From NCBI GenBank assembly GCA_005882335.1, contig VBAP01000008.1, forward strand, positions 346 through 64,345: a DNA stretch of 64,000 bases, written 5' to 3'. The notes under the pieces were generated by a model. It was not told the DNA's origin and did not search any database. It saw nothing but the letters and a program-made list of their open reading frames with translations. This DNA is from Candidatus Segetimicrobium genomatis (lineage in GTDB: Bacteria > Sysuimicrobiota > Sysuimicrobiia > Sysuimicrobiales > Kaftiobacteriaceae). The translations under genes were made by a program, and so were the position numbers. Each line of letters starts with the position of its first letter. The stretch's first letter is position 1. This document shows, in pieces, positions 1 through 64,000 of this stretch.

Positions 1-774
1 CGGGAACGCCCGGAGCGCGTCGGCGGCGGCCCGCACGAAGAATGCCGTATAGGTGATGTTCACCCCTTCCCGGCTGCGCCATGCGTCCTTGTGCGCCTCG
101 CGCCAGCGCACCAGCGCCGTCATATCGACTTCAATGACGCCATACGCATGCGGGATCTCTCGCTTGGACTGCGCCATGCGCTGGGCGATCGAACGCCGCA
201 ACGGCGTCAGCTTGACCAGCTGGTCGCCGGGATGCTGGCTCGGAGCGACCGGCCTGCTGGGAGGCATAGTCGCGGTCGGTGCCAGCGGTGGCGCCCCGTG
301 CCGGCTCTCCACGTACTTCAGGACGTCCTCCTTTGTCACCCGGCCGCCGGCGCCGCTGCCCTGCAGGCGAGCCACCTCCTCCAGCGGCAGGCCGTGCTCC
401 TCCGCCAGCCTGCGGACCACTGGAGAGAGCCGCACCCGCTCCGCTTCGGCGAGGTGAGTCCGGTCCTCGCGCATCCCCACCCCTGGCGCATCCGGCGTGG
501 GCCGAGCCGCCGCAGGGCTCTGGACGGCGGCGTCCGACGTCTCCATGACCGCGATGGGCGTGCCGACCGGCACCGTCTGTCCCTCGGGAATCAAGATCCT
601 GGCCAGCACACCCCCGTAGGGCGCCGGCATCTCCACGTTCACCTTGTCGGTGATGATCTCGACCAGCGGCTCGAATCGCTCGACTCGATCCCCCGGCTGC
701 TTGAGCCACTTTCCAATCGTGCCCTCGAAGGTACTCTCGCCCAATTGCGGAAGGGTCACGTCGACAGGCATCAT
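1..774 (-). CDS. Dihydrolipoamide acyltransferase (E2) of a 2-oxoacid dehydrogenase complex, N-terminal lipoyl domain plus linker. The C-terminal end lies beyond the window edge.
   Basis: Reverse-complement translation from the ATG at 774 gives MMPVDVTLPQLGESTFEGTIGKWLKQPGDRVERFEPLVEIITDKVNVEMPAPYGGVLA, a canonical lipoyl-attachment domain with the TDK lipoyl-lysine motif. It lies immediately downstream of the E1beta gene on the same strand. It is not in the ORF track because it runs off the window. Confidence 0.8.
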   Translation of the reverse strand, partial: MMPVDVTLPQLGESTFEGTIGKWLKQPGDRVERFEPLVEIITDKVNVEMPAPYGGVLARILIPEGQTVPVGTPIAVMETSDAAVQSPAAARPTPDAPGVGMREDRTHLAEAERVRLSPVVRRLAEEHGLPLEEVARLQGSGAGGRVTKEDVLKYVESRHGAPPLAPTATMPPSRPVAPSQHPGDQLVKLTPLRRSIAQRMAQSKREIPHAYGVIEVDMTALVRWREAHKDAWRSREGVNITYTAFFVRAAADALRAFP

Positions 775-780
775 TGGGTC

Positions 781-880
781 TCCGTGAATCTACGCAATCT
801 TCGCGATCGACGCAATCGCGCAATCTCAATACTCCATTACGAACGTTTCCGTCTTCGGATCGCGTAGATTGCGTAGATTG
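781..880. repeat. Intergenic hairpin element (E1beta-E2 spacer). The left arm is tandem TACGCAATC-like words, and the right arm is their reverse complements (GATTGCGTA).
   Basis: Arms at 781-817 and 845-880. Confidence 0.7.
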
Positions 881-892
881 AGCAGATTCGTT

Positions 893-1876
893 TCAATAGG
901 CTGCCAGTTTGCGGATCGACGCGGCGATCTTGCCCCGGCTGATGGAAAACCATTCTTCAAGAGGCTTCGCAAACGGGATGCCGGGGACATCCGGTCCGGC
1001 CAGCCGCATCACCGGGGCATCCAGATCGAAGAACGCCTCTTCGGCGATGCGCGCGGCGATCTCCGCGCCATAGCCCAGGAACTGGTTATCCTCGTACACA
1101 ATCAGCGCGCGGTTGGTCTTGGCGACGGATTTCAAGATGGTGGCGGTGTCCAGCGGTGCCAGCGTGCGGATATCCACGACCTCCACCTCGATGCCCTCCC
1201 TGGCCATCTCCTCGGCCGCCGCCAACGACTCGCTCAGCATCCAGCCATACGCGAAGAGTGACAGATCCCTGCCCGGCCGGCGGACCACAGCAGGGCCGAT
1301 CGGCACCGTGTAGTCACCGTCGGGCACTTCGCCGCGCACGATCCGGTACATGCGCTTATGCTCCAGGAACAACACAGGGTCGGGATCGCGGATGGCCGCC
1401 TTGAGCATCCCCTTGGCATCGTACGGAGTGGAGGGCGCCACGACCTTCAGACCCGGGACATGCGCGTAAAAGGCCTCGATCGATTGAGAGTGGTACAACG
1501 CGGTGCCGTGCGACCCGCCGTACGGCGCCCGGAACACCACCGGGCAGCCATACACGCCATTGGAACGGTACCGCATCCGCGCGGCCTCGCTCACGATCTG
1601 GTTGAAGGCGGGGTGAATGAAATCGGCAAACTGAAACTCCGCGATCGGCAGTAGCCCGTTGCACGCCATCCCAATCGCCACGCCGGCGATCGACGACTCG
1701 GCCAGGGGCGTGTCGATGACCCGATCCTCCCCGAACTTTTCGACCAGCCCCATCGTCGCGCCAAACACGCCGCCCTTGCGGCCGACGTCTTCTCCGAGGA
1801 CGAGCACGCGCGCATCCTGCGCCATCTCCTCGTGGTGGGCCTGATTGATCGCATCGATGTACCGGATCTCGGCCAT
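893..1876 (-). CDS. 2-oxoacid dehydrogenase E1 component beta subunit (transketolase-like C-terminal domain)
   Basis: 327 aa with GEDVGRKGGVFGAT, ESSIAGVAIGMA and PYGGSHGTALYHSQS motifs typical of PDH/BCKDH/acetoin DH E1beta. Confidence 0.9.
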   Translation of the reverse strand: MAEIRYIDAINQAHHEEMAQDARVLVLGEDVGRKGGVFGATMGLVEKFGEDRVIDTPLAESSIAGVAIGMACNGLLPIAEFQFADFIHPAFNQIVSEAARMRYRSNGVYGCPVVFRAPYGGSHGTALYHSQSIEAFYAHVPGLKVVAPSTPYDAKGMLKAAIRDPDPVLFLEHKRMYRIVRGEVPDGDYTVPIGPAVVRRPGRDLSLFAYGWMLSESLAAAEEMAREGIEVEVVDIRTLAPLDTATILKSVAKTNRALIVYEDNQFLGYGAEIAARIAEEAFFDLDAPVMRLAGPDVPGIPFAKPLEEWFSISRGKIAASIRKLAAY

Positions 1877-1884
1877 GGGGCTCT

Positions 1885-2904
1885 CTACTCCTCGAAGAAC
1901 AGGTGCCGCCTCGCGGTGTCCGGTTGTGGCAGAGGCGCGCGGTCGGCTTCGTCGGTGGCCGTGTCAATATCCCGCCGGATACGCTCCGCAATGTCTTTGA
2001 GCGTGCTCTCGTTCAGCAGGCCGACGCGCTCCAGGTAGGCGCGGAACGTCAGGAGGGGATCGCGCTTGCGGACCTGTTCCAGCTCCTCGCGAGAGCGGTA
2101 CCGCTCCTGCTGATCATCACTGCTGTGCGATCCAAGGCGGGGAACGCGGTATTCGATCAACGTCGGACCCTCGCCGCGCCTGGCGCGATCGTAAGCCTCC
2201 TTGGCCACGCGGTAACACTCCAACACATCACTCCCGTCCGCGGTCACGCCCGGCATGCCGTACCCGGCGGCCCGGACGGCCACGCTGGGGACCGCCATCT
2301 GCTTGCGCAGAGGAACCGAGATCGCCAGTTCGTTGTTCTCGACGATGAGGAGCACAGGGCATTTGTGAATGGCGGCAAAGTTCAACGCCTCGTGCCAGTC
2401 CCCCTGGCTGGTGCCGCCCTCGCCGATGCTGACCATGGTGATCTCACCGGTCCGGCGGAGCTTGCTCGCGTAGGCAATCCCCACCGCATGCGGGTATTGC
2501 GTTCCAACGGGGCTGCTCGTGGAAAGGATCTTAAACCTCGGGTGGCCGTAGTGCCCGGGCATCTGCCGGCCGCCGCTGCTGGGATCGGTCGCGCGGGCAA
2601 ACAGCCCCAGCAGCATGTCTGTCACCGTCATACCCTTGACCAGACAGGCGGCCACCGAGCGGTAGAAGGGGACGAACCAGTCTTGCTTCTTGTCCATCGG
2701 CCACATCGCGGCGACCTGGCAGCCTTCGTGCCCCGGGCCGGAGATCACGAACATCGCCTTGCCGGCACGCTGCAGGACCCACATCCGGTCGTCCAGCCCG
2801 CGGGCCAGGGCGATGTAGTAGTACATCTCCAGGACGTCCTGGTCGGACAGTCCCAGCGCCCGGTGCCGGGCTTCCACTGTAGTGTTGGCCTCAGCGCTCA
2901 CCAC
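1885..2904 (-). CDS. 2-oxoacid dehydrogenase E1 component alpha subunit (TPP-binding)
   Basis: 339 aa with a TPP-binding region (SIGEGGTSQGDWHEALNFAAIHKCPVLLIVENNELAIS). It is adjacent to E1beta. Confidence 0.9.
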   Translation of the reverse strand: MVSAEANTTVEARHRALGLSDQDVLEMYYYIALARGLDDRMWVLQRAGKAMFVISGPGHEGCQVAAMWPMDKKQDWFVPFYRSVAACLVKGMTVTDMLLGLFARATDPSSGGRQMPGHYGHPRFKILSTSSPVGTQYPHAVGIAYASKLRRTGEITMVSIGEGGTSQGDWHEALNFAAIHKCPVLLIVENNELAISVPLRKQMAVPSVAVRAAGYGMPGVTADGSDVLECYRVAKEAYDRARRGEGPTLIEYRVPRLGSHSSDDQQERYRSREELEQVRKRDPLLTFRAYLERVGLLNESTLKDIAERIRRDIDTATDEADRAPLPQPDTARRHLFFEE

Positions 2905-2922
2905 GCCGCCCCCTTCCCCTTG

Positions 2923-3018
2923 CGCGTCCGTGCGTCCATTGCGTCTATCGCGTCCATTGCGTCTCCGTGTGGCCTTTTACCGCAACGGACGCAAGAAGAC
3001 GCGAGAGACGCGACGACG
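2923..3018. repeat. Intergenic hairpin element (lpd-E1alpha spacer). GCGTCCATTGCGTCT words on the left, complementary GACGC-containing words on the right.
   Basis: Arms at 2923-2967 and 2982-3018. Confidence 0.65.
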
Positions 3019-3024
3019 TGTTTA

Positions 3025-4428
3025 TCACATGTGGATGACCCTTCCCATCGCGTCGAGTGCCGCCTCCTTGAGCGCCTCCGACAACGTGGGGTGCGAGTGG
3101 ACCGCCGCGCCGAGTTCTGTCACCGTCGCCTCCAGGTACTTGGCGGCAACACCTTCGGCCAGCAGCTCGGTCACGCCGGGCCCGATCATGTGGATGCCCA
3201 GGAGTTCGCCGATCTTCGTATCGGTGACAACCTTGACAAAACCTTCACGCGTCCCTTCGATGGTCGCCTTGCTGTTCGCCTGGAAACTGAACCGCCCCAC
3301 CTTCACGTCATGCCCGCGTTCTTTGGCCTGCCGCTCGGTGAGCCCCACGGTGGCCACCTGCGGAATACAGAACGTGGGCCGCGGCACCGCATCGTAGTTG
3401 AGCGCATGCGTTCGCTGGCCGGCCATGGTCTCGACGGCCGCAATCGCCTCATCGCTGGCGACATGGGCCAGGCGGAACGGGGCCTGTCCTGTAAGGACGT
3501 CCCCGATGGCATAGGCGTGGGCTGCCGTTGTGCGGAACTGTCCGTCCACTTTGACCGCACCCTTCTCGAGCGCGATACCCGCCTCCGCCACCGCCAGTCC
3601 CTCGGTCACCGGCGCGCGGCCGACCGCAACCAGCAGGTAGTCGGCCTCCAGGGCCGAGGTCTGATCACCGCGCCCCACGGTGATTTTCACCCTGTTGTTC
3701 CCGATTTCAGCCGCCTTGGCCGTGGCCTGCGTGACCACTTTGATGCCCCGCCTCGAGAACGCCCGCTCCAGCGCTTGACCGATCTCCTCGTCCTCCAGCG
3801 GCACGAGCGTCGGCAGCAGTTCGATGACCGTGACCTCGCTGCCGAAGGCGCGAAACAGGCTGGCAAACTCCACCCCCACGGGGCCGGCGCCGAGAATGGC
3901 GATGGACCGCGGCACCGCTTCTAAGTTCAGGGCGTCGGTGCTGTCAATGATGCGGGTGTGATCGAACACGATGCCGGGCACGGAGCGCGGCGCTGAGCCG
4001 GTCGCGATGAGGACGTGCCTGGCGGCAAGTTCGGTCTCTGACCCATCGGCCAGCGCGACGCCGATCTTGGCGGCGCTGAGAAAGCGCCCTTCGCCGATGA
4101 AGACGTCGATTTTGTTCTTGCGCATCAGCGACTGGACGCCCTTGTGGAGTTGATCGACGACGCGGGTCTTGCGACGCTGCACAGCGAGCAGATCGACGGC
4201 GACGCTGTCGACAGTCAGCCCCAGTTCCCGGGGGTCTTTCAGGTGTTCGAGGAGCTCGGCGGTGTGCAACATGGCCTTTGTGGGGATGCAGCCGATGTGC
4301 AGGCAGGTTCCGCCGACCTTCTCTCGCTCTACCAGCGCGACCCTCAGCCCGAGCTGGGCGGCCCGGATCGCCCCGACATACCCGCCCGGGCCACTGCCGA
4401 TGACGATGAGGTCGTACGCGTCAGGCAT
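3025..4428 (-). CDS. lpd: Dihydrolipoamide dehydrogenase (E3)
   Basis: 467 aa with an N-terminal FAD-binding site (DLIVIGSGPGGYVGAIRAA) and the redox-active disulfide motif GGTCLHIGCIPTK. Confidence 0.92.
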   Translation of the reverse strand: MPDAYDLIVIGSGPGGYVGAIRAAQLGLRVALVEREKVGGTCLHIGCIPTKAMLHTAELLEHLKDPRELGLTVDSVAVDLLAVQRRKTRVVDQLHKGVQSLMRKNKIDVFIGEGRFLSAAKIGVALADGSETELAARHVLIATGSAPRSVPGIVFDHTRIIDSTDALNLEAVPRSIAILGAGPVGVEFASLFRAFGSEVTVIELLPTLVPLEDEEIGQALERAFSRRGIKVVTQATAKAAEIGNNRVKITVGRGDQTSALEADYLLVAVGRAPVTEGLAVAEAGIALEKGAVKVDGQFRTTAAHAYAIGDVLTGQAPFRLAHVASDEAIAAVETMAGQRTHALNYDAVPRPTFCIPQVATVGLTERQAKERGHDVKVGRFSFQANSKATIEGTREGFVKVVTDTKIGELLGIHMIGPGVTELLAEGVAAKYLEATVTELGAAVHSHPTLSEALKEAALDAMGRVIHM

Positions 4429-4450
4429 CGCTGGGATGTCCTCCGTGCGT

Positions 4451-4873
4451 CTAGTGAATCAGGTGCCCGGGCATTGTGCTGAGCGGTTTCCGCCCGGCAA
4501 AACCCTCCTGCGCCCCATGCCAGTAGTGCACGGCATCTTCCCCCAGGCGCCAGCACAGGAAGTACCCTGTCCCACGGAATTGCGCCGGGAAGTCCACGAG
4601 CCCTGTCTGCGCGTCCCGCACCACGCAGCCGATCTCGTCGAGGCGTCGCAGAATCTCTGCGACTTCCTGCGCCTGGGCATCCAGCTCTTGCTGGCGCGCT
4701 CCGATCTCGTCGAGCACGCGATTCCCAGTTTCCAGGCGCTGCCAGAGAATGTCCAGGCGTTCCTTTAACGGGATGCCAGAGGCGTGTAGCTCTTTGAGGC
4801 GGGCCAGCAGCGGCGCTACCTGCAATAGCGTCCGGTTGGCTTCATCGAGGGAAAAGTAGCGGATGGGCCGCAT
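4451..4873 (-). CDS. Hypothetical protein (DUF2203-like). The start was chosen at the MRPIRYF methionine.
   Basis: ORF 4451-5038. The conserved-looking part begins MRPIRYFSLDEANRTLL. No catalytic motifs were recognised. Confidence 0.45.
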   Translation of the reverse strand: MRPIRYFSLDEANRTLLQVAPLLARLKELHASGIPLKERLDILWQRLETGNRVLDEIGARQQELDAQAQEVAEILRRLDEIGCVVRDAQTGLVDFPAQFRGTGYFLCWRLGEDAVHYWHGAQEGFAGRKPLSTMPGHLIH

Positions 4874-4949
4874 CGGCACCGGGTCCCGTTCCCCACTATA
4901 GGGTCCGGCGCCAGACGCGTCAAGCAAAGCGGTTGTGCCTGCCGACAGG

Positions 4950-6491
4950 CTATTTTCTGACGCGGATACGGACCGTGTGGTATCCCGACGCACCATCCGG
5001 GAGCGTGGGAACCTCCCGGGCCGTCTGCACGACACCAAGTCCGTCCCGGGCGCGGACTTTCAAGGTGTACTCGCCGGGCGCGGTGGGCGTCCAGAGCGCC
5101 GCCCACAACACCCAGGTGAACGGCCCCAGTGGTGGCTTGACCTCTGCCGGCCGCCACGTCCCCCCGCCGTCGGTGCTGTATTCGACGGCCTTGATGCCGC
5201 GATCGCCGCCGTACGCCGCACCACCCAGTCCGATCTCACCGACAGTCCCGGAGCGCGGCGCGACGGTAAACTCCGACATCGTTTTCACGACGGCTTCGTC
5301 GCTCCACCCCGACGCCTCCCAGTATCCGCGGAAGTCGTAGTTGACGACCTCGATCTTGGTAATCCATTTGGGATTCTTCATCCCAAACAACCCGGGGACC
5401 AGCAGGCGAACCGGAAAGCCGTGCTTGGCCGGCAACGGCTCGCCGTTCATCTCGTAGGCGAGGAGCGTGGTGGGATGCATGGCGTCGGCGACGGGAATCG
5501 CCTCGGAGTATCCGTCCGCACACCGGAACGCTACTTTGACCGCTGTGGCGGCGGGGCCTCCAGCGCGCATGAGGACGTCACGTAACTGCACGCCCTTCCA
5601 CTTCGCGTTGCTGATCAGGTCGCCGCCCACCTCGTTGCTGATGCACTCCAGCGTCTGCACCTGTTCGATCGCCGGCATCGCCCGGAGATCCTCGAAGCTG
5701 AACCGCACGGGCTTACTGACCAGGCCGCCGATGTCCAGCGACCATTTCGCCACCTCGACAACGGGATCAAACCCGGGTGGATTCTTGCTGACGACGTAGA
5801 ACCGGTCGTTCGGCGTGATCTCCGCCGGAAGCCCCTGGACGCGCGCGAACAGACTCTGCGCTGCGACTGTGGCGCGGCGGAGTGCGATCTGCAGCCACTG
5901 AGCCGCGGCGCCGCCGGCGGCCGAAGCGATCAGCACGGTCACGGCCCGAGAGAGGAGTTCGCGACGGGTCACTCCCCCGGATGGGGGCGCTCCCGCCGCG
6001 GGCCGGCGCGACAGCGCGACCATCAGCACGGTATAGAACCCGGCAAACAACACGCCGTAGGCGGCCAGCGCCAGCGGCACCGTGTAGGGATTCGCAGCCA
6101 TGCCTTCGGCGGCCAGCCGTTCCGCGAGATAACGTGACGCGGGACCAAACGCCAGAACGGCCAGCAGCCCGGTGACGACGACCCATGCACCCACCAGGAG
6201 CCGCCCGGGCTTCCACCCGGCCCACCGGGCGACCCCGGCTCCGATCAACCCCAACAGCACGACCAGCCCGGCCAGCATGCCCCAAAACGCCGCGGGCTTG
6301 GCGGCGAACTTGAGGCGCACGATCAGGAACGAGAACACCTGCAACGGAATAAGCCGCATCTGCCGTTCCCACAGCGCGAGGGCCACCACAGGGATATGAT
6401 GCGTAAACCAGCCGAAGTACATGGCAATCGCCACGAGGAGTCCGGCCGCCAGGCCGGCCCAAAACCCTGACCGCGTGGAAGACATCGTCAT
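4950..6491 (-). CDS. Sulfite-oxidase-family molybdopterin oxidoreductase with a polytopic N-terminal membrane domain
   Basis: 513 aa. About six hydrophobic helices at the N-terminus. It then has the Mo-binding motif TLECISNEVGGDLISNAKWKGV and a C-terminal dimerisation-like Ig domain. Confidence 0.8.
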   Translation of the reverse strand: MTMSSTRSGFWAGLAAGLLVAIAMYFGWFTHHIPVVALALWERQMRLIPLQVFSFLIVRLKFAAKPAAFWGMLAGLVVLLGLIGAGVARWAGWKPGRLLVGAWVVVTGLLAVLAFGPASRYLAERLAAEGMAANPYTVPLALAAYGVLFAGFYTVLMVALSRRPAAGAPPSGGVTRRELLSRAVTVLIASAAGGAAAQWLQIALRRATVAAQSLFARVQGLPAEITPNDRFYVVSKNPPGFDPVVEVAKWSLDIGGLVSKPVRFSFEDLRAMPAIEQVQTLECISNEVGGDLISNAKWKGVQLRDVLMRAGGPAATAVKVAFRCADGYSEAIPVADAMHPTTLLAYEMNGEPLPAKHGFPVRLLVPGLFGMKNPKWITKIEVVNYDFRGYWEASGWSDEAVVKTMSEFTVAPRSGTVGEIGLGGAAYGGDRGIKAVEYSTDGGGTWRPAEVKPPLGPFTWVLWAALWTPTAPGEYTLKVRARDGLGVVQTAREVPTLPDGASGYHTVRIRVRK

Positions 6492-6509
6492 GACGAGTAT
6501 ACCGCCTGA

Positions 6510-7559
6510 CTACGCACGGGCGTACACGCGAACGCGGTGCAGCCCCGACGCGCCGTCCGGCAGCGTGGGGGCTTCATCCGGCGTCTGCCACTCTCCAGTG
6601 CCGTCCTGGGCCCGTACCCGCAGCAGATACGACCCCGGTCCCGGCGGCGCCCACTCCACGGCCCACAGCACCCAGGTGTGAGGGCCGAGCACGGACCCGA
6701 TCGCGGCCGGCAGCCAGGTGCGGCCGTCATCGACGGAATACTCGACCGCGCGGACTCCGCGCTTGCCTGCATATGCCACACCGCCCAGCTGCGTGGGCCG
6801 GCCCGTGGGGAGGATCGCTCCGGAGTTCGGGGTGGTGAACTTGGACATTGTCTTCACCACAGCCTCATCGCTCCAGCTCCGCTGCTCCCAGTACCCGAGG
6901 AAGTGGTCGACGGGCTCGATGCGTGTAATCCACTTTGGATTCTTCATGCCGTACAACCCGCCGACCAGCAGCCGTGCGGGAAACCCATGCTTGGACGGAA
7001 GTCGCTCACCGTTCATCTCGTAGGCCAGCAGCGTATCCGGCTGCAGGGCGTCGCTCATCAGGATCGCCGTGCTGTAGCCGTCCGCGCAGCGGAACGCCAG
7101 CTTCCTGGTGCTGGTGTCTGCCCCGGCCATCTCCAGAATCGCGCGCAGGGGCACGCCTCGCCACTTCGCGTTGCTGATGAGATTCCCACCGACTTCGTTG
7201 CTGATGCACTCCAACGTATGGTACCGCTGCACCGATGGCAGCGCGACGAGCTCGCGGTACGTGAGCCGCAGGGGCTGTGTGCGGCCGGCGACCTCCAATC
7301 GCCAGAGCGCCGAGTCCAGGTCTGGGTCGAACCCGGGCGGGTTCTTGCTGACGATGTAGAAGTCGGTGTTGGGGGTGATCTCCGCCGGGAGCCCGCGCAC
7401 GTCCACGCCCTGCGTCTCGGCGAAACGCCGCTCCCCTCCGGCAGGCAGCCACTGAGCCAGCGCCGGGCCTGCGAGCGCGCCCGCGGCGATGACCGCCGAC
7501 CGCCGCAGGAGTTCACGCCGGGTCAGTGCGCGTCCATTGTGATCCGACCGGCTGGGCAC
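6510..7559 (-). CDS. Sulfite-oxidase-family molybdopterin oxidoreductase with a Tat-type signal (RRELLRRSAVIAAGALAG). The start is uncertain; a GTG at 7559 is proposed.
   Basis: ORF 6510-7739. Mo-domain motif TLECISNEVGGNLISNAKWRGV. It is a paralogue of 4950-6491. The proposed start avoids overlap with the upstream gene that ends at 7567. Confidence 0.75.
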   Translation of the reverse strand: MPSRSDHNGRALTRRELLRRSAVIAAGALAGPALAQWLPAGGERRFAETQGVDVRGLPAEITPNTDFYIVSKNPPGFDPDLDSALWRLEVAGRTQPLRLTYRELVALPSVQRYHTLECISNEVGGNLISNAKWRGVPLRAILEMAGADTSTRKLAFRCADGYSTAILMSDALQPDTLLAYEMNGERLPSKHGFPARLLVGGLYGMKNPKWITRIEPVDHFLGYWEQRSWSDEAVVKTMSKFTTPNSGAILPTGRPTQLGGVAYAGKRGVRAVEYSVDDGRTWLPAAIGSVLGPHTWVLWAVEWAPPGPGSYLLRVRAQDGTGEWQTPDEAPTLPDGASGLHRVRVYARA

Positions 7560-7566
7560 GTCCGCG

Positions 7567-8163
7567 CTACTCCCAGGGGGAGGAGTAGCGTTCCTCCTTC
7601 CACGGGTCGGCATGATTATGGTAGCCGTTGCGCTCCCAGAAGCCGCGCCGGTCTTTCGCCAGCAGTTCCACGCCGCGGACCCACTTCGCGCTCTTCCAGA
7701 AATACAGGCGGGGCACCACCAGGCGCAGCGGCCAGCCATGCTCGGGTGTCAGGTCCCGCCCGTCGGCCCGGTAGGCGAACAGCGCGTCATCGGCCAGCAA
7801 ATACTCCAGCGGGAGATTGGCCTCGTAGCCCTGCTCGGCGTGCACCATGACAAACTTTGCGTCCGGCTTCGGCTTCGCCAGCGCCAGCACCGCTTTGGCC
7901 GGGACGCCTTCGAAGTTGACGTCCAGCTTGCTCCACGCGGTCACGCAGTGGATGTCAGACCGCAGGGTGGTCTTCGGGAGCCCGACGAACTCCTGGTAGG
8001 TCAGACGCACCGGCTCTTCCACCAACCCCCAGATCTTGAAATCCCACTGTCCGGGATCGAACCGAGGAATGCTGCCGGCATGAAGCACCGGCCACTTTTC
8101 GGTCAGATACTGCCCCGGGGGCAATCGGTCTTTCCCGTCCTGGCGCGTCGTGCGTTCCTTCAT
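7567..8163 (-). CDS. Small cytoplasmic sulfite-oxidase-like (YuiH/YedY-like) molybdopterin oxidoreductase domain protein
   Basis: 198 aa with no signal peptide. It has the conserved Cys in IHCVTAWSKLDVNFEGVP and the family's W/Y-rich C-terminus. Confidence 0.7.
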   Translation of the reverse strand: MKERTTRQDGKDRLPPGQYLTEKWPVLHAGSIPRFDPGQWDFKIWGLVEEPVRLTYQEFVGLPKTTLRSDIHCVTAWSKLDVNFEGVPAKAVLALAKPKPDAKFVMVHAEQGYEANLPLEYLLADDALFAYRADGRDLTPEHGWPLRLVVPRLYFWKSAKWVRGVELLAKDRRGFWERNGYHNHADPWKEERYSSPWE

Positions 8164-8288
8164 GTGATCCTCCTCCTGCCCCTCACCATGCTACGAAGGT
8201 TGTGTAAAAGTCCCGTAAACCGAAGCAAGGGAGCACCGTCCTCGCTCCCCTGCCGACTCGCCCTTCCGGCTCGCCGACTCGCTGGGGG

Positions 8289-8930
8289 TTAGACCCGCTC
8301 TCCCAGCCCGAGGCCTTCGGCATCCTTCTGTCGCTCTTTGGCGACCTCCACCAGCCACGGCGGGTCCTGGTAGACGTAGTCCTTGCGGAGGGGATGCCCG
8401 ACCCAATCGTCGGTCATCATGATGCGGCGTAGGTTGGGGTGCCCGTCGAAGGTGATCCCCAGCAGGTCGTAGGCTTCGCGCTCGTGCCAGTTCGCGCCAT
8501 CCCACACCCCGCTGACCGAGGGAATGTGGGCATCGTCGCGCGGGATGCGCACCTTGAGAGCAAGTTCCTGTCGCGTCTGGTGCGAGTACAGATGGTAGAG
8601 CACTTCCAGCTCGTTGCGGTCCGGCCAGTCAACGGCGCTGACGAATGAGAGGTACGTCAGCCCAAACTCGGGATCCCCGGCGAGCGTCGTGCACACGGGC
8701 AGCAGCTTCTCCCGCGGCACGTAGACGCCTGGGGTCAGGTACTGCGGCGGCACCTCGTGTGCGGGACGGCGCGGCGCGGCCGGCGTACTCTCAGGCGCCG
8801 CCGTAACCTGCTCACCGGAGCCGGTCCCCGGTCCCTGGTCCCTGGTCCCTGCGGGTTCCGTGCCCGCCCGCGGGAAGAGTTCCACGTCGGGGAAAGCGGC
8901 CTTCAGCTTTTCCGCCAGCGCCCAACTCAT
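8289..8930 (-). CDS. nuoC: NADH-quinone oxidoreductase subunit C (30 kDa subunit)
   Basis: 213 aa with the 30-kDa-subunit signature NWHEREAYDLLGITFDGHPNLRRI. Confidence 0.85.
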   Translation of the reverse strand: MSWALAEKLKAAFPDVELFPRAGTEPAGTRDQGPGTGSGEQVTAAPESTPAAPRRPAHEVPPQYLTPGVYVPREKLLPVCTTLAGDPEFGLTYLSFVSAVDWPDRNELEVLYHLYSHQTRQELALKVRIPRDDAHIPSVSGVWDGANWHEREAYDLLGITFDGHPNLRRIMMTDDWVGHPLRKDYVYQDPPWLVEVAKERQKDAEGLGLGERV

Positions 8931-8972
8931 CTACGCCCCCCGGGTCTTGCGACGTTCACCTCGCACATCGTT

Positions 8973-9479
8973 TCATTGCCTCACTTTCACGACGCCGGTG
9001 GCAATGGGTTCCTTGGGCGCGGCGCGGTGGAGGTCGTCCAGGTCGTAGAGCAGGTTGGCCCGGTTGTAGGTACTGGCCTCGTAGTGCGGGACGAAGACAA
9101 TGGCCTCCGTCGGGCAGACCTCCACGCACAGCCCGCAATAGCAGCACTTGTCCATCTCGATATCGAAGCGCGTCAGCAGGCGGTCCTTGGCCTTCCCGGT
9201 CGCCTCGATATGAATGCACCGATCGGGGCAGACCCGCTCACACTGGAAACAGATAATGCACTTGTCGTTGTCGGTCTCGGGGTCGATCGGCAGCGCCAGC
9301 AGGCCATGCCAGCGCGGTGACACGTTCAGCTTCTGCAGCGGGTACGAGACCGTGACCTTGGGCTCGAACATCGCCCGCAGGGTGGATTTGAGACCGACGA
9401 CCAGCCCCACCATTCCCGCCACGATCCGGACCATCCGCGATCGCCTGCCGTCGGAGTGGGGCATCATCTGGGCGCTCAT
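8973..9479 (-). CDS. nuoI: NADH-quinone oxidoreductase subunit I (2x[4Fe-4S] ferredoxin). The start was trimmed to MSAQMM.
   Basis: Two CxxCxxCxxxCP motifs (CIICFQCERVCPDRCI and CCYCGLCVEVCPTEAI). The untrimmed ORF 8973-9755 has an N-terminal extension that overlaps nuoD. Confidence 0.85.
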   Translation of the reverse strand: MSAQMMPHSDGRRSRMVRIVAGMVGLVVGLKSTLRAMFEPKVTVSYPLQKLNVSPRWHGLLALPIDPETDNDKCIICFQCERVCPDRCIHIEATGKAKDRLLTRFDIEMDKCCYCGLCVEVCPTEAIVFVPHYEASTYNRANLLYDLDDLHRAAPKEPIATGVVKVRQ

Positions 9480-10579
9480 CGGTCGACGTCGGACAGCACG
9501 ATATCGATGCTGCCCAGGATGGCGATCACATCGGCGACCTTCCACCCACGCATCATCTCGGTCAGCGCGTACAGATTGGAGAATGCTGGTGCGCGGATCT
9601 TCACGCGGTACGGCCTGTCGGCGCCGTCGCTGACCAGGTAGATGCCCAGGTCCCCGCGGGGAGACTCCGTGCGAGCGTACACCTCGCCCTTGGGCAGCCG
9701 CAGCGTGACGGCCACCTTGGAGCGGATCTCCCCCGCCGGCAGGCGCTCCAGGCACTGCCGGATGATGCGCACGCTCTGCCGCATCTCCTCCAGCCGTACC
9801 AGATACCGAGCGTAACAGTCACCCTCGGAGCGCACCGGGATGTCGAACTCCACCCGCTCGTAGACCTCATAGGGATGTGCCTTGCGGACGTCATAGGCGA
9901 GGCCCGACGCGCGGGCCACCGGGCCTGAGGCACCCATGGCGATCGCCGTATCCAGGGGAAGCACTCCCACGCCCTGCGTACGGGCCAGGAAGATCGGATT
10001 CCCGGTGAGCAGTTCATCATATTCCGGCAGCCGGTCCAGGAAGTAGTCGCAAAACTCCTCACAGCGGTCGGTCCATCCCTCGGGGAGGTCCTCGAACACC
10101 CCGCCGATGCGGAAGTACACGTGGTGCAGCCGGCCGCCGGTCGCCGATTCAAACAAATCCATGATACGCTCGCGCTCGCGCATCGCCCACAGGAAGGCGG
10201 TGAACGCGCCCAGATCGATGCCGAACGTCCCCAGCCAGATCAGGTGGCTGCTGATCCGCTGCAGCTCCAGCATGATCGTGCGGATGTACCGGGCGCGCTC
10301 AGGCACCTCGATCTTGCCCAGCCGTTCGCAGGCCAGGACCCACACCTCCTCGTTGGCCATCGCCGAGAGGTAATCCATCCCGCGATCGACCAGCGCGATA
10401 TTTTGGAGGTAGGTGCGGTTCTCCATCATCTTCTCGACGGAGGAGTGCAGGTAGCCGATGTCTGGCTGTACGTCCACGACGTTCTCCCCGTCGAGGGTGA
10501 CCACCATGCGCAACACCCCGTGGGTGCTGGGATGCTGGGGTCCCATGTTCAGCATGAGCTCTTCAGTTCTCAATGCCAC
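9476..10579 (-). CDS. nuoD: NADH-quinone oxidoreductase subunit D (49 kDa). The start is uncertain within 10555-10723.
   Basis: MLNMGPQHPSTHGVLRMVVTLDGE and the rest are NuoD-like. There are no NiFe-hydrogenase CxxC motifs at either terminus. The stop overlaps the nuoI start (ATGA). Confidence 0.85.
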   Translation of the reverse strand: MALRTEELMLNMGPQHPSTHGVLRMVVTLDGENVVDVQPDIGYLHSSVEKMMENRTYLQNIALVDRGMDYLSAMANEEVWVLACERLGKIEVPERARYIRTIMLELQRISSHLIWLGTFGIDLGAFTAFLWAMRERERIMDLFESATGGRLHHVYFRIGGVFEDLPEGWTDRCEEFCDYFLDRLPEYDELLTGNPIFLARTQGVGVLPLDTAIAMGASGPVARASGLAYDVRKAHPYEVYERVEFDIPVRSEGDCYARYLVRLEEMRQSVRIIRQCLERLPAGEIRSKVAVTLRLPKGEVYARTESPRGDLGIYLVSDGADRPYRVKIRAPAFSNLYALTEMMRGWKVADVIAILGSIDIVLSDVDR

Positions 10580-10602
10580 GAGTGTGCATCCTCCACTGTC
10601 GG

Positions 10603-11178
10603 CTACGCCTGTGTGGCCGCGGCAGCGGCTCTGGCGATCCGCCGGCGCAGGAACGGTTCCTTCTTGATCTTGTCCTGGAGCTTCAGGAAGCCCTCGATCA
10701 GCGCCTCCGGCCGCGGCGGGCACCCCGGCACGTAGACGTCCACCGGGATCACCTGGTCGATGCCCTTCAGGATCGAGTAGTTATCGTAATAGAACGGCCC
10801 CCCACAGGTCGCGCACGAACCCATGGAAATCACGTACTTTGGCTCGGGCATCTGCTCCCACAGGCGGCGCACAATCGGCGCGATCTTGATCGTGGCCCGT
10901 CCGGCCACGATGATGCAGTCGGCCTGCCGGGGAGTGGCCCGGGGGATGATGCCCATCCGATCCATGTCGAAGCGGGTCGCATAGGCCTGCATCATTTCGA
11001 TGGCACAGCAGGCCAGTCCGAAGGTGAGCGGCCATATCGAAGCGGCCCGCCCCCAGTTCAGGACTTCCTCGACCTTGGTGAGAATCACACCCCCGCCCGG
11101 CAGCGCGTCGATGACCTCCAGCGCCTTGTCGAGTGGCAGCACCTGGCTGCGGGGGACGTATTGGGGCTCGGTGGGCAC
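10603..11178 (-). CDS. nuoB: NADH-quinone oxidoreductase subunit B (20 kDa, cluster N2)
   Basis: 191 aa with the cluster N2 ligands [22 protein letters not shown] and VPGCPPRPE. Confidence 0.9.
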
Positions 11179-11360
11179 GCGTCATGCCTCCTCATACACA
11201 GCGCCGGCTCGCCTGTTGGTACGGCGGCGCAGCGGTGATGTCCTGCCCGAGGTCGTCGCCGTCCGCCTCCGGGCTCTCACTTTGATGATACGGTCAGGAA
11301 AAATCTACGTCAAATCTCAATCTCTTCGCCAGGAGCGGGGCATCGCGTCCATTCTGTTAG

Positions 11361-11389
11361 TTGACACTTACGTAAGTCTATGATTAAAT
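11361..11389 (+). promoter_or_regulatory. Sigma70-like promoter of arsR. TTGACA, a 17-nt spacer and TTAAAT, with a perfect 10-bp palindrome (CTTACGTAAG) in the spacer that is a likely ArsR operator.
   Basis: Read directly from the sequence. The ATG at 11397 is about 8 nt downstream of the -10, so the mRNA may be leaderless. Confidence 0.5.
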
Positions 11390-11396
11390 AACGGCC

Positions 11397-11720
11397 ATGG
11401 AACCTGCGGTGAAAGCGATCGCCGAGCCGCGCCGGCGCGAAATCCTGCGCCTGATCTGGACCCGGGAACTGCCGGCTGGACGAATCGCTTCGCACTTTGC
11501 GGTTACGCGTCCTGCGATTTCGCAGCACTTGCGGGTGCTCAAGGAGGCAGGGCTGGTGAGCGAACGCCGGGATGGTACGCGCCGCCTCTATCGCGCCAGG
11601 CCCGACACCGTTGCCGAAGTGCGGCGGTTCCTGGGGGCATTCTGGGACGAGGGCCTGCAACATCTGAAGCAGGAAGCGGAAGCTGAGGAACGCCGGAAGC
11701 GGAATCGCCGCCGGCGGTAA
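11397..11720 (+). CDS. ArsR/SmtB-family transcriptional regulator
   Basis: 107 aa with an HTH (RREILRLIWTRELPAGRIASHFAVTRPAISQHLRVLKEAGLV). Confidence 0.85.
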   Translation: MEPAVKAIAEPRRREILRLIWTRELPAGRIASHFAVTRPAISQHLRVLKEAGLVSERRDGTRRLYRARPDTVAEVRRFLGAFWDEGLQHLKQEAEAEERRKRNRRRR

Positions 11721-11735
11721 ACGAAACCAGACTCA

Positions 11736-12221
11736 GTGAGGAGGGATCCGCAGATGACGGTCGAGGAACGCAGCGCCATCAGGCGTGAGGTGCGCGTGGG
11801 GGCGAGGCCGGAAACTATCTTTGCCTTGCTCACCGATCCGGCCAAGTACGTGCGGTGGAAGGGCGCGGCGGCCACGCTGGATCCGCGACCCGGCGGGGTC
11901 TACCGTGTAGAGTTCAACAGCCGCGACATTGCCCGCGGGACCTACGTCGAAGTGGTGCCCTTTCGCCGAGTGGTCTTCACCTGGGGCTGGGAGGGGGGCA
12001 AGGAGGGTACCAGTCCCGTGCCGCCGGGCTCGAGCACCGTCGAGATCACGCTCACCCCCGATGGTGACGGGACGATCGTGCGTCTGGTGCACCGGGACCT
12101 GCCCGAGGAAGCGCGCACCAAACACATGCAAGGCTGGGAGTTGTATCTGAACCGGCTGGCGATAACTGCTTCAGGCGGCGACCCGGGGCCGGATCCGAAC
12201 CAGGAAGCAGGCAAGATGTGA
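11736..12221 (+). CDS. SRPBCC/AHSA1-like domain protein
   Basis: 161 aa. It follows arsR, which is the common ArsR-SRPBCC pairing. It has the conserved W..K...G core. Confidence 0.7.
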   Translation: MRRDPQMTVEERSAIRREVRVGARPETIFALLTDPAKYVRWKGAAATLDPRPGGVYRVEFNSRDIARGTYVEVVPFRRVVFTWGWEGGKEGTSPVPPGSSTVEITLTPDGDGTIVRLVHRDLPEEARTKHMQGWELYLNRLAITASGGDPGPDPNQEAGKM

Positions 12222-12246
12222 GGAAGGAGTTCATCCTATCACGGAG

Positions 12247-12615
12247 GTGGTTGGAATGGGCAAGCCTGTCGTGCACTTCGAAGTCACGGGCAAGGACGGA
12301 AGGCGATTGCAGAAATTCTATGCGGATCTCTTCGACTGGAACGTCGACGCGAACAACCCGATGCAGTACGGGATGGTGAACACCGGCGCCAAGGGCATCA
12401 ACGGGGGCATCTCGGCCGCCCAGGAGGGCAGCCCGGGCGGGGTTACCTTCTACGTTGAGGTGGAGGACCTGGACGAATACCTCCGGACGGCTGAGCGGCT
12501 CGGAGGGAAGACGGTGTTGCCTGCCAGCGAGGTACCGGGGGGACCGGCGCTTGCGATTTTCGCCGACCCCGAAGGTAACCGGATCGGCCTGGTCAAGACC
12601 GGCACTATGAGGTAG
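12247..12615 (+). CDS. VOC-family (glyoxalase/bleomycin-resistance fold) protein
   Basis: 122 aa with HFEVTGKDGRRLQKFYADLFDW and a C-terminal beta-alpha-beta-beta-beta module. Confidence 0.7.
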   Translation: MVGMGKPVVHFEVTGKDGRRLQKFYADLFDWNVDANNPMQYGMVNTGAKGINGGISAAQEGSPGGVTFYVEVEDLDEYLRTAERLGGKTVLPASEVPGGPALAIFADPEGNRIGLVKTGTMR

Positions 12616-12618
12616 GGT

Positions 12619-14496
12619 TCAGCGCGCCACCGGGGCCGGGCCGGCTTTTGCAGTCAGAGTGCGGACGGCCCCGGCGATGTGCCGGGCGCTGATCCCTGCG
12701 GCGTCGAGGAGTTCGTCCGGCGCGCCCGAACCGGGCATCGCCCGCACGGCCAGGATGTGCACGCGGGGGAACGGCTCCAGCCCGGCCAGCGCAGCCAGGA
12801 CCGCCTCTCCCAATCCGCCCTCGGGCCAGTGATCCTCGACGGTGACAATCGCTCCCGTCTCGCGGGCGGCCTGGCGCAGCGTCACCGCGTCAATCGGCTT
12901 GACGGAATACGCATCGATCACCCGCACGGCGAGGCCCCCAGCGGCCAGCGCCTGCCGCGCCTGCAGCGCTTCGTGCACCGTGATGCCGGCGGCCACGATG
13001 GTGGCCATGTCCCCCTCCGACCGAGCCAGCACTACGCTGCCGCCAATGGGAAAACGCTGCTCGGGCGGATACAGGACCGGCGTCTTCTCGCGCGTGATCC
13101 GCAGGAAGACGACGCCGGCGCGATCGACCATCTGCACGACCAGCTGCGCGGTCTGATTCGCGTCACATGGGTACAGCACGGTGCTCCCGCCAACGGCGCG
13201 CATCATGGCGATGTCTTCCAGCCCCATTTGGGAAGGACCATCCCAGCCGATGGACACGCCGGCGTGGGAGCCGACCAGCTTGACGTTGGCCCGTGACACC
13301 GCCGCCATCCGGATGAAGTCGTACGCCCTGGTATGGAACGCCGCAAATGTGGAGGCAAACGGCGCATACCCCCGCACCTGCAGGCCGACCGCAGAGGCGA
13401 CCATCTGCTGCTCCGCGATGTACATTTCGAAGTAGCGATCGGGAAAGGCACGGCCGAAATCTTCGGCGTAGGTGGAGTTGCTCACTTCGCCGTCCAGCGC
13501 GACCACATCCGGGCGGGCGGCGCCCAGTGCTTTGAGCGCATCACCGTAGGCGCGGCGGGTGGCCACGCTCTCTCCGACACGGTAGACGGGCACCTGCACC
13601 GGCTGTGCGGCCGGGCGCGCCGTCCGGGCCGTGTCGGGGCTGCGGACCTGCACAGTCAGGTGCCGCTCACCGCCGAGCTCCGCGATGGCCTGGCCGGCCT
13701 GCTCTTTGGACATGGCCTTGCCGTGCCAGCCTTCCTTGTTCTCGACCAGGCTGCTGCCCTTGCCCTTGACGGTCCGGGCGACGATCATCGTCGGGACGCC
13801 GGACGGTCCTTCCGCCTGCGCATACGCCCCCTCGATCTCCTCCAGGTTGTGGCCGTCGATCTCGAGTGTCCGCCACCCAAAGGCCTGCGCCTGCTGTGCG
13901 TAGGCGCGGGTGTTCCATCCCAGCATCGTTTCGCCTCGCTGGCCCAGACGGTTCACGTCCACGATGCAGATCAGGTTCGCGAGCTTGTAGTGCGCGGCGT
14001 GCTGGACCGCCTCCCACACCGACCCTTCGGCCATCTCGCTATCGCCGGAGAGCACCCACACACGATAGGGAAGCTTATCCAGATACTTACCGGCCAGCGC
14101 GATTCCCACGCCGATGGCCAGCCCTTGCCCGAGCGACCCCGTGGCCACGTCCACCCACGGCAAGACCGGGGTGGGATGCCCCTCGAGCCGGCTGCCGAAC
14201 TTGCGCAGGGTCATCATCTCTACATCGGTAATCGCGCCGGCGGCCTTGAATATCGCGTAGAGGAGCGGCGAGGCATGCCCTTTCGAGAACACCAGGTGAT
14301 CGTTACCAGGATTCTTGGGATTGGCGAAGTCGTAACGCAGGTGATCGGCCAGCAAGACCGCCATCAGGTCGGCGGCCGACATCGACGAGGTGGGATGGCC
14401 GGAGCCCGCCTCCGTGGTGGCCCGGATACTGTCCACACGCAACTGCGCCGCGAGTTCGCGCCAGAACTCTGGTCGTGTCATCGAGTCCTCACTCAA
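12619..14496 (-). CDS. tkt: Transketolase
   Basis: 625 aa with TTEAGSGHPTSSMSAADLMAVLL, the TPP-binding GDSEMAEG-like region, and a C-terminal transketolase domain. Confidence 0.9.
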   Translation of the reverse strand: MSEDSMTRPEFWRELAAQLRVDSIRATTEAGSGHPTSSMSAADLMAVLLADHLRYDFANPKNPGNDHLVFSKGHASPLLYAIFKAAGAITDVEMMTLRKFGSRLEGHPTPVLPWVDVATGSLGQGLAIGVGIALAGKYLDKLPYRVWVLSGDSEMAEGSVWEAVQHAAHYKLANLICIVDVNRLGQRGETMLGWNTRAYAQQAQAFGWRTLEIDGHNLEEIEGAYAQAEGPSGVPTMIVARTVKGKGSSLVENKEGWHGKAMSKEQAGQAIAELGGERHLTVQVRSPDTARTARPAAQPVQVPVYRVGESVATRRAYGDALKALGAARPDVVALDGEVSNSTYAEDFGRAFPDRYFEMYIAEQQMVASAVGLQVRGYAPFASTFAAFHTRAYDFIRMAAVSRANVKLVGSHAGVSIGWDGPSQMGLEDIAMMRAVGGSTVLYPCDANQTAQLVVQMVDRAGVVFLRITREKTPVLYPPEQRFPIGGSVVLARSEGDMATIVAAGITVHEALQARQALAAGGLAVRVIDAYSVKPIDAVTLRQAARETGAIVTVEDHWPEGGLGEAVLAALAGLEPFPRVHILAVRAMPGSGAPDELLDAAGISARHIAGAVRTLTAKAGPAPVAR

Positions 14497-14959
14497 CCTC
14501 GCTTGTCGCTTTCGCCTCCACCTTGCCGCGAGCCGACTCGAATTCCTCTACCCCCTGATCCAGGGCCACCCAGGCCAGCGTCGCACACTTGATGCGCACC
14601 GGGAATTTGCGCACGCCCTGCAACGCCATCAGGTCGCCCAGCTCCTCTTCCGGAACATCCTCCCCATGCATCATCGCCTTGAACTGCCCGACCAGGGCTC
14701 TGGCCTCGCGCAGCGTCTTGCCCTTGATCTGGTCGGTCATCATCGAGGCCGACGCCTGGCTGATAGAACACCCCCGCCCGACGAAACGCACGTCGGAGAT
14801 CCTGCCGCCGGTGAGCTTCACGTAGACAGAGAGTTCGTCCCCACACAGCGGGTTGGCGCCTTCCACCGTGATGTCGGCGCCGTCAATGGTGCCCTTGTTC
14901 CGGGGGCGGGTGTAATGATCGAGGATCACTTCGCGGTACAGATCGTCAAGCGCCATCAC
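14489..14959 (-). CDS. sufU: SufU/IscU-type Fe-S cluster scaffold
   Basis: 156 aa with conserved cysteines (NPLCGDE and GCSISQAS) and KCATLAW. Confidence 0.85.
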   Translation of the reverse strand: MMALDDLYREVILDHYTRPRNKGTIDGADITVEGANPLCGDELSVYVKLTGGRISDVRFVGRGCSISQASASMMTDQIKGKTLREARALVGQFKAMMHGEDVPEEELGDLMALQGVRKFPVRIKCATLAWVALDQGVEEFESARGKVEAKATSEVE

Positions 14960-14960
14960 G

Positions 14961-15080
14961 GTCTCCCCAGTCTTCTCAGTCTACCCAGTCTTCTCAGTCT
15001 ACCCCGCCATTCACGGCTCGTCAAAATAGACTAGGCAGTAGACTGGGAAGACCGGGTAGACCGGGAAGACCGGGTAGACT
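14961..15080. repeat. Intergenic hairpin element (sufS-sufU spacer). (CAGTCTTCT/CAGTCTACC)n on the left and (GTAGACTGG/GAAGACCGG)n on the right.
   Basis: Arms at 14961-15004 and 15038-15080. The predicted stem is over 40 bp. The right arm abuts the sufS stop codon. Confidence 0.75.
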
Positions 15081-16324
15081 TAGCGTTGGACCGGCGCCGG
15101 CCTGGGCGAAAATAGTTTGCGCGCCACGTGAAGTCCACGCACCAGGGCGTCGATGTCACTCTCATTATTGTACAGGTACAGGCTGGCCCGCGTCGTGGCC
15201 GCGACACCCAGCCGTCGATGCAGGGGCTGCGCGCAGTGGTGGCCGGCCCGCACGGCGATGCCTTCCTGGTCCAGCACCTGCGCCACATCGTGCGGGTGCG
15301 CCACGTCTGTCGCGAAGGCCACCACCCCGCCCCGGCGGGCCAGCTGCCTCGGCCCAAAGAGCGTCACGCCCTCCACCTCGGCGAGCCGCCGCAGGGTGTA
15401 GTCGGTCAGGCGCTGTTCATGGGCCCGGATCGCCGCCATGCCGATTCCCTGCAGGTAGTCTACGGCCTCTCCCAGCACGATGCAGTCCGCAATGCTCGGG
15501 GTCCCCGCCTCGAACTTGTGCGGCGGGTCCTTATATGTGGATGATTCCAACTGCACGAGCATGATCATCTCTCCACCGCCGTGGAACGGAGGCATGGCGT
15601 CCAGCAGGTCATAGCGCGCCCACAACACACCGGCCCCAGTGGGGCCGCACATCTTGTGGCCGGAGAAGGCGACAAAGTCTGCACCCAGGTCGCTCACGCT
15701 GACCGGCATGTGCGGGACGCTCTGCGCGGCGTCGACGAGGACGGTCGCGCCGGCGGCGTGCGCGGTCATCGCGATCTCTTTGATGGGGTTGATCGTCCCC
15801 AGCACGTTGGACTGATGCGTGACCGCCACCAGCTTCGTGCGCTCCGACAGCAGGCGCTGGTACTCGTCCAGCTGCAGGATCCCCTGGCCGTCGAACGGGA
15901 TGAATCTCAGCTTGGCCTGCTTTTCTGCCGCCAGCAGCTGCCAGGGGACGAGGTTGCTGTGATGCTCCATCTCGGTGAGGATGATCTCGTCGCCGGCGCG
16001 GATGTTGGCCCGGCCCCAGGCGTAGGCCACCAGGTTAATGGCTTCGGTCGTGCTGCGGGTGAAGACTACTTCTTCGGGCCGCGTCGCACCGATGAATGCG
16101 GCGATCTTCCCGCGCGACTGCTCGTACCGCATCGTGGCTTCTTCGGCAATCCGGTAGATGCCGCGGTGGATGTTGGCGTTGTACTCCTGGTAGTAGCGCC
16201 CCAGCGCGTCGATGACCCGCCGCGGCTTCTGCGAGGTCGCCGCGCTATCGAGATAGACGAGTGGCTTCCCGTACACGGTCTGCTTCAAGATGGGGAAGTC
16301 CTCGCGAACCCGCTCCGTCATCAT
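15080..16324 (-). CDS. sufS: Cysteine desulfurase SufS (class II aminotransferase). The start was trimmed to MMTERVREDFPIL.
   Basis: PLP lysine in SGHKMCGPTGAGVLW and the catalytic Cys in RAGHHCAQPL. ORF 15080-16411. Confidence 0.88.
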   Translation of the reverse strand: MMTERVREDFPILKQTVYGKPLVYLDSAATSQKPRRVIDALGRYYQEYNANIHRGIYRIAEEATMRYEQSRGKIAAFIGATRPEEVVFTRSTTEAINLVAYAWGRANIRAGDEIILTEMEHHSNLVPWQLLAAEKQAKLRFIPFDGQGILQLDEYQRLLSERTKLVAVTHQSNVLGTINPIKEIAMTAHAAGATVLVDAAQSVPHMPVSVSDLGADFVAFSGHKMCGPTGAGVLWARYDLLDAMPPFHGGGEMIMLVQLESSTYKDPPHKFEAGTPSIADCIVLGEAVDYLQGIGMAAIRAHEQRLTDYTLRRLAEVEGVTLFGPRQLARRGGVVAFATDVAHPHDVAQVLDQEGIAVRAGHHCAQPLHRRLGVAATTRASLYLYNNESDIDALVRGLHVARKLFSPRPAPVQR

Positions 16325-16349
16325 GGCTGTCTTCTCTCCAGTCCCGTCG

Positions 16350-16706
16350 TTACGCTTTGTGCGGCATGCCCCGGCCCCGCTGTGGAACGGGCAGGAGCAG
16401 CACGTGGCCATCTTCCACCTTCACCTGGTAGGTGTTCACAGGGATCACCGCAGGCAGTGACAGCACCCGGCCGGTGGGAAGATGAAACCGGGACCCGTGC
16501 TTTGGACACGCGACGATCTCGCCATACAGCGCCCCCTCCGCCAGCGAGGCCTCCTCGTGCGTACAGGTGTCGTCAATCGCGTAGAAGGTCCCGTTCACGT
16601 TGAACAGCGCAATCCGCCGCCCATCCACCACGACAGCTTTTCCCGTGCCCGGGGGAATGTCATCCGCGGCCGCAACCCTCACAAACTCCGCGGTGCGCTC
16701 AGTCAT
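16350..16706 (-). CDS. Rieske [2Fe-2S] ferredoxin-like protein embedded in the suf operon
   Basis: 118 aa with CTHEEASL...CPKHGSRF Rieske ligand boxes. Confidence 0.8.
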   Translation of the reverse strand: MTERTAEFVRVAAADDIPPGTGKAVVVDGRRIALFNVNGTFYAIDDTCTHEEASLAEGALYGEIVACPKHGSRFHLPTGRVLSLPAVIPVNTYQVKVEDGHVLLLPVPQRGRGMPHKA

Positions 16707-16708
16707 CG

Positions 16709-18178
16709 TTATGATGTCGGTTGCGGCTCCCCGTTCCGCAAGGGGCGACGCGTGGGGATTTCCCCCGTCCCGTTCCCGTCAGCGTCCTCCGCCATCTTCT
16801 GCTCGATCTCCCACTGCAGACGGGCCCGGAGGTCATCCAGCGGAACGCGATCCAGCAACTCGGCAAAGAACCCTTCCACCACCATCCGGACCGCCTGCGC
16901 CCGGGCCAGCCCGCGGCTCATCAAGTAGAAGAGGTGCTCCTCGTTGAGCCGGCTGGTGGCCGATCCATGCGTGCAGCGAAGGTCGTTGGCCATGATCTCC
17001 AGGTTGGGGATCGAGTCGGCCTTCGCTCCCTCGGAGAGAATCAGGTTACGGTTGGCCTGGAACGCGTTGGTCTTCTGGGCTCCGGGGAGCACGCGGATCA
17101 TGCCCGAGAACACGCTGCGGGCCCGATCTTTCACCGCATTCTTGTACAGCAGGTCGGACAGCGTATGCGGCGCGCGGTGCTCCTGCAGCGTGTGCAGGTC
17201 GAAGTGCTGCCGGGAGTCGCCAAACACCAGTCCCAACATTTCTGATGTGGCGCCCGGTCCATCCAAAATGGACTCGACATTGGTCTTCACGACCTTGCCG
17301 CCGAAACCGACCAGCAGGCTTCGCAGCTCCGCGTCGCGCGCCAGCACGGAACGGATGATCCCGATCTCGGCGACGTTGCTGCCCCAGTCCTGCAGCGTCA
17401 CCAGGCGGACCTGCGCCCCATCGCGGAGGATCAGCTCAGTCACGGGGTCGGCAAACGCCTGGCCCTCGACACGCGCGGGCCCGTGACCGTCTGTCGATGA
17501 GCCGGGCCACCCTGAGCCCCTCGAAGGGGGCCACTCCCCCGGGGGAGAGGCGGCACCGGTGATCAGCGTGACCTTGCTGCTCGGGCCGGCGATCACCAGC
17601 AGATGGGGAAAGACCCCGACCCCATCGGCGTCAATCCAGGCCAGCGAGACCAGCGGCGCGGTGATCTCGACGCCGTCGGGCACGTACAGCAGCGCGCCCC
17701 CACTCCACAGCGCCGCGTGCAACGCACGGAACTTCGTCTCATCGGGACGGACACAGGTCGTCATGAAATACTCGCGGATCAGGTCGCCTCGCTCGCGGAG
17801 CGCGGTGTGAAGATCGGTGAAGACGACGCCGCGCCGTGCCGCCCCGGGGTCCAGCTGAGACCGCACCCCCTGGGAGTTGCGCTGCAGCAGCAGCCCAGCC
17901 GGAGCCCGCCAGGCGTCCACCACCTGCTGCAGGCTCGCCGGCAAGGCGCCGGCGGGCGCATCGGCAAACGGCCGGATCCCCTCCAGCCGGAACATCGTGG
18001 GGTCGGTGCGGCGCCACTCCGGATCCGCGGGCGCAGGCCACGGCAGCCGCTCGAATGCCTCCCACGCCGCCAGGCGGAACTCCCGCATCCACGCGGGTTC
18101 ACCGAGCCGCTCCGATAGCGCGAGCACGCTCTCGCGGCTGAACCCAGCCCGGGCGAGATGCGTCATCTGCTCCTGCAT
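16709..18178 (-). CDS. sufD: Fe-S cluster assembly protein SufD
   Basis: 489 aa with a SufBD beta-helix domain. It sits between the Rieske gene and sufB. Confidence 0.8.
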   Translation of the reverse strand: MQEQMTHLARAGFSRESVLALSERLGEPAWMREFRLAAWEAFERLPWPAPADPEWRRTDPTMFRLEGIRPFADAPAGALPASLQQVVDAWRAPAGLLLQRNSQGVRSQLDPGAARRGVVFTDLHTALRERGDLIREYFMTTCVRPDETKFRALHAALWSGGALLYVPDGVEITAPLVSLAWIDADGVGVFPHLLVIAGPSSKVTLITGAASPPGEWPPSRGSGWPGSSTDGHGPARVEGQAFADPVTELILRDGAQVRLVTLQDWGSNVAEIGIIRSVLARDAELRSLLVGFGGKVVKTNVESILDGPGATSEMLGLVFGDSRQHFDLHTLQEHRAPHTLSDLLYKNAVKDRARSVFSGMIRVLPGAQKTNAFQANRNLILSEGAKADSIPNLEIMANDLRCTHGSATSRLNEEHLFYLMSRGLARAQAVRMVVEGFFAELLDRVPLDDLRARLQWEIEQKMAEDADGNGTGEIPTRRPLRNGEPQPTS

Positions 18179-18391
18179 CGTCTCCTCCGCACCGGCACTA
18201 CGTTGACGGGTGAAATGTTAAAGGTTGGAGGGCAAAGGCGTTTCCCTTCAACCTCCAACCTCCTGCGCCATGAAACGCGCTACGCTTGATCAGTCAACCG
18301 AGCCCTCCATGCCACCCCGCCTCATCATCCCACAGAGCCTTCCCTGCCACCCCGCGAATTCACAGAACGAATTCGCGGGGACCCCGGCTCA

Positions 18392-19861
18392 TCATCCGAC
18401 AGAGCCTTCCATCTCGAGCGCGATGAGGCGGTTGAGCTCCACCGCGTACTCCAGTGGCAGCTCCTTGACGATCGGCTCGACGAAGCCGCGGACGATCATG
18501 TTCATCGCCTCATCTGCCTTGACCCCGCGGCTCATCAGGTAGAAGAGCTGTTCGTCGGACACCTTGGAGACCGTGGCTTCATGGGTGATGCTGACATCCT
18601 GCTCATCGATCTCCATCGTCGGGTAGGTGTCGCTGCGGCTCTGGTCGTCCAGGATCAGCGCGTCGCATCGCACCGCCGATTTGCTCCCGTTCGCGCCTGA
18701 GTAGATCTTGACGAGCCCACGGTACCCTGCCCGGCCCCCATCCTTGGCGATGGACTTGCTGACGATGACGGACTGGGTGTGCGGCGCCGCATGGATCACC
18801 TTGCCGCCGGGATCCTGGTGCTGCCCTCGTCCAGCGAACGCCACGGACAGGATCTCCGCCTTGGCTCCGGGCTCCACCATATAGACGCTCGGGTACTTCA
18901 TGGTGATCTTGGAGCCGAGATTGCCGTCGATCCATTCCATCGTGGCATCGCGGTAGGCCACGGCGCGCTTGGTGACCAAGTTGTACGTGTTGGTCGACCA
19001 GTTTTGAATCGTGGTGTAGCGGCAGCGCGCGCCTTCCTTCACAATGATCTCCACCACCGCGCTGTGCAGCGAGTCGGTCGTGTAGATCGGCGCCGTGCAC
19101 CCTTCCACATAGTGCACATACGAGCCGGGCTCGCAGATGATGAGCGTGCGCTCAAACTGCCCCATGTTTTGAGCATTGATGCGGAAGTACGCCTGCAGTG
19201 GGATATCCACATGCACGCCGGCGGGGACGTACACGAATGACCCACCGGACCAGACGGCCGAGTTCAGCGCAGCCAGTTTGTTGTCTTCCGGCGGGACGAC
19301 CGTCCCGAAGTACTCGCGCACGATGTCGGGGTGCTCCCGCAGCGCCGAGTCGGTGTCCAGGAAGATGACCCCGAGCTTCTCCCACTCCTCTTTCAGGTTA
19401 TGATAGACAGACTCACTCTCGTACTGCGCGCCTGCCCCGGCCAGAAACTTCCGCTCCGCCTCCGGGATCCCCAGCTTTTCAAAGGTGTTCTTGATATTCT
19501 CCGGAACCTCGTCCCAGCTCCGCTCCTTCTTCTCCGTAGGCTTCAGGTAGTAGTAGATGTCGTTAAAGTCGATCTGGGCGAGGTTGGCGCCCCAGACCGG
19601 CATGGGGCGCTGCTGGAAATGCTCGAGCGAATGCAGCCGGTACGCCCGCATCCACTCCGGCTCATTCTTCATTGAGGAGATCATCTCCACGATCTCGCGA
19701 TCCAGCCCCTTGCGGGACTTGTAGACGTACTTCTCGGGATCGTGGAAACCCCACTTGTATTTGTCGGGATCAATCCCCAGCTGATTCGTGACTGCCATCT
19801 GCGAAAACCCCTCCGCGTCTTTTTGCGCCTGTTGCGTCCCTCGCGTCTCTTGCCTCACCAA
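18392..19861 (-). CDS. sufB: Fe-S cluster assembly protein SufB
   Basis: 489 aa with a strongly SufB-like core (for example [30 protein letters not shown]). Confidence 0.9.
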
Positions 19862-19893
19862 TCACTAGACGCCACGGGCCCAATGGACGCCAC

Positions 19894-20724
19894 TTAGTGT
19901 TCGACCCAGAACACCTTGCCCGCACGCCGGACGGCGCCTTCCGCCTGCACCTCCGCGGCGATCACTTCAAACTGCGCCTTGATGCCCTCGTACCCGCTCT
20001 GCTCCAGTTCCTCCGCCAGGTCGGGGCCACCGGACACCACGAAGCGCCCATCGAACATCACGTGCACGTAAGAGGGTTTGATGAAGTGCAGAATCCGCGA
20101 ATAGTGCGTGATGAGCAGGATCCCCATCGTACCCTTGGCGCGCTCGAGCATGCGGTTGACGCCGTCGGAGACGACCTTCACCGAGTCGATATCCAGCCCC
20201 GAATCAGTCTCGTCCATGATCGCGATCTCCGGCTCCAGCATCGCCATCTGCAGGATCTCGGCGCGCTTCTTCTCGCCACCGGAGAAGCCCTCATTGACGT
20301 ACCGGGACACGATCGCCGGCTCGATTTTCAGTTCGTCCATCTTTTGTTTCAGCAGCTTTTGAAACTCGCCGACCGGCATCAGTTCCTTGTCGTAGCCGCG
20401 GCGGGCCGACACCGCGGTCCGCAAGAAACTGCTCATGGTGACCCCAGGAATGCTCACCGGATACTGGAAGGCGATGAACAGCCCCCGCCTGGCGCGTTCA
20501 TCGGGTGACATCGCCAGCAGGTCCTGGCCTTTGTACAGCACCTCCCCCTTCACCACCTGGTAGAAGGGGTTGCCCATGAGGACGTTCGCCAGGGTGGACT
20601 TGCCCGACCCGTTCGGCCCCATCAACGCGTGCACTTCACCCTTGCTGAGGGTCAGGTTCGCACCCTTCAGGATGACCTTGTCCTCGACCTGTACCGTCAG
20701 GTCCTTGATTTCCAGATCAGCCAT
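19894..20724 (-). CDS. sufC: Fe-S cluster assembly ATPase SufC
   Basis: 276 aa with Walker A (GPNGSGKST), the ABC signature and Walker B. Confidence 0.9.
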   Translation of the reverse strand: MADLEIKDLTVQVEDKVILKGANLTLSKGEVHALMGPNGSGKSTLANVLMGNPFYQVVKGEVLYKGQDLLAMSPDERARRGLFIAFQYPVSIPGVTMSSFLRTAVSARRGYDKELMPVGEFQKLLKQKMDELKIEPAIVSRYVNEGFSGGEKKRAEILQMAMLEPEIAIMDETDSGLDIDSVKVVSDGVNRMLERAKGTMGILLITHYSRILHFIKPSYVHVMFDGRFVVSGGPDLAEELEQSGYEGIKAQFEVIAAEVQAEGAVRRAGKVFWVEH

Positions 20725-20821
20725 GCCGCCCCCACGCCATCCTCAGCTTTGCGAACGTAATTCTCGACTAAATTACTCAAGAACCGGTCCGGTTTCATTG
20801 TGGCACGGCACCTCGGAGGTG

Positions 20822-21838
20822 TCAAGGAAGGGCGGGAACCGGCGCAAACGCGGCGCGTGCCGCGTTCGTCACCAGGCGTGTCACCTCGGCGGCCCCGAGT
20901 GAAAACGTCGTGGCCACGGCGTGCAGTTCGCGCGAGAGGTCCGTCCCCAGGAGCATAGGATCATCGCTGTTCACGGTCACGGACACGCCGGCGTCAAGCA
21001 GGCGCCGCAGCGGGAGCGCCCCCATGGACGCGCACAACCCAAGATGAAGGTTGCTTGTAGGGCAGAGTTCCAGAGTCACGCCGCGCTCCCGCAGACGGGT
21101 GAGCAGTTCCGAGTCGTCTGCGGCACGAATTCCATGGCCGATGCGCTGCGCCCCCAGGTGATACACCGCGGTCCAGACGCTGGCAGGACCAGAGAATTCA
21201 CCGGCGTGCACCGTAATTCCCAGACCGGCTTCGCGGGCCAGCCCCAGAGGCCTGGCAAACAGGGCGGGCGGGTAGTTCTGCTCGTCGCCGGCCAGGTCCA
21301 CGCCCACCACACCGCAGTCGCGGCAGGCGATCGCCTCGCGAACGCGCTGCTCGGCCTCCTCCGGGCCGCGCTCCCGTACGACTGTCACGATGAACCCACT
21401 AGAAATCCCCAGCCGCGAGTGAGCCCGGGCGCGGGCGCGCGCCATGGCGCCGAGCATGCGGTCCGCGCCCAGCAATGCAAAGCCCCGGCGGCCGCCGACC
21501 CGCACCTCGACGTACCGCACCCGTTGCAAGGCTGCTTCCTCTAAGAGTTCCAGCGTGATCTGCTCGATATTCTCCGGCGTGTACCACTCGTCGGCAATTC
21601 TCCCGGCACGGCTGAGGTACCGGAGGCGGCGGAGGCGGTCGTACCCGGTGAATCGTGCCGGATCGGCGATGCGCTGCGGCTCCGTGACGACAGGAGGGCC
21701 GGGAGAATCATCCTGCGGACCACTCGCTTGCCGGCCGCGCCCCGCGAGCCGGCGCAGGCGGAGGGAGGTTTCCAGATGCAGGTGGAGTTCAACCTTGGGA
21801 AGTTCGCGGATAAACTGGAGCGATGCGGCCGGTGTCAC
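20822..21838 (-). CDS. Adenosine/adenine deaminase-family metallohydrolase
   Basis: HLHLE, TVHAGE, CPTSN and NSDDP motifs. It has an Arg-rich insertion of about 60 aa near the N-terminus. Confidence 0.75.
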   Translation of the reverse strand: MTPAASLQFIRELPKVELHLHLETSLRLRRLAGRGRQASGPQDDSPGPPVVTEPQRIADPARFTGYDRLRRLRYLSRAGRIADEWYTPENIEQITLELLEEAALQRVRYVEVRVGGRRGFALLGADRMLGAMARARARAHSRLGISSGFIVTVVRERGPEEAEQRVREAIACRDCGVVGVDLAGDEQNYPPALFARPLGLAREAGLGITVHAGEFSGPASVWTAVYHLGAQRIGHGIRAADDSELLTRLRERGVTLELCPTSNLHLGLCASMGALPLRRLLDAGVSVTVNSDDPMLLGTDLSRELHAVATTFSLGAAEVTRLVTNAARAAFAPVPALP

Positions 21839-21872
21839 GCGCGCACTCGGTGTGGTGTTAGAGCGATCATAG

Positions 21873-21957
21873 TCAGTCTGCAGTCGCCAGTCAGCAGTCC
21901 GCAGTCAGGACAGTTTTTTCATCGACTGCCGACTGCAGACCGGAGACTGCCGACTCG
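21873..21957. repeat. Intergenic hairpin element. (CAGTCGC/CAGTCAG)n, a TTTTTT-containing loop, then (GACTGCC/GACTGCA)n.
   Basis: Arms at 21873-21908 and 21921-21957. Confidence 0.7.
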
Positions 21958-21958
21958 T

Positions 21959-22174
21959 TCATTCTGCAAGGATCTCCCGCACCCGATGCTCCAGCGACTC
22001 GAGTGCGGCGCGCAGGCGCTGATACTCGGCCTGCTGTGCGGTGGAGAGGGACACCGCGACCGCCGTCTGATCGAGCGCGCGACGAATCTCATCCACCTGC
22101 GCCAGCAGCCTGCTGCGCAGATCGCCGGCGGACGGGACAGGCGTGGAGGTCGTCTTGGTGGAATCTTGGTCCAT
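21959..22174 (-). CDS. Small hypothetical coiled-coil protein (71 aa)
   Basis: An ORF in the divergent region between the deaminase gene and the E1alpha gene. There is no obvious SD, so support is weak. Confidence 0.25.
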   Translation of the reverse strand: MDQDSTKTTSTPVPSAGDLRSRLLAQVDEIRRALDQTAVAVSLSTAQQAEYQRLRAALESLEHRVREILAE

Positions 22175-22237
22175 ATGCTAATATTAGTCCGTTTTACGCG
22201 GCGATGCCACGAGTAGGATGACCAGCGCGATGGGTAG

Positions 22238-23275
22238 GTGGTTCAGTACATGGACACGCGATCCGTGAAAACCGCCCCTCCGCGCGACCTCGGCCGTGAC
22301 GAGCTCGCCGCCGCCGTGGAGTGGTATGGGAAGATGGTCCTGGTGCGTCGCTTCGAAGAGGAAGCGGAGCGCGAATTTCGCCGCGGCAAGATCGGCGGCT
22401 ACCTGCACGTCTACAGCGGCCAGGAAGCGGTCGCCGCCGGTTTCCTGAGCGCGATCCGTCCCGATGACATCTTCTTCACCGCCTATCGAGACCATGCTCA
22501 TGCCCTGTTCCGCGGCGCCGCCCCCGGTGCGGTGATGGCGGAACTGTTCGGCAAGGCGACCGGCCTGGCCAAGGGCAAGGGCGGGTCGATGCACCTGTTC
22601 GACGTGGCGCGGGGATTCTATGGAGGCTACGGCATCGTGGGAGGCCACATCCCGCTGGCCACCGGCGCAGCCTTCGCGCTGCGCTACCAGCAGGCAGACC
22701 GGATCTGCCTGTGTTTCCTCGGCGATGGGGCGATGAACAGCGGCTCGTTCCACGAACCGGCCAATCTGGCCGGGCTGTGGGGCAAGCAGGGCTTGTGCCC
22801 GATCGTCTATATCGTGGAGAACAACCAGTATGCGATGGGCACACCTGTGGATCGGTCCTCCGCGGTCACGAACCTCGCCAGCCGGTTCTCGACGTATGGG
22901 ATTGAAAACGAACGCGCCGACGGGATGGACTTCATCGAGGTCCGCCGGCTGGCCGGGCGTGCGGTGCGGCGAGTGCGCGAGACCGGCCGGCCCTACGCGG
23001 TAGAACTGCTGACCTACCGCTTCGCCGGTCATGGGGCGGCCGATCTCTTCCAGCCCTACCGCACCAAGGACGAGATCGCGCAGGCCCGGCAGCGTGACCC
23101 GATCACGCTCCTGGAGGACCTGCTCCGCGCGACTGGCGCGCTGTCCGACGGCGAGGTGAAGCGCGCGCGCGCAGACGCCGAGCGGGTCGTGACCGACGCG
23201 GTGCGATTCGCCGAGGAGAGCCCACCCCCCGCACCGGAGGAGCTGTACCGTGACATCTACGGAGCCGACGGATGA
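22238..23275 (+). CDS. 2-oxoacid (pyruvate-type) dehydrogenase E1 alpha subunit
   Basis: 345 aa with YRDHAHALFRG and the TPP motif FLGDGAMNSGSFHEPANLAGLWGKQGLCPIVYIVENNQYAMGT. Confidence 0.9.
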   Translation: MVQYMDTRSVKTAPPRDLGRDELAAAVEWYGKMVLVRRFEEEAEREFRRGKIGGYLHVYSGQEAVAAGFLSAIRPDDIFFTAYRDHAHALFRGAAPGAVMAELFGKATGLAKGKGGSMHLFDVARGFYGGYGIVGGHIPLATGAAFALRYQQADRICLCFLGDGAMNSGSFHEPANLAGLWGKQGLCPIVYIVENNQYAMGTPVDRSSAVTNLASRFSTYGIENERADGMDFIEVRRLAGRAVRRVRETGRPYAVELLTYRFAGHGAADLFQPYRTKDEIAQARQRDPITLLEDLLRATGALSDGEVKRARADAERVVTDAVRFAEESPPPAPEELYRDIYGADG

Positions 23276-23287
23276 ACGCTGAAAGAC

Positions 23288-23445
23288 GGGAACGGGGGAA
23301 TGCGGGAACTGGGGAACGCGATACCGCGAACGTTTCCCTAGGGCTTCTGCGCGTTCCCGCGTTCCGCCCCGAGCGCGCGAAGCGCGCGTGGGGGTTCCCG
23401 CGCTCCGCCCCGAGCGCGCGAAGCGCGCGTGGGGGTTCCCGCGAT
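23288..23445. repeat. Two tandem copies of a roughly 43-bp unit (CCGCCCCGAGCGCGCGAAGCGCGCGTGGGGGTTCCCGCG), each with an internal CGCGCG-AAG-CGCGCG palindrome. A complementary GGGAACG-word arm lies upstream.
   Basis: E1alpha-E1beta spacer. Copies at 23357-23400 and 23400-23442. Confidence 0.7.
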
Positions 23446-24454
23446 CCCACGATCCCGTCAGTTGTGGGCTTTCGTGGCTGAACTCACCTACCGGGACGCG
23501 CTGCGGTCCGCCCTCATCGAGGAGATGGACCATGACCGCCGGGTGATCCTCATCGGCGAGGACATCGGCGTGTACCAGGGCACGTTTCGGGTCACTGCCG
23601 ACCTGCTCCAACGGTATGGCCCCACGCGCGTGATCGACACCCCCATTTCCGAACTCGGGTTCGTGGGGGCGGCGATTGGGATGGCGATGCTCGGGCTGCG
23701 GCCGGTGGTGGAAGTCATGACCTGGAACTTCTCCCTGCTGGCGATGGACCAGATCGTGAACAACGCCGCCAAGCTGCGCTACTTCTCCGGCGGACAGGTC
23801 AACGTTCCCCTGGTCATCCGGGGCCCCAACGGCGCCGGCGTGCAGTTGTCCGCGCAGCACTCACAGAGTCTGGAGGCCACCTACGCGCACTTCCCCGGCC
23901 TGTATGTCGTTGCGCCCGCCACGCCGGCGGAGGCGAAGGGACTGCTCCGCACGGCGATCCGCAGCCAGGATCCCGTGATCTTCCTGGAAAATGCCGCGCT
24001 GTACGGGCTGAAGGGAGAGGTACCAGATTCGGATTTTGCCCTGCCCTTTGGGAAGGCCGCGGTAGTGCGGAATGGCCGCGACGCCACGGTCATCGCCTAC
24101 AGCCGGATGGTCCACGCGGCCGTGGCCGCGGCGGAGCAGCTCGCCGGCGAGGGCACCGAGGCCGAGGTGATCAGCCTCCGGTCATTGCGGCCGCTCGACA
24201 TGGCGACCGTGGTGGAGTCGGTGGCGCGCACGCACAGGGCCGTGGTGGTCCAAGAACAGTGGAAGCCATTCGGAGCCGCTGCTGAAATTGCGATGCGAAT
24301 TTATGAAGAGGCGTTCGATCAACTAGACTCGCCGGTCGAGCGCGTCACCGGCGCCGATGTGCCCATGCCCTACGCCCGTACCCTGGAAGCGCGGGCGGTG
24401 CCGCACGAGGCGGACATTGTCGCGGCAGTGAAGAAGACGCTCGGTAAACAGTGA
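23429..24454 (+). CDS. 2-oxoacid dehydrogenase E1 beta subunit. An alternative GTG start at 23474 (AELTYRDAL) is likely.
   Basis: ELTYRDALRSALIEEMDHDRRVILIGEDIGVYQGTF is a typical E1beta N-terminus. The annotated ATG lies within the intergenic repeat. Confidence 0.88.
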   Translation: MGVPAIPRSRQLWAFVAELTYRDALRSALIEEMDHDRRVILIGEDIGVYQGTFRVTADLLQRYGPTRVIDTPISELGFVGAAIGMAMLGLRPVVEVMTWNFSLLAMDQIVNNAAKLRYFSGGQVNVPLVIRGPNGAGVQLSAQHSQSLEATYAHFPGLYVVAPATPAEAKGLLRTAIRSQDPVIFLENAALYGLKGEVPDSDFALPFGKAAVVRNGRDATVIAYSRMVHAAVAAAEQLAGEGTEAEVISLRSLRPLDMATVVESVARTHRAVVVQEQWKPFGAAAEIAMRIYEEAFDQLDSPVERVTGADVPMPYARTLEARAVPHEADIVAAVKKTLGKQ

Positions 24455-24584
24455 ACTGCGCGAACAAGGCGCACATAGCGAACGAAGCGAACAGACGAAC
24501 GGGACCGCGGTGTCTTTTGTTCGCCTTCCCTTTGCTCGCTGTGCCCGCGTAGTCTGGGAGGTTGCTCCGGTGGCCGACGTCATC

Positions 24585-25808
24585 ATGCCAAAGATGGGCG
24601 ACGCGATGACCGAGGGGAAAGTCCTGACATGGAGGAAGCGTCCGGGCGATCCGGTTGCCAAAGGCGAAGCTATCGCCGAGATCGAGACCGACAAAGTCAA
24701 CGTCGATATCGAGGCTGAGGAAGGGGGCGTTCTGCTCGAGATTCTCGTCGACGAAGGGAAGAGCGCACCGGTCGGCGCCAGCATCGCCGTGATCGGCGCT
24801 CCAGGGCAGAAGGTCCAGCCTCGCCCCGCGGCTGCCCCCGCCGCGCAGCCCGCTCCTGCACCTGCGGCAGTGGCGGCGGGTCCGGCGCGGTCCACCCCCG
24901 CTCCGGCCGCAGCGGCTCCCACCGAGGCCGCAGACCGGTTGAAAGTCTCGCCGCTGGCGCGGAAACTCGCCGCTGAGCACGCCATCGACCTGGCCACCGT
25001 CCGGGGCAGCGGTCCGGATGGACGCATTACTAAGGAAGACATCGAAGCACTCATCGCTACCGGCACGCGTCCTCAACCGACCCCGGGTCCGGCGGCACCG
25101 CCCATTGCCCCATCCGGCCCAGATGTCGAGTCCGTCCCCCTGTCCCGCATCCGGCAAACCATTGGCCGCCGCATGACCGAGAGCAAGCAGCAGGCGCCTC
25201 ACTTCTACGTGACAGTGGAAGTAGGCATGGATGAGGCGCTGCGCGCCCGCCAGCAACTCAACGAGACGCTGGACGACCGTGGGAAGGTGTCCTTGAATGA
25301 CTTCGCGCTCAAGGCGGCGTCGCTGGCGCTGCGCAAGTTCCCCAACCTCAACAGCAGCCTGGCGGATGCCGCGGTCCGCCGGTTCCGCAGGATTAACATG
25401 GCGCTGGCCGTGGCGTTACCGGAGGGCCTGATCGCGCCGGTCATCCACGATTGCGACCGGCTGACGTTGGGGGAGATCGCGGCGAGGGCGAAAGACCTTG
25501 GCGAACGCGCGCGCTCCGGCCACCTGCGGCCGGAAGACCTCGAGGGCGGAACGTTCACCGTCAGTAACCTGGGGATGTTTGGGGACGTGGACAGCTTCGT
25601 GGCCATCATCAATCCGCCGCATACCGGGATCCTTGCCATCGGCAAGGCGACGCCGCGCGCCGTCGTGCGAGGCGGCCAGATCGCCGCCGCGACCACCATG
25701 AAAATAACGCTCTCGGCCGACCATCGTGTCACCGACGGCGCCGAAGCCGCGCAGTACCTCATCGAAGTCAAACGCCTGCTGGAGAACCCGCTGCTCTTGG
25801 TACTCTAA
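24585..25808 (+). CDS. Dihydrolipoamide acyltransferase (E2) with a single lipoyl domain, a PSBD and a catalytic domain. The start was trimmed to MPKMGDAMTEG.
   Basis: Lipoyl motif EIETDKVNVDIEAE, E3-binding domain LKVSPLARKLAAEHAIDLATVRGSGPDGRITKEDI, and catalytic DHRVTDGAEAAQYL. Confidence 0.9.
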   Translation: MPKMGDAMTEGKVLTWRKRPGDPVAKGEAIAEIETDKVNVDIEAEEGGVLLEILVDEGKSAPVGASIAVIGAPGQKVQPRPAAAPAAQPAPAPAAVAAGPARSTPAPAAAAPTEAADRLKVSPLARKLAAEHAIDLATVRGSGPDGRITKEDIEALIATGTRPQPTPGPAAPPIAPSGPDVESVPLSRIRQTIGRRMTESKQQAPHFYVTVEVGMDEALRARQQLNETLDDRGKVSLNDFALKAASLALRKFPNLNSSLADAAVRRFRRINMALAVALPEGLIAPVIHDCDRLTLGEIAARAKDLGERARSGHLRPEDLEGGTFTVSNLGMFGDVDSFVAIINPPHTGILAIGKATPRAVVRGGQIAAATTMKITLSADHRVTDGAEAAQYLIEVKRLLENPLLLVL

Positions 25809-25810
25809 CT

Positions 25811-25907
25811 GCAGTTGGAATGTTGGAGAGTTGGAAAGTTGAAGAGTACACGGCAGAGATCGACGCAATAACTCTCCAACTTTCCAACTCTTCAACTCTT
25901 CAACTGC
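25811..25907. repeat. Intergenic hairpin element between the convergent E2 and nfu genes. (GTTGGAA/GTTGAAG)n on the left and (CTTCAAC/TTCCAAC)n on the right.
   Basis: Arms at 25811-25847 and 25871-25907. It is a candidate bidirectional terminator. Confidence 0.7.
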
Positions 25908-26187
25908 CTTCGCTCTCGAAATACCCTCGGATCGCACTCTCTGCCTGGTCGGAAATATCTTCCCAGCGCGCGGCGGGGTTCCGTGTGACGGTGATAAAGT
26001 CGTTGAGCAAAAAGACCTGCACCACGCCCGGGATGGCCAGCAGTGCCGCCGCCAGCGGTGAGGCCGCCGCCTCCCGTGGCGTGCGAAACGTTTGACTCTT
26101 CCCCTCGGTCAGTCGACGGTTCAGCACGAATTTCAGCGCGTTCACATTCGGAGTAGGTTGCGTCTCAATCGTTATGGCTTCCGCCAT
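25900..26187 (-). CDS. Nfu/NifU N-terminal-domain (Nfu_N) protein
   Basis: 95 aa with TPNVNALKF...NDFITVT, typical of the Nfu_N scaffold domain. The SD GGAGG is 7 nt upstream. Confidence 0.65.
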   Translation of the reverse strand: MAEAITIETQPTPNVNALKFVLNRRLTEGKSQTFRTPREAAASPLAAALLAIPGVVQVFLLNDFITVTRNPAARWEDISDQAESAIRGYFESEGS

Positions 26188-26210
26188 TTGGGAATTGCCT
26201 CCCTAAAGAT

Positions 26211-26332
26211 CTAGTGAATAGTGATTAGTGAATAGTGAATAGCTAAGACGTCCGGGCCGGCGGTGGCTATTCACAATTCACCATTCACTATTCACGTTAC
26301 CTATTCACTAATCACTATTCACATCTGCCGCC
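26211..26332. repeat. Intergenic hairpin element. (TAGTGAA/TAGTGAT)n on the left and (ATTCACT/ATTCACA)n on the right, with a GC-rich central spacer.
   Basis: Arms at 26211-26244 and 26266-26332. Confidence 0.75.
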
Positions 26333-26362
26333 GCACGAACCTTCGTTCACGAGGAGTTTTCT

Positions 26363-28798
26363 CTACGGGAAGGTCTGTTTGATGATCGGCTTCCCGGGCA
26401 CGGGCACATTGAGCACCACAGATGCTCCCGGCCGCACCATGATCGCTATGGAGCCGTTCCCCTCCAGGTGCAGGCCCTCGGGGAGCGAGTTCAGGTTGAG
26501 CACCACGGTATAGTCACCAGGCGGCAGGTGGGAAAACCTGAACGTTCCATCGTCCGCGGACGTCGCGAACTGCTGGCGTGGCCCCCGCAACTCGAGGACC
26601 ACACCGCCGATGCCCTCTTCGTCGGGGTCGCGGTTACCATTCCTGTCGGCATCGACGTACACGGTCCCGCTCAGCGTCGCCTCGGGGACGAGGGCAAACT
26701 CTAGCCTGGTGCTGGCACCATCTGTGACCTGCACCGTGTACCGGAGCTGCGTCGCGACCAGCCCAACCGGGACGGTCTCGTCATCAAGAGAGATGCGGTA
26801 CTCGCCTACCTTGATCGCCTCGAGTGAAAGCCGCCCGTCGCGATCCGAGATCGCAGCCCTGCGACCTTCGATCCGCATGCTCACACCCGGCACACCAGGC
26901 TCGCCGGGATCCTGTCTTCCGTTCTCGTTGGAATCCTGGAACACGACGCCCTCGAGCCGTCCGTTCGGGACAATCCCATACGTGGTGATCGGATAGCCGT
27001 ATTGCAAGGTGATAGACGATGTGGTATTTCCCGTGGAGTCGAACTGCACCCTGGGGCCCACAGAGAGGCGCGCGCCCGTGGGCAACGTGTGAGACAGGCT
27101 CAGTTCGACAATCATCTGGTTGAGAGCGCTCGGCAGGGTGAACACATTGTTCTGCACCTGAGCGATCAGATCTAAGTACGGCGAAAGTCGGAAGCCCCAA
27201 CCCGTGCCAATCCCCCAGCCGTCTGTGGCACCCACCTGCCGCGTGATCTCTAGCCACGCCGGGAGCCCTGTGTCCAGCGCGTATAAGGTCTGCAGTCTGA
27301 AGATCGCGGTGCTGCTGGTGGTGCCGGCGAGCAGATCGATGGTGTCCGTCTGGTTAGCGGCTACGGTGAACGTCCACCGGTCCTGTGTGTAGAATGCTGC
27401 GGCCTGCGTCCCGGTGTTTCGCGTGCTTACACCTGTCGCGGTATCATCGGTGACGCGTGTCCCCAGCGCGATCCCCCACCCGGGGGCCGGACGGAAGCCC
27501 ACAAGCAGGTCGTATGACACTCGGTTCGGCAGACCGCTGGCACTGCCGTCGAGCAACGTCGCGCCGCTGGAGATCGACCAGCGGGGGTCCGGCGCATACG
27601 CGAGTTGCAGGAGGGGGCCACTCCGGCCGGTGAACAGCGCTGCGTTCCCTACAGCCGGGAAATCCGGACTCACCACCAGGTAGCTGAGGGACGTCGTGAG
27701 CGTTGGCGATGAGGCGACCGTGCCGATCCGCCACGCCGGCCCCGCCGCGAGCCCAGAGACCCCCTCGGCGACTTCGCCGAAGACGGCCAGGCCGGGGGCC
27801 ACCTCTCGGTCGGCGCGCACCCGGGTGAGCAGCGCCCCGGCTGTGGGATCGTACATGAGACCCGCCTCACCCTGCCACGGCCCGGACTGGGGGAAGGTCA
27901 TCGTCATCCCGTAGACCTGACCGCTGGAGTCGGCGAGCGACCCGCCGAAGAACTTCGCCCCAGAGTCCCCCGCTTTCCCCTCATACGCGACGCCCAAGAT
28001 CCCCTGCTGGTAGAGGGTGAATGGAGATTCGTCGAGTGCAAGTCCACCTACCGTCAATATATAGGCCGGGTTGCGGAGGACCACCACGCCTGACGCATCC
28101 AGCGGACCGTTGCCCGCGCCCACTCTCAGCAGCCCTTCGATGTTCTCGGGGGCCCCAAACGATTTGTATTGTACGGTGGCCGTGGCTGTGAGAGTGCCGG
28201 CGCCGGACGTGAGGCCCACTGCGACGTAGCCAGACGACGTGAGCGGCGGGGTGAGATCCTGCTGAAACTCAGAGACAAATGGACGAGTGGCGGCGGGGGC
28301 GGGCGCGGACGCCGCGGGTGGGCGTGGAGGCTTCGCGGCCACTGCCGTCTGAAAGGGCGCGCGGGTGACGATGGTCATCACCCCTTCCTGCGCGTCCCAT
28401 GTGGTCAGCGCGTCGAACAGCGCTTCCACCGCGCTTTTGGGGATCATCGTCACCCCGTTGACCAGACGCACCGGCGCTTCCAGGAGGGTGGTGACGACGT
28501 CGCCCGACCACACCTCCAGGCGATCGACACGCAGCGTCAACACCGCGCCGTCGAGCCTGAGGACGTCGATAGCCGGAGCAGCGAATTTCGTGGTGGCCTG
28601 GAAGCGCCTCGCCAGCGGAGCAAGGGGAAGGTAGACCGTACCATCCTGGAAGAACGCGGGCGGGCTGATGCTGAGCGCGACGTCGTCAACGACGACGCGG
28701 ATCACCGCCGCGGCGCCATAGATCGGCACCGCCAATCCCAGCGTGCAGACCGCCACGCCGGCAATGCCTGTCCACCACCTGCGGAAGCGGCGCGTCAC
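26363..28798 (-). CDS. Large secreted/outer-membrane protein: putative usher of the adjacent chaperone-usher pilus cluster. It has a Cu-amine-oxidase-N-like N-domain, a Gly/Tyr-rich beta-barrel-like core and two C-terminal Cna-B/SdrD-type beta-sandwich repeats.
   Basis: 811 aa with a signal peptide. The C-terminal repeats are GVVFQDSNENGRQDPGEPGVPGV and GTVYVDADRNGNRDPDEEGIGGV. Its size and position after the chaperone fit an usher. The accessory domains are atypical. Confidence 0.45.
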   Translation of the reverse strand: MTRRFRRWWTGIAGVAVCTLGLAVPIYGAAAVIRVVVDDVALSISPPAFFQDGTVYLPLAPLARRFQATTKFAAPAIDVLRLDGAVLTLRVDRLEVWSGDVVTTLLEAPVRLVNGVTMIPKSAVEALFDALTTWDAQEGVMTIVTRAPFQTAVAAKPPRPPAASAPAPAATRPFVSEFQQDLTPPLTSSGYVAVGLTSGAGTLTATATVQYKSFGAPENIEGLLRVGAGNGPLDASGVVVLRNPAYILTVGGLALDESPFTLYQQGILGVAYEGKAGDSGAKFFGGSLADSSGQVYGMTMTFPQSGPWQGEAGLMYDPTAGALLTRVRADREVAPGLAVFGEVAEGVSGLAAGPAWRIGTVASSPTLTTSLSYLVVSPDFPAVGNAALFTGRSGPLLQLAYAPDPRWSISSGATLLDGSASGLPNRVSYDLLVGFRPAPGWGIALGTRVTDDTATGVSTRNTGTQAAAFYTQDRWTFTVAANQTDTIDLLAGTTSSTAIFRLQTLYALDTGLPAWLEITRQVGATDGWGIGTGWGFRLSPYLDLIAQVQNNVFTLPSALNQMIVELSLSHTLPTGARLSVGPRVQFDSTGNTTSSITLQYGYPITTYGIVPNGRLEGVVFQDSNENGRQDPGEPGVPGVSMRIEGRRAAISDRDGRLSLEAIKVGEYRISLDDETVPVGLVATQLRYTVQVTDGASTRLEFALVPEATLSGTVYVDADRNGNRDPDEEGIGGVVLELRGPRQQFATSADDGTFRFSHLPPGDYTVVLNLNSLPEGLHLEGNGSIAIMVRPGASVVLNVPVPGKPIIKQTFP

Positions 28799-28822
28799 AG
28801 TGATTCGTTCCCATGTCGCAAG

Positions 28823-29689
28823 TCACGGCCCGCGGTATGCAAAGCTCAGCTCGCCTGATACCAACACGTCGGCACCGTAGTCGATCACAGCGCGGGCCGT
28901 GTAGGTCCCGGGTCCCAGACTCTTGTCCCAAGAGATCTTGAACTCTCGGGTGCTTGCCGGCAAGACGACGGCCTCCGGGAGGGACACCTTCCCGAGGCGC
29001 TGGCCGGACGCGTCGAGGATCTCGACCTCGCCGCGCGTGTGCAGATGCACGTTGCCTTTGTTGCGAAACGCCACCCTGATGTCCGCGCCGGCACCGCGCG
29101 GCCGGGGTGCAGCGAGCATGTTCACGATGGCGCCCTGCACGACTTCGGTGCCGCGGATGGCGACCAGCAGGCGAGCCGCCAACTTCGGCGCCACCACTAT
29201 GAAGGTCCCCTTCCCTGCGGCCGGAGTCTGGAGGACCGGTGTCGAGGTGACCACGATCATTCCGTACAGCCCACCCCGGGCGTCACGGGGGACCGTGACC
29301 GCGATCCGCACCGGCATCTGCCGCTCCGCCTCGAGATCGAACTCTGCCGGCTGCACGCGTGTGAACCGGGCCACCGACCAGGACAACTTGCCCGGCTCCA
29401 GCACATCGGCCACTCCGTCAGGACGGACGTAGAGATCCTGCACCGCGACTCGCATGCGCGCGGTATTCGGCGCCTTGTTGTACACGACAAGGACGGCGCT
29501 GGCGGTTCCCCCCGGAGGGGGCACCAGTTCGATTTCGCCCGGGCTGATGCCGTACCGAATCGGCTGCGCATGCGCGGAGATGGCGCTGAAACCGAGCAGC
29601 GCGACGGCGGGGACCAGCGCCAGCCACACCGCAGTCCTGACCCGGCGTGTCAAGTGCGGTACAGGACAACCCTGGGGCACTCGCCCCAT
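28823..29689 (-). CDS. Periplasmic pilus chaperone-like protein (PapD/CsuC-like Ig fold). The start was trimmed to MGRVPQG.
   Basis: Signal peptide then a beta-rich 260-aa body. ATGA overlap with the upstream pilin stop. Its position between the pilin and usher genes supports the call. Confidence 0.5.
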   Translation of the reverse strand: MGRVPQGCPVPHLTRRVRTAVWLALVPAVALLGFSAISAHAQPIRYGISPGEIELVPPPGGTASAVLVVYNKAPNTARMRVAVQDLYVRPDGVADVLEPGKLSWSVARFTRVQPAEFDLEAERQMPVRIAVTVPRDARGGLYGMIVVTSTPVLQTPAAGKGTFIVVAPKLAARLLVAIRGTEVVQGAIVNMLAAPRPRGAGADIRVAFRNKGNVHLHTRGEVEILDASGQRLGKVSLPEAVVLPASTREFKISWDKSLGPGTYTARAVIDYGADVLVSGELSFAYRGP

Positions 29690-30156
29690 CAGAGCTCCAC
29701 CACCTGGTAATCCACCCCGATCGTAAAATTCCCCGCGCCGTCGCCCCAGTTGACGCACTGCCTGTAGTAGACGGTGTGATTGATGTTTGAGCCTATTGGC
29801 TGGTTGCTGAAGACATTCACGTATAATGCCGTGATATCAGTAAACGGCCCGCCGGCAGCGGTTGCGTACTGGAAAGAGTTGAGCATCTCCGTCCCGGAAC
29901 CGTTCTTGGCTTTGCCGTTTGGGTTGTTGATCGTATTTGAGCGGATGCGGAGATCGTAATTTTTTTTGGTGCTGGTGACGGTGATGGTTGTCGAGGTGGT
30001 GCTGCAGAATGTCGGCAGGGTCGACCCGATCGCCGCGGTGGCCGGCACGGTGATGGTGAGGGCCGCCTCCGCATGCGGTGGCACCAACAGCGTAGCCAGC
30101 AGCATCACACTGCAGACCGCCACGGTTCTCAAGATCCTGGTCCGCATCATTCTCAT
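29689..30156 (-). CDS. Spore-coat-U (SCPU)/Csu-type archaic pilin subunit
   Basis: 155 aa with a signal peptide. It has the conserved cysteine pair (FCSTTST...YYRQCVNWGDG) and the C-terminal TVYYRQC motif of SCPU pilins. Confidence 0.55.
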   Translation of the reverse strand: MRMMRTRILRTVAVCSVMLLATLLVPPHAEAALTITVPATAAIGSTLPTFCSTTSTTITVTSTKKNYDLRIRSNTINNPNGKAKNGSGTEMLNSFQYATAAGGPFTDITALYVNVFSNQPIGSNINHTVYYRQCVNWGDGAGNFTIGVDYQVVEL

Positions 30157-30247
30157 CAGTCACGAGGGAGGCCGCTGCCGCCGGATGATGACCGGCTCTG
30201 CATCAGCCTCCCTGCACGCCTGTTTGCTGTGTCGATGCTGGGCCGTG

Positions 30248-30700
30248 CTAGTTCGAGCCCTGATACTCGGCAACGATCGTGTAATCGGCCGGGTCGTCAT
30301 CGTACGTCACGCACTGCTTGTAGTACACTGTCTTGGAGACACCCGCATTGCCCGTCTTTGCCTGGCTGGTGAAGGCGTCCGCGTAGGCCGTGGTGATGTT
30401 GCCGTATGTCGATCCGTCAGTCCCCCACTGGAACGCATTCGTCAGGAAGACGCTGCTGGCGTTCTTCGCCTTACCGCCTGTGTACGCGGAGTTGGCTCGG
30501 ATCTGCATGCTCCACGTTTTGTTGCTCTTCACCGTGATGCTGGTGCTCGCCGTCCCGCAGCCGCCGGCGACGCCGGCGTTGGCGGTGATCGACGCCGTGC
30601 CCGGGACTGTGATTTCGATGGCGTCCGCCGCGGTGATGGTCACCGTCTGGCTGCCCGTGGCCGTCCCGCCGTAGCCTGCCCCGACTGCCAGGGCGACCAC
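30248..30700 (-). CDS. SCPU/Csu-type pilin paralogue. The N-terminus lacks a proper signal peptide in this frame.
   Basis: Paralogue of 29689-30156 (ITVKSNKTW...TVYYKQCVTYDDD). An ATG (MKTG...) lies 1 nt out of frame across a run of C residues at 30710-30713 on the plus strand. This points to a homopolymer frameshift or a GTG start. Confidence 0.45.
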   Translation of the reverse strand: MVALAVGAGYGGTATGSQTVTITAADAIEITVPGTASITANAGVAGGCGTASTSITVKSNKTWSMQIRANSAYTGGKAKNASSVFLTNAFQWGTDGSTYGNITTAYADAFTSQAKTGNAGVSKTVYYKQCVTYDDDPADYTIVAEYQGSN

Positions 30701-31059
30701 GATCAGGGTCCCCAGTCTTCATCTGTACTGCCTCCGGTTCCAACGCTTCTCCCGGGCGCTGCCACGTAACACAGGCCGCGGGGCCAATCTTCTACAATAA
30801 TGAGCAAGTTGCGTGCCAGCCCGCGAGGGGACCGTCCGAAGGTCCTAGATCCTGCGCGCAACGTGCCGGCGACTACCAGAGGCTTGCCCTGTCGCGGAGA
30901 TGGCTAGACGGCCGCGCGGAGGGGGAATTTGATATTTACTCAACGGAAATTTGGCGGGGACCAAGCGGAAGGAGATCTTCATCCCTACGGTTGGTAACCA
31001 AGATACTCTACGACGATCGTGCAGGGGGAAGACGAAGCTGCCTACCGCAGTAGGCTCAG

Positions 31060-31569
31060 CTACACCAGTCCTGGATTGATGCGGATGCCCGACAGATCCT
31101 CGTCAGCCATGGAGTCGTCGCCGGCGGCGGCCTGCGTCTCGCTGCCGTGAGGTCCGGAGGGCAGCTCCCCCCGGAGCGCTGCGCTCAGGTCGTCCAGGTA
31201 CCGCGCCACTGCCAGCCGCAGCATGCCTAGCTGCGAAGCCGCTCCGATGATCACGGCGACCACCGGACCCAGCGGCGCCATCACTACCGCACGACCGCCG
31301 TACACCACCATCACAACCTCGGGCGCGCCGAACGCGGCGCTCTCCCCCAGGCGTTCAGACACCATCACGCTGCTGGCCGCGTAGGCCGCCAGGGCATCGA
31401 GGTCGGTTTGGAGGTCGCCGATGGAGTGCAACACCACCCCATCACCGGAGAGCATCAGAACAGCCTGAGCCGCCGACTGCCGTCGGAGCTCCGTGAGCAC
31501 GGTCTGCACCTGCTCGTTGATCTGCTGTTCGTTGGTCACAGGAGTGTTGTACCCGCGCCGCGAGCCCAC
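31060..31569 (-). CDS. Roadblock/LC7 (MglB-like) domain protein
   Basis: 169 aa with the LMLSGDGVVLHSIG...AAYAASS pattern of Robl/LC7 domains. Confidence 0.6.
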   Translation of the reverse strand: MGSRRGYNTPVTNEQQINEQVQTVLTELRRQSAAQAVLMLSGDGVVLHSIGDLQTDLDALAAYAASSVMVSERLGESAAFGAPEVVMVVYGGRAVVMAPLGPVVAVIIGAASQLGMLRLAVARYLDDLSAALRGELPSGPHGSETQAAAGDDSMADEDLSGIRINPGLV

Positions 31570-31580
31570 TAGCCCGACCC

Positions 31581-32390
31581 TCAGGCCACCACCGTGGCGT
31601 CGGAATCCCCGCCGCCGGCGAGACGCGTTTCACCGTCCAGCCAGGACCGCAAGGCAAGGTGGGTGCGCAATGACTGCAGCGCTTCGCCGCGCATCTGGCT
31701 GATTCGAGACTCGGTCACGCGGAGCACGCGGCCGATCTCCCACAAGGTGAGTCCCTCGCAGTAGTACAGCCCGATCACGACCTTGTGGCGGACCGGCAGC
31801 GCTTCGATAGCGTGCCACAGTTCCGCATTGCGCGCCTGTTGCTCCATGCTCCCGACGACGTCGCCGCCGGCATCCCGCGCCAGTGCCTCGGGGAACCGGT
31901 CCGCGTCGCCGAACTCGTCCAGCGATAGAGGCAGCGCCGCGTGCTGATCGGTGCGGGCCCGGCCCAACTGGCGGGTCGCCAGCCCTGTCGCCTCCGCCAG
32001 CTCTTCATCGGTGGGCAGGCGGCCGAGCTGTCGCGTCAACGCGTGCACCTGCGCCTGCACCCGGTGCACGTTGCGCCGCGCGATCCGGGGCAGCAGGTCC
32101 AGCGTGCGCAGGTAGTCGTACATGGCGCCGCGGATCCGCAGACGGGCGAACACCTCAAACGGGATCCCGCGGTCGGGATCGAACCGGTCGATGGCTTCCA
32201 GGAGGCCGATCATTCCGTAGCCTTCCAGATCCTCGCTCTTTACCGTAGGAGGAACACGACTGGTCATCTGCCTGGTCTGTGCGCGTACGAGCGGGAGATA
32301 GGCCAATGCCAGGCGCTCGCGTACCGCAACGGCGTGGCCCTCCTTGAACACCCGCCACAAACTGGCTACCGACTGGGAATCCGCGGCCAT
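31581..32390 (-). CDS. fliA: RNA polymerase sigma factor, FliA/WhiG (sigma28) family
   Basis: 269 aa. Region 2 (DLEGYGMIGLLEAIDRFDPDRGIPFEVFARLRIRGAMYDYLR) and region 4 (LYYCEGLTLWEIGRVLRVTESRISQMRGEAL) are FliA-like. Confidence 0.8.
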   Translation of the reverse strand: MAADSQSVASLWRVFKEGHAVAVRERLALAYLPLVRAQTRQMTSRVPPTVKSEDLEGYGMIGLLEAIDRFDPDRGIPFEVFARLRIRGAMYDYLRTLDLLPRIARRNVHRVQAQVHALTRQLGRLPTDEELAEATGLATRQLGRARTDQHAALPLSLDEFGDADRFPEALARDAGGDVVGSMEQQARNAELWHAIEALPVRHKVVIGLYYCEGLTLWEIGRVLRVTESRISQMRGEALQSLRTHLALRSWLDGETRLAGGGDSDATVVA

Positions 32391-32399
32391 TCCGGCTCC

Positions 32400-33470
32400 T
32401 CAGGAGATATCGGCAAGCGCTGACGCGGCGCGCTGCAGCAGCGTATCGGGAGATTCATCCTGGTCTGCGCTGCCCACGAGGCCCAGCCGGATCCGCCACG
32501 GCGTCCCGGACGTCTGCCGCAATTCTTGCTGCGCGGCGCGGGCCACGCCATGGACGATGGCCGCAGCCTTCTCTCGGTCGAGACCGGCCAGCAGCAGGCC
32601 AAACCGCCCGCCGCCCAGGTTGGCCGCGATATCGCACGTGCGCATCGCCCCCCCCAGCCGTTGGGTGAACGCCTGCATGATGGCCGCACGGCGAGGTCCC
32701 GTGGAGAGTTCCACCTCCAGCAGCGCCACGGCGAACTCGGTCGGATGCTGTCGGGCCCGTTGGATCTCTTCTTCCAAGCGCGCCAGGAAGTGATGGGTGT
32801 TGCTCAATCCAGTCTCACCGTCCTGATAGATCAGTTCGCGCAACCGTTCCTCGCGGCGGAGTTTCGATAGGGTCTGCGCCAGTGACTCGGCTAGCCGGCC
32901 CAGGCGCTCGAACTCGTCCTCGGCATACGTGCGGTCCGTACGGGCCAGCGCCAGGACACCGGCCACTACGCCCTGCTGAATGAGCGGGAAGGCCAGGAAC
33001 GCGCGCAGCGCCGCATCGGAGAAGGGGGATCGGTTGCCGTTGGACCCAGGATCGGGGATCACCACGGCGCGGCCCTCCTGCGCCACCCAGGCCGAGAGCC
33101 CCGAGCCGCGGGCAAACCGGATCCGATCGGCCAGCTCTACCCGGTTCCCGCGCACAGCCACGGCCAACAGCCGGCCGCTGGTCCATTCGGTCACGTAGAG
33201 CGTGCCGTGCTCAAACGAAATGGCGCGGTGCACCAGATCGAGGTAGCGTTCGTAGGCCAGCCGCAGCGGCAACTCTTCACCGGCGAGCTTGGCGCACTCC
33301 AGCCGGAGCGCCATCTCCTCCGCCTCTGCGGCAAGGGGCTGGCCGTTGCGGTGCGCCCGGTCGGGCGCGTGCGCGGACACCCCTTCGGGGAGAGGCCGAC
33401 TCCGTCGACTGCGCTTTGCCATGCCATCCTCCAGCATCCGACCAGCGGAAAAGATCGCTCGCTGTGCCAC
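32400..33470 (-). CDS. GAF domain plus degenerate GGDEF domain protein (GGGRF in place of GG[DE]EF)
   Basis: 356 aa. An N-terminal GAF is followed by a GGDEF fold with motif ANLGGGRFGLLLAG, which is probably catalytically inactive. Confidence 0.7.
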   Translation of the reverse strand: MAQRAIFSAGRMLEDGMAKRSRRSRPLPEGVSAHAPDRAHRNGQPLAAEAEEMALRLECAKLAGEELPLRLAYERYLDLVHRAISFEHGTLYVTEWTSGRLLAVAVRGNRVELADRIRFARGSGLSAWVAQEGRAVVIPDPGSNGNRSPFSDAALRAFLAFPLIQQGVVAGVLALARTDRTYAEDEFERLGRLAESLAQTLSKLRREERLRELIYQDGETGLSNTHHFLARLEEEIQRARQHPTEFAVALLEVELSTGPRRAAIMQAFTQRLGGAMRTCDIAANLGGGRFGLLLAGLDREKAAAIVHGVARAAQQELRQTSGTPWRIRLGLVGSADQDESPDTLLQRAASALADIS

Positions 33471-33510
33471 GAAAAAAGAGGAGCAAGGAGCGTGCCACGC
33501 CCGAATGGCC

Positions 33511-33657
33511 GTTGAAACGTTGGAAGGTTGAAGCGTTGGAATGAACCAGCAAGACTGATGAAACCCACGGAACGCGCTGAAGGACTGACAGACTGAAGGT
33601 CTATCGAGTGCCGAAGCGGTATCGCTTCAACGTTTCAACGCTTCAACGTTTCAACGC
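33511..33657. repeat. Intergenic hairpin element. (GTTGAAAC/GTTGGAAG)n on the left and (CTTCAACG/TTTCAACG)n on the right. It uses the same word family as 25811-25907.
   Basis: Arms at 33511-33543 and 33625-33657. Confidence 0.7.
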
Positions 33658-33659
33658 CG

Positions 33660-35027
33660 TTACGTCGTCTCCGCCAGCGGGCCTCGGGCCGTCGACGGCG
33701 GGATGTTCATCTCTTCCCGGTACTTCGAGACGGTGCGGCGCGCGATTTTCGTCCCTTCGGCCGTCAACAGGTGGGCAATCTGGTCATCGGTTAGCGGATC
33801 TGTCTCCGCGGCAATGAGCGCTCGAATACGCTCCTTCACCGGCAGCGATTGATCGAAGAAGATTTCGAAGCTCACCACGCGGCCGCTGGGCAACTGCGCG
33901 AACTTGGCGTCCAGCGCGCGACTGACTGTGGACTCGCTGATCCCGAGTTCCGCGGCGATCATCGCCTTGGTCAGCGGCTTCATGTGCGCCTCGCCGCGCT
34001 CGACGAACTCCCACTGTGTGCGCACAATCGTCTGCACGATGCTGGCGAACGTCCAGTTACGGCGGGCCAGGACCTCGATGAATAGCTTGGCACGGCCGAC
34101 GTAATCACGGACGTGATCGCGCGATTTGTCGGAATACCCGGATGCCGCGCGGCGCATCTGCCGGCGCAGGTCGTCATAAAAGGCGTTGACGCGGAGCGCG
34201 AACGCATCCCGCCGGCACAGCTCCACGGTGAAGCCCTCTTCGGTCTGGCGGATGATGATGTCAGGCCGCGCCACTTCGGCCGGGTGCACGCGACCGCCGT
34301 CCTGCTCGCTGCGGTATCGCTCGCCGGGATAGGGGTAGCAGTTGGCCTTGACGAACTCGTGCGCGTCTTTCACCTCGGCGATGGTGACCCCGAGGTCCTT
34401 CGCCACCTTCTCAAACCGCCGCGCGGCCAGGTCCGCCAGATGAGTCTCCACCAGACGCTGGGCCAGCCGGTTGGCGGGCGCCGGCTCCATCACCCGGAGT
34501 TGCAGCAGCAGACACTCTTCGACGTTGCGTGCGCCGACGCCGACGGGCTCGAAGCGCTGGATGCGCCCCAAGACCGCCTCGACCTCTTCGACCTCCGCGT
34601 TCATCTCCTGGGCCACCTGCACGGTGGTCGCTTCCACGTACCCGTTCTCGTTGATGTACCCGATGAGCCGCTCGCCGATGGCGTGGTCGCGAGCCGAGAG
34701 CCCCTGCGCCTGCAGTGTCATCATCAGGTGCTCCTGCAGCGACACCGGCGCCGCCATGCGGGAGAACGGATCGAACTCTTCGTCATCCGACGTCCAGGTC
34801 GCCAGTGACTGCCCGGATTCTTCACCCGACCAGTCGGGCTCCGGGGAGGACGGTATTTCATCCAGTTCCAACGCCGGGTTCTCAGCCAGTTCCTGCTCAA
34901 TGCGCGCCAGCAGCTGGTTGAGCGGCAGCACCAGGAGCGCATTGACCATCATCAGCTTGGGCACCATGCGCTGGTGCAGCTGCGGGTTGACGCCGACTGA
35001 GGTATGAATGCGCGGATCCATAGACAC
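33660..35027 (-). CDS. rpoN: RNA polymerase sigma54 factor
   Basis: 455 aa. It has the C-terminal RpoN box (ARRTVSKYREEMNIP), an HTH and an N-terminal Gln/Leu-rich region. Confidence 0.9.
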   Translation of the reverse strand: MSMDPRIHTSVGVNPQLHQRMVPKLMMVNALLVLPLNQLLARIEQELAENPALELDEIPSSPEPDWSGEESGQSLATWTSDDEEFDPFSRMAAPVSLQEHLMMTLQAQGLSARDHAIGERLIGYINENGYVEATTVQVAQEMNAEVEEVEAVLGRIQRFEPVGVGARNVEECLLLQLRVMEPAPANRLAQRLVETHLADLAARRFEKVAKDLGVTIAEVKDAHEFVKANCYPYPGERYRSEQDGGRVHPAEVARPDIIIRQTEEGFTVELCRRDAFALRVNAFYDDLRRQMRRAASGYSDKSRDHVRDYVGRAKLFIEVLARRNWTFASIVQTIVRTQWEFVERGEAHMKPLTKAMIAAELGISESTVSRALDAKFAQLPSGRVVSFEIFFDQSLPVKERIRALIAAETDPLTDDQIAHLLTAEGTKIARRTVSKYREEMNIPPSTARGPLAETT

Positions 35028-35042
35028 GGTGTCGTTCCGTCC

Positions 35043-36536
35043 TCAGGCCGTCTCCGGCACGGTGATGGCCTCGTCGTCCGCCCCAAGCGGACGCAGGTCG
35101 CCGGCCTGGAGGCAGGCCAGCAGGGCGCTGATCACCTGCGGGTCGAACTGCGTCCCTCGCCCTCGTTCCAGTTCGGCCAGCGCCTGCGGCAGCGGCATGG
35201 CCACGCGGTACGGACGGGTATGGGTCATGCTCTCCAGCGCGTCGATGCCAGCCAGGATGCGCGCCTCCACGGGGATCTGGTCGCCGCTCAGACCAAGAGG
35301 ATAGCCCGCGCCATCGAATCGCTCATGATGGAACAAGACCGCTTCAACCACCCGCGGCGGAAAATCCGCCATCGCCAGGATCTTCGCCCCCATCAGCGTG
35401 TGGGTCTTCATCCAGTCATATTCCTCAGCGGTCAGGTCTCCAGGCTTGCGCAAGACGCCATCGTCGATGCCAATCTTGCCGATATCGTGGAGCAGCGCGG
35501 CAGTTTTCAAATCCTCCAGACGATCTGATGGCAAGCCCATCCGCGTGCCAATCGCGACCGCATACTGCACGACACGATCAGAGTGGAAACGCGTGGGCTG
35601 ATCGCGCAGATCCACCGTCGCCGCCAGCGCATAGACTGTGTTCCAGTACGAGCGGCGCAGACGGCGGAACAGCCGGATATTCTCGATGGCGATCGCGCCT
35701 TGCGCGGCGATGACCCGCAGGACATCGCGGTCGGCGCCCGCAAACGGCGCACTGGGCCGCGTCGCCGTCAGGACGCCTACGACGTTGCCCGCCAACTGCA
35801 GCGGGACTGAGAGCACCCGGCCCCCGTCATCGGCGGTGGCCTCGGGGATGCCGTCCTTCCCCAGCAGGTCTTCCGGCGCCACCCTCCACGAGGCCGACAA
35901 CTTGACCGCGTCCGCGTGGCCGGTCGCGGCCACGGCCGCGCCGTCCCCCGCCTCGGATGCGGTGACCATCAGTTCCTGTCCATCCTCGTCCAGCGCGACC
36001 AGTGTGACGCTGTGCGCATTGAGTTCGTGCAGCACCGTCTCGGTGATAATCTGAAAGACCCGGCCCTGATCAACGTCTCCCAGCCGGTTGCCGCGCAGAT
36101 CCAGCAGTGGCTGCAGCGCCCGCAGCCGGGTGTTGCGCTTGAAGAACAACCCCTTGCGCAGGCCTTCCTCCACCGTCTTGCGCAGGTCGTCGGGTGTGAA
36201 CGGTTTCATCAGGAACCCGTTCACACCGAGCTTCACGGTCTCCAGCAGGTTGTCAAACTCGCTGAAACCGGTCATGACCACCACGGAGACGTCCGGCGTC
36301 TCCGCCACGATCTGGCGGGCAGCCTCGAGCCCGGTCATGCCGGGCATGCGGATATCGGTGAGCAGGAGATCCGGGGTCTGCGCACGGGCCATGGTGATCG
36401 CGGTGGGACCGTCGGGAGCAGGGCTGACCTCGTAGGTCCGGCCGAGAATACGGACGCACAGCTCCCGAATGGACGCTTCATCATCGACAACGAGAATTCT
36501 GGCTCTGGGGAGCACCATCGACTCCTTGTCGTTCAT
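35043..36536 (-). CDS. Response regulator with REC, GAF and HD-GYP phosphodiesterase domains. The start was trimmed to MNDKESMVL.
   Basis: REC Asp pocket (LLTDIRMPGMTG), and HD-GYP motifs HDIGKIGI and HHERFDGAGYP. ORF 35043-36620. Confidence 0.8.
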   Translation of the reverse strand: MNDKESMVLPRARILVVDDEASIRELCVRILGRTYEVSPAPDGPTAITMARAQTPDLLLTDIRMPGMTGLEAARQIVAETPDVSVVVMTGFSEFDNLLETVKLGVNGFLMKPFTPDDLRKTVEEGLRKGLFFKRNTRLRALQPLLDLRGNRLGDVDQGRVFQIITETVLHELNAHSVTLVALDEDGQELMVTASEAGDGAAVAATGHADAVKLSASWRVAPEDLLGKDGIPEATADDGGRVLSVPLQLAGNVVGVLTATRPSAPFAGADRDVLRVIAAQGAIAIENIRLFRRLRRSYWNTVYALAATVDLRDQPTRFHSDRVVQYAVAIGTRMGLPSDRLEDLKTAALLHDIGKIGIDDGVLRKPGDLTAEEYDWMKTHTLMGAKILAMADFPPRVVEAVLFHHERFDGAGYPLGLSGDQIPVEARILAGIDALESMTHTRPYRVAMPLPQALAELERGRGTQFDPQVISALLACLQAGDLRPLGADDEAITVPETA

Positions 36537-36625
36537 ACGGCGCGTATAACCTCGCACCGGGTGCGGGTTCTCTCGCATCGCCATCCTAGAGCAAGTTTCG
36601 TGCCAGGCCTTTCCAAACAAAAAGG

Positions 36626-36737
36626 CGTCTTCAATGTCTCCAAGGTCTTCCGGGTCTCCCAGGTCAAGCCGAGTCTCATCGGGCGTAAGCAGGTAGACCC
36701 GGAAGACTTAGTAGACATGGTAGACCTTGTAGACGCA
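36626..36737. repeat. Intergenic hairpin element. (GTCTTCA/GTCTCCA/GTCTTCC)n on the left and (GTAGACC/GAAGACT/GTAGACA)n on the right.
   Basis: Arms at 36626-36662 and 36693-36737. Confidence 0.7.
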
Positions 36738-36746
36738 GTTTCGTTC

Positions 36747-38111
36747 TCATCCGGTCTCCGCCGAAATGTTGTGCTCCTGGATTCTTGTTTGGAGGGCGGC
36801 ACGGTCGATTCCCAGGACCCGTGCGGCCTCGTCCAGGTTCCACGCGGTCATCTTCAGGACCGCGTGGATATGCCGGCGTTCGACTTCACCAAGCGAGAAC
36901 GCCTTCGGGAACTTCGCCCCCGGGGACGGCTGTTCGTCCAGCCAGATCTCCTCGGTGTCGATGAGTTCCCCGGTGGCCAGAATGACCACGCGCTGGACGG
37001 TGTACTCCAGCTCGCGGACGTTGCCCGGCCAGTGGTGGCTACGCAGTCTCTTCATCGCCGCCGGAGTGAAGCCTTTGATCCGCTTGCCGAACGCCACCGC
37101 GTACTTGTTCAGGAAGTGGTAGGCCAGCACGTGGATATCCTCTTTGCGATCGCGCAGCGCCGGCAACTCCAGCGGCATGACGGCCAGCCGGTAGTAGAGG
37201 TCCTCCCGGAACCGGCTGTCGCCGATCGCCTTCTTGAGATCTTTGTTGGTGGCTGCCACGACGCGGGCGTTGACATCGATGGGCTTGTTGCCGCCAACGC
37301 GCTCGATGACCCGCTCCTGGAGCACGCGCAGCAACTTCACCTGCATCGACAAGCTCATGTCGGCGATCTCATCCAGGAAGACCGTGCCGTCTTGGGCGCG
37401 CTCAAACCGGCCGACATGGCTGGTGATCGCGCTGGTGAATGCGCCCTTCTCGTGGCCGAAGAGTTCCGTCTCCAGCAGCGTCTCGGGGATCGCTCCGCAG
37501 TTCACCACCACAAACGGGCCGTTGGCGCGCGGGCTCTGGAAGTGGATGGAGCGGGCCAGCAACTCTTTACCGGTGCCCGTCTCCCCGTAGATCAGCACGG
37601 TGGCATCGGTCGGCGCGACGGCGGACGCCAGCCGCAACACGTCGCGCATCTTTGGAGATTCCCCGACGATCCCCTCGAACTTGAATGTCCGCATCAGTTC
37701 CTGTTGCAGCGCCCGGTTCTCTTGCATCAGGCGGCTGCGTTCCAGCGCCTGGTTCACTACAATCATCAACTCTTCAGGGCGGAAGGGCTTGCCGACATAA
37801 TGGTAAGCGCCAAGCTTGATGGCCTGGATGGCGGTGTCGATCGTCGAAAACGCGGTGATGATGATGACCAGCGCGTCGGGGTTGTGCTCCTTGATCGACC
37901 GCAGCACGCTCATGCCATCGAGCTTGGGCAGCTTGAGGTCGAGGAGCACGAGATCGTAGCGGCCGGCCTTGTACTTGGCCAGCCCTTCTTCGCCGTCGAC
38001 CGCGGTCTCGACCGCGTAGCCGTCTTCGCGAAGAATCCTGATCAGCAAATTCCGGAGGTTCTCCTCGTCGTCGACGACGAGGATGGACGTGCCATCGGTG
38101 ACCATCAGCAC
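36747..38111 (-). CDS. Sigma54-dependent transcriptional activator (NtrC/FleQ-like: REC, AAA+ and Fis HTH)
   Basis: 454 aa with [15 protein letters not shown] (Walker A), the GAFTSA-type sigma54 contact motif (GAFTSAIT) and a C-terminal HTH. Confidence 0.9.
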
Positions 38112-38190
38112 TCTCTTCTTGGGCCGAAATGGGGGTCCTGCGGAGTTATACCTCTTCCGCGGGGAGGCTAGACGCTATGCAAAGCGTAGC

Positions 38191-38265
38191 CACTATCCAG
38201 TAACCAGTCGCCAGTCAATTCCTGAACTGTTTCTGGCGACTGGTGACTGGCTACTGGTGACTGCT
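38191..38265. repeat. Intergenic hairpin element. (CAGTAAC/CAGTCGC)n on the left and (GGCGACTGG/TGACTGG)n on the right.
   Basis: Arms at 38191-38216 and 38234-38265. Confidence 0.65.
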
Positions 38266-38373
38266 GTGAAAAAGCCCCGCCGTCCCTCTCCGTGCGGGCG
38301 GCGTCGCAGCGTCCCCCCTGAGGTTCGCCTGCACCCGGCTCCCGCGTTCGGAGTACAGAGACGGCGGGGAATC

Positions 38374-38739
38374 CTATCGTTTCCCGATCGTGATAACCCT
38401 TCCGAGCTTCGCTGCCACCGCTGCTAGCGCGGCCGGCGGAAGCTCCCGCACTGTGGTCCTGGTCTGGACGTCGACGACCCGCACGACCAGGCGGCGGGTT
38501 CGCTCATCAACGGCCAACTCCGCGATGAGGCGCGCGGACGGCGTGCGCAGGGTATCCTGCGCAAGTTCCGCGCCGGGGCCGGACGGCCCCATCCCAGACT
38601 GGTTCGCAGAACCTGGCAGAGCCAGCGCGTCGGCGATCACCGGCTCCAGCTGGAGCCGTGACGTCAGCGCCCGGCGCGCGCGCTCGAAGAGGTTGACGAA
38701 GTCACTGCCGCCCGAGGTGGAAGGCGTGAGCGTATCCAT
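38374..38739 (-). CDS. flaG: FlaG-family protein. The start was trimmed to MDTLTPS.
   Basis: The C-terminal LVVRVVDVQTRTTVRELPPAALAAVAAKL matches the FlaG signature (VvkVvD.eTgEvIRqiPpee). Confidence 0.55.
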   Translation of the reverse strand: MDTLTPSTSGGSDFVNLFERARRALTSRLQLEPVIADALALPGSANQSGMGPSGPGAELAQDTLRTPSARLIAELAVDERTRRLVVRVVDVQTRTTVRELPPAALAAVAAKLGRVITIGKR

Positions 38740-39125
38740 CAATTCAGCCGGGCCTGCGCCCGTGAGGTGCTGGCCGACGCGATCGCCGCCAGGGCAGGGG
38801 CCAGGACCCGCTCCGACCACAACGTGCGGTTGGCGCGCTCCACCGCGCCGAGGCCGCGGACCAGCGTGGCGATCTGCCGCGTGAACGTGGCCACATCCGG
38901 AACGTTTGTGGAAGTCTTGTGGCGCAGCTGACGGCGTCTGGCTTCCAGATCCCGCAGGGTGACGATATAGGCGGCTTCCAGCACGGCCAGGTCTGCGGCT
39001 TCGTCAAAGCGGCCCTGCTTCAGCAGCAGGTGCCGGGAGCGCGCCAGCCGCAGCAGTTCGCGGTGCACGGCCAACTCACGTTCTAGAATCTGGCGAAGCT
39101 GTCCGGCCGTGGAGCCCATGTGCAT
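38739..39125 (-). CDS. FlgN/FliT-like flagellar export-chaperone-like helical protein. The start was trimmed to MHMGSTAG.
   Basis: Helical, with leucine heptads (QLRQILERELAVHRELLRLARSRHLLLKQGRFDEAADL). Its position next to flaG supports the call. The family assignment is tentative. Confidence 0.35.
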   Translation of the reverse strand: MHMGSTAGQLRQILERELAVHRELLRLARSRHLLLKQGRFDEAADLAVLEAAYIVTLRDLEARRRQLRHKTSTNVPDVATFTRQIATLVRGLGAVERANRTLWSERVLAPALAAIASASTSRAQARLN

Positions 39126-39281
39126 GACACCTCGGACGTCACCAGGAAGAAGCCAGTCTGTAATGAGGAGCAATTCCTGTGCCACGTGGGCAGAATGCCG
39201 GGGCCAAGGGACCGGGGGACCAAGGGACCACGCAGCCATGTCTGCCTGGTCCCTTGGCTGCCTGGTATCTGCTCCCGTTGT

Positions 39282-39307
39282 TCAAGTTTTGGGCATGATG
39301 CCGATAG
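39282..39307 (+). promoter_or_regulatory. Candidate sigma28 (FliA)-type promoter for peptide gene 1: TCAAGTTT-N10-GCCGATAG, against consensus TAAAGTTT-N11-GCCGATAA.
   Basis: Read directly from the sequence. Seven of eight positions match in each box. fliA is encoded 7 kb upstream. Confidence 0.45.
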
Positions 39308-39328
39308 GAAGGGCAGAGGGAACTTACA

Positions 39329-39357
39329 TTGACAGCCTGTATGACCTGTGTTACTGT
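39329..39357 (+). promoter_or_regulatory. Alternative sigma70-like promoter, TTGACA-N17-TACTGT, upstream of peptide gene 1
   Basis: Perfect -35 with 17-nt spacing. The -10 matches three of six positions. Confidence 0.35.
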
Positions 39358-39471
39358 CAGCGAGCAATCTGTTCGGAGACCGGCTCACATCTCGATTCGG
39401 AAGGCCGCAGGCAACAGGTTCCTTGCCGGCGAGATGACGGGTCTATCCCAGCAGGAAGAGGGAGTCAATCA

Positions 39472-39618
39472 ATGCGCAAGGTGATCGCTGCATTCTTGTT
39501 CGGATTCCTGATGTTTGCTGCGGCGTCCGTATCGTGGGGCCAGACGGCCTCGACGGAGGCCACGTGGGAGTCGGCCACCTGGGAGACTCTTGACGCGGTC
39601 CCTGCAGTCTGGGAGTAG
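39472..39618 (+). CDS. Secreted 48-aa Trp-rich acidic peptide precursor (signal peptide plus a mature peptide of about 26 aa, WGQTASTEATWESATWETLDAVPAVWE)
   Basis: A strong SD (AGGGAG) lies 8 nt upstream. A near-identical paralogue sits 390 nt downstream. Its own terminator hairpin follows. The 169-aa ORF 39109-39618 in the track is an upstream GC artefact of this short gene. Confidence 0.7.
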   Translation: MRKVIAAFLFGFLMFAAASVSWGQTASTEATWESATWETLDAVPAVWE

Positions 39619-39652
39619 TTCCGGCCGTATCAGGACATCAGGACTGGTAGTG

Positions 39653-39690
39653 ACGAGGGGGTCCATCTGGACCCCCTCGTTGTGTTCCTC
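39653..39690 (+). terminator. Rho-independent-type terminator after peptide gene 1. It is a 12-13 bp perfect palindrome (CGAGGGGGTCCA / TGGACCCCCTCG) followed by a T-rich tail (TTGTGTT).
   Basis: Read directly from the sequence. Confidence 0.5.
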
Positions 39691-39801
39691 CCCGGCGCCC
39701 TGCCGGCGCATTCTCCCCATCTAGCCCACCCCTTCCGGGGGCATGACTTCGATAGGGTCCTGCTGGATTTTCCAAGAAAACTTGGTTAGAAAGTGTGGGC
39801 G

Positions 39802-39817
39802 TGGTACGAAAGTTGCT
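39802..39817 (+). promoter_or_regulatory. Sigma54 promoter (-24/-12), TGGTAC-N5-TTGCT, upstream of peptide gene 2
   Basis: Matches TGGCAC-N5-TTGCW with one mismatch. The GG-N10-GC spacing is exact. It lies about 45 nt upstream of the ATG at 39863. Confidence 0.6.
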
Positions 39818-39862
39818 CTATTTAAGGGTAGCAAAGACGTCCATCACACGGAGGGAACGACG

Positions 39863-40009
39863 ATGAGAAAGGTCCTGATTGCCGTCATGGTGATTCTGGC
39901 GGTGTGCGTGGGGACATCGGTATCGTGGGGCCAGACGGCCTCGACGGAAGCGACGTGGGAGTCGGCCACCTGGGAGACTCTTGACGCGGTCCCTTCAGTC
40001 TGGGAGTAG
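39863..40009 (+). CDS. Secreted 48-aa Trp-rich acidic peptide precursor, a paralogue of 39472-39618
   Basis: MRKVLIAVMVILAVCVGTSVSWGQTASTEATWESATWETLDAVPSVWE. The mature region is 25/26 identical to peptide 1 and the signal peptide is divergent. SD GGAGGG. Confidence 0.7.
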   Translation: MRKVLIAVMVILAVCVGTSVSWGQTASTEATWESATWETLDAVPSVWE

Positions 40010-40065
40010 CATGGCGCTCCGCCCGGTGGAGGATTCCACCTGGCGGTAGTCTAACTGCAGAGGTT

Positions 40066-40104
40066 GCCCGGGAGGCCGCCAGGGCAGTTGAGGCGGCCCC
40101 GGGC
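40066..40104 (+). terminator. GC-rich hairpin (GCCCGGGAGGCCGCC / GGCGGCCCCGGGC) between peptide gene 2 and the histidine kinase gene. It is a candidate terminator or attenuator.
   Basis: Read directly from the sequence. It is followed by CATTTGGCATCTGTT. Confidence 0.4.
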
Positions 40105-40130
40105 CATTTGGCATCTGTTGGGGCGGGGAT

Positions 40131-42425
40131 ATGAAGAACCTCTCGACGCCAGCCCGCGTCTACATCCTGGGGGTCATCATCGCCGGCGGCATCCTGGCGG
40201 CGATCCTGCCGCAGCTGCCGGGAGCCGCGCCGCGGCTGGATCTGCCGTTTGCCGTCTTCGTCGCCGCGGCACTCCTGACGCAGCTGGTCGGCGTCCGCGT
40301 GATCATGCCCGGCCGCGAGGGCATCGCCTGGTCGTTGATCAACGCAGTGATCGTGGCCACCGTCCTGCTCTTCCCTGCCGGCAACAGCATTCTTCTCGTC
40401 CTCATCACCTTCACCGCCTACGGATTCAAACGCCGTGAGCTGCCCTGGTATCAGGGCGCCTTCAACGTCGCGCAGCACGTGCTCTCGGTCAGCATCGCCG
40501 AGACGGTGTGGGCGATCGCGCGGCCGAGTAGCATTTCTGGGGCGATGGCGGTGCAGTGGTACGGCGCGGCGTTCTCCGCCGGTATGGTGTTCTACGTCGC
40601 CAACGGCGCCCTGGTCACCATGGCCATCACGCTGGTCGCCGGCAAACCGTTCGGGCAGGTCGGCGTTATCTCGCGGTCCAGCTTCTACCGCGAGATGGTC
40701 CTGATCTGGCTCGGCGCCGCCGTGGCCGACTTCTGGATCGTCAACCCGTGGCGCACGGTGCTGCTGACACTCCCGCTGGTTGGATTGTCGCAGATGCTGC
40801 GCCTGCAGATCGAGGACGCGGAGCGCATCCGCCGCAGCCAGCAAGAGGCCGAAGGCCGCGCCCAGCAACTGGCCAGCCTGAACGAACTGGCCCGGGCCCT
40901 GACCAGCAGCCTGGAGCTACAGCAAATCTACGAAGCGCTGTACGCGCAGGTGCGCACGATCGTCCCCGCTGACGCCTTTGGCGCCGGCGTGTACGAATCA
41001 CACTCCAATCTCATCCGGTTTGGCCTCTGGCGAACTGAGGATGAGACGTTCCCATCGTTTTCCAGGAATGCGTCCGAGCCGATCTTCCGGCGCGTCCTGC
41101 AGGCCCGGACGCCGCTGGCCCTGGAAGCGGGACCCGATCACGCGGAGATTGCGCAGCTCAGCCAGTATGGCCGGCTCCATCGCGATGCGATGGCCGTCGC
41201 GATCCCCATGACCGTCGGCGATCGAGCCGTCGGCATGATCATCGTCGGCACGCGCCGTGTCCTCACCTCGCAGGAGATGGACCTGCTCTCCACCATGGCC
41301 AGCCAGACGGCCGTGGCTGTGGAGAAGGCCCAACTCTTCGACAGGGAACGCCGGAAGAGCGCGCAGCTGGGTGCCATCACGCAGGTCTCCAAGAAGATCG
41401 TCACCATCCACAGCGTGGATGTCCTCCTGCAGCAGACATCGCGCCTCATCGAGGAGGCCTTCGACTTCGAGCGTGTGCAGCTGCTGCTGGCGGACGAAGC
41501 TGAAACGTCGCAGGCCGATCCCGCGGCGACCGGCATCCCCATCCTGTATCGCGGACAGTCGATCGGCGACCTGCGGGTGTGGCTGCGCCCGGGCACCGGT
41601 TTTTCTCCGGACGACCTGTCGATGCTGCAGACGCTGGCGGATGAGATCGCCGTGGCGATCGAGAATGCGCGCCTGTACGAGAACCTGCAGCGTCAGATGG
41701 CCATGCTGGAGCAAACACAGTTCCAGCTCATGCAGTCGGCCAAGCTGGCCACGATCGGCGAACTGGCGGCGTTCGTGGCGCACGAGATCAACAATCCCTT
41801 GACCAGCGTGCTGGGCTACGCCTCGCTGATCTTGAGCGAGACGCCGCCGGATGACGCCAAGCGCGGCGATCTGGAGGTCATTGAGAAGGAAGCGCTGCGG
41901 GCGCGCGCCATCGTGCGGGACCTGCTGGGCTATGCCCGGCAGACCGACTCCGCGATGGAACAGACCAGCATCAACGAGGCGATCGAGAGCGTCCTCCCGC
42001 TGATCCGCCGCCGCGCCGAGTCGCAGCGCGTCAACATCACGGCGAACCTCGATCCGTCGGTCCCCAAAATCATGGGTGACATCAACCAGCTCAAACAAGT
42101 CTTCATCAACATTCTGAACAATGCGATCGACGCCATGCCCGCCGGCGGCGCCGTGGATATCCGCACGCGTGAAGTCACCGGGAACGGAACCGGACCGCAG
42201 GTGGAAATCTCGTTCCAGGACAGCGGGGTAGGCATATCCGAGGACAAGCTGGAGCGCATCTTTGATCCCTTCTTCACGACCAAGGAAGACGGCAAAGGCA
42301 CCGGGCTCGGGCTGCCCATCAGCAAGCGCATCGTGGAACGCCACGGCGGGTCTATCGCGGTGAAGAGCATGCTTGGGGCGGGGACCCGGTTCACGGTGTG
42401 CATTCCAGTCGCGGTCACCTACTGA
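40131..42425 (+). CDS. Sensor histidine kinase with an N-terminal polytopic membrane domain, two GAF domains, HisKA and HATPase
   Basis: 764 aa with about seven TM helices in the first 230 aa. H-box ELAAFVAHEINNPLTSVLGYASLI, N/G boxes, and GLGLPISKRIVERHGGSIAV. Confidence 0.85.
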   Translation: MKNLSTPARVYILGVIIAGGILAAILPQLPGAAPRLDLPFAVFVAAALLTQLVGVRVIMPGREGIAWSLINAVIVATVLLFPAGNSILLVLITFTAYGFKRRELPWYQGAFNVAQHVLSVSIAETVWAIARPSSISGAMAVQWYGAAFSAGMVFYVANGALVTMAITLVAGKPFGQVGVISRSSFYREMVLIWLGAAVADFWIVNPWRTVLLTLPLVGLSQMLRLQIEDAERIRRSQQEAEGRAQQLASLNELARALTSSLELQQIYEALYAQVRTIVPADAFGAGVYESHSNLIRFGLWRTEDETFPSFSRNASEPIFRRVLQARTPLALEAGPDHAEIAQLSQYGRLHRDAMAVAIPMTVGDRAVGMIIVGTRRVLTSQEMDLLSTMASQTAVAVEKAQLFDRERRKSAQLGAITQVSKKIVTIHSVDVLLQQTSRLIEEAFDFERVQLLLADEAETSQADPAATGIPILYRGQSIGDLRVWLRPGTGFSPDDLSMLQTLADEIAVAIENARLYENLQRQMAMLEQTQFQLMQSAKLATIGELAAFVAHEINNPLTSVLGYASLILSETPPDDAKRGDLEVIEKEALRARAIVRDLLGYARQTDSAMEQTSINEAIESVLPLIRRRAESQRVNITANLDPSVPKIMGDINQLKQVFINILNNAIDAMPAGGAVDIRTREVTGNGTGPQVEISFQDSGVGISEDKLERIFDPFFTTKEDGKGTGLGLPISKRIVERHGGSIAVKSMLGAGTRFTVCIPVAVTY

Positions 42426-42832
42426 TGACCTCCATACAAACTGCCCAGCAGCCGCGCCCCGTGGCGGCCCGCGTCCTTGTGGTCGACGACGAAGAGTCGA
42501 TTCGCGACCTGTGCGCACGGGTGCTGAGCCGCGCCGGCTACACCGTGATTACCGCCCCCAGCGGCGAAGATGCCGTCGCCCTGCTGACCCGGGAGGCATT
42601 CGCCCTGGTTATCTCCGATATCCGCATGCCCGGCATCTCCGGCTTGGAGGTGCTGGAGCGTGCCAAGGCCACCTACCCGGAGATCCGGGTCGTGCTGATC
42701 ACCGGATTCGGCACCCCCCAGATGCTGACCCGAGCCCAGCAATCCGGCGCCGACCGCATCCTCACCAAACCCTTCAACCCGATGGAGCTCCTGGCGGCCG
42801 TCAGGGAAATCCTGCCACAGGACGGACGCTAG
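42425..42832 (+). CDS. Single-domain response regulator (CheY-like REC)
   Basis: VLVVDDEESIRDL...VISDIRMPGISGLEVL...TKPF. ATGA overlap with the kinase stop. Confidence 0.85.
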   Translation: MTSIQTAQQPRPVAARVLVVDDEESIRDLCARVLSRAGYTVITAPSGEDAVALLTREAFALVISDIRMPGISGLEVLERAKATYPEIRVVLITGFGTPQMLTRAQQSGADRILTKPFNPMELLAAVREILPQDGR

Positions 42833-42842
42833 CACTGAAAAG

Positions 42843-42969
42843 ACGCGGTCGCGCAGTCACGCGGTCGCGGCACTCCTCTCAGCACGCGCGTATTCGGACG
42901 CGACCGCCTGACCGCTGCACCGCCCGACCGCCGTAGTTGTCGCGCGACTGCCTGACCGCGCGACCGCCG
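42843..42969. repeat. Intergenic hairpin element. (CGCGGTCGCG/CAGTCACG)n on the left and (CGCGACCGCC/TGACCGC)n on the right.
   Basis: Arms at 42843-42870 and 42899-42969. Confidence 0.65.
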
Positions 42970-42990
42970 GCATTGTAGTACCATGAAGGC

Positions 42991-43890
42991 GTGACCGCGA
43001 TCGCCGCCCTGAAGGCCTTTTTCTCCCACGAACGAGACGTCGCCGCCGTCTACCTGTATGGGAGATATGCCGACGAACGCACCTGGCCGGACAGCGACAT
43101 CGAGGTCGCCATATTGTTTTCGGACCGGGTCGGCGAAGATGAGGCCAGCAGTTACCTGGAACGCCTCTCCGCGGCCAACCCGCTGGCCGACGCTCCGGGG
43201 ATTCTGATGCCCTTCGCGCTGAACACCCACATCCTGCCGGTGATCCACGAGATCCTCAGCGGCGGGGATGTCCTCGTGGCGAATGATCCCGAAGCGACGG
43301 AGGCCTTTGCCAGATGGGCCGGTGCGCGGCTGGAGAACGAGCGAACGGCGTTGCTCGACGACGCCAAGGAGTCAATCCTGCAGGCCCGCAATCTCGGACT
43401 GGGGCTGCTCGGCAGCCCCGGGTTTGTGCTGCCGCAAACGCCGCGTCTTCTCGATCCGCTCCGCATCGGATGGCGCCTGGCCCGGATTCTAGGCTCCTCC
43501 GCAGTGATCGAGGCCTCCACCCGAGACAGCGAGGCAGCGGGGAGAGACCCCGAGTCGCTGGGCCAGTTGATCGGATGGTTCAGCAACGGGGCCGGCGCAG
43601 CGACCGGGATCGCGAAAGCCATGCTCAACATCATTGGTCTGCCGCGGCCCAGCCGTCGGTGGGAGGTCTTCCTGCCGCTGGCGGATGAAAAACTCGTGAC
43701 GATGGATCTGGCGCTGCAGCTGGGGGCCGCCGTGGAGGCCAGGTGGCAACTCCTCACCGGCAGCGGGCTGGCAGCGCCGGAGCGGATCGCCACCTCGATC
43801 CGAGCTTCGCTGCCGCCGATCCTGTCGTTTGCGCGTCTGGCGGCGTGGTACTGTGAAGTGCCGGGCGGGCGCGACCAGAAACTGCACTAA
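42991..43890 (+). CDS. Nucleotidyltransferase-domain protein (Pol-beta-like NTase N-terminus)
   Basis: GTG start. It has VYLYGRYADERTWPDSDIEVAILF, matching the GS-x-D-x-D NTase motif. Confidence 0.55.
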   Translation: MTAIAALKAFFSHERDVAAVYLYGRYADERTWPDSDIEVAILFSDRVGEDEASSYLERLSAANPLADAPGILMPFALNTHILPVIHEILSGGDVLVANDPEATEAFARWAGARLENERTALLDDAKESILQARNLGLGLLGSPGFVLPQTPRLLDPLRIGWRLARILGSSAVIEASTRDSEAAGRDPESLGQLIGWFSNGAGAATGIAKAMLNIIGLPRPSRRWEVFLPLADEKLVTMDLALQLGAAVEARWQLLTGSGLAAPERIATSIRASLPPILSFARLAAWYCEVPGGRDQKLH

Positions 43891-43893
43891 CGT

Positions 43894-43983
43894 GGACGGG
43901 CAGTCGCGCTGTCGGGCAGTCGCGGAACAGCGCAACGGTGGGTATCCGCGACCGCGCGACCGCCTGACTGCGCGACCGCAGCG
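43894..43983. repeat. Intergenic hairpin element. (GGGCAGTCGCG)n on the left and (CGCGACCGC/CTGACTGCGCGACCGC)n on the right. Same word family as 42843-42969.
   Basis: Arms at 43894-43925 and 43945-43983. It lies between the convergent NTase and LuxR genes. Confidence 0.65.
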
Positions 43984-43990
43984 TACTTGA

Positions 43991-44371
43991 TTACAATCGC
44001 CCCGACTCCAGCAGCTTGGCCACCATCGCCGCCCTTGAGCCGACTCCCCACCGCGCGTAGATGCGGCGCAGGTGCGTACACACCGTCCAGACACTGATGG
44101 ATAGCGCCGCGGCGATGGCCTTGGTCGGCAGCCCCTGCGCCACGAGCGAGGCAATCTGTCGCTCCCGCGGGCTGAGTCCCGCGGCGGGTCCGGCCGGTCG
44201 TACCCGGGAGAGCACATAGCGCGCGCCGTCCAGGTCGATCTCGCACAGGACCTCCTCAAGCCGCCCGCTGTCGACGCGCACACGCATGGCGGCACTACCG
44301 GCCGCCTCACCCGCCACCGACCGCAGCAACGACTCGACGTCGTGTCCGTGCATCCCCTGGGCGGTCATGGC
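43991..44371 (-). CDS. LuxR-family HTH transcriptional regulator (short). The start is uncertain.
   Basis: C-terminal LuxR HTH (LSPRERQIASLVAQGLPTKAIAAALSISVWTVCTHLRRIYARWGV). ORF 43991-44569. Confidence 0.55.
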   Translation of the reverse strand, partial: AMTAQGMHGHDVESLLRSVAGEAAGSAAMRVRVDSGRLEEVLCEIDLDGARYVLSRVRPAGPAAGLSPRERQIASLVAQGLPTKAIAAALSISVWTVCTHLRRIYARWGVGSRAAMVAKLLESGRL

Positions 44372-45732
44372 GTGCGGCCTGCGGGCCAGGTGGTCGGGGG
44401 ACCCTGCGGCGCGAACGCCTGCGCAAACCAGTGGGCGGCCTGCTCGGGCTTCTCCAGGCGCATCCACAGGAAACCCAGATCGCGGCAAACCCGGACGACC
44501 TCGCCAGTCATTCCCAGTGCCTGGAACGCCACCGCCGCTTCCTCGTAGCGAACTGCAGCGTCGTCCCACTTACCGGCGGCACCAAGCGCGTCGGCCAGCG
44601 CCGCTTTGGCCCGAGCGACTTCGGCCTCATCATGAATACGCGCGGCCAGTGTGGCAGCGTCCTCCGCCGCACGCTGCGCGCCAACTGCGTCGCCGTCCCG
44701 GGCACGAAGTCGCGCGAGTTCCACGAGCGTCTGCGCCGTCCCCTCGTCGTCGCCGCTCTGGCCGGCCAGCCGCAGGCTGGTTTCCAGATCAGCCCGCGCC
44801 GCAGCCAGCGCGCCTCGTTCAAGATGGAGCATGCCCAGGCTGCGCTTCACCATACCCAGCAGCCGTACGTTCTCATGGATGGCGAACAACTCTGCCGCTT
44901 TCTGCAGCGACTCCCGCGCACGGTCAAAAGATTGCTGCCGCTCCCAGGCCACGCCCACGTTGAAGTACAGCAGGCCGAGGTGGAATGGATCAGCCGCGGC
45001 GACCAACGTCTCGGACGCCTCCCGGAAGTACTCCAACGCCTGGGCGGGCAGACCCAGTTCGACGAAGACGCGGCCAAGGTTGGCGAGCAACTTGCCGTAC
45101 GCTTCCGTGTGTTGCAGTCCTGAGGCGCGCAGTCGCCACAGCGCCTCCTGGAAGATTTCCTGTGCCTCCGAAAACCGGCGTTTGCGAAATGCCAGAAATC
45201 CCATCGCGTTGGCGGCCGCGGCGATCATCTCGGGATCGCCTGAGACGGCGGCCCGTGCCACGGCCGTGCTCAGATGCGCGTGGGCCTCTTCGAACCGGCG
45301 GAGGCCGGCCAGCGCCTGACCCGCGCCGAGTTCGCACCGCGCGTGATCGGCGGCATTCCGAGGCGTGGATACGGCGATGAACGCGTCCAACGCCTCGACG
45401 AAACGATGCTGGCGCAGGAGTGCCTCCGCATACTGCATGCGGAGCTGCGGCCCCGGCCCTTCGTCGAAAAACTGGCTGAGCGGCCTGCCCAGCCGCTCAG
45501 CCAGGATCCTCATCGTCGCAAGCGACGGACGCACCAGATCGTGCTCGACCATGCTGACAAAGCTGATCGAGCATGCCCCACTGGCCAACTCGCGCTGCGT
45601 CATTCCGCGCGATTGGCGCACCGTCCTGATTCGTTGCCCCAGGGTGGCAGCGCCCTTCACCGCCACCGCTGATCGCCGGCGCGTCCTACGTGAACGCATG
45701 CCGCCCTCCACGACGTCACGCGGCAAGCCCAA
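44365..45732 (-). CDS. XRE-family HTH plus TPR-repeat transcriptional regulator
   Basis: N-terminal HTH_XRE (LGQRIRTVRQSRGMTQRELASGACSISFVSMVEHD), followed by about 350 aa of TPR-like repeats. Confidence 0.75.
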   Translation of the reverse strand: MGLPRDVVEGGMRSRRTRRRSAVAVKGAATLGQRIRTVRQSRGMTQRELASGACSISFVSMVEHDLVRPSLATMRILAERLGRPLSQFFDEGPGPQLRMQYAEALLRQHRFVEALDAFIAVSTPRNAADHARCELGAGQALAGLRRFEEAHAHLSTAVARAAVSGDPEMIAAAANAMGFLAFRKRRFSEAQEIFQEALWRLRASGLQHTEAYGKLLANLGRVFVELGLPAQALEYFREASETLVAAADPFHLGLLYFNVGVAWERQQSFDRARESLQKAAELFAIHENVRLLGMVKRSLGMLHLERGALAAARADLETSLRLAGQSGDDEGTAQTLVELARLRARDGDAVGAQRAAEDAATLAARIHDEAEVARAKAALADALGAAGKWDDAAVRYEEAAVAFQALGMTGEVVRVCRDLGFLWMRLEKPEQAAHWFAQAFAPQGPPTTWPAGRTP

Positions 45733-45740
45733 CCGATGGG

Positions 45741-45869
45741 CTAGAGGAGTTCGCCTCCTCCGTGTCCCGCGACCCTAACACGCGCCGCCGCCGACTCCGC
45801 GAACAATCCGGCAGGCTGCGCCGCGAGCAGGATCACCGCCAACAGCACCACTGCCCCGACCTTCCTCAT
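45741..45869 (-). CDS. Candidate small ORF (42 aa, MRKVGAVVLLAVILLAAQPAGLFAESAAARVRVAGHGGGELL) immediately upstream of the XRE-TPR regulator
   Basis: Strong SD (AAAGGAGG) 7 nt upstream. Signal-peptide-like N-terminus. It ends 9 nt before the regulator ATG. Confidence 0.3.
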   Translation of the reverse strand: MRKVGAVVLLAVILLAAQPAGLFAESAAARVRVAGHGGGELL

Positions 45870-46045
45870 GGGAGAGCCTCCTTTCGCCCTCCCATTCGCA
45901 TCCTTCGACCTTGGGACTGAATATCCTGCGGCCCTATTTCAGTAGGAGTGAATCCAGCGCCCAGTGACTCAAACCCGTCACCGAACACCGGTGCGATAGC
46001 AAACGGAGGCATAATTGGAGAGTTGCATCGGCCCGCAATGCCGCC

Positions 46046-46095
46046 GGACGGGAGACAAGAGCCCCGCGATGGGGATCACCGCCAGATCGCGGGGC
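46046..46095 (-). terminator. Rho-independent terminator downstream of cspA (10-bp stem GCCCCGCGAT / ATCGCGGGGC, then a TCTTGTCTCC tail on the minus strand)
   Basis: Read directly from the sequence. Confidence 0.5.
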
Positions 46096-46123
46096 GAGTC
46101 AGAGCCAACAGAGGGGGGAGTAG

Positions 46124-46330
46124 CTAACTGACGGCGTGGACTTTTGTGGCCTGGGGACCCTTCTGCCCCTGCGTGGCCTCAAACTCCACCTTCTGGCCCT
46201 CGCTGAGGGTACGATATCCGGTACCCTCAATGCCAGTATAATGGACAAACAAATCCCGGCCGCCGTCGTCGGGTGTGATGAAGCCATAACCCTTTTCAGC
46301 GTTGAACCACTTCACCGTGCCGGTTGCCAT
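46124..46330 (-). CDS. cspA: Cold-shock protein (CspA family)
   Basis: [34 protein letters not shown], with RNP1/RNP2 motifs. Confidence 0.95.
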
Positions 46331-46492
46331 CGACTATACCCCTGCCCTTCGTGCTGGTCTATCCGTGGTTGCCCCCCGGACGCTACTACGCTCATCCCCA
46401 TTCCGCGGCTCTTACCGGCAGTCCTGCTCCTTCGGAGGTTGCATCCCACGCAGCACGGAGCCCATCTGCTCAGGAACTGGTGAGCTCAACAT

Positions 46493-47005
46493 TCACCTGA
46501 AGATCTGGGGTTGTCCTGCCGCCAGGGCCGTGTAGTCGATTCGCCAGTGGCCAGACCCGTCTTTGGCGGCCTGCGCCTGGATCGGCGACCGGAGGGCGGA
46601 CTGCCCGCCGTCGGTGCCCACGGTAACCGCCGCGACGAAGGTGGCGCGGGCACGGTCGCCGCTCACCCGGACGCGGATATCTTCCAGCGCGAACTTTAGC
46701 AGCCGGCTGCGATGCAACGGCTGCGGCCACTGTGTGGGGGTGTTGGTCAGAAACCATTCCGCCCATCCCTGCGCGCCTGGATGGCCGGCGTGCGCAAATG
46801 CCTCGTACACCTGAACCAGGGCGTTGGCCACGAGCTCATTGTCGTCGGTCGGGTACCCGGTAAAGACCCCCGCGGTCGCGCCCTGCTGCACCGCCTCAAA
46901 CGCCCAGTGCCAGGGGGGCACATCCACGAAGGCCGATGGACCCTGCGCCCAGGCCGTCCAGGCGGCCAGCGCCACGATCGCGAGCGTTATCGCACACCAC
47001 CGCAT
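46493..47005 (-). CDS. Secreted protein with an N-terminal SLH-like motif
   Basis: Signal peptide, then FVDVPPWHWAFEAVQQGATAGVFTGYP, which resembles an S-layer-homology domain. Confidence 0.45.
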   Translation of the reverse strand: MRWCAITLAIVALAAWTAWAQGPSAFVDVPPWHWAFEAVQQGATAGVFTGYPTDDNELVANALVQVYEAFAHAGHPGAQGWAEWFLTNTPTQWPQPLHRSRLLKFALEDIRVRVSGDRARATFVAAVTVGTDGGQSALRSPIQAQAAKDGSGHWRIDYTALAAGQPQIFR

Positions 47006-47127
47006 AGGCCTCGCCTCCTATCATGTATTGTACTCCTGCCCGGGTGCCGGCGATCCGAGGCGGCCGAATGGCAGGGGCCTGATGCCCGGAGATGGGGACA
47101 CGGGTCCTATCACGAGGCCCCGGCCCA

Positions 47128-47997
47128 TCATGAGCCGAGGACACTCATCCTCGGGTCCAGCGCATCGCGCAAGCCGTCGCCGACCAGATTGAACGCCATC
47201 ACGACGAGAAAGATGGCCAGACCCGGAAACGTCGCGATGAACCAGTAGGAGAGCAGGTAGGTTTGGCCTTCGCCGAGCATCGTCCCCCACTCCGGGGTCG
47301 GTGGCTTCACGCCCAGGCCAAGGAACCCCAACCCGGCGGCGGTCAGGATCGCCACGCCCAGTTGCAGCGTCGACTGCACGATGACCGGCGTCAGGCAGTT
47401 GGGGAGGACGTGGCGAACGATGATGGCCGCATCGCCCGCGCCCAGCGCTTTTGCGGCCTCGACATATGCCTGCTCCCGGATCGAGAGCGTCGCACCCCGG
47501 ACCAGACGGATGTACACCGGCATCGCCGCCGCAGCCACCGACACCACCACGTTGGTCACACCCACACCCAGCACCGCGATGAGGGTGAGCGCAAGCAGGA
47601 ATCCTGGAAAGGCGAGCAGCAGATCCACCCCGCGCTGCACGAGCAGATCCAAGGTGCCCCCGACATACCCCGAGATGACCCCCACGGGAATCCCCGCGGC
47701 GAGCGCCAGCGCGACGGCCAGGGCGCCAATAAGAAAGGAAATTCGGCCGCCATAGGCCACGCGGGTCAACAAATCGCGGCCGAGCTGGTCGGTCCCCAGG
47801 AGGTGCTCGAGCGATGGGGGTTGCAGGACACCGGCGAAGTCAACCTCGTTGGGATCACCCATGAGCAGCGGCGCGGCCAGCGAGGCGGCGAGCAACAACC
47901 CGAGGATGATCAGGCCGGCCGCAGCAGTCTTGCGCCGTTGCAGGCGTTCCCAGGCGGAACGCCCCACGGAAGGGGTACCCCTGACCCCCTCACTCAT
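47128..47997 (-). CDS. Peptide/nickel ABC transporter permease (DppC/OppC-like)
   Basis: Six TM segments and the EAA-like loop (EQAYVEAAKALGAG). Confidence 0.85.
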   Translation of the reverse strand: MSEGVRGTPSVGRSAWERLQRRKTAAAGLIILGLLLAASLAAPLLMGDPNEVDFAGVLQPPSLEHLLGTDQLGRDLLTRVAYGGRISFLIGALAVALALAAGIPVGVISGYVGGTLDLLVQRGVDLLLAFPGFLLALTLIAVLGVGVTNVVVSVAAAAMPVYIRLVRGATLSIREQAYVEAAKALGAGDAAIIVRHVLPNCLTPVIVQSTLQLGVAILTAAGLGFLGLGVKPPTPEWGTMLGEGQTYLLSYWFIATFPGLAIFLVVMAFNLVGDGLRDALDPRMSVLGS

Positions 47998-48922
47998 ACC
48001 GGATGCGCGGGTCGATGGTGACATACAGCAGGTCTGTGACCAGGTTGACCACGACGAACATGGCGGCAAAGACGATCACGATGCCCTGGATGACCGGGTA
48101 GTCCCGCGCGGTGATGGCCGAGACCAACAGCCGTCCGAGCCCCGGCCACGCGAACGTCGTCTCGGTCAACACCGCGCCACCCAACAGCGTGCCAAACTGC
48201 AGCCCTACAACGGTGATCACCGGAATCAACGCGTTGCGCAGGGCGTGGCGGATGATCACGGTCCACTCTCCCATCCCCTTTGCCCGGGCGGTGCGAACAA
48301 AGTCCAGCCCCAGCGTCTCCAGAAGACTCCCGCGGGTCATGCGGGCGACGATCGCCGTGGAGAAGGCCGCCAGGGTCAACGCCGGCAAGACGAGGTGGGC
48401 CGGCGTCCCGATCCCGCCGGCCGGCAGCCAGTGCAGGTGCACCGCGAACAGCAGCATGAGCATGATGCCCAGCCAGAAGACCGGTACGGACACCCCGCCC
48501 AGCGCCACCACCATCACGGAGTAGTCCACCGCTGTGTTGTGGTAGGTGGCCGCCAGCACACCGGCACTCACCCCGGCCGCGACGGCGATCGCTGTGCTGG
48601 TCACCGCGAGCATCATGGTGGCCCGCATGCGAATGCCGATCTCCACGATCACCGGGGTGCGGGTCACCGCCGAAAGCCCGAAATCGCCCGAGAGGACGCC
48701 GGCCAGGAACCGGACATACTGCTCCGGCAGCGGGCGGTCCAGACCCAGTTCGATCCGCAGCCGCTGTACCTCTTCGTCAGACGCCAGCAGGCCCGCGATG
48801 ATCCGCCCGGGATCGCCGGGAATCAGGCGCACCAGCAGGAAGACTGCCAGGGTGACCCCCAGCAGTGTGGGAAGTGCGTATAACACCCGCCGCAGGACAT
48901 AGCGGCCCAGGGGAGCGCGCAT
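47990..48922 (-). CDS. Peptide/nickel ABC transporter permease (DppB/OppB-like)
   Basis: 310 aa starting MRAPLGRYVLRRVLYALPTLLGVTLAVFLL, with the EAA motif region. Confidence 0.85.
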   Translation of the reverse strand: MRAPLGRYVLRRVLYALPTLLGVTLAVFLLVRLIPGDPGRIIAGLLASDEEVQRLRIELGLDRPLPEQYVRFLAGVLSGDFGLSAVTRTPVIVEIGIRMRATMMLAVTSTAIAVAAGVSAGVLAATYHNTAVDYSVMVVALGGVSVPVFWLGIMLMLLFAVHLHWLPAGGIGTPAHLVLPALTLAAFSTAIVARMTRGSLLETLGLDFVRTARAKGMGEWTVIIRHALRNALIPVITVVGLQFGTLLGGAVLTETTFAWPGLGRLLVSAITARDYPVIQGIVIVFAAMFVVVNLVTDLLYVTIDPRIRYE

Positions 48923-49054
48923 TAGAAGGGGATTGCTTCGCGGAAACCCCCGCGTGCCGTGTGGAGTTCCGCTCGCAATGGCCCGCCGCTAGTCAACCTC
49001 GCGATCGGAGGGGATCGCTTCGCTCCGCTCGCGATAACCCGCGCTGCGCGCGGG

Positions 49055-50614
49055 TTACTTCCACGTCGCGTAGATCGCGTCCCACTTCTCAATGGGCGTG
49101 ATGGAGACGCCCTCCAGGTTCTTCACCGTCGCCACGTACCAATTCTGCGCCCACAGGAAGATCCACGGGGCGTCGTTCCAGATCTGTTCCTGGGCGTCGC
49201 GGTACAGCGTCTTCCGCTTTTCCACATCCACCGTGGTACGGGCTTCGTCCAGCCAGGTATCCACCTGCGTGTTCGCATAGAATGCCGGGGCCAGCCCGCG
49301 CGGTGGGTGTTGGGAGGAGTGGAACTGGCCGAAGAGGACCCCGTCGCAGTCGAGCACCACCCATGCCCACCCCAGCACGAACATCTGCAGCCGGGTGCGA
49401 TCCGGCGGCGCGGTGATCTCGGCAACGTAGCTGGGCCATTCCATCGTGCTGACCGATGCACGAATACCCACATTGCGCAGCTGTGCGGCCACGGCCTGCG
49501 CGAACTGGAAGTCCTGGATGTAGCGGCCGGTTGGGGTAAAGAAGTTGATCTCGAAGCCATTGGGATAGCCCGCCTCGACCAGCAACTGTTTGGCCTTGAT
49601 CGGATTGAACGGCCACCCGCCCGCCTGCACCGGACCGTGTCCGAACATCCCGGCCGGACAGGGTGAGTCCACCACCGTGCCCAGGTCAAACAGGACACTG
49701 TTGAGGATGGCCCGCTTGTTGATCGCGTAGTTGAACGCCTGCCTGACGCGCGTGTCGCGGAGCGGTCCCCACTGGGTGTTCAACCCGATGAAGATGACGC
49801 GGTCGGTCGGCGCCTGCACCAATGTGACAGTGGGATTCTGCCGGAGCCGGCGGACATCTGGGGCAGGCGGGAGCATGACCATGTGCACGTCGCCGGCCAG
49901 GAGCATCGTTTCGCGCGTCCCGGCATCGGGTACCACTCGGAACATGACCTCGTCAAAGACCGGAGCCTTGCCCCAGTAACTCGGGGAACGGGTCACCAGA
50001 ATGTGCGTACCGCGCACCCACTCTTTGAACGCGTACGGCCCGGTCCCAGCCCCGGTCGCGTCGCGCACCAGATTCGCAGCGCCAATTTTCTGCGCCGCAA
50101 CCGGCGAGATGATCGCGGTGGTGGTGTAGGTCAGGTTGCTGAGGAACGTCGGGCTGGGCTTGCTCAGCTGAAAGCGCACGGTGGACGCGTCGAGCACCTG
50201 CACCTCTTTGATCGCATCCACCAGGAAGCGCAACGGCACCCGCGTCTTGAGATCCAGCAGCCGGTCAAACGTAAACTTCACCGCCTCGGCGTCAAACGGG
50301 GTGCCATCCTGGAACGTCACGCCCTCCCGGAGCCGGAACAGGTAGGTCAGCCCGTCCCGGCTGACCGTCCAGCTCGTGGCCAACTGGGGCGCCACCTTGC
50401 CGGCGGCGTAGTCGGCGCGCACCAGCGTCTCATAGACATAATCCACCATATTGGCCACGGTCGTCGTCGTCTGACCGGCGGGATCCAGGGTGTCGGCGTC
50501 GATCCCTACGGCGATCCGCAGCGTCTTGGGTGGACCCTGCGCCTGCACCGCCGCCCCGGTCGCCGCCATCAGCGCCGCGACGATCAGCAGCGCGCCCGCA
50601 CGCATCTGTCCCAT
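49055..50614 (-). CDS. ABC transporter substrate-binding protein, family 5 (peptide/nickel). The start was trimmed to MGQMRAG.
   Basis: Signal peptide, SD AGGAG upstream, and an SBP_bac_5-like body. Confidence 0.85.
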   Translation of the reverse strand: MGQMRAGALLIVAALMAATGAAVQAQGPPKTLRIAVGIDADTLDPAGQTTTTVANMVDYVYETLVRADYAAGKVAPQLATSWTVSRDGLTYLFRLREGVTFQDGTPFDAEAVKFTFDRLLDLKTRVPLRFLVDAIKEVQVLDASTVRFQLSKPSPTFLSNLTYTTTAIISPVAAQKIGAANLVRDATGAGTGPYAFKEWVRGTHILVTRSPSYWGKAPVFDEVMFRVVPDAGTRETMLLAGDVHMVMLPPAPDVRRLRQNPTVTLVQAPTDRVIFIGLNTQWGPLRDTRVRQAFNYAINKRAILNSVLFDLGTVVDSPCPAGMFGHGPVQAGGWPFNPIKAKQLLVEAGYPNGFEINFFTPTGRYIQDFQFAQAVAAQLRNVGIRASVSTMEWPSYVAEITAPPDRTRLQMFVLGWAWVVLDCDGVLFGQFHSSQHPPRGLAPAFYANTQVDTWLDEARTTVDVEKRKTLYRDAQEQIWNDAPWIFLWAQNWYVATVKNLEGVSITPIEKWDAIYATWK

Positions 50615-50650
50615 GTTGCGCGTCCCTCCTTGCGCGGCACGTGCGCGAGA

Positions 50651-50858
50651 TTGGTGATTCGTGATTCGAAAACCATCATGGTGTGAAGCGATGCTGGGAC
50701 GTATCACAAAATCACGAATCACGCCCTGCTTTGATACGGGACTCCCGGCACCCATACCTGCCGCCCCCCAGAAAACGCACGAGATCCGGGAACTGGGATC
50801 CGAGTGAGCAGGCACCTGCCGTCTCGGATCCCTGATCCCGGATCCCGTATCCCGCGGG
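50651..50858. repeat. Two hairpin elements in one spacer. (TGATTCG)n / (CGAATCA)n lies at 50651-50725. A nested palindrome, GGGATCCGAG-GCAGGCACCTGC-CTCGGATCCC, followed by a (GATCCC)n tail, lies at 50783-50858.
   Basis: Read directly from the sequence. Spacer between the SBP gene and the STAS gene. Confidence 0.65.
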
Positions 50859-50863
50859 AGGCT

Positions 50864-51214
50864 TTACTGAAACTGCTGCAGTGCGTCGTCCAGAGTCCGG
50901 TGCAACGGAACGGTCTGGTCGACCTGTGTCAGCAACAGGACGCGGCGAATCACCGAGCGCTCGGGCACCACCAGGGCCAGCTGCTGCTGACTGACGCGCA
51001 GGCGTTCAGCCAGCTCCAGGATGAGGTGGACGCCGCGGCTGTCCAGATACGTCGTCTGCGACAGATCCACCACCAGGCCTGGCGCGGTGTTGGGGACGAC
51101 CGCGATGAGCTGGGCCCGGCAATCCGCTACATTGGCCAGGTCGATCTCGCCCTCGGGTGCGGCAATCGGCACGCCGCCCCGCTCTATGACCTTGACCATC
51201 GCCGTCACAGTCAT
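50864..51214 (-). CDS. STAS-domain anti-sigma-factor antagonist (SpoIIAA/RsbV-like)
   Basis: 116 aa with LDSRGVHLILEL, which has a phosphorylatable Ser context. Confidence 0.75.
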   Translation of the reverse strand: MTVTAMVKVIERGGVPIAAPEGEIDLANVADCRAQLIAVVPNTAPGLVVDLSQTTYLDSRGVHLILELAERLRVSQQQLALVVPERSVIRRVLLLTQVDQTVPLHRTLDDALQQFQ

Positions 51215-53304
51215 ACCGTCACCTGCCTTCGCGTACGACGCATTTGAACCGTGGTGCCGTCCGGTCGCGGAGTGACCGTCACGTGCCGCATCAGTTCCTC
51301 GATGAGCCGCAGGCCCCGTCCGCGGTTTAATCCGCGCGGCGGCCGCCAGCGCCCCCAGTCGCGTACGATCATCTCAACTTCCTGGTCGGTCATGGTGCCG
51401 CGTACTTCCAGGTCGCCATCCGCCGCCCCGTAGGCGTGCTCGATGACGTTACTGCACGCTTCACAGCACGCCACGAGGATCTCGTAGGCATCCTCGTCGT
51501 TGGTCTGCGCCGCCTCCATCCACCGCCGCAACGAATGCCGCAGCATCGGCAGCGACGCCGGGACGGCCGGCAGGCGGACGTGGAACCGCGCGGGGTCAGG
51601 GATCTCCGCGCGCAGCGCGAGGAGGGCGACGTCATCCCCGCCTGGACGGCCGCGGGTGACCTCGCCCAGCACACGGTCCACCAGCTCATCGAGATCCTCA
51701 GCGGGGGCTGAGGCGACAGCGTGATGCAGCCGGGCCAGGCCGTCGTCAATCGACGCGCCGCGCACCTCGATCAGCCCATCGGTATAGAGGAGGAGCGTGG
51801 TGCCGGGCCACAGTTGCGCCGACTGCTCATGGTAGGATGGCATCCGGAGCGCGCCCAACGGCGGGGCGCCGCCTTCGAGGTAGGAGGCCCGACCATCAGG
51901 CGCCACAGCCAGCGGCGGCGGGTGGCCGGCGTTGGTAAAGCGCACGGTTTGGGTGGCCGGATCGAAGATGAGGTACACCAGCGTGGCCATCTCACCGGGT
52001 TCGATCAGCAGGGCGAGTCGCTGCATCACCTCGGCCGGACTGTATCCTTCCACCGCGTAGGCCCGCAGCGCACTGCGGAGTTCAGCCATCAACGCGGCCA
52101 CACGCACACCCCGTCCGGCGACATCGCCCATCACCAGCCCTACCGTGCCGCGCGGCAGCGGGAAGAGATCGTACCAGTCGCCGCCGACCGCCTCCGGGCT
52201 GGCGGCCAGGTACCGGGCGGCGGCGGCAAGACCAGGGATCAAGGGAAGTCGCTGCGGGAGCAGGCTCCGCTGCAGCGTTTCCGCGATGCGCCGCTCTTGC
52301 TCATAGAGCCTCGCGTTGTCGATGGCCAGCGCCGCCCGGCGGGCCAGTTCTTCAGCCAGGGCCAGGTCGTCCCGCGTGTAATGGCGATTGGACTCGGCGG
52401 TGAGGAACGCGATCACGCCCAGCGTGCGGCCGCGCGCTACCAGCGGCACGATGATCAACGAGGTGGAGCCCAGCGTTCGGGCCACGCTGAGCTCCTCGGT
52501 ATGATCACCCAATCCGCGGATCCACTCCGCGGAAATCTCCGGCACGAGCAATGCCTGGCCGGTGCGCAGCACCGTCGCCGTGGGCTCAGACGCGACGGCG
52601 TTAAATGGATACCGCTCCAAGAGCTTCCGGAGCCGCTGCTCCTTGGAGGGCTCGGCGTGGACAACTTCCACGCGGCGCACCTGACCGTCGGATTCAGCCA
52701 GCGACGTGATGCACATGTCGGCCAGGCGCGGGACGGCCAGCCGTGCGATGCTCCTCAGCGTGGCCTCCGAATCGAGCGACGCGGTGAGGATGCGGCTGGC
52801 GTCGGCCAGGAACTGCAGTTCACGGGTGCGCTCCCGGACGGTTTGCTCCAGGTCGCTGGTGCGCTGCTCCAGCGTGCGCTGCTGTTCATCCAGCTGGCGC
52901 TTGTACTGCCTGGCCTGCATGGCACGGATGAGGGAGGCGACGAAGTACTCACGGTCAATGGGCTTTTGGATGAAGTCGTAGGCGCCGCCGCGCAGCGCCT
53001 GCACGGCAAGATCGTGCTCACCGTGTCCGGTAATCAGCAACGTCGGCGTGTCCGGCCGTAACGCCCTGATCTGCGCCAGCAGCGTCAGGCCATCGGTGCC
53101 GGGCATCTTGATGTCGGTGACGATGGCCTCGTAGTCAACCTCCGCGATGCGCTGCAGGGCCCGCCCCGCGGAATCGCAGGTCTCGATGCTCACCCCGTCC
53201 ATCCGCAACTGCAGCGCCTCCGGGAGCGCCTGCAGCAGCACGGGATCGTCGTCAACGAGAAGAATGAGTTTTGTGGAGACCCGTTCAGGAGCCTCCACAA
53301 TCAT
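51211..53304 (-). CDS. Fusion protein: REC, GAF, PP2C (SpoIIE-type) phosphatase and an RsbW-like anti-sigma kinase (HATPase_c_2)
   Basis: 697 aa with ATGA overlaps on both sides. REC (LLVDDDPVLL...VTDIKMPGTDG). The PP2C region has DVAGRGV. The C-terminal part is CCEACSNVIEHAY. Confidence 0.8.
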   Translation of the reverse strand: MIVEAPERVSTKLILLVDDDPVLLQALPEALQLRMDGVSIETCDSAGRALQRIAEVDYEAIVTDIKMPGTDGLTLLAQIRALRPDTPTLLITGHGEHDLAVQALRGGAYDFIQKPIDREYFVASLIRAMQARQYKRQLDEQQRTLEQRTSDLEQTVRERTRELQFLADASRILTASLDSEATLRSIARLAVPRLADMCITSLAESDGQVRRVEVVHAEPSKEQRLRKLLERYPFNAVASEPTATVLRTGQALLVPEISAEWIRGLGDHTEELSVARTLGSTSLIIVPLVARGRTLGVIAFLTAESNRHYTRDDLALAEELARRAALAIDNARLYEQERRIAETLQRSLLPQRLPLIPGLAAAARYLAASPEAVGGDWYDLFPLPRGTVGLVMGDVAGRGVRVAALMAELRSALRAYAVEGYSPAEVMQRLALLIEPGEMATLVYLIFDPATQTVRFTNAGHPPPLAVAPDGRASYLEGGAPPLGALRMPSYHEQSAQLWPGTTLLLYTDGLIEVRGASIDDGLARLHHAVASAPAEDLDELVDRVLGEVTRGRPGGDDVALLALRAEIPDPARFHVRLPAVPASLPMLRHSLRRWMEAAQTNDEDAYEILVACCEACSNVIEHAYGAADGDLEVRGTMTDQEVEMIVRDWGRWRPPRGLNRGRGLRLIEELMRHVTVTPRPDGTTVQMRRTRRQVTV

Positions 53305-54308
53305 GAGCGTGCCAGCGGTATCTGGATCACGAAGGTGGCACCCTCTCCTGGTGGGCTGATGGCCTCGATGGTGCCCTGATGGTCTTTGATGATTCCGTAC
53401 GCAATGGAGAGGCCCAATCCGGTTCCGTGACCGACGTCTTTGGTCGTGAAGAACGGGTCGAAGATCCGCTGTTCCAGTCCCGGGGGAATACCCGGGCCGG
53501 TGTCGCTGATGGCCATCTCCAGCCGGTCGTCGTTGATCGCGCTGCGGATACGGAGCACCTTTACCGGCGCGTCCTGCAGCGCATCCCGGGCGTTGGCGAG
53601 GATATTCATGAACACTTGCTCCAGCTGAATGGGACTGCCCGTGACCACCGGGTTGGCGGGACTGAGATCGAGCTCCACGGAGATCTCCCGCAGCCGCAAC
53701 TGCTCGCTGATCAGCGACAGCGCCCGCAGCACGACCTCGTTGATGGCCACATCCTCGTAGCCGACCGGGGCGAGGCGGCCGAAGGTACGCAGGTGCGAGA
53801 TGATCTCTGAGGCCTTGCGGACCTGCAGCACTGCCGCGTTGAGATCGGCCAGCACGTGCCCCTTGTCCTCCCGGCCCAACTCGACGAGGTCGATGACGTT
53901 GCCAAGGAATAACCCAATGTTGTTGAGGGGGTTGTTCAGCTCGTGCGCGATGCCGGTCGTGAGTTCACCCAGCGTGGCCAGCTTGCCCGCCTGCACCAGC
54001 TGTTCCTGCTTGTCGCGCAGCTCCCGCTCGCGCCGGGTGATCTCCTCCGTAGTTTTGCGCAGGTCGTCCATGATGTGGATCATCGCCTTCCGCGCATTCT
54101 CCAGCTTGAGGTTGGACTGGTGCTGGTCCTGGAGGATGTGCAGGAGGGCGCGGCGGTGGTCTTCGCGCAGGCGCAGCCGCTCATCGAGCGCCTCCACCTG
54201 CTCGCGCAGCCGCGCGTTCTTCAGGAGCAGCTCGGCTTCGCGCGCCGTCGCCATGGAGCCGGCGACCCGCCCCGCCCCGCCAGGCGACGCTGCCTGTGCG
54301 GTGGACAT
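53301..54308 (-). CDS. Cytoplasmic histidine kinase (coiled-coil, HisKA and HATPase)
   Basis: H-box ELTTGIAHELNNPLNNI, and G-box GLGLSIAYGIIKDHQGTI. Confidence 0.85.
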   Translation of the reverse strand: MSTAQAASPGGAGRVAGSMATAREAELLLKNARLREQVEALDERLRLREDHRRALLHILQDQHQSNLKLENARKAMIHIMDDLRKTTEEITRRERELRDKQEQLVQAGKLATLGELTTGIAHELNNPLNNIGLFLGNVIDLVELGREDKGHVLADLNAAVLQVRKASEIISHLRTFGRLAPVGYEDVAINEVVLRALSLISEQLRLREISVELDLSPANPVVTGSPIQLEQVFMNILANARDALQDAPVKVLRIRSAINDDRLEMAISDTGPGIPPGLEQRIFDPFFTTKDVGHGTGLGLSIAYGIIKDHQGTIEAISPPGEGATFVIQIPLARS

Positions 54309-55657
54309 CAGCGCGGTCCCCGCTCGGTCCGCAGACGCTCCACGTCTGCCCGCAGCTGTTCCAGCTCTTTTTCCAACGCGATCATCTTGAGCTCACGGCC
54401 GACGACGACTTCCTCAAATTTCTCCAACTCTAAGACCTTTTCTTGCAGTTCGGTGCGGGACTTCTCCAGATCGCTGACGACCTGCTCGTAGGCGCGCATG
54501 TCCCGCAGGATGCCGATCGCGCCGATGACTTTCCCATCCAGGTCGCGCAGGTTGCTGGCATTGAGCGTGGTGGGGATGACCTCGCCGCTGGCGCTGCGGG
54601 GGTTCAGGCGCACGTTGCGGGTCACACCCCGCTCCACGACTTCCCGCAGGGCGGCGACAAATTCTTTCGTCTCTTGGGGGGAGATGAACCGCGACAGCGA
54701 CTGCTCGATCAGTTCGTCCGGACGGAACCCCAGCAGCTCCGAACACGCGTCGTTGACCTGGAGGATCTTCCCTTCCAGGTCGGAGACGAACACCGGGTCC
54801 GGGGCGTTCTTGATCAGGCTTTCTGCGTAGGCGCGCGCTTTGTCCAACTCGCGCATGTCTCGCAGGATGCCGATCGCGCCGATCGCCCTCCCCTCTGCAT
54901 CCCGCAGGGCGCTGGCGTTGAGGGTCGTGGGGATGACCTCGCCGGTTGCACTCCGGGGGTTGAGGCGGGCGTCGCGGGTGACCCCCCGCTCCACCACCTC
55001 CCGCAGGGCTACGACGAACTCTTGCGTCTCTTTGGGGGAGATGAACCGCGACAGCGACTGTTCGATCAGTTCGTCCGGACGGAACCCCAGCAGTTCGGAA
55101 CACGCGTCGTTGACCTGGAGGATCTTGCCTTCCAGGTCGGAGACGAACACCGGGTCCGGGGCATTCTTGATCAGGCTTTCTGCGTAGGCGCGCGCTTTGT
55201 CCAACTCGCGCATGTCCCGCAGGATGCCAATCGCGCCGATCACTTTCCCATCCCCGTCCCGCAGCTCCGACGCGTTCAACGTGGTGGGGATGACTTCGCC
55301 CATGGCGCTGCGCGGGCTGAGCACAACGTTGCGCGTCACCCCCCGCTCCACCACCTCACGCAACGCCGCCAGAAATTCTTGCGTTTCATGCGCCGAGATG
55401 AAACGCGACAATGACTGCTCAATAAGTTCAGCTGGCCGGAACCCGAGCAGTTCGTATACCGCATCGTTGGCCTGCAGGATTTTGCCTTCGAGATCGGCGA
55501 CGAACACGGGATCCGGGGCATTGCGGATGATGATGTTCGCGTCTAGTTGGGCGTGGGCCCTGATCACCTCCCTCTCATCTTGCGCATCTTCCACAATCGT
55601 CTCGGGCAAGCCAACAGACATACCTGCCTTGTCGATGACACCTTTGCGTCTGGCCAT
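54308..55657 (-). CDS. Triple-PAS-domain protein with a C-terminal coiled coil. It is made of three near-identical tandem repeats of about 119 aa.
   Basis: NAPDPVFV(A/S)DLEGKILQ(A/V)ND...GAIGILRDMRELDKARAYAESLIK is repeated three times. The DNA repeat period is 357 bp. Confidence 0.8.
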   Translation of the reverse strand: MARRKGVIDKAGMSVGLPETIVEDAQDEREVIRAHAQLDANIIIRNAPDPVFVADLEGKILQANDAVYELLGFRPAELIEQSLSRFISAHETQEFLAALREVVERGVTRNVVLSPRSAMGEVIPTTLNASELRDGDGKVIGAIGILRDMRELDKARAYAESLIKNAPDPVFVSDLEGKILQVNDACSELLGFRPDELIEQSLSRFISPKETQEFVVALREVVERGVTRDARLNPRSATGEVIPTTLNASALRDAEGRAIGAIGILRDMRELDKARAYAESLIKNAPDPVFVSDLEGKILQVNDACSELLGFRPDELIEQSLSRFISPQETKEFVAALREVVERGVTRNVRLNPRSASGEVIPTTLNASNLRDLDGKVIGAIGILRDMRAYEQVVSDLEKSRTELQEKVLELEKFEEVVVGRELKMIALEKELEQLRADVERLRTERGPR

Positions 55658-56102
55658 CGCGGGATCCCCTTTCCCATCGCCGGGGTGTAACCCGGCGTCA
55701 GACCGGCGCCAACATCATTGATTTTTTCCCCCCGGAAGGCTGGGGTTAAACCCCAATTTGGGAGTAAAAAGGCCCGGGCCCGGCTCCCCCATACATGCCG
55801 TGGGGCCGGGCCAGGGTCTATCGTTTGAAATAGAGAAGGTTACAGACCCTACACTGTTTGCTCACGGGATGCTTGGCCGGGTCGACCGGGTCATGCTGGG
55901 TGCGCGCATCTTCCCGCCGTTGAGCGGGAGGCAGTGGGACGCTGAGGACTCCCCAGTTGCCATACGGAACAGGTGTTCATCAGTAATTTAGCCGATGGCA
56001 CCCGGGCCAAGACGTCATATGATCGGAGGAGAAAATTGCGCTGACACACATGAGATCAGGGCCCGCCAAAGTGTTTGTGGTGGGCACATACAGGCGCGGA
56101 GA

Positions 56103-56200
56103 GACCCCTTTCCGAACAGGCAAACCCGCCGCGAGGCGGGGACGCAAAGCCACGGGTCAGGGATCAACCTGACAGCCGGGCTGCCGAAGAAGGGGTAATG
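56103..56200 (+). ncRNA. c-di-GMP-I (GEMM) riboswitch aptamer, copy 1
   Basis: GGCAAACC, a P2 hairpin with a GCGA tetraloop, GGGACGCAAAGCC, and a P3 stem (CGGGTCAGG...CCTGACAGCCGGGCUGCCGA). These match the Vc2-type consensus. P1 is CCCCUU/AAGGGG. Confidence 0.7.
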
Positions 56201-56220
56201 TTTTTCGCTTCCACCGGAAC

Positions 56221-56250
56221 TGGCGGTCTCCCGCACAAAGGAGACCGCCA
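56221..56250 (+). promoter_or_regulatory. SD-sequestering hairpin (GGCGGTCTCC / GGAGACCGCC) directly upstream of the start codon. It is conserved in all three copies and is the likely riboswitch expression platform.
   Basis: A 10-bp perfect inverted repeat containing AAGGAG, ending at the ATG. Confidence 0.55.
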
Positions 56251-57995
56251 TGTTTTTGGCAGTTCGCAACGGATTCGCCCGTTCCGTTCTGGTGACATTC
56301 CTCACCTGCATGTTTCTGTTCCAACCACTGGGATCGATTGACGTGCTGGCACCTTCTCCCGTCTTTGCCCAGTCCATTCCGTACCTCTCGCAGTGGGAAA
56401 CCAACATGCGCACCTACGGTTCGCTGCACTGCGTCCTCGGAACGCTGGATCAGGTCTACTACGACGCCGAGCGCGTCTACTATCAGATCGCCGACTACAC
56501 CGGCGATCCCTCCTGGCTGAACTGCAGCCAGCTCGCCGAAACCGTCTACCGCGACCAGTATGTCCTGCCCAACAACGGCAGCGTCCCCGGCCACTGGAAC
56601 TTCACCACCGGCCTGCGCCTCGACGCCCAGCGCACCGCTGACGCCCAGTCCAAGACCGCCGCGGTCCTGCTCTCCCAACATGCCGCCTTCGCCACTGACG
56701 GCACCCCCCTGGCCTGGACCCAGAGCGCCGACTACAGCCGCGAGGTCGCCTACGCCGTCGTCAGCTACATCGACGCCCAGGCCCTGGGCGAGCCCTTGCG
56801 CCAGCGCCGCATCGATCTCGTCACCCAGGCCTACGACCACATGGCCCAGTGGTTCGTCCGCTTCGCCTGGCCCGGGCCCTGGCAGCAGAGCCCCCAGGAG
56901 ACCATCCGCCTGGCCCCGTTCATGGTCGGCCTCACCGCCCACACGCTGATCCGCGACTGGGAACAGACCAAAGACTCCCGCCTCATCCCGACCCTCCGCC
57001 TGGCCGCCGACTGGATGTGGGCCAACGCCTGGATTCCTTCCACCCAGGCCATGTGGTACGAGTTTCCAGATCAAGGTCAGCCCTGCTGTCAGGCCAGCGG
57101 CCCGGCGCCCGACTTGAACCTGCTCATTGCCCCCATCTACGCTTTCCTCTACCGGCAAACCGGCGAGACGAAGTATCGCGACGAAGGCGACGCGATCTTT
57201 GCCGGCGGTGTTGCGCAGGCGTGGCTCGGCGGTGGCAAGCAGTTCGATCAGAACTACTGGTGGAGCTTTGATTACGTGACGTGGCGATCCGCGGTGCCCG
57301 CGGCGGCTGACGCCATCGCTCCTGCCGTGGCCATCACCGCTCCGGCCAGCGGATCTACCGTGTCCGGCGCCAGCGTCACCGTTTCCGCTACCGCCTCCGA
57401 CAACGTCGGAGTCGTCGGTGTGCAGTTCACGCTCGACGGGACCAATCTCGGGACTGAGGATACGACCGCACCGTATGCGATCATCTGGAGTACGACCATG
57501 GTGCCAAATGGCGCTCACACCCTGACCGCCGTGGCGCGCGACGCCGCCGGGAACCGAACCATCTCTGCAGCCGTCGGCGTCACCGTCAGCAACACGGTCG
57601 CCGATACTATGCCACCGGTGATCTCGTCCGTCACCGCGGTGTCGGTTACCTCGTCCGGGGCCATCATCACCTGGACCACAAACGAGCCGGCCGACTCGCA
57701 GGTCGAGTACGGCCGGAACATCAATTACGGGATCGTCACGCCGCTCGACACCCGCCTGGTGACCGTACACTCGGTCATGCTCATCGGCCTGGCGGCGAGG
57801 ACCCCATATCACTACCGCGTAAAGTCCAAGGACACAGCAGGGAACCTCACCAAGTCGGCAGACTTCACGTTCAAGACGACCAGTTCCACCGCCGACGCCA
57901 CCCGGCCGCCGATCGCCCTGACAGCACCGATGCCAGCGATGACAATCATTTCGGGGACCGTCACAGTCTTCGGTAACGGTGGCATTCTTGCCTAG
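56250..57995 (+). CDS. Secreted multidomain protein, paralogue 1: signal peptide, conserved W-rich N-domain of about 330 aa (unknown, possibly carbohydrate-active), a bacterial Ig-like domain and an FN3-like domain
   Basis: 581 aa. The N-domain motifs are shared by all three paralogues (QWETNMRT(Y/F)GS(L/M)HCVLGTLD, WPGPWQQSP, QNYWWSFDYV). The Ig-like domain has SDNVGVVGVQFTLDGTNLG. The FN3-like domain has TWTTNEPADSQVEYG...YHYRVKSKD. Confidence 0.7.
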   Translation: MFLAVRNGFARSVLVTFLTCMFLFQPLGSIDVLAPSPVFAQSIPYLSQWETNMRTYGSLHCVLGTLDQVYYDAERVYYQIADYTGDPSWLNCSQLAETVYRDQYVLPNNGSVPGHWNFTTGLRLDAQRTADAQSKTAAVLLSQHAAFATDGTPLAWTQSADYSREVAYAVVSYIDAQALGEPLRQRRIDLVTQAYDHMAQWFVRFAWPGPWQQSPQETIRLAPFMVGLTAHTLIRDWEQTKDSRLIPTLRLAADWMWANAWIPSTQAMWYEFPDQGQPCCQASGPAPDLNLLIAPIYAFLYRQTGETKYRDEGDAIFAGGVAQAWLGGGKQFDQNYWWSFDYVTWRSAVPAAADAIAPAVAITAPASGSTVSGASVTVSATASDNVGVVGVQFTLDGTNLGTEDTTAPYAIIWSTTMVPNGAHTLTAVARDAAGNRTISAAVGVTVSNTVADTMPPVISSVTAVSVTSSGAIITWTTNEPADSQVEYGRNINYGIVTPLDTRLVTVHSVMLIGLAARTPYHYRVKSKDTAGNLTKSADFTFKTTSSTADATRPPIALTAPMPAMTIISGTVTVFGNGGILA

Positions 57996-58127
57996 GGGCC
58001 TCTGTATCGGTGGATCGGCTCCAGCAGGGTGTCGTCCAGGTCGGAGCACATCTGCACCGGTTAAGAAGGTGGGAGGCAGAGCCTGATGGCGGGAGGGCGT
58101 ATCCTCCTAAAGATACAACATGGTGAT

Positions 58128-58433
58128 TCAATGTTTCATCTCGGGCGGCTCGATGTTCTCAATCAGACCGGTTTCACTCCGCGCCTTGGACCGCTTCTGA
58201 AAGTACGTCAGCCGGGATTGCCCACGTTCCGACAGTCGATAGCGATAGACCCCTTGCTCACCGGCTCGCTCACGCGTCGCCAGCCCCTGCCGGACCAGAC
58301 GCAGCAGCCCCATCGCCGCGACTGAGTAGTGCACTCCGAACGCACGTGCGACACCGTTTGCATCCGCCTCGTCAGTATGAGCGAGGTACGAGAGAAGATC
58401 ATGCTTCTGAAGGCCACGCATGGAGAAGATCAC
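58128..58433 (-). CDS. Small winged-helix DNA-binding protein (101 aa)
   Basis: LLSYLAHTDEADANGVARAFGVHYSVAAMGLLRLVRQGLATRERAGEQGVYRYRLSERG is a wHTH pattern (MarR/PadR-like). The family is uncertain. Confidence 0.4.
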   Translation of the reverse strand: MIFSMRGLQKHDLLSYLAHTDEADANGVARAFGVHYSVAAMGLLRLVRQGLATRERAGEQGVYRYRLSERGQSRLTYFQKRSKARSETGLIENIEPPEMKH

Positions 58434-58619
58434 CCGCTAGTTGTTATATGGGCGAACAGCCGCTTTCTTGACAGGTAGGCTTCTCGTATGGTGCAATTCA
58501 AGGGAACCCCTTAAAAATCGGCTGGAATTCACCTGACTTGAGTCAGGGAGGTTTGGGGAGCGTTTATAGGATTAGTTTGTAGCAGTTTGCACAACCTATA
58601 GAGTCGCGGAACGACCCCT

Positions 58620-58716
58620 TTCCGACAAGGGCAAACCCGTCGCGAGGCGGGGACGCAAAACCACGGGTCAGGAGACGATCCTGATAGCCGGGCTACCGAA
58701 GAAGGGGTAATGTTTT
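58620..58716 (+). ncRNA. c-di-GMP-I (GEMM) riboswitch aptamer, copy 2
   Basis: Same architecture as copy 1, with compensatory or wobble substitutions in P2 (CGUC/GGCG) and P3. Confidence 0.65.
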
Positions 58717-58762
58717 CGGTCCCCCTGGACTGGCGGTCTTCCGCATGAAGGAGACCGCCATA

Positions 58763-61582
58763 ATGTTGTTGGCAGGACGTCGCGTCTTCACCCATCCGCT
58801 CTTCCTCGCGTGTCTCATCGGCGCATTCCTGTTTCAACCCATTGGGGCGGTCTCCATCTTTCTCCCTTCCGCTACCGCGGTGGCCCAGTCCATTGCCATC
58901 CCGCAACTCACCCAGTGGGAAACCAACATGCGCACCTTCGGGTCAATGCACTGCGTTCTCGGCACGCTGGACAACGCCTACTACGACGCCGAGCGCGTCT
59001 ACTACCAGATCGCGAACTACACCGGCGATCCGTCCTGGATGGCCTGCTCCCAGCTGGGCGAGACGGTCTACCGTGACCAGTATGTGCTGCCGAACAACGG
59101 CAACGTTCCGGGGCATTGGAACTTTACTACCGGCCTGCGGACAGACTACGAACACTCGGCTGACGGGACGTCGAAGAACGCCGCGATCTTGCTTTCGCAG
59201 AATGCGGCCTATGCCCGGGACGGCACTCCACTCGCCTGGACCCAGAGTGCGGACACCAGCCGGGAAGTCGCCTACGCCATTCTCAGTTACATCAATACCG
59301 AGGCTCTTGGCGAACCGCCGCGCCAGCGGCGCGTCGACCTCGTCAACCAGGCCTACGATCATATGGCCCAGTGGTTCGTGCGCTTCGCCTGGCCCGGGCC
59401 CTGGCAGCAGAGCCCCCAGGAAACCGGCCGCCTGGCTCCGTTCATGGTCGGGCTCACCGCCCACACGCTGATCCGAGACTGGGAGCAGACCAACGATCCC
59501 CGCCTCATCCCGGCCCTCCGGTTGGCCGCCGACTGGATGTGGGCCAACGCCTGGATCCCCTCGGCTGAGGCGATGTGGTACGAGTTCCCGGATCAAACTC
59601 AGGCCTGCTGTCAGGCCAGCGGCGCCGCCCCTGATTTGAACCTCCTCATCGCCCCGATGTATGCCTTCCTCTACCGGCAGACCGGCGAGACGAAATACCG
59701 TGACGAGGGCGACGCGATCTTCGCCGGCGGTGTTAAGTTTGCGGGGCTCGGTGGCGGCAAGCAGTTCGATCAGAACTACTGGTGGAGCTTCGACTACGTG
59801 AAGTGGCGAGCTGCGGCGCCCCCGGCCGCCGACACATTGCGGCCCACGGTGGCGATCACGGCTCCCAGCAGCGGGGCGACCGTGTCCGGCCCCAGCATCA
59901 CCGTCTCCGCCGTGGCCTCCGATAATGTAGGCGTCGCCAGCATGCAGTTCACGCTGGACGGAACCAATCTCGGCCCGGCGGTCACGGCCCTCCCGTACAC
60001 GCTGACCTGGAACACAACCACCGCGGCCAACGGATCGCACGTGCTCGCGGCGAAGGCTTCCGACGCCGCCGGCAACGTCGGATCCAGCGCGCCGGTCACG
60101 CTCACGGTGGCAAATGCCGACACGACCCCTCCCGCGGTCACGGTAACGACGCCGGGGTCGGGCGCGACGGTCTCGGGCGCGATCACGATCTCTGCATACG
60201 CCTCGGATAACATCGGCGTCGCTGGAGTCCAGTTTCGCATCGACGGGGCCAACTTTGGGACCGAGGTCAGCACGCCACCATTCGCGGTGGCCTGGAACAC
60301 GGCGATCGTGCCCGACGGCCTGCACACGCTGACCGCGGTGGCGCGCGACTCAGCGGGGAACAGGACGACATCGGCCGCCGTCAGCATCACCGTCAACAAC
60401 GGAGTCGTCACTGCACCTCCTGTAATCACTTCGGTCGCGGTCTCCACCATCACCACGTCCGGCGCTCTCATTGCCTGGGTGACGAGCGAGCCGGCCGATT
60501 CACAGGTCGAGTACGGTGCGTCCACGAGCTACGGGAGCGTGACCCCGCTCGATGCCGGCATGGTCACCGCGCATGGTGTCACGCTGACCGGGCTGACCGC
60601 CGGCACCAGCTACTACTACCGGGTCAAATCCAAGAATGCTGCGAGCAATCAAGCCGTCTCCGGGGACTTCACCTTCGCGACCACTCCGGCGGCCACCGGT
60701 CCGGCGCCCCAGGATTCGGGGAGTCCACCCCCGGCTCAAGCGTCCGGCAACGCAGCAGGTGGAACGTCTGGGGGCTCGGGAGTCGCCTCTGGTGGAGCCG
60801 CCGGAGGCGCCGCGTCAATGCCGGGCAGTCTCGCCACTGGCGCGACGGCCAGCCCGATTCCAGGAGCTCTTTCGGTCGAAGGAGCACCAGCGACAGCGCC
60901 GGCGCCACTCGCTGGAAATCTTCCCGTGGGATCGGCACCCGGTCAGGTCCAGAGTGTCGTCTGGAGCAACCTCGTGAACGTGACCGCCAGCGGCAGTTCT
61001 CTGACGAAGATTTCTGGCTGCGACGGCTGTCCCGATGCCGGCGCCGTTTCACAGCAACGGATCACCACCGGTGACGGGTACCTGGAGTTCACGGCCTCCG
61101 AAACGGCCACATGGCGTCGCATCGGCTTCACCAGCGGGAGCCCTGGCACCGGCAGGGGCGAGCTCCGCTTCGCGATCAGCCTCCGGCCCGGCGGCATCGC
61201 CGACGTGCGAGAGGGGGCGATGCTTCGCACCAACGCGACCTACACCCGCGGCGACGTGTTCCGCATCGCGGTCGTCTCCGGCACGGTCCGTTACTTCAAG
61301 AATGGGCGCCTCCTCTATCTCAGCGGCGCGGCCCCGAGCTACCCGCTCGAGGTCACGACGCTGCTGCTGAGCCGCGGGGCTACCGTGACACACGCGATGA
61401 TTTCCGGACGGCTCTCAGTGGGAACGTGGCTGCCTGTCCATCCGCGGCTGCTGGTGGCGTTCCCCCCGAGTCCACCTCTGGCAACTCGGTGCAGCCGCAA
61501 CGACATCTCGGCAGGGGTGCCCGTGCCCTGGGTCAGGGTGTTTGGGCCTAGCGACAGAGTCGAAGGAGCGAAGGTCGTGTAG
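58763..61582 (+). CDS. Secreted multidomain protein, paralogue 2: W-rich N-domain, two Ig-like domains, an FN3-like domain, a Gly/Ala/Ser/Pro-rich linker and a C-terminal beta-jelly-roll-like domain. The start was chosen at MLLAGRRVF by homology.
   Basis: The ORF in the track starts at 58745 (MKETAIM), which lies inside the conserved SD-hairpin. Homology to paralogue 1 favours the second ATG, at 58763. Confidence 0.7.
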   Translation: MLLAGRRVFTHPLFLACLIGAFLFQPIGAVSIFLPSATAVAQSIAIPQLTQWETNMRTFGSMHCVLGTLDNAYYDAERVYYQIANYTGDPSWMACSQLGETVYRDQYVLPNNGNVPGHWNFTTGLRTDYEHSADGTSKNAAILLSQNAAYARDGTPLAWTQSADTSREVAYAILSYINTEALGEPPRQRRVDLVNQAYDHMAQWFVRFAWPGPWQQSPQETGRLAPFMVGLTAHTLIRDWEQTNDPRLIPALRLAADWMWANAWIPSAEAMWYEFPDQTQACCQASGAAPDLNLLIAPMYAFLYRQTGETKYRDEGDAIFAGGVKFAGLGGGKQFDQNYWWSFDYVKWRAAAPPAADTLRPTVAITAPSSGATVSGPSITVSAVASDNVGVASMQFTLDGTNLGPAVTALPYTLTWNTTTAANGSHVLAAKASDAAGNVGSSAPVTLTVANADTTPPAVTVTTPGSGATVSGAITISAYASDNIGVAGVQFRIDGANFGTEVSTPPFAVAWNTAIVPDGLHTLTAVARDSAGNRTTSAAVSITVNNGVVTAPPVITSVAVSTITTSGALIAWVTSEPADSQVEYGASTSYGSVTPLDAGMVTAHGVTLTGLTAGTSYYYRVKSKNAASNQAVSGDFTFATTPAATGPAPQDSGSPPPAQASGNAAGGTSGGSGVASGGAAGGAASMPGSLATGATASPIPGALSVEGAPATAPAPLAGNLPVGSAPGQVQSVVWSNLVNVTASGSSLTKISGCDGCPDAGAVSQQRITTGDGYLEFTASETATWRRIGFTSGSPGTGRGELRFAISLRPGGIADVREGAMLRTNATYTRGDVFRIAVVSGTVRYFKNGRLLYLSGAAPSYPLEVTTLLLSRGATVTHAMISGRLSVGTWLPVHPRLLVAFPPSPPLATRCSRNDISAGVPVPWVRVFGPSDRVEGAKVV

Positions 61583-61606
61583 AGTTCGCGAGACACAAAA
61601 CTTGCG

Positions 61607-61700
61607 GAGAGATCCCTTGCGATAAAGGCAAACCCGTCGTGAGGCGGGGGCGCAAAGCCGCGGGTCAGGAGGTGATCCTGACAGCCGGGCTGCCGATGAA
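61607..61700 (+). ncRNA. c-di-GMP-I (GEMM) riboswitch aptamer, copy 3
   Basis: P1 covaries (UCCCUU/AAGGGA versus CCCCUU/AAGGGG in copies 1 and 2). P2 has a GUGA tetraloop. GGGGGCGCAAAGCC. The P3 stem is conserved. An SD hairpin (CGGTCTCC / GGAGACCG) lies before the ATG at 61778. Confidence 0.65.
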
Positions 61701-61777
61701 GGGACACTGAGACGGTCCTGCTGCGACCGGCGGCCTCCTGGACCCGCGGTCTCCCCGCCAACACAAAGGAGACCGTC

Positions 61778-64000
61778 ATGGTACGTGCCACTCGAGGTTC
61801 GTCCGTCCGCACCCTTCTCAGCGCGTGGCTGATCAGCATGCTGCTGGTCGGATCCACGGCATCCGGGATATTGCTCCCGCGCGTCGCCTTCGCCCAATCC
61901 GTTTCCATTCCGAATCTCGCCCTCTGGGCAACCCACATGGTCACATACGGTCAGGCGAACTGCGCGACGCTGGCCGACCCATCGGTGCCGTTCAGCCAGA
62001 AACTCAACTCCCAGAGCGGCGATGTCTACTACGATGCCGAGCGGGTCTTTTACCAGATCGCCGACTACGCCGGAAATATCGCCTATTGGAACTCCTGCGC
62101 CCAGGTCGCCGAAAGCATCTTTCGGGATCAGTACGTGATCCCCAACAATGGCTCGGTGTATGGCCACTGGAACTTCACGACCGGCCTGCGGATGGACTAC
62201 CAGCGCACCGGTGACACGCAGTCCAAGTACGCCGCGATCCTCCTGTCCCAGAACGCCGCGTTCGCGCGGGACGGAACCCCGCTCGATTACACCACCTCGG
62301 CCGACTACAGCCGCGAGGTGGCCTACGCCATCGTCAGTTACATCAACGCCCAGATTCTCGGCGAGCCGCTGCGCCAGCGGCGCATCGATCTCGTCAACCA
62401 GGCCTACGACCACATGGCGCAGTGGTTCGTGCGCTTCGCCTGGCCCGGCCCCTGGCAGCAAAGCCCCACGGAAACCAGCCGCCTGGCGCCCTTCATGGTC
62501 GGGCTCACCGCGCACGCGCTGATCCGGGACTGGGAAGAAACAAAGGACTCCCGCCTGCTCCCCATCCTGCGATTGGCTGCGGACTGGATGTGGCAGAATG
62601 CCTGGATTCCCTCGGCTTCGTCGATGTGGTACGACAGCGGAAGCATGGGGGCCGGAGCGCCGGACCTCAATCTCCTGGTCGCTCCCATCTACGCGTTTCT
62701 CTACCTGCGGACCGGTGAGACCAAGTACCGCGATGAGGGCGACGCCCTGTTCGCGGGCGGCGTGAGCTTTGCCTACCTCACTGGCGGCAAGCAGTTCGAC
62801 CAGAACTACTGGTGGAGTTTCGATTACGTGACGTGGCGGACCGCCGCGGCAGGACCAGCAGATACCACTCCTCCCACCGTCGCGCTCACGGCTCCGGTCA
62901 GCGGATCCTCGGTCTCCGGCGCCAGCGTCACCGTCTCGGCCAGCGCCTCCGATAACGTCGGCGTTGCCGGGGTCCAGTTCAAGCTCGACGGCGCGAACCT
63001 CGGCGCGGAAGACACCACGGCGCCCTATGCCATCTCTTGGAATACGACCGCCGCCAATGGCGCCCATACCCTTACTGCCGTGGCCCGTGACGCCGCCGGG
63101 AACCGCACCACCTCCGCCCCGGTCAGTGTCACCGTCAACAACCCAGTCGATACCACGCCGCCGCTGATCTCTTCTGTCGCCCTCTCGTCCGTGACGTCGT
63201 CTGGGGCTTCAATCAGCTGGACTACAAACGAACCAAGTGACTCGCAGGTCGAGTATGGTCCGACCGCGAGCTATGGCGGCGTGACTCCGCTCGACGGCGG
63301 CATGGTCACCGCGCATGTGGTTACCCTGAGCGGGCTGGCCCAGGCCGCTTTGTACCACTACCGGGTGAAATCCCGCGATGCGGCGGGCAACCTTGCCGTC
63401 TCCAGCGATTTCACCTTCACGACGCTTGCCCCCGATATCACCAGCGCGCTGCTAGGCTACTGGAAGCTCGATGACGGCAGCGGGGTCACAGCCGCAGATT
63501 CCTCAGGCAATGGGAACACGGGGAGCCTCGTGAACGGGCCCACCTGGACCACCGGCAAAGTCGATGGCGGATTGACCTTGGACGGCGTCAGCCAGTACTA
63601 CCCGCTGACAGTCGGCGCGTGGATCAAGACGTCCTCCACCAGCGGCGTGCGCGGGATCGTCAACAAGTACGTCCCCTTCTCCTCGAACGGCTGGGGGGTG
63701 TTCTTCAGCAACGGCAACCTCTGCGCCTGGTACTTCAAGGACTCGGCCAACTACGTCTATCCCGGCGGCGGCTGCCCATTCAACCTCGCCGGCTACAACG
63801 ACGGCCAGTGGCACCACGTCGCCTTCGTCGTCGACGCCGGCGGCGGCCATCTGTACGTGGACGCCGTGCTCAAGGCGAGCGTGGCCTGGACCGGCACGCC
63901 GGGCGCTCCCTCGACGACCCAGCCTGCTAGTCTCGGCGTCTACCCTGGCGGCGGGGCGGATGTTCCCGGCGGTCCCGGCGCCGGCGAGTACTTCCCCGGC
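61778..64000 (+). CDS. Secreted multidomain protein, paralogue 3: W-rich N-domain, Ig-like domain, FN3-like domain and a C-terminal LamG/ConA-like lectin domain. The 3' end lies beyond the window edge.
   Basis: MVRATRGS...signal...QSVSIPNLALWATHMVTYGQANCA... is homologous to paralogues 1 and 2. The C-terminal part (LLGYWKLDDGSGVTAADSSGNGNTGSLVNGPTWTTGKVDGGLTLDG) is LamG-like. It is not in the ORF track because it runs off the window. Confidence 0.7.
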   Translation, partial: MVRATRGSSVRTLLSAWLISMLLVGSTASGILLPRVAFAQSVSIPNLALWATHMVTYGQANCATLADPSVPFSQKLNSQSGDVYYDAERVFYQIADYAGNIAYWNSCAQVAESIFRDQYVIPNNGSVYGHWNFTTGLRMDYQRTGDTQSKYAAILLSQNAAFARDGTPLDYTTSADYSREVAYAIVSYINAQILGEPLRQRRIDLVNQAYDHMAQWFVRFAWPGPWQQSPTETSRLAPFMVGLTAHALIRDWEETKDSRLLPILRLAADWMWQNAWIPSASSMWYDSGSMGAGAPDLNLLVAPIYAFLYLRTGETKYRDEGDALFAGGVSFAYLTGGKQFDQNYWWSFDYVTWRTAAAGPADTTPPTVALTAPVSGSSVSGASVTVSASASDNVGVAGVQFKLDGANLGAEDTTAPYAISWNTTAANGAHTLTAVARDAAGNRTTSAPVSVTVNNPVDTTPPLISSVALSSVTSSGASISWTTNEPSDSQVEYGPTASYGGVTPLDGGMVTAHVVTLSGLAQAALYHYRVKSRDAAGNLAVSSDFTFTTLAPDITSALLGYWKLDDGSGVTAADSSGNGNTGSLVNGPTWTTGKVDGGLTLDGVSQYYPLTVGAWIKTSSTSGVRGIVNKYVPFSSNGWGVFFSNGNLCAWYFKDSANYVYPGGGCPFNLAGYNDGQWHHVAFVVDAGGGHLYVDAVLKASVAWTGTPGAPSTTQPASLGVYPGGGADVPGGPGAGEYFPG

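Follow-up and report, generated by a model that had tools for sequence, protein, structure and literature searches.

The window examined here, meaning the whole 64-kb stretch of DNA, carries a real and recurring class of tandem-word hairpins that is defined by its architecture and in which the words are specific to the site. Sixteen spacers with such hairpins were catalogued between positions 784 and 50856, which upholds the claim of an initial annotation that at least 14 spacers share a mirror-hairpin design. One arm repeats a word of 7, 8 or 9 nt in tandem, with 2.5–8 copies per arm, and is followed, after a loop, by an array of the reverse complement. Stems are 25–45 bp long, and the loops span about 4–125 nt rather than the 10–80 nt first proposed. 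An inverted-repeat scan together with TRF recovered the paired arrays at 787/858, 2931/2988, 14961/15038, 21874/21923, 23287/23437, 25813/25870, 26212/26267, 33511/33623, 36627/36693, 38190/38233, 39200/39239, 42845/42941, 43897/43947, 50649/50701 and 50779/50825, and a sixteenth, short element (p) was added at 18220–18266. Identity from arm to arm is 87% (361 of 417 aligned positions); double units within an arm are 94–100% identical, against 86–87% between arms.

A shuffling comparison of the kind suggested with the initial annotation, run on the window, gave 12–15 elements against 0–1 in shuffled copies: a purpose-built detector (a periodic arm of at least three units and its reverse complement within 170 nt) found 12 against none in each of 20 dinucleotide shuffles, and a relaxed version found 15 against 0–1 per block shuffle (10 shuffles, two hits altogether). 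The background of the relaxed detector in 1.87 Mb of unrelated bacterial loci is 0.21 per 10 kb, and the density in the window is about 2.3 per 10 kb. RNA folding energies range from -25 to -116 kcal/mol, with z-scores of -2.8 to -10.6 for 15 of the 16 elements, and a comparison with Rfam returned no match for them. A further array, (GGTCCCN)4 at 8819–8854, was rejected as a member, being an unpaired repeat inside a coding region.

That the hairpins are artefacts of assembly or sequencing is a next to negligible possibility. The DNA evidently comes from a metagenome-assembled genome, in which repeats can be put together wrongly, but the suggested comparison with relatives (L numbers) found homologous elements or elements of the same architecture at orthologous sites in independent NCBI, JGI and Logan assemblies (m in L082, p in L022, and one element common to L001 and L087), with presence varying by site, and intact conserved genes flank the elements.

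Words and gene context of the elements

Gene starts in the window were called crudely. Element a (784–893; period 9; AATCTACGC / GCGTAGATT, 4.4 and 3.4 copies; dG -44.3, z -5.7) belongs to a 2-oxoacid dehydrogenase operon on the minus strand, where it fills the spacer from the E1beta stop (893) to the E2 start (~774). Element b (2928–3021; period 9; TGCGTCCAT / GACGCAAT-type) is of the same word family and sits between lpd, which stops at 3025, and E1alpha, which starts at 2904; the arms of a and b are the most similar of all (score 32). This lpd-E1alpha context had been named correctly at the outset, as had the sufS-sufU spacer, where element c (14958–15083; period 9 (18); CAGTCTWCY / GTAGACYGG, about 4.8 copies per arm; dG -79.1, z -10.6) overlaps the sufS stop (15080–15082) and holds the sufU ribosome-binding site (GGGGAG) and GTG start (14959) within the base of its 3' arm. 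The short element p, with 2–3 units of GGAGGTT / AACCTCC, shares the sufB-sufD spacer with an adjacent plain GC hairpin and is conserved with positions 2959–3010 of L022. Element d (21874–21957; period 7 (14); CAGTCNN / NNGACTG, about 5 copies) begins 1 nt past the stop of a conserved 71-aa gene (21959–22174, minus strand), upstream of an adenosine deaminase gene. Between an E1alpha stop (23275) and E1beta lies element e (23284–23462; period 8; GGGGAACN x4 and GTTCCCGC/GATCCCNC; dG -115.9), whose 3' arm is broken by a 41-nt unit (x2.3, 23353–23447) that carries its own GC hairpin. Element f (25811–25907; period 8 (16); AGTTGGAA / TTCCAACT, about 4.4 copies; z -9.8) is found 2 nt past an E2 stop (25808) and overlaps the stop (25900) of the convergent Nfu_N gene, and element g (26210–26325; period 7), with unequal arms of TAGTGAA (4.4 copies) and CTATTCA (8.1 copies), separates the stop (26363) of a gene for an 811-aa SdrD_B-domain protein from the Nfu_N start (26187). 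Element h (33508–33658; period 8 (16); CGTTGAAR / YTTCAACG; loop about 81 nt) starts 1 nt past the stop of rpoN (33660), and about 10 nt separate its far end from a downstream sigma-54 promoter (33483–33497, minus strand).

Element i (36625–36736; period 9 (18); GTCTNCNNN / NNNGNAGAC) is placed 10 nt past the stop (36747) of an NtrC-type activator gene (36747–38111); downstream of it come TTTTTGTTT on the sense strand and then a sigma-54 promoter (36591–36605, minus strand). Element j (38187–38266; period 7 (14); CCAGTNR / CTGGYNA) directly follows a canonical hairpin-plus-U terminator (38270–38300, minus sense) upstream of the NtrC-type gene. Element k (39196–39272; period 8; GGGACCNN / NNGGTCCC), the sole member in a divergent spacer, lies ~12 nt upstream of a sigma-54 promoter (39170–39184, minus strand). 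Elements l and m share a word family: l (42843–42969; period 8; GCRGTCRC / GYGACYGC) lies 10 nt past a response-regulator stop (42832) and before a Pol-beta-type nucleotidyltransferase gene, and m (43894–43979; period 8; GCAGTCGC) starts 3 nt past the stop of the latter (43890), between it and a convergent GerE-family gene. Element o (50779–50856; period 7; GGGATCC / GGATCCC) is located 7 nt past the stop (50864) of a STAS-domain gene, with GTTTTCT next on the sense strand, and element n (50645–50722; period 7; GTGATTC / GAATCAC) forms the second hairpin of the same STAS-domain/SBP_bac_5 gene spacer, followed by a ribosome-binding site, AAGGAGGG, on the minus strand.

The suggested clustering of the words yields about six recurring families within the window, and the recurrences listed in the initial annotation are right: GTTGGAA at 25811 and 33511, and CAGTCGC at 21873, 38191, 42843 and 43894. 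Of 120 arm pairs, 20 score above the 95th percentile of the shuffled null, with 6 expected; a CAGTC core occurs in five elements, at periods of 7, 8 and 9; and word sharing is more frequent between elements separated by less than 3 kb than between distant ones (permutation p = 0.03). The words also appear at non-orthologous loci of relatives, GGATTGC in L001 and L082 and GTCTAC in the window, L086 and L091, and a GGGATC word is common to the window, L001 and L087. Such families, the sharing among neighbours and at non-orthologous loci, and the variable presence at orthologous sites could point to small non-autonomous mobile families of a REP/REPIN- or MITE-like kind, in which a gene in another part of the genome would supply, in trans, a nuclease or transposase that recognises the word cores (CAGTC, GTCTAC, GGGATC, GGATTGC, GTTGRA and GACGCAAT). 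GTAG or CGTC tags mark the REP super-families, and the words here include GTAGAC and GACGC. We nevertheless consider mobility distinctly improbable: no loop or full-length consensus is common to any two elements, one core occurs with three different periods, the comparison of filled and empty sites gave no target-site duplication or clean boundary, and there is no transposase or Y1 nuclease among the genes of the window.

Placement past stop codons and possible function

The distance to the upstream stop codon lies between -4 and +37 nt in 13 of the 16 elements and is within 10 nt in 11. Sites within operons, between convergent genes and in promoter regions had been described, and all three occur, but unevenly: 15 of the 16 lie downstream of a gene, in spacers of the co-directional or convergent type, and one is in a promoter-only divergent spacer, the other divergent spacers of the window being empty. 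Placement this tight behind stop codons suggests a role or an origin at transcript 3' ends and not a promoter element. We tentatively favour a reading, plausible if short of probable, in which these long imperfect hairpins lie in presumably transcribed spacers and serve as generic 3'-end or intercistronic structures with stems grown by unit slippage and inverted copying. Such a hairpin would need no U-tract to make RNA polymerase pause or terminate; it would also hold off 3'-to-5' exonucleases and shield promoters lying downstream, and its function would rest on the stem, not on the word. Pausing or termination, exonuclease blocking and insulation are the role ascribed to REP/BIME elements in enterobacteria. 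Most elements do lack a U-tract, as initially stated, with one only at i and o and weakly at g. Between 20 and 40 kb the canonical hairpin-plus-U terminators number 6 where 9.9 would be expected; this lack of enrichment makes it plausible that hairpins without a U-tract are the usual form here.

Some observations count against the 3'-end reading. Several elements lie within operons (sufS-sufU, E1alpha-E1beta), where termination would be harmful, and the hairpin of element c buries the downstream ribosome-binding site. The clustering of words is likewise adverse, since word families would not be expected if the role were purely structural and each element arose locally de novo. Stem mismatches display no sense-strand excess of G·U over the antisense strand (14 versus 11), and 31 of 56 are transversions, so selection at the RNA level is not detectable; rapid turnover would leave little time for such selection.

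Elements h and i each lie precisely in the gap that separates a stop codon from a conserved sigma-54 promoter. Of the window's four perfect sigma-54 promoters, three are preceded at 10–25 nt by an element, which covers the usual activator-site zone. The arrays might be protein-binding sites on DNA or RNA, such as upstream activator sites of sigma-54 enhancer-binding proteins, heptad operators of ribbon-helix-helix repressors, or sites at which cold-shock or other single-strand binders place one protein on each unit. Their conserved cores and variable linkers do resemble binding-site arrays, and CspB is reviewed as able to occupy direct heptamer repeats, one protein to a unit (PMC4679880). We give this proposal very little credence: each of the three elements at promoters has a word unrelated to the others, L091 lacks element i yet conserves the promoter, twelve other elements are not near sigma-54 promoters, at least six word families in 50 kb would need equally many binders, and a spacing of 7–9 nt does not match helical-repeat phasing.

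Turnover and origin of the stems

Where relatives lack an element, the orthologous spacer is only 0–45 nt long: 28–31 nt at site c (L010 and L006), 45 nt at site d (L022), 4–27 nt at the convergent site f (L001, L002 and L022), and 31 nt in L081 and 40 nt in L084 at site l. Some spacers that are filled in the window correspond to overlapping gene pairs, as at site e, where E1alpha and E1beta overlap in L022 as well as in L001 and have a 13-nt gap in L004. Other relatives hold an element with a different word at the orthologous site (GGATTGC at site g in L001 and at site l in L082 and L083; a GTCTACTTR word at site j in L091), which shows that one tight spacer (0–45 nt ancestrally) can carry different words in sister lineages. 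Element m has a homologue in L082 and a degenerate left arm in L084, and is missing from L081. Site i carries a 2-unit version in L086 and keeps only the remnant CCGGGTAGAC in L091, and L087, L089 and L022 have plain GC hairpins there.

Stems change by whole units, which arms gain or lose, and double units of 14, 16 or 18 nt duplicate within an arm; between sister genomes one arm can differ by a single unit, and one and the same element has three GGGATCA units in an arm in L001 and two in L087. The contig of L091 in which site i is down to one unit, showing that elements can be deleted to a single unit, also holds an element with perfectly mirrored arms and a unique outer stem of 13 nt made from conserved sequence of the flank. 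Young elements are perfect mirrors, and older ones carry one mismatch per period. The flank-derived outer stem fits inverted copying in place, not the insertion of a pre-formed mobile unit. A new element would arise when fold-back or template switching makes an inverted copy, frequently of an element close by, and would then grow by replication slippage, a process that would be strongly amplified in the host lineage. Quasipalindrome template-switch mutagenesis and repeat slippage are established in E. coli genetics. Together they account for arm-to-arm copying, as in perfect young elements and the outer stem, and for whole-unit indels; they are a mutational process and not an element family, and their operation here is deduced from sequence comparisons alone.

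The same dynamics raise the question of whether the hairpins are a non-functional mutational by-product, with unstable inverted repeats expanding through single-stranded DNA hairpins, slippage and template switching under permissive replication or repair and persisting where least harmful, just past stop codons and not in promoters. Fast gain, loss and replacement among relatives, the lineage-specific density, unit-number changes confined to single arms, the larger tandem duplications within element e, an arm length of ~25–45 nt that fits an instability ceiling, and the mismatch pattern (no G·U strand bias, many transversions) all agree with it. We hold it to be unlikely, though not far-fetched, as the number of copies per arm is narrow, about 3–5, instead of following a broad slippage distribution (four units predominate in Xanthomonas too), the elements keep very close to stop codons, at least one element (p) is conserved across about 70–90% protein identity, and relatives have plain hairpins at some element positions.

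Comparison with known systems

The initial annotation knew of no matching structure, and the elements are indeed not canonical terminators, CRISPR, MITE or REP/BIME, but the architecture is not without precedent. The closest published one is the inverted GGGAATC heptamer arrays of Xanthomonas, of which Rehm et al. (2015, PLoS One, PMC4692102) reported 70–75 convergent pairs per genome in two genomes. In X. campestris and X. axonopodis ~90% of the arrays are intergenic, four units per array are commonest, the mean distance is 28 nt from the upstream ORF and much farther from the downstream one, and pairs are rare between divergent genes; they can form stem-loops, have no known function, and vary in length and sequence between close species (PMC4692102). 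Tandem 7-nt units with a nearby reverse-complement array and placement by the upstream ORF are common to both systems, and our G-rich words (GGGATCC, GGGGAACN, GGGACCNN) resemble GGGANTN. Xanthomonas, however, uses essentially one word genome-wide at a 7-nt period only, whereas the window has at least six unrelated families and periods of 7, 8 and 9; most words here lack G-tracts, sister lineages can hold different words in one spacer, and the host, an uncultured Armatimonadota-like lineage, is very distant. Formation of G-quadruplexes or i-motifs, proposed for the Xanthomonas GGGAATC and Nostoc GGGGAYT repeats, is hardly credible for this class. Elements e, k and o each have at least four G3+ tracts in one arm and words resembling the G4-forming heptamers of PMC4692102, but at least 11 of the 16 elements have no G-tracts (e.g. 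TAGTGAA, GTTGAAR, CAGTCNN, GTCTAC), and the complementary arm would compete through duplex formation.

REP, BIME and REPIN elements of enterobacteria, Pseudomonas and Stenotrophomonas have been proposed to stabilise mRNA, to terminate transcription and to make the genes of an operon differ in expression. Like them, the elements are extragenic hairpins in 3' UTRs or intercistronic operon spacers close to stop codons, variably present at orthologous sites and without target-site duplication. REPs are defined as 20–40 bp palindromes with a genome-wide consensus bearing a GTAG or CGTC tag and linked to RAYT (PMC3733652); the elements here have no shared consensus, internally tandem arms, stems of 25–45 bp and no RAYT in the window. 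A stable hairpin directly past the stop codon also recalls the U-less intrinsic terminators and long 3'-end hairpins of high-GC bacteria, a likeness extended by the U-rich tails at i and o and by plain GC hairpins at the same sites in relatives. Unlike these terminators, the elements have far longer stems of repeated units with one mismatch per period, loops of up to 125 nt and many intra-operon positions.

Cyanobacterial STRR heptamers and the TAACTGA repeats of Beggiatoaceae (PMC4679880) are likewise intergenic, lineage-amplified tandem heptamers whose function is not established, but they are overwhelmingly direct arrays without a paired reverse-complement array: the BOGUAY genome has one inverted case among 170 repeat sets (PMC4679880), and Nostoc has few paired heptamer repeats. 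Examples of the same architecture are scattered in Chloroflexota, Rubrobacteraceae, Thermoanaerobaculia and other MAGs, and abutment to the stop codon also holds for the examples in other phyla.

Tandem-word hairpins and their host

The recurring intergenic mirror-hairpins proposed in the initial annotation form a real class. An inverted-repeat scan ranked the proposed sites at the top of 87 pairs, and TRF recovered the corresponding arrays, which repeat every 7, 8 or 9 nt and for which a super-period of 14, 16 or 18 nt often scored better. A purpose-built detector, which looks for one periodic arm and the reverse complement of that arm, recovered 12 elements from the window and nothing from any of 20 dinucleotide shuffles; in a relaxed form it found 15, against two hits in total over 10 block shuffles. 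Applied to 1.87 Mb of unrelated bacterial loci, the relaxed detector returned 0.21 hits per 10 kb, which is an upper bound on the background because about half of these hits were judged by eye to be false positives in GC-rich coding sequence. Two other designs, pairing TRF arrays by consensus and demanding periodicity in both arms, each missed half of the elements and were dropped. Independent assemblies agree, and the elements are no assembly artefact.

The catalogue comprises 16 elements, named a to p and spanning 784 to 50856, including the short extra member p. As in inverted heptamer-SSR pairs, at least two tandem units of about 7 nt (the word) are accompanied by a nearby reverse-complement array on the other strand. 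The arms align to each other with 87% identity, and the stems consist of perfectly paired runs of 5-8 separated by one mismatch per period. When either strand was folded as RNA, energies ranged from -25 to -116 kcal/mol and z-scores from -2.8 to -10.6 (p is left out of the z-score range). No element was matched at the gathering threshold of Rfam 15, where the sole hits were three riboswitches elsewhere in the window. The tandem-word hairpins are real and well characterised at sequence level. A (GGTCCCN)4 heptamer array at 8819-8854 was excluded as a coding-region SSR; it has no inverted partner, falls within the N-terminal linker encoded by a minus-strand NuoC-like (Complex1_30kDa) gene and has the same word as element k (GGGACC).

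The window has a G+C content of 62-68% and carries housekeeping operons (two 2-oxoacid dehydrogenase operons, sufCBDSU and nuo genes) together with an rpoN / response-regulator / NtrC-type cluster with histidine kinases. The three riboswitches are c-di-GMP-I-GGC aptamers on the plus strand (Rfam RF03167, 71-73 bits; 56110-56189, 58621-58701 and 61618-61698), each followed after 60-80 nt by a paralogous gene (56250, 58745 and 61778) that encodes a large secreted-type protein with Big_7 and purple-acid-phosphatase-N domains. This triplicated module adjoins many GGDEF/GAF/PAS signalling genes, and a 357-nt tandem repeat of 2.9 copies with 83% identity (54493-55522) matches three successive PAS domains within a single sensor protein (54308-55657, minus strand).

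Position relative to genes, terminators and promoters

Relative to the stop codon of the gene before it, the element starts at -4 to +37 nt in 13 of the 16 cases, 11 of them at 10 nt or less. Only k occupies a divergent spacer, the remaining divergent spacers being free of elements. Being intergenic, closer to the end of the upstream ORF and rare between divergent genes, the class has the placement of Xanthomonas-type arrays. Element c, in the sufS-sufU spacer, overlaps the sufS stop codon and contains the ribosome-binding site and start of sufU. Element d abuts the stop of a 71-aa ORF, which is a real gene because it is conserved in the comparison loci L022 and L004.

The claim that most elements lack a U-tract was upheld, a U-rich tail being present at i and o, weakly at g and nowhere else; a hairpin exists in all 16, and the class departs from canonical intrinsic terminators in the U-tract. 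A consensus scan of 20-40 kb showed no enrichment of canonical hairpin-plus-U terminators (6 found, 9.9 expected). Such terminators do occur in the genome, at 38270-38300 (minus sense, GGGGCTTTTT) and at 39652-39690 (plus, GAGGGGGTCC..GGACCCCCTCGTTGTGTT). Word-hairpin j comes directly after the former; a terminator and a word-hairpin can thus stand in tandem.

Four perfect sigma-54 promoters (TGGCAC-N5-TTGC) lie on the minus strand in and around the rpoN / RR-GAF-HD / NtrC-type cluster, at 30804-30818, 33483-33497, 36591-36605 and 39170-39184, with conservation in the relatives L085-L089, L091 and L022. Elements h (downstream of rpoN), i and k end 10-25 nt upstream of these perfect, conserved promoters. 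A role of the three as sigma-54 activator sites was rejected as a general explanation, since they use three different words and i is dispensable in L091. The promoter positions indicate that the longest-ORF starts of genes 35043-36620 and 38739-39239 are too far upstream, and three long ORFs in the window run into elements or sigma-54 promoters. In practical terms, the elements break assemblies and distort gene-start calls, and they would serve as useful strain markers.

Stem turnover among relatives

The most informative evidence is the comparison with relatives. An exact-sequence look-up of the SufU protein gave no match, and contigs were gathered instead via homologues of the nucleotidyltransferase flanked by elements l and m. 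The nearest public-genome sequences to the E2 protein belong to unclassified or Armatimonadota-labelled MAGs with at most 75% identity; among metagenome contigs the best identities are 96% (nucleotidyltransferase) and 94% (NtrC-type protein). The nucleotidyltransferase (42991-43890) is a member of the Pol-beta superfamily (PF18765), some of whose homologues carry a DUF86/HEPN annotation; its gene follows a histidine kinase / response regulator pair in all relatives examined and is flanked in the window on both sides by hairpins with the same word.

Where relatives have no element, the genes are tightly packed: the sufS-sufU spacer measures 28-31 nt (L010, L006), E1alpha and E1beta overlap (L022, L001), the convergent E2 / Nfu_N pair is 4-27 nt apart, and the spacers between the 71-aa ORF and adenosine deaminase and between the response regulator and the nucleotidyltransferase are 45 nt and 31-40 nt, respectively. 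The elements are therefore additions of 80-180 nt. Orthologous sites can also hold different words. Upstream of the nucleotidyltransferase, GCRGTCRC in the window corresponds to GGATTGC in L082 and L083 and to no element in L081 and L084; downstream of rpoN, CGTTGAAR corresponds to GGGATCA in L001 and L087, a weak GGGRCC version in L085 and nothing in L022. The long loops at the latter site were considered as a conserved core between changing arms, and the idea was discarded as the alignment shows no loop homology. L001 and L087 have one element in common, the two copies of which differ in one arm by a single 7-nt unit. In L091, whose DNA is 89% identical over the NtrC-type gene, element i has shrunk to one CCGGGTAGAC, and the site of j holds a perfect GTCTACTTR x4 hairpin whose 13-nt outer stem copies conserved flank sequence in inverted form. 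A homologue of element m is present in L082 and a decayed form of it in L084, and p is conserved with L022. Four syntenic 20-kb loci with 75-78% identity gave 0-2 hits each, compared to six or seven in the corresponding part of the window; element density is lineage-specific.

The arms themselves carry traces of the same turnover. Double units within an arm are 94-100% identical, as opposed to 86-87% between arms; copy numbers of the two arms may be unequal, as in g; and in the young elements of L091, L141 and L145 the arms are exactly mirrored. Inside e, a 41-nt unit is repeated 2.3 times with 96% identity (23353-23447), each copy holding a perfect GC hairpin (CCCCGAGCGCGCGAAGCGCGCGTGGGG) and one GTTCCCGC word; this duplication is nested in the word array that separates E1alpha from E1beta, genes which overlap in relatives. 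Together, these patterns point to three processes: elements are probably born by inverted copying, each arm grows or shrinks as units slip or are duplicated in tandem, and point mutation followed by deletion brings decay. Stem birth, lengthening, decay and deletion are visible between genomes that are 75-96% identical in protein sequence, so the relatives form a natural time series for the origin of structured non-coding DNA in bacteria and link microsatellite dynamics to palindrome biology. An unexplained curiosity of Xanthomonas and cyanobacteria is also widened to a general architecture, present at low density in several phyla.

While these evolutionary dynamics are shown, what the hairpins do is inferred. 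Mismatches in the stems show no sense-strand excess of G·U (G·U versus A·C asymmetry, 14 vs 11) and 31 of 56 are transversions, so selection at the RNA level is undetectable. The main rival explanation, by which the hairpins are a non-functional by-product of mutation, strikes us as rather unlikely. The explanation we favour, tentatively, gives the hairpins a generic, REP-like role at 3' ends or between cistrons, with inverted copying and unit slippage building and remodelling the stem. If so, an uncultured Armatimonadota-like lineage would end or partition its transcripts with hairpins assembled locally from short repeated words, and not with a conserved terminator or REP family.

Word families and known repeat systems

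The initial annotation held that the elements match neither CRISPR, MITE nor REP/BIME structures, and this assessment stands. CRISPR arrays alternate regularly between direct repeats of 24-48 nt and unique spacers about as long, unlike the contiguous 7-9 nt units paired here with an inverted array. MITEs have terminal inverted repeats with a target-site duplication and exist in multiple near-identical copies; here no near-identical copies are seen, and comparison of filled and empty sites revealed neither target-site duplication nor clean ends. By the REP-family definition (PMC3733652), a high-copy consensus palindrome of 20-40 bp is expected, whereas among the 16 elements (64 kb) only short word cores recur and no two elements have a common loop or full-length sequence. 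With regard to the GTAG or CGTC tetranucleotide that tags one end of the REP/BIME stem-loop, GTAGAC, GCGTAGATT and GACGC words are present in a, b, c and i, where they are repeated along the arm and are not terminal, and the other 12 have none. No RAYT (Y1 transposase) gene was found among the 40 window proteins scanned with Pfam. An unrecognised mobile family, which ranks next after the by-product explanation, seems very unlikely to us.

The closest described system is that of the GGGAATC heptamer arrays in two Xanthomonas genomes, with 70-75 convergent pairs per genome capable of forming stem-loops (Rehm et al. 2015, PMC4692102). These arrays are about 90% intergenic, lie on average 28 nt from the upstream ORF and are scarce between divergent genes; four units are commonest, they vary between species, and their function was not identified (PMC4692102). 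The Xanthomonas type uses one G-rich word (GGGANTN) genome-wide with G-quadruplex potential, whereas in the window the words belong to six or more families and the periods are 7, 8 and 9, and four G-tracts are restricted to e, k and o. Heptamers of cyanobacteria and Beggiatoaceae are nearly always direct arrays. Our literature search returned only the Xanthomonas/Nostoc and Beggiatoaceae papers, none on multi-word hairpins or on Armatimonadota; it yielded no account of a form with several words and periods, of words being replaced at orthologous sites or of an occurrence in this lineage.

Of 120 arm pairs, 20 score above the 95th percentile of the shuffled null (6 expected), and the families are {a,b}, {f,h,p}, {d,j,l,m, partly c}, {c,i}, {e,k,o} and {g,n}. 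Similarity is higher in pairs whose members are separated by less than 3 kb than in distant ones (permutation p = 0.03), and CAGTC/GACTG occurs at least three times in each of five elements across three different periods. The same families recur at other loci in relatives, and neighbouring same-word pairs are found in unrelated MAGs. The pattern favours new elements being seeded from existing, often nearby ones, or a constraint on usable words. Motifs of restriction or methylation (GATC, GANTC) and GGA cores resembling SD sequences, looked for in the words, give patterns that are partial and post hoc. Arm order (G-rich arm first) follows no universal rule, and because of the symmetry of a hairpin the orientation of an element is undefined.

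A broader reading, in which the elements are a distinct cross-phylum class of bacterial 3'-end element propagating by inverted template-switch seeding from neighbours and unit slippage, appears decidedly unlikely to us. Inverted template switching would then seed new copies from neighbouring elements at a range of about 0.2-3 kb, and these copies would extend themselves through unit slippage, so that structured DNA could spread independently of a transposase. Recurrent cores such as CAGTC, GTCTAC and GGGAWC might stem from a factor dedicated to binding or cleaving them or from a sequence bias in the copying, and a position 0-10 nt past the stop codon could link the hairpins to translation termination or to ribosome release.

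Other phyla provide extreme or perfect examples. About 17 AGACAGG units oppose about eight CCTGAYC units in L079 (1-205), a unique 14-bp hairpin in L141 (2821-2928) is extended at its base by four GCTGCGT units, with perfect complementarity, and a perfect 9-mer-word hairpin with a T-rich loop is found in L145 (283-370). On an unrelated metagenome contig (L097, 4242-4494), a tRNA gene is flanked on both sides by hairpins of the word GTTCACR, a pair of neighbours with one common word that parallels l and m around the nucleotidyltransferase.

Follow-up and report, generated by a model that had tools for sequence, protein, structure and literature searches.

A four-gene operon of an uncultured soil bacterium is best read as a hitherto undescribed functional analogue of the chaperone-usher (CU) pathway in diderm Terrabacteria, and not as a member of the CU family. 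CU pili are regarded as having components (a PapD-like chaperone, an usher and pilins) that are recognisable by sequence. The operon appears to run the same three-part logic with non-CU parts, the periplasmic part being of the WxLIP family, which to our knowledge was previously studied only in Gram-positive gut bacteria. We give roughly even chances to the explanation that a sigma-54-controlled three-component system exports or assembles a surface structure across the outer membrane, working like a CU system with proteins of different families; for this system we infer both secretion and polymerisation.

Organisation and regulation of the operon

The window, i.e. the whole stretch of 64,000 nucleotides that was analysed, is from a host of a diderm Terrabacteria lineage, with an outer membrane. 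The four minus-strand ORFs of a preliminary description of this DNA were all present at exactly the coordinates it gave. ORF analysis and comparison with related loci indicated that these co-directional genes form one unit with a conserved transcription order. The features of the operon are as follows.

30803..30818, minus strand: sigma-54 (-24/-12) promoter, TGGCACGCAACTTGCT, about 80 nt upstream of the subunit-1 start codon
30248-30700, minus strand: subunit 1 ORF (30248..30722 with the ATG at 30722)
29689..30156, minus strand: subunit 2, a secreted paralogue of subunit 1
28823..29689, minus strand: chaperone-like two-Ig-domain protein, 288 aa (the ORF itself runs 28823-29758)
26363..28798, minus strand: 811-aa outer-membrane protein, usher-like candidate (signal peptide, AF2 model, Foldseek)
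28370..28690, minus strand: Cu_amine_oxidN1 domain of the 811-aa protein, residues 37-143 (Pfam)
26978..28243, minus strand: predicted beta-barrel of the 811-aa protein, residues 186-607 (DSSP of the AF2 model)
26396..26965, minus strand: two tandem SdrD_B/CarboxypepD_reg-like beta-sandwich domains of the 811-aa protein, residues 612-801 (Pfam, AF2)

The true start of the chaperone-like gene is probably the ATG at 29689, which gives 288 aa. Its junction with the subunit 2 stop reads TGATG (1-nt overlap) and not ATGA, as had been described, and a gap of 24 nt separates it from the 811-aa gene. The order subunit, chaperone-like protein, barrel was kept in all related loci with enough sequence, and in every one of these the gene for the 811-aa protein came immediately after the one for the chaperone-like protein. 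The locus is on the chromosome, in synteny among housekeeping genes, and in its intact version all four proteins carry Sec signal peptides.

The subunit-1 ORF of the window has no signal peptide. Relative to a 99.5%-identical contig, a 26-nt deletion is present at about 30715, and this is the sole frame-breaking difference in 14.9 kb. Because of this deletion the signal peptide was lost and the frame was shifted, so that ORF 30248-30700 is no longer in the frame of the ATG at 30722. The intact orthologue in a related locus (L004) encodes 166 aa, signal peptide included. As the major subunit has no signal peptide in this strain, the system may be off there.

The promoter is an exact match to TGGCACG-N4-TTGCW, of which 5 matches were observed in the window against 0.74 expected. 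The same element was found upstream of the orthologous subunit gene in other loci (L001, L004, L005, L008, L010, L011, L013 and L015), and the only invariant columns in an alignment of seven intergenic regions were TGGCA...TTGCT. It adjoins rpoN, a gene for an NtrC-type activator, GGDEF and HD-GYP genes, and flagellar genes. The conserved promoter and these regulatory and flagellar neighbours fit a regulated surface appendage, and with the promoter conserved and c-di-GMP genes nearby the regulation is directly testable.

Protein components

CU chaperones have two Ig-like domains, which form a subunit-binding cleft, and domain 1 ends in a donor strand. In the AF2 model of the 288-aa protein (pLDDT 84) two beta-sandwich domains are seen, and a hairpin where domain 1 ends (residues 150-168) has low confidence. 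The best Foldseek match of this model was WxLIP (9i1y/9i25; E=1e-12), followed by CfaA, FimC, CsuC, Caf1M and EcpB (E=1e-9 to 1e-7, TM 0.5-0.67). The superfamily profile A8 matched Enterococcus EfmWxLIP1 (9i25_C, 9i1y_A) over the DUF916 domain (E=4.7e-9); of the CU chaperones in the PDB, which include CsuC, FimC, PapD and Caf1M, it found none. By profile and model comparison, the protein is a homologue of WxLIP (DUF916/DUF3324), and a distant one since the recurrent matches of family members to Pfam WxLIP_PGBD and WxLIP_HBD did not reach the gathering score. PapD_N (PF00345) matched none of the 25 family members and PapD_C (PF02753) faintly matched two of the 25 (0.013), while hhalign against FimC gave a probability of 1%. 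The periplasmic chaperone-like gene proposed earlier encodes a protein whose predicted fold resembles that of pilus chaperones and whose family is that of WxLIP, not of PapD.

Gram-positive WxLIP is a membrane-anchored protein with two Ig domains, and homologues of the 288-aa protein in Actinomycetota and CPR have a C-terminal TM helix and a basic tail like the WxLIP anchor. Such a helix is absent from the 288-aa protein, whose chain ends right after domain 2 (maximum 19-residue hydropathy 0.9), and the protein is a candidate for a soluble, periplasmic chaperone. WxL clusters typically comprise one WxLIP and two WxL partners, and a WxLIP loop is predicted by AlphaFold to insert into WxL, completing its sandwich (PMC10599100). 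The hairpin of the 288-aa protein corresponds in position to this loop.

Ushers have a periplasmic N-domain, two beta-sandwich domains at the C-terminus and, between these, a barrel of 24 strands that holds a plug. The copper-amine-oxidase-N-like start noticed earlier in the 811-aa protein is a Cu_amine_oxidN1 domain (E=1.6e-8; 34.9 bits, cut-off 24.2). All 14 family members exceed the Pfam gathering score for this domain, and a disordered Pro/Ala linker (residues 146-185) follows it in the AF2 model. This model is of moderate quality (pLDDT 71, pTM 0.43, 14-sequence alignment). Its residues 186-607 form about 26 long antiparallel strands, the first four with pLDDT <50, and the barrel size is put at about 22-26 strands. 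No plug domain is seen in the model, the only helix there being a short one at 384-389. Only 4 residues join the last barrel strand to the first C-terminal domain, which leaves no linker that can thread the pore; with the even strand count, this junction would bring the N-terminal and C-terminal domains to one and the same side. The two Cna-B/SdrD-type terminal repeats recognised in the preliminary description proved to be the SdrD_B pair (72 bits), which is followed by a conserved tail, ...P-I-I-K-Q-T-F-P, and is kept in the analogous proteins of L024 (hhalign E=1e-9) and L085 (E=1e-34).

The top Foldseek matches of the 811-aa model were all outer-membrane barrels. The best were full-length ushers, FimD/PapC (4e-20 to 1e-15), with low TM-scores of 0.24-0.29; porins and TonB-dependent receptors followed (~1e-7), and usher matches to the barrel only (1e-8) scored no better than other barrels. 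One family member matched OMP_b-brl (0.0011). PF00577 Usher, PF13954 PapC_N and PF13953 PapC_C matched none of the 14 family members at E<=10, the PDB profile searches missed FimD, and hhalign of profile A1 with FimD gave a probability of 0.7%. No usher, plug or PapC_C model matched, in agreement with the earlier remark that the usual plug and C-terminal domains of ushers are not evident. Since a large beta-barrel is predicted, of about 26 strands where 24 had been envisaged, the secretin or soluble adhesin suggested as alternatives is not supported. Pfam searches found no SLH, OmpA_C or LysM-type peptidoglycan-binding domains. A tether of the OmpM/SlpA type was considered and rejected, there being no SLH match and the N-terminal domain being Cu_amine_oxidN1.

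CU subunits have an incomplete Ig fold and polymerise by donor-strand exchange. The two small genes of the operon are paralogous, as the preliminary description had it (39% identity, E=1e-23), with two Cys conserved in the subunit 2 alignment. Subunit 1 has an N-terminal strand, 'TGSQTVTITAAD', after the signal peptide. Subunit 2 has a signal peptide and no such extension; its mature form starts with 'ALTITVPATA', and the aligned stretch of subunit 1 is 'AIEITVPGTA'. Orthologues of subunit 1, the candidate major subunit, were found in all related loci. Subunit 2, which may be a tip or minor subunit, was confined to the closest relatives (L004, L005, L006, L039 and L041). In Actinomycetota too, subunit homologues accompany the WxLIP-like gene (E=1e-15 to 1e-6), and the N-terminal strand also occurs in monoderm homologues, where no polymer is known. 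The designation of the subunits as SCPU-type pilins could not be maintained: PF05229 matched neither window subunit at E<=1 and 0 of 18 family members even at E<=10. With the subunit profiles A6 and A9, neither CsuA/B nor CsuE was retrieved from the PDB (E<=10), and hhalign against FimA was null. The WxL domain (PF13731, two W-x-L motifs) had no match in the window subunits, the 18 family members or the small proteins of L018, L019, L024 and L029, and profile A9 did not find the WxL chain of 9i25. The first WxL motif is only faintly echoed in the small partners ('SN..W.L.V') and the second is absent.

Proposed mechanism and alternative explanations

In the mechanism that we propose, the small subunits would reach the periplasm with a fold needing an extra strand, and the soluble WxLIP-like protein would cap them through its hairpin at about residues 150-177. 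The subunit-chaperone complex would then dock on the barrel protein at its N- and C-terminal domains in the periplasm, and the pore would let the subunits through. To judge from the sequence, subunit 1 may polymerise by strand exchange, using its N-terminal strand of alternating hydrophobic residues; subunit 2, which has no such strand, would occupy the distal end.

The operon resembles those of CU pili (FimC/FimD, PapD/PapC; Acinetobacter Csu) in combining small Sec-exported beta-rich subunits, a soluble two-Ig protein and a large outer-membrane barrel, in the predicted domain order of the 811-aa protein (NTD, pore, CTD1, CTD2 as in ushers), and in having one subunit with an N-terminal strand and one without, as in rod and tip subunits. 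With this gene order and architecture, with CU chaperones (including CsuC) and ushers as strong structural matches, the ushers at low TM-scores but at the head of the list for the 811-aa protein, and with faint PapD_C in 2 of 25 family members (0.013), an extremely diverged true member of the archaic (sigma/Csu/SCPU) CU family might be considered. It is very improbable. No sequence or profile similarity to a CU pilin, chaperone or usher was detected: SCPU, PapD_N, Usher, PapC_N and PapC_C matched 0 members, the profiles found no CsuA/B, CsuC, CsuE or other CU protein in the PDB (E<=10) while reaching WxLIP at 5e-9, and hhalign to FimD, FimC and FimA was null. The barrel has no visible plug and about 26 predicted strands versus 24, its accessory domains are of other families (Cu_amine_oxidN1 and SdrD_B versus PapC_N and PapC_C), and the host is an uncultured member of the diderm Terrabacteria. 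Furthermore, the chaperone-like protein has its nearest relatives among membrane-anchored proteins of monoderms, which cannot have ushers. The archaic CU pilus of the preliminary description thus stands as a functional analogy (subunits, two-Ig protein, barrel) and falls as a family assignment; the lack of SCPU or chaperone HMM hits, now found for SCPU, PapD_N and Usher in every family member, had been named there as evidence against it. The 811-aa protein might also be an inverse-autotransporter-like adhesin with surface-exposed C-terminal Ig-like repeats, or an unrelated porin, that is merely co-located. Intimin and invasin share its order of periplasmic N-terminal domain, beta-barrel and C-terminal Ig-like repeats, and SdrD_B domains are typical of surface adhesins. 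This is extremely doubtful, as the predicted barrel is about twice as large (~26 strands, not 12), the 4-residue junction after the last strand is too short to thread the pore, the operon has dedicated chaperone-like and subunit genes, and such a barrel gene has a soluble WxLIP-like gene beside it in three divergent lineages, an anchored homologue in none.

Two further explanations start from the WxLIP relationship. The operon might encode a diderm WxL/WxLIP adhesin platform, in which the barrel serves to export or anchor one copy or a few copies of a subunit for surface display and no fibre is formed. The homology of the chaperone-like protein to WxLIP, the arrangement of one WxLIP-like gene with two small partners, as in typical WxL clusters (PMC10599100), and the N-terminal strand in monoderm homologues all agree with this. 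We regard it as unlikely, since neither Pfam nor the PDB profile search showed the partners to be WxL-domain proteins, a pore of 22-26 strands with three periplasmic domains exceeds what an anchor needs, and a subunit 2 without the N-terminal strand fits a polar polymer. Rather less plausible is an envelope-structural complex without secretion, a tether of the outer membrane that would bind peptidoglycan through the periplasmic domains of the barrel, the small proteins and the WxLIP-like protein. Binding to peptidoglycan has been described for WxL and WxLIP (PMC10599100, PMC9772566), the N-terminal domain on its Pro/Ala linker recalls tethers between outer membrane and peptidoglycan, and the locus lies in synteny among housekeeping genes. 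An essential envelope component would hardly be expected, however, to be under sigma-54-dependent, regulator-rich control or to have its major subunit disrupted in one strain; SLH, OmpA_C and LysM-type domains are absent, and the barrel is far bigger than an anchor requires.

Relationship to WxL/WxLIP clusters and monoderm relatives

With the WxL/WxLIP clusters of Enterococcus, Listeria and Lactobacillus (PMC10599100, PMC9772566; 9i1y, 9i25) the operon shares a WxLIP homologue, its position beside two small secreted partners of beta-sandwich type, and a poorly ordered hairpin where the WxLIP strand is predicted to complete the sandwich of the partner; the intermediate relatives in Actinomycetota and CPR retain the C-terminal TM helix. 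It differs in the missing TM anchor, in partners without a WxL domain match or the second WxL motif, in the barrel gene of an organism with an outer membrane, and in reaching the Pfam WxLIP models only below threshold. We tentatively suggest, while considering it less than probable, that this is an independent or ancestral CU-type pathway of diderm Terrabacteria, evolutionarily continuous with the WxL/WxLIP-like complexes of monoderms (Firmicutes, Actinomycetota and CPR): the strand-complementing protein with its two Ig domains would be anchored where there is no outer membrane, and otherwise periplasmic and coupled to an usher-like pore. If true, this would connect pilus assembly in Gram-negatives with surface display in Gram-positives, across the monoderm/diderm divide. 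Should the proposed mechanism hold, machines for fibre or adhesin export would extend to uncultured soil phyla (ANGP1/Armatimonadota, Eremiobacterota), a functional hypothesis would become available for the WxLIP-like clusters that are very common, though unstudied, in CPR and Actinomycetota, and there would be a concrete case of a surface system re-wired with versus without an outer membrane.

A barrel neighbour was found for 0 of 31 distinct membrane-anchored homologues (Actinomycetota, CPR and Clostridia) and for 23 of 32 anchor-less homologues, an association that represents three independent lineages only, namely the window clade, Eremiobacterota L024 and L085. Soluble homologues with no adjacent barrel gene were present in the Eremiobacterota-like loci L061, L080 and L099. 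In the window clade and in the two other lineages, the barrel protein beside the anchor-less gene has two tandem SdrD_B domains.

The four-gene operon and its sigma-54 setting

The four minus-strand open reading frames (ORFs) are all co-directional and fill exactly the interval 26363-30700, which the preliminary description had read as an archaic (Csu/spore-coat-U type) chaperone-usher cluster with an atypical usher candidate.

ORFs of the operon
30248-30700, minus strand: subunit 1, 150 aa as listed
29689-30156, minus strand: subunit 2, 155 aa
28823-29758, minus strand: middle-protein gene; the longest ORF is 311 aa, and the ATG at 29689 gives 288 aa
26363-28798, minus strand: large-protein gene, 811 aa

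The two small proteins are indeed paralogues (39% identity across 127 residues, E=1e-23). The stop codon of subunit 2 and the ATG of the middle gene at 29689 overlap as TGATG, and this start, yielding the 288-aa protein, is used by homologues and by gene calls on related contigs. A 24-nt gap lies between the middle gene and the 811-aa gene. Scanning the operon for promoters and terminators was not informative: inside the four-gene block there was neither a sigma-70-like promoter nor a minus-strand terminator. The G+C content is that of the surrounding sequence, and the genes on either side have housekeeping roles (pyruvate dehydrogenase, Nfu, SUF and adenosine deaminase).

The genes together form a conserved sigma-54 operon whose products are exported. 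An exact match to the sigma-54 -24/-12 element (TGGCACGCAACTTGCT) is present at 30803-30818 on the minus strand, and five such matches were observed in the window against 0.74 expected. In eight divergent loci the element recurs 5' of the subunit orthologue, and it supplies the sole invariant columns of an alignment of 7 intergenic regions.

Regulatory features of the window
31060-31569 and 31581-32390, minus strand: Roadblock/LC7-domain protein and sigma-28-like sigma factor, directly 5' of the operon in all related loci
33482-33497, minus strand: sigma-54 -24/-12 box upstream of the GAF-GGDEF gene
33660-35027: rpoN, in the conserved upstream neighbourhood of the operon
36590-36605, minus strand: sigma-54 -24/-12 box upstream of the response-regulator GAF/HD-GYP gene
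36747-38111: NtrC-type activator gene, in the conserved upstream neighbourhood
39169-39184, minus strand: sigma-54 -24/-12 box near FlgN/FlaG
56110-56189, 58621-58701 and 61618-61698, plus strand: c-di-GMP-I-GGC riboswitch aptamers scoring above the Rfam gathering score

The conserved upstream neighbourhood also encodes a GAF/HD-GYP response regulator and a GAF-GGDEF protein, together with FlaG and FlgN in the window. Sigma-54 boxes, rpoN and an NtrC-type activator in one block form a compact sigma-54 regulon. The c-di-GMP riboswitches, taken with the GGDEF and HD-GYP genes near the operon, point to control of surface proteins by c-di-GMP. The first two aptamers lie directly 5' of genes for large secreted Ig-domain (Big_7) proteins (56250-57995 and 58745-61582). 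In the related locus L003, the Roadblock and subunit genes are separated by an inserted type IV pilin-like gene of typical form (N_methyl, 'GFTLIELLIVVAII'; 5896-6348).

The middle protein, membrane anchors and barrel neighbours among its homologues

The middle gene encodes a soluble protein with a predicted pilus-chaperone-like fold which, by sequence, is a homologue of WxLIP, the DUF916-DUF3324 surface protein of Gram-positive bacteria. In the predicted model (pLDDT 84, pTM 0.73) the chain forms two beta-sandwich domains, and the hairpin just ahead of the last strand of domain 1 (residues ~150-168) is poorly ordered. In Foldseek searches the top PDB match of this model was the Enterococcus faecium WxLIP (9i1y, 9i25; E=1e-12), followed by the pilus chaperones CfaA, FimC, CsuC, Caf1M and EcpB (1e-9 to 1e-7, TM 0.5-0.67). 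A homologue scan with one genome per species yielded 13 close loci, labelled ANGP1 or Armatimonadota, and 20 distant loci at 23-29% identity from Actinomycetota, Acidimicrobium, many CPR/Patescibacteria, a Clostridia MAG and Eremiobacterota. Searches of the PDB by phmmer and hmmsearch with single proteins and close-family profiles gave nothing useful; only the broadened superfamily profile A8, built from the close and distant loci, reached WxLIP, matching EfmWxLIP1 at E=4.7e-9 across the DUF916 domain and matching none of the pilus chaperones in the PDB. Sub-threshold matches to the whole WxLIP_PGBD model of Pfam were recurrent among divergent superfamily members.

WxLIP carries a C-terminal transmembrane (TM) helix and its gene adjoins two WxL protein genes; according to AlphaFold prediction, a WxLIP hairpin strand completes the WxL beta-sandwich (PMC10599100). 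In the literature found, WxLIP is described only in Firmicutes, with nothing on a diderm, barrel-coupled version, and searches on DUF916 in diderms or CPR and on 'ANGP1' returned nothing relevant.

Members of A8 from Actinomycetota and CPR have a TM helix and basic tail at the C-terminus, whereas in the window clade (the close relatives sharing the operon) and in the Eremiobacterota member the sequence stops straight past domain 2. After 75 metagenomic loci were added, every complete homologue was scored for a C-terminal hydrophobic segment and for a barrel neighbour, defined as an adjacent protein of at least 500 aa matching the large-protein profile. A barrel neighbour was present for 0 of 31 distinct anchored proteins versus 23 of the 32 without an anchor. 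Of the nine anchor-less proteins that lack a barrel neighbour, several do not truly count against the pattern: the contigs of L005 and L039 are cut short, and in L023, a CPR protein, the hydropathy is slightly below the cut-off. The counter-examples are the Eremiobacterota-like L061, L080 and L099, soluble homologues with no adjoining barrel gene. The barrel-positive loci represent three lineages. The association is strong but has few independent events behind it. In the window clade the barrel gene is always directly downstream of the middle gene. The Eremiobacterota locus L024 encodes a protein of 1075 aa that combines a barrel-like region with three CarboxypepD_reg repeats, and its tandem pair aligns to the 811-aa protein (E=1e-9); in hhalign with the large-protein profile A1, the C-terminal tandem domains align and the barrel does not. 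The third, L085 (G+C 0.48), has genes for a small secreted protein, for a soluble WxLIP-like protein and for a barrel-like protein of ~620 aa that shares the two C-terminal domains and tail of the window protein (E=1e-34).

Clusters that join membrane-anchored WxLIP-like proteins with small secreted ones occur widely in MAGs of CPR/Patescibacteria and Actinomycetota (L018-L037, L057-L112; for example L018 3157-8303 and L019 5175-8980), at times in two or three tandem copies, and appear to be undescribed outside Firmicutes.

The large protein

The last gene encodes a protein predicted to form a large outer-membrane barrel with an usher-like domain order. The regions of its predicted model (pLDDT 71, pTM 0.43) are as follows.

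Regions of the 811-aa protein in the model
Residues 34-145: N-terminal domain
After the N-terminal domain: disordered Pro/Ala linker
Residues 186-607: 26 long antiparallel strands, the first four with pLDDT <50
Residues 612-705 and 707-801: C-terminal beta-sandwich domains, beginning 4 residues past the last strand

The count of 26 compares with the 24 strands of an usher barrel. Just one short helix stands at the position of the usher plug. The domains named in the preliminary description were recovered with Pfam: Cu_amine_oxidN1 scored above its gathering score at residues 37-143 and is present in 14/14 family members, and the C-terminus comprises two SdrD_B/CarboxypepD_reg-like repeats. Residues ~180-610 gave no Pfam or NCBIfam match, and nothing relevant was found in the literature on Cu_amine_oxidN1 function.

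The top Foldseek matches of the model were the full-length ushers FimD and PapC (4e-20 to 1e-15), compared with ~1e-8 for barrel-only usher structures and ~1e-7 for porins and TonB-dependent receptors. As the TM-scores of the matches are low (0.24-0.29), the predicted likeness to ushers is one of architecture (N-domain, large barrel, two C-terminal sandwiches) and not proof of homology.

Residues 186-265 (28003-28243) are the least confident stretch in AF2 yet show the strongest conservation within the barrel region, including numerous invariant Gly, Ser and Tyr residues and an invariant 'SPxTLYQQ' segment; they might be a gate or plug instead of ordinary barrel strands. A conserved tail, P-[IV]-I-K-x-x-F(-P), past the second SdrD_B domain (26363-26395) occurs both in the window clade and in the distant homologue of L085 (7743-9833).

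Subunits, family assignment and possible assembly

The labels SCPU, PapD and usher were not sustained: no match to SCPU, PapD_N, Usher or WxL was found in Pfam or NCBIfam for any of the four proteins or any aligned family member (E<=10). Comparison of the family profiles with E. coli FimD, FimC and FimA by hhalign was also null, single-sequence templates having low power. Full-length relatives numbered 19 for the large protein, 35 for the middle protein and 17 for subunit 2; all three families are small and metagenomic, and the few named members carry the label Armatimonadota. The subunit family matched neither SCPU, WxL, any PDB chain nor FimA. When 1.84 billion representatives were searched exhaustively with the subunit profile, just 26 proteins matched, all unannotated, and cluster look-up gave no labels other than 'hypothetical protein' and Armatimonadota. 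The long matches P0089, P0092 and P0094 are fn3 arrays, matched repeatedly at marginal E, and were set aside as compositional beta-sandwich noise. A WxL-like reading of the subunits from motif resemblance was dropped, the second motif being unaligned and no model supporting it.

In Actinomycetota, the small secreted proteins encoded beside the anchored WxLIP-like genes match the subunit profile (E=1e-15 to 1e-6), and the pairing of subunit and WxLIP-like protein therefore predates the barrel association. Small proteins of CPR, Eremiobacterota and L085 have no detectable relation to the subunit family; hhalign with those of L085 and CPR L019 gave collinear, non-significant alignments. Two cysteines are kept in the subunits of the diderm clade. 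Subunit 2 is limited to the closest relatives, other lineages having a different small paralogue or none. Straight past the signal peptide, subunit 1 orthologues have 'TGSQTVT(I/V)xAA', with alternating hydrophobic residues, and then 'I(E/D)ITVP'; subunit 2 and its orthologues begin at the 'ITVP' equivalent, without the first segment.

In the mechanism that we propose, the WxLIP-like protein would cap the subunits through strand complementation and hand them to the periplasmic domains of the barrel, which would pass them on to the cell surface; the N-terminal strand of subunit 1 may allow it to polymerise, and subunit 2 would form the tip. We consider this scheme to have about an even chance of being correct. 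A display complex in which the subunits do not polymerise appears unlikely, and an envelope tether more unlikely still. The operon would resemble the chaperone-usher pathway in its working, but the sequence matches that define membership were not found, and a true archaic system that has diverged is improbable. Slightly more improbable is an unrelated or inverse-autotransporter-like barrel. Of the components that define a WxL cluster, the WxLIP alone was recognised. A tentative and rather doubtful proposal is that the operon is an evolutionary bridge linking monoderm WxLIP-type complexes to usher-type assembly.

The window and the soil-metagenome contig L004/L038 (Ga0066710_100000265) are 99.5% identical over 14.9 kb. 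The sole frame-breaking difference is the absence from the window of 26 nt at ~30715, just past the ATG (30722) of subunit 1, the candidate major subunit; the n- and h-region of its signal peptide are thereby lost and the reading frame shifts, while the intact gene encodes a 166-aa protein. The deletion may be genuine, giving a loss-of-function allele, or it may be an assembly error.

The Eremiobacterota-like loci L024 (5137-12497), L080 (3616-12000) and L099 (4779-13068) contain one or two soluble WxLIP-like genes and also encode several secreted proteins of 230-260 aa and one of ~1400 aa. The C-terminus of the latter resembles the C-terminal strand of the small proteins ('...ITYTWIAN'), and it may therefore be a large tip adhesin.

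Follow-up and report, generated by a model that had tools for sequence, protein, structure and literature searches.

Paralogous genes split between sigma-28 and sigma-54 are a textbook device of flagellin regulation, and the question raised by this locus is why the same two classes of promoter-like element should precede two adjacent genes for small secreted peptides. The window, meaning the whole 64-kb stretch of DNA that was analysed, was compared with 20-kb loci from about eight related lineages (L001-L027), across which the whole island described below is syntenic, with activator identities of 76-98% among the related loci. The lineage is an uncultivated one from soil, carried in database records as ANGP1 and once as 'Armatimonadetes 13_1_40CM'. 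Taken as a whole, the locus is on balance best explained as a compact regulatory island in which a sigma-54/activator tier probably leads to a FliA-type sigma factor, and this factor to peptide copy 1.

The peptide genes and the hairpins that follow them are:
39472..39618, plus strand: peptide copy 1, 48 aa, a signal peptide followed by SVSWG and then QTASTEATWESATWETLDAVPAVWE
39653..39680, plus strand: terminator-like hairpin downstream of copy 1, its arms perfectly paired over 13 bp around a 2-nt loop, then TTGTGTT
39863..40009, plus strand: peptide copy 2, 48 aa, a signal peptide unlike that of copy 1 and a nearly identical mature part
40019..40104, plus strand: two GC-rich hairpins in the gap from copy 2 to the kinase gene, lacking a T-tract and not called as terminators

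The peptides appear to form a tiny undescribed family of 45-54 aa, built of a signal peptide, SVSWG and TWE repeats. Only 15-21 clusters represent it in protein collections, no match was obtained in Pfam or NCBIfam, and a full-text literature search on the motifs returned unrelated papers only. The predicted signal peptide consists, in 36/36 members, of MRK and 14-17 hydrophobic residues and is followed by S-V-S-W-G; the family has recognizable n, h and c regions and small residues at -3 and -1. Codons 19-49 of the two copies differ at 4 nt only and codons 2-18 nearly all differ, the near-identity at synonymous sites being confined to the mature half of the genes. Gene conversion would keep the mature halves identical, and the mature product of both copies would be the same acidic Trp/Glu-rich peptide of ~25 aa, exported by a Sec-type route, so that one product would be wired to two or three regulatory inputs. 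In the loci compared, the peptide genes always have the activator on one side and a multi-pass histidine kinase on the other. The hairpin after copy 1, which was not called by the terminator scanner because its T-tract is short, is conserved in L004-L006, L019 and L023, the changes in its arms being compensatory, and its position between the copies would make each copy its own transcription unit.

To the left of the peptides lie the regulatory genes and four sigma-54 promoters, all on the opposite strand:
28823-29758, minus strand: 311-aa secreted protein
29689-30156 and 30248-30700, minus strand: two small secreted paralogues
30803..30818, minus strand: consensus sigma-54 promoter ahead of these three secreted-protein genes
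31060-31569, minus strand: Roadblock/LC7 gene
31581-32390, minus strand: fliA, TIGR02479 at 212.8 bits against a cut-off of 189.6
32400 to about 33470, minus strand: GAF-GGDEF gene
33482..33497, minus strand: consensus sigma-54 promoter ahead of the GAF-GGDEF, fliA and Roadblock/LC7 genes
33660-35027, minus strand: rpoN, TIGR02395 at 305 bits against a cut-off of 277
35043 to about 36578, minus strand: RR-GAF-HD-GYP gene, from its Pfam domains
36590..36605, minus strand: consensus sigma-54 promoter ahead of the RR-GAF-HD-GYP gene and rpoN
36747..38111, minus strand: NtrC-family sigma-54 activator with receiver, AAA+ (Sigma54_activat) and HTH_8 domains
38374..38739, minus strand: FlaG-like gene, PF03646 at 27.1-27.6 bits against a cut-off of 23.8
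38739..39125, minus strand: FlgN-like gene, probable start ATG at 39125, PF05130 at 28.3 bits against a cut-off of 30.5
39169..39184, minus strand: consensus sigma-54 promoter TGGCACAGGAATTGCT, divergent from copy 1, ahead of the FlgN-like, FlaG-like and activator genes

The initial annotation had located fliA, rpoN and an enhancer-binding protein within 8 kb of one another, and the profile matches, above cut-off for both sigma factors, bear this out. The WhiG model is the third-best NCBIfam match of the window's FliA-family sigma, and the sigmas of the window, L004 and L023 score above the curated cut-off for FliA/WhiG. In every locus the activator gene either neighbours the peptide array or diverges from it. 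Together with the site ahead of copy 2, five sigma-54 sites fall within 9 kb, the other four being exact consensus: TGGCAC-N5-TTGCW without mismatch occurs four times in the window against 0.05 expected, each time just upstream of a gene start, and with at most one mismatch six times against 1.99 expected. The promoter divergent from copy 1 is conserved in 13/13 loci, that ahead of the HD-GYP gene and rpoN in L002, L003, L004, L019 and L023, that of the fliA operon in five divergent loci, and that of the secreted-protein genes in L002, L003, L019 and L023; across five divergent loci the four sites are the sole invariant blocks of their intergenic regions. GAF-GGDEF, fliA and Roadblock genes are separated by gaps of 9-11 nt. 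Given conserved sigma-54 promoters ahead of the fliA, rpoN and activator operons, a sigma-54 to sigma-28 cascade is plausible, and the earlier suggestion that the two paralogues sit at different tiers is strengthened by the promoter ahead of the fliA operon. No 8-mer common to the five sigma-54 promoters emerged as an activator-binding site, GGGCATGA was not enriched, and alignments of orthologous promoters contained no conserved block besides -24/-12. The small secreted proteins at 29689-30700 had no PDB sequence match, and their structural matches to chaperone-usher pilins were too weak for naming.

Neither the Pfam scan of the ~60 window ORFs nor the related loci yielded flagellar structural, export or chemotaxis genes, and the six-frame translation of the window held no flagellin signature, in agreement with the initial annotation, which had seen no flagellar structural genes in the window. 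Immediately upstream of copy 1 lie two genes of flagellar families, FlgN and FlaG, both remote members. The FlgN scores of 6/6 orthologues are 21-30 bits, below the 30.5 cut-off, and 5/5 relatives match FlgN only; the FlaG scores of 5/5 orthologues are 16-27.6 bits against a cut-off of 23.8, and 4/4 relatives match FlaG. The start of the FlaG-like gene overlaps the stop codon of the FlgN-like gene, and both genes are absent in L024-L027. The label 'flagellar' is an analogy only, applied to a window with FlgN/FlaG-like accessory genes and no structural ones.

Ahead of copy 1, three elements follow one another:
39282..39307, plus strand: sigma-28 (FliA/WhiG)-like candidate promoter, TCAAGTTT-N10-GCCGATAG
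39329..39357, plus strand: sigma-70-type candidate promoter, TTGACA-N17-TACTGT with an extended -10
39365..39471, plus strand: conserved 5' leader, a long hairpin and then a GGA-rich Shine-Dalgarno region

A sigma-28-like promoter had been proposed ahead of peptide 1, and the motif is indeed in place, with a conserved -10 that is present where full-length FliA was confirmed. Read directly from the sequence, the halves are TCAAGTTT (39282-39289) and GCCGATAG (39300-39307) with N10 between them, which would put the transcription start near 39315 and give a leader of ~157 nt. The -10 matches GCCGATAA at 7/8 positions and the -35 matches at 6/8, its TCAA being non-consensus; the spacer is one base shorter than in the reference, where TAAA(GTTT) stands 15 nt from the -10, i.e. 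N11 after GTTT. Allowing up to 3 mismatches, TAAAGTTT-N10-GCCGATAA has one match in the 64-kb window against 0.02 expected, GCCGATAR likewise occurs once, and no second sigma-28-like site was found there. Over 13 aligned loci the CCGATAG -10 block has 96% column identity and the -35 half is weakly conserved (75%, 1/8 columns invariant); the whole motif, with at most 4/16 mismatches, is at the homologous position in 11 of the 13. In the relatives the spacer is N10 or N11 and the -35 matches at 2-8 of 8 positions: the L010 site reads TAAAGTTT-N10-GCCGATAG, with a -35 matching 8/8, and L019 and L023 have lost the -35 and kept the -10. The motif faces copy 1 and in 11/13 loci lies at a rather constant distance of 21-35 nt from the sigma-70 site. 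CCGATAG is kept in the seven lineages examined that have FlgN/FlaG-like genes, three of which (window, L004, L023) have a confirmed full-length FliA/WhiG sigma, and is missing from both lineages without those genes (L024, L027); L024, where CCGATA is missing, has a fliA orthologue that has lost region 3.

The TTGACA-N17-TACTGT site that had been reported downstream is also present (TTGACA 39329-39334, N17, TACTGT 39352-39357, with TG just upstream as the extended -10), and a start near 39365 would be expected from it. None of the 13 loci departs from TTGACA or from the first T, the A and the last T of the -10, and TTGACA-N17-TAnnnT precedes copy 1 in all of the ~eight lineages compared, the most distant loci, L024 and L027, retaining TTGACA-N17-TACACT. 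By this comparison it is the best-conserved candidate promoter of copy 1 and the only universal one. Its -10 hexamer is weak, matching consensus at 3/6 positions, which is why a generic promoter scanner did not call it, and on its own the site has P of about 0.1 per 300-nt region.

The leader that follows has a mean column identity of 79-83% and hairpin arms GAGACC..CATCTCG..CGAGATG..GGGTCTATC, and L019, L023, L024 and L027 retain its core GAAGAC..GTCTATCCC. We do not claim it as a structured RNA, since its folding energy is no better than that of shuffles (z = 0.19) and the consensus hairpin has 2 covarying pairs only. An Rfam scan of 38000-41000 gave sub-threshold microRNA-type hairpin noise only, so the leader is not a known riboswitch or leader, and the CsrA signature, sought on account of the GGA-rich leader, was not found in the six-frame translation of the window. 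The palindromes GGCATgATGCC and TGACAG..CTGTCA were considered as operators and rejected, being lost in relatives where the promoter-consensus positions are kept.

A sigma-70-type promoter could by itself explain the expression of copy 1, with CCGATAG/GGGCAT serving as a regulator site for the divergent sigma-54 promoter or as a copy 1 operator, an account that we regard as rather unlikely. It draws on the invariance and universality of TTGACA-N17-TAnnnT and on the poor conservation of the sigma-28 motif's -35 half. CCGATAG is missing exactly where the FlgN/FlaG genes and the divergent sigma-54 promoter are missing, so the block could belong to that operon, and it lies at a variable distance of 39-129 nt upstream of the divergent promoter, the typical range of activator sites. 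The window's block also holds the palindrome GGCATgATGCC, and GGGCATGAC, present at 39291-39298 between the two halves of the sigma-28-like motif, is found again ahead of the sigma-54 promoter of copy 2. In relatives, however, it is the non-palindromic CCGATAG that is kept and not the palindrome, and nothing like the block accompanies the three remaining sigma-54 promoters. CCGATA is moreover the hallmark -10 of FliA/WhiG, a sigma of which family is encoded in the same island, and the 16-base match, unique in 64 kb, points towards copy 1, with the -35 of L010 in full agreement with consensus. These points favour the reading in which copy 1 would be served by a FliA-type promoter as well.

The intergenic region ahead of copy 2 holds two elements:
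39739..39747, plus strand: GGGCATGAC block, found in a repeat search, ~60 nt upstream of the copy 2 -24
39802..39817, plus strand: sigma-54 -24/-12 candidate promoter of copy 2, TGGTAC-N5-TTGCT

For this gene the initial annotation had proposed a sigma-54 promoter, and its spacing proves exact and its position constant: in about eight lineages, each copy 2 or 3 has the GG-N10-GC element at 59-64 nt from its ATG. TGGTAC (39802-39807) and TTGCT (39813-39817) are separated by N5, and against the consensus applied (YTGGCAC-N5-TTGCW, GG and GC 10 nt apart) TGGTACGAAAGTTGCT (39802-39817) deviates once, with T for C as the fourth base of the -24, where distant relatives have the full TGGCAC. The start would lie near 39829, leaving a leader of ~35 nt. 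The -24/-12 element is the sole invariant block in 16 aligned copy 2/copy 3 intergenic regions from divergent lineages, GG and TTGCTC being invariant in all of them and also in L024 and L027; its mean column identity is 85%, with 9/17 columns invariant, against 49% for the whole intergenic alignment. The GGGCATGAC block is conserved in 12/16 of the aligned regions and is not enriched over the window as a whole; it could be a site for the activator or another regulator.

Beyond copy 2 lie the genes of a candidate two-component system:
40131..42425, plus strand: sensor histidine kinase with GAF, HisKA and HATPase domains, best match AtoS-like
42398..42832, plus strand: single-domain response regulator, syntenic in all loci

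Read-through from copy 2 into the kinase gene is possible, which raises the alternative that the copy 2 sigma-54 promoter mainly serves the kinase and response regulator, with copy 2 as the first cistron and the promoter split reflecting two-component autoregulation. In its favour, the stretch from copy 2 to the kinase gene has no T-tract terminator and is short at every locus (73 nt in L024), with the kinase gene always next after the last peptide copy. We nevertheless consider this improbable as the main role of the promoter: loci with three copies have a sigma-54 site of their own at copies 2 and 3 each, so the promoter tracks the peptide copies and not the kinase, and two GC-rich hairpins follow copy 2. 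Such a role would in any case be compatible with the main explanation and not exclusive of it. That the motifs are chance matches without promoter function in GC-rich intergenic DNA is very improbable, for although single consensus matches are weak evidence alone and the sigma-70-like site is not significant by itself, one sigma-28-like and four exact sigma-54 matches occur where 0.02 and 0.05 were expected, the motifs are the sole invariant blocks in intergenic DNA that otherwise averages 42-49% column identity, and the activator identities given above argue against recent transfer of one element.

The kinase is directly downstream of the peptide array at every locus. Its residues 1-230 comprise about 6-7 hydrophobic segments with short loops, and the GAF, HisKA and HATPase domains come after. 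Guessing from adjacency, we suggest that this multi-pass kinase may signal to the NtrC-type activator, and that the peptide may be the extracellular signal of the kinase, with autoinduction via the sigma-54 copy, or else what the circuit secretes as its output. The evidence for peptide-kinase signalling consists of the invariant adjacency and the membrane-embedded sensor region.

Comparative testing at the sequence level supports every part of the interpretation in the initial annotation. The motifs, with their observed rarity and conservation, the gene identities and the synteny suggest a circuit in which the sigma dependence of each promoter is a prediction. In an island of ~14 kb, conserved across an uncultivated soil lineage, the sigma-54/activator tier would switch on five promoters: those of the later peptide copies, the FlgN-like/FlaG-like/activator operon, the HD-GYP gene/rpoN operon, the GGDEF gene/fliA/Roadblock operon and the operon of small secreted proteins. 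From this tier would come the FliA-family sigma, to be used in turn at the sigma-28-type promoter of copy 1; copy 1 would additionally have basal expression from a sigma-70-type promoter, and its leader is long and conserved.

The closest known arrangement is that of the flagellin genes flaA and flaB, which in Campylobacter jejuni lie in tandem and exchange sequence. In Campylobacter/Helicobacter, flaB is RpoN-dependent via the FlgS/FlgR two-component system, FlgS being an atypical kinase, and flaA is FliA-dependent (PMC3930126). As with flaA/flaB of C. jejuni and Helicobacter pylori, near-identical secreted paralogues are split here between sigma-28 and sigma-54 (by prediction), and where flaB needs a two-component NtrC-type activator, such an activator is encoded beside the peptides. 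The products here are 48-aa peptides with Sec signals, whereas flagellins leave through flagellar type III export; copy 1 adds a sigma-70-type promoter and a conserved leader of ~105 nt, and the peptide genes have no flagellar structural genes near them. FlgS is cytoplasmic, whereas the kinase here is a multi-pass membrane protein.

In Vibrio cholerae and Pseudomonas aeruginosa, an activator and sigma-54 control early and middle flagellar genes and FliA controls the late ones, Vibrio fliA is itself RpoN-dependent, and c-di-GMP enzymes and signalling are interwoven with the RpoN-to-FliA hierarchy (PMC3930126). Compared with these hierarchies, the whole cascade here occupies ~10 kb, rpoN itself is behind a sigma-54 promoter, the visible outputs are peptides and small secreted proteins and not flagellar parts, and no FlgM-like anti-sigma factor was identified.

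A FliA-family sigma outside flagellar assembly has a precedent in WhiG of Streptomyces, which directs a non-flagellar developmental programme from promoters of the TAAA..GCCGATAA type. WhiG targets are sporulation regulators, unlike the secreted peptides here, and we know of no WhiG under sigma-54 control. Gram-positive signalling peptides whose genes adjoin that of the sensor kinase (autoinducing peptides of the Agr and Com types, Phr peptides exported by Sec) offer a further parallel: here too the gene of a small exported peptide immediately precedes that of a histidine kinase, the sensor region of which is membrane-embedded with short loops, and there is a promoter that could close a positive-feedback loop. 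The kinase differs from AgrC/ComD (HPK10) in being HisKA/AtoS-like with a GAF domain, the output regulator is a sigma-54 activator, and no processing or export genes accompany the putative signalling peptide. A more ambitious reading, which we put forward tentatively and as no better than possible, is of a co-opted flagellar-type sigma-54 to sigma-28 cascade with FlgN/FlaG-like relics, in which peptides in the 'flaA/flaB' place would be the autoinducer of the kinase and activator, with a basal sigma-70, an amplifying sigma-54 and a delayed sigma-28 input, and which would also run the c-di-GMP enzymes and small secreted, perhaps pilin-like, proteins.

The flagellin type of sigma-28/sigma-54 wiring thus appears here on undescribed secreted peptides, in a lineage known from metagenomes only, and if true it would offer a clear case from nature of a flagellar regulatory cascade put to another use. 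The conserved motifs provide ready promoter models for annotating the lineage. The ~14-kb module, with its two alternative sigma factors, activator, kinase, response regulators, c-di-GMP enzymes and peptide genes, could be synthesized, and would permit the study of multi-sigma feed-forward control and possibly of a new peptide-signalling system.

The two adjacent peptide paralogues and the nearby regulatory genes, which the initial annotation had recognized, are located as follows.

39472-39618, plus strand: peptide copy 1, 48 aa
39863-40009, plus strand: peptide copy 2, 48 aa
36747-38111, minus strand: NtrC-type (sigma-54) activator, from a profile search
33660-35027, minus strand: RpoN, 305 bits (cut-off 277)
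31581-32390, minus strand: FliA/WhiG-family sigma factor, 212.8 bits (cut-off 189.6)

The peptides have no match in Pfam or NCBIfam, a full-text literature search with their motifs returned unrelated papers only, and the family is an undescribed one from an uncultivated lineage. Homologues formed 15 clusters in a search of 5.8 billion proteins and 21 clusters in a profile search of 1.84 billion representatives. Members are 45-54 aa long (leaving out a few ORFs called from too early a start or truncated at the end of a contig), with a basic N-terminus, a hydrophobic stretch, an invariant SVSWG and two to four repeats ending in TWE; the mature peptides are predicted to comprise 22-25 aa and to carry a net charge between -3 and -6.5. 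In the loci compared, the genes always occur in tandem arrays of two or three copies. The mature halves of paralogues from the same genome are near-identical, synonymous sites included, and change together from genome to genome. In the window, codons 19-49 of the two copies differ at 4 nt and nearly every codon from 2 to 18 differs; the mature-peptide DNA (39526-39618 and 39917-40009) is 96% identical, rare codons included. This near-identity, set against the diverged signal-peptide halves, indicates recurrent gene conversion that is confined to the 3' (mature) half.

The related loci come from metagenome-assembled genomes labelled 'Bacillati bacterium ANGP1' and 'Armatimonadetes bacterium 13_1_40CM_64_14', unnamed bacteria, soil metagenomes and assemblies of public sequencing runs, and their activators are 98% down to 76% identical to that of the window. 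Two promoter-like elements precede copy 1, both read directly in the sequence where the initial annotation had placed them: a sigma-28-like site, TCAAGTTT (39282-39289)-N10-GCCGATAG (39300-39307), and a sigma-70-like site, TTGACA (39329-39334)-N17-TACTGT (39352-39357), with a TG directly before its -10. The latter type of site is the best-conserved element of copy 1, with TTGACA and, in the -10, T, A and the last T invariant in 13/13 loci, and is still present in L024 and L027, the most distant of the loci; on this comparison it emerges as the probable universal promoter of copy 1. The 5' leader of about 105 nt (39365-39471) shows higher conservation than the part coding for the signal peptide and contains a long hairpin and an invariant GTCTATC, and its core, GAAGAC..GTCTATCCC, is kept in the most distant loci. 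The hairpin has little covariation and an unremarkable folding energy, and the leader matches no Rfam family.

The sigma-28 pattern, allowing up to three mismatches, has a single match in the window, where 0.02 would be expected, and GCCGATAR is found in the window only at this site. Across 13 loci CCGATAG has 96% column identity, in intergenic DNA that is otherwise poorly alignable (42-49% mean column identity), and the full motif lies at the homologous position with at most 4/16 mismatches in 11 of the 13 (in L010 as TAAAGTTT-N10-GCCGATAG). The -35 half is weaker (75% identity) and is gone in L019 and L023. The main rival reading is that CCGATAG might instead belong to the control region of the divergent, minus-strand operon of FlgN-like, FlaG-like and activator genes, since the two are lost together: loci L024-L027 lack CCGATA, the FlgN and FlaG genes and the divergent sigma-54 promoter. 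However, what is conserved in CCGATAG is the FliA -10 consensus rather than a dyad; the motif is oriented towards copy 1, and no CCGATAG-type block accompanies the other sigma-54 promoters. The motif lies 21-35 nt from the sigma-70 site in 11/13 loci, and anywhere from 39 to 129 nt separates it from the divergent sigma-54 promoter. The sigma-factor orthologue of L024 (1390-2010 of that locus; 206 aa, 44% identity) has lost region 3 and scores 102 bits on the FliA/WhiG model (cut-off 189.6); L004 and L023 keep both the motif and a full-length FliA (212 and 209 bits). Assignment of copy 1 to sigma-28 has moderate in silico support.

Upstream of copy 2, the proposed sigma-54-like site was confirmed by direct reading as TGGTAC-N5-TTGCT at 39802-39817. 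The sigma-54 consensus with at most one mismatch is matched six times in the window (1.99 expected), and the initial annotation had overlooked four exact sites (0.05 expected), each lying on the minus strand a short way ahead of a gene start.

30803-30818, minus strand: exact consensus, ahead of small secreted protein genes
33482-33497, minus strand: exact consensus
36590-36605, minus strand: exact consensus, ahead of the RR-GAF-HD-GYP gene and rpoN
39169-39184, minus strand: exact consensus

These four recur at the same positions in L002, L003, L004, L019 and L023, where they are the sole invariant blocks of their intergenic regions. In every locus a GG-N10-GC element is found near copy 2 or 3, at a distance of 59-64 nt from the ATG, with GG and TTGCTC invariant in an alignment of 16 intergenic regions, and in L024 and L027 it precedes copy 2 and copy 3 alike. 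A search for an activator-binding site common to the sigma-54 promoters found none. The hairpin directly 3' of copy 1 is conserved, its arms showing compensatory changes, which indicates that the copies would form separate transcription units. In silico support for a sigma-54 promoter at copy 2 is strong. Downstream of the peptide genes lie a histidine kinase, with about six to seven hydrophobic segments and short loops in residues 1-230, and a single-domain response regulator. A second rival reading, in which this kinase operon is what the copy 2 promoter mainly serves, is compatible with the main model, but is weakened because copies 2 and 3 each carry their own site. Chance matching is effectively excluded by the conservation of the motifs across loci.

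A possible DNA-bending site (39771-39786) lies in the interval from the GGGCATGAC block to the copy 2 -24 element: the palindrome CCAAGaaaaCTTGG together with an A-tract. Relatives keep an A-rich stretch there and not the palindrome. Four intergenic regions of the surrounding conserved regulatory island carry a short direct-repeat array followed by the same array inverted (period 7, 8, 9 or 16 nt), each pair forming a long imperfect hairpin.

33510-33541 and 33623-33656: direct, then inverted array
36616-36665 and 36696-36745: direct, then inverted array
38190-38214 and 38233-38257: direct, then inverted array
39200-39229 and 39245-39266: direct, then inverted array

The unit differs by region (e.g. 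CGTTGAAN or GTCTYCNNG), and three of the four regions are directly upstream of sigma-54 promoters. Relatives do not share the arrays; in L003 the same place is taken by another unit (GGGATTA/GGGATC).

The island also encodes GAF-GGDEF, RR-GAF-HD-GYP and Roadblock/LC7 proteins. Directly upstream of copy 1 come two genes that are distant members of the FlgN and FlaG families; the orthologues tested match the respective family only, with scores near the curated cut-off or below it. Some lineages show decay of accessory parts, namely of the FlaG-like gene of L002, which has an in-frame stop (about 9237-9398), and of the FliA orthologue of L024. As first noted, the window lacks flagellar structural genes: about 60 of its ORFs gave no domain of flagellar structure, export or chemotaxis. 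An FlgM-like anti-sigma factor was not identified either, and the remainder of the window consists of housekeeping genes (2-oxoacid dehydrogenase, Suf, complex I and Opp). In all long loci rpoN follows the RR-GAF-HD-GYP gene, in the window by 15 nt and behind a consensus sigma-54 promoter (33660-36605, minus strand), so that sigma-54 would help drive its own gene. Two lineage-specific secreted paralogues (~150 aa) and a secreted protein of 311 aa (28823-30818, minus strand) likewise stand behind a conserved sigma-54 promoter; they are followed by a protein of 811 aa that has Cu_amine_oxidN1 and SdrD_B domains (26363-28798, minus strand). The AlphaFold model of the 155-aa secreted protein (pLDDT 73) bears a weak resemblance to chaperone-usher pilin subunits (best Foldseek E-value 6e-3, TM-scores 0.35-0.46). 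The first small paralogue seemingly lacks a proper start (30700-30722): its ORF begins at GTG 30700, inside a signal-peptide-like stretch, and the ATG at 30722, which is well placed and has a Shine-Dalgarno sequence, is in a different frame. This suggests a frameshift or assembly error.

The proposal that the two paralogues occupy different tiers of a flagellar-style hierarchy is supported in silico by motif conservation across loci, and fits a sigma-54/activator tier followed by a FliA tier. The former would switch on the later peptide copies, the FlgN-like/FlaG-like/activator operon, the HD-GYP/rpoN operon, the GGDEF/fliA/Roadblock operon and the operon of small secreted proteins; FliA would next act on copy 1, which also has its basal sigma-70-type promoter and conserved leader. 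In H. pylori and C. jejuni, FlaB depends on RpoN via FlgS/FlgR and FlaA on FliA, and in Vibrio fliA itself is RpoN-dependent (PMC3930126), the same logic as proposed here for the peptide copies and the fliA operon, respectively. The family-wide invariant core (divergently transcribed activator gene, peptide array, kinase and response regulator) would tie the peptides to that two-component system, of which they may be the signal or the output. The sigma-54/sigma-28 split is a known regulatory design, which would here act on an undescribed peptide family in an uncultivated lineage.
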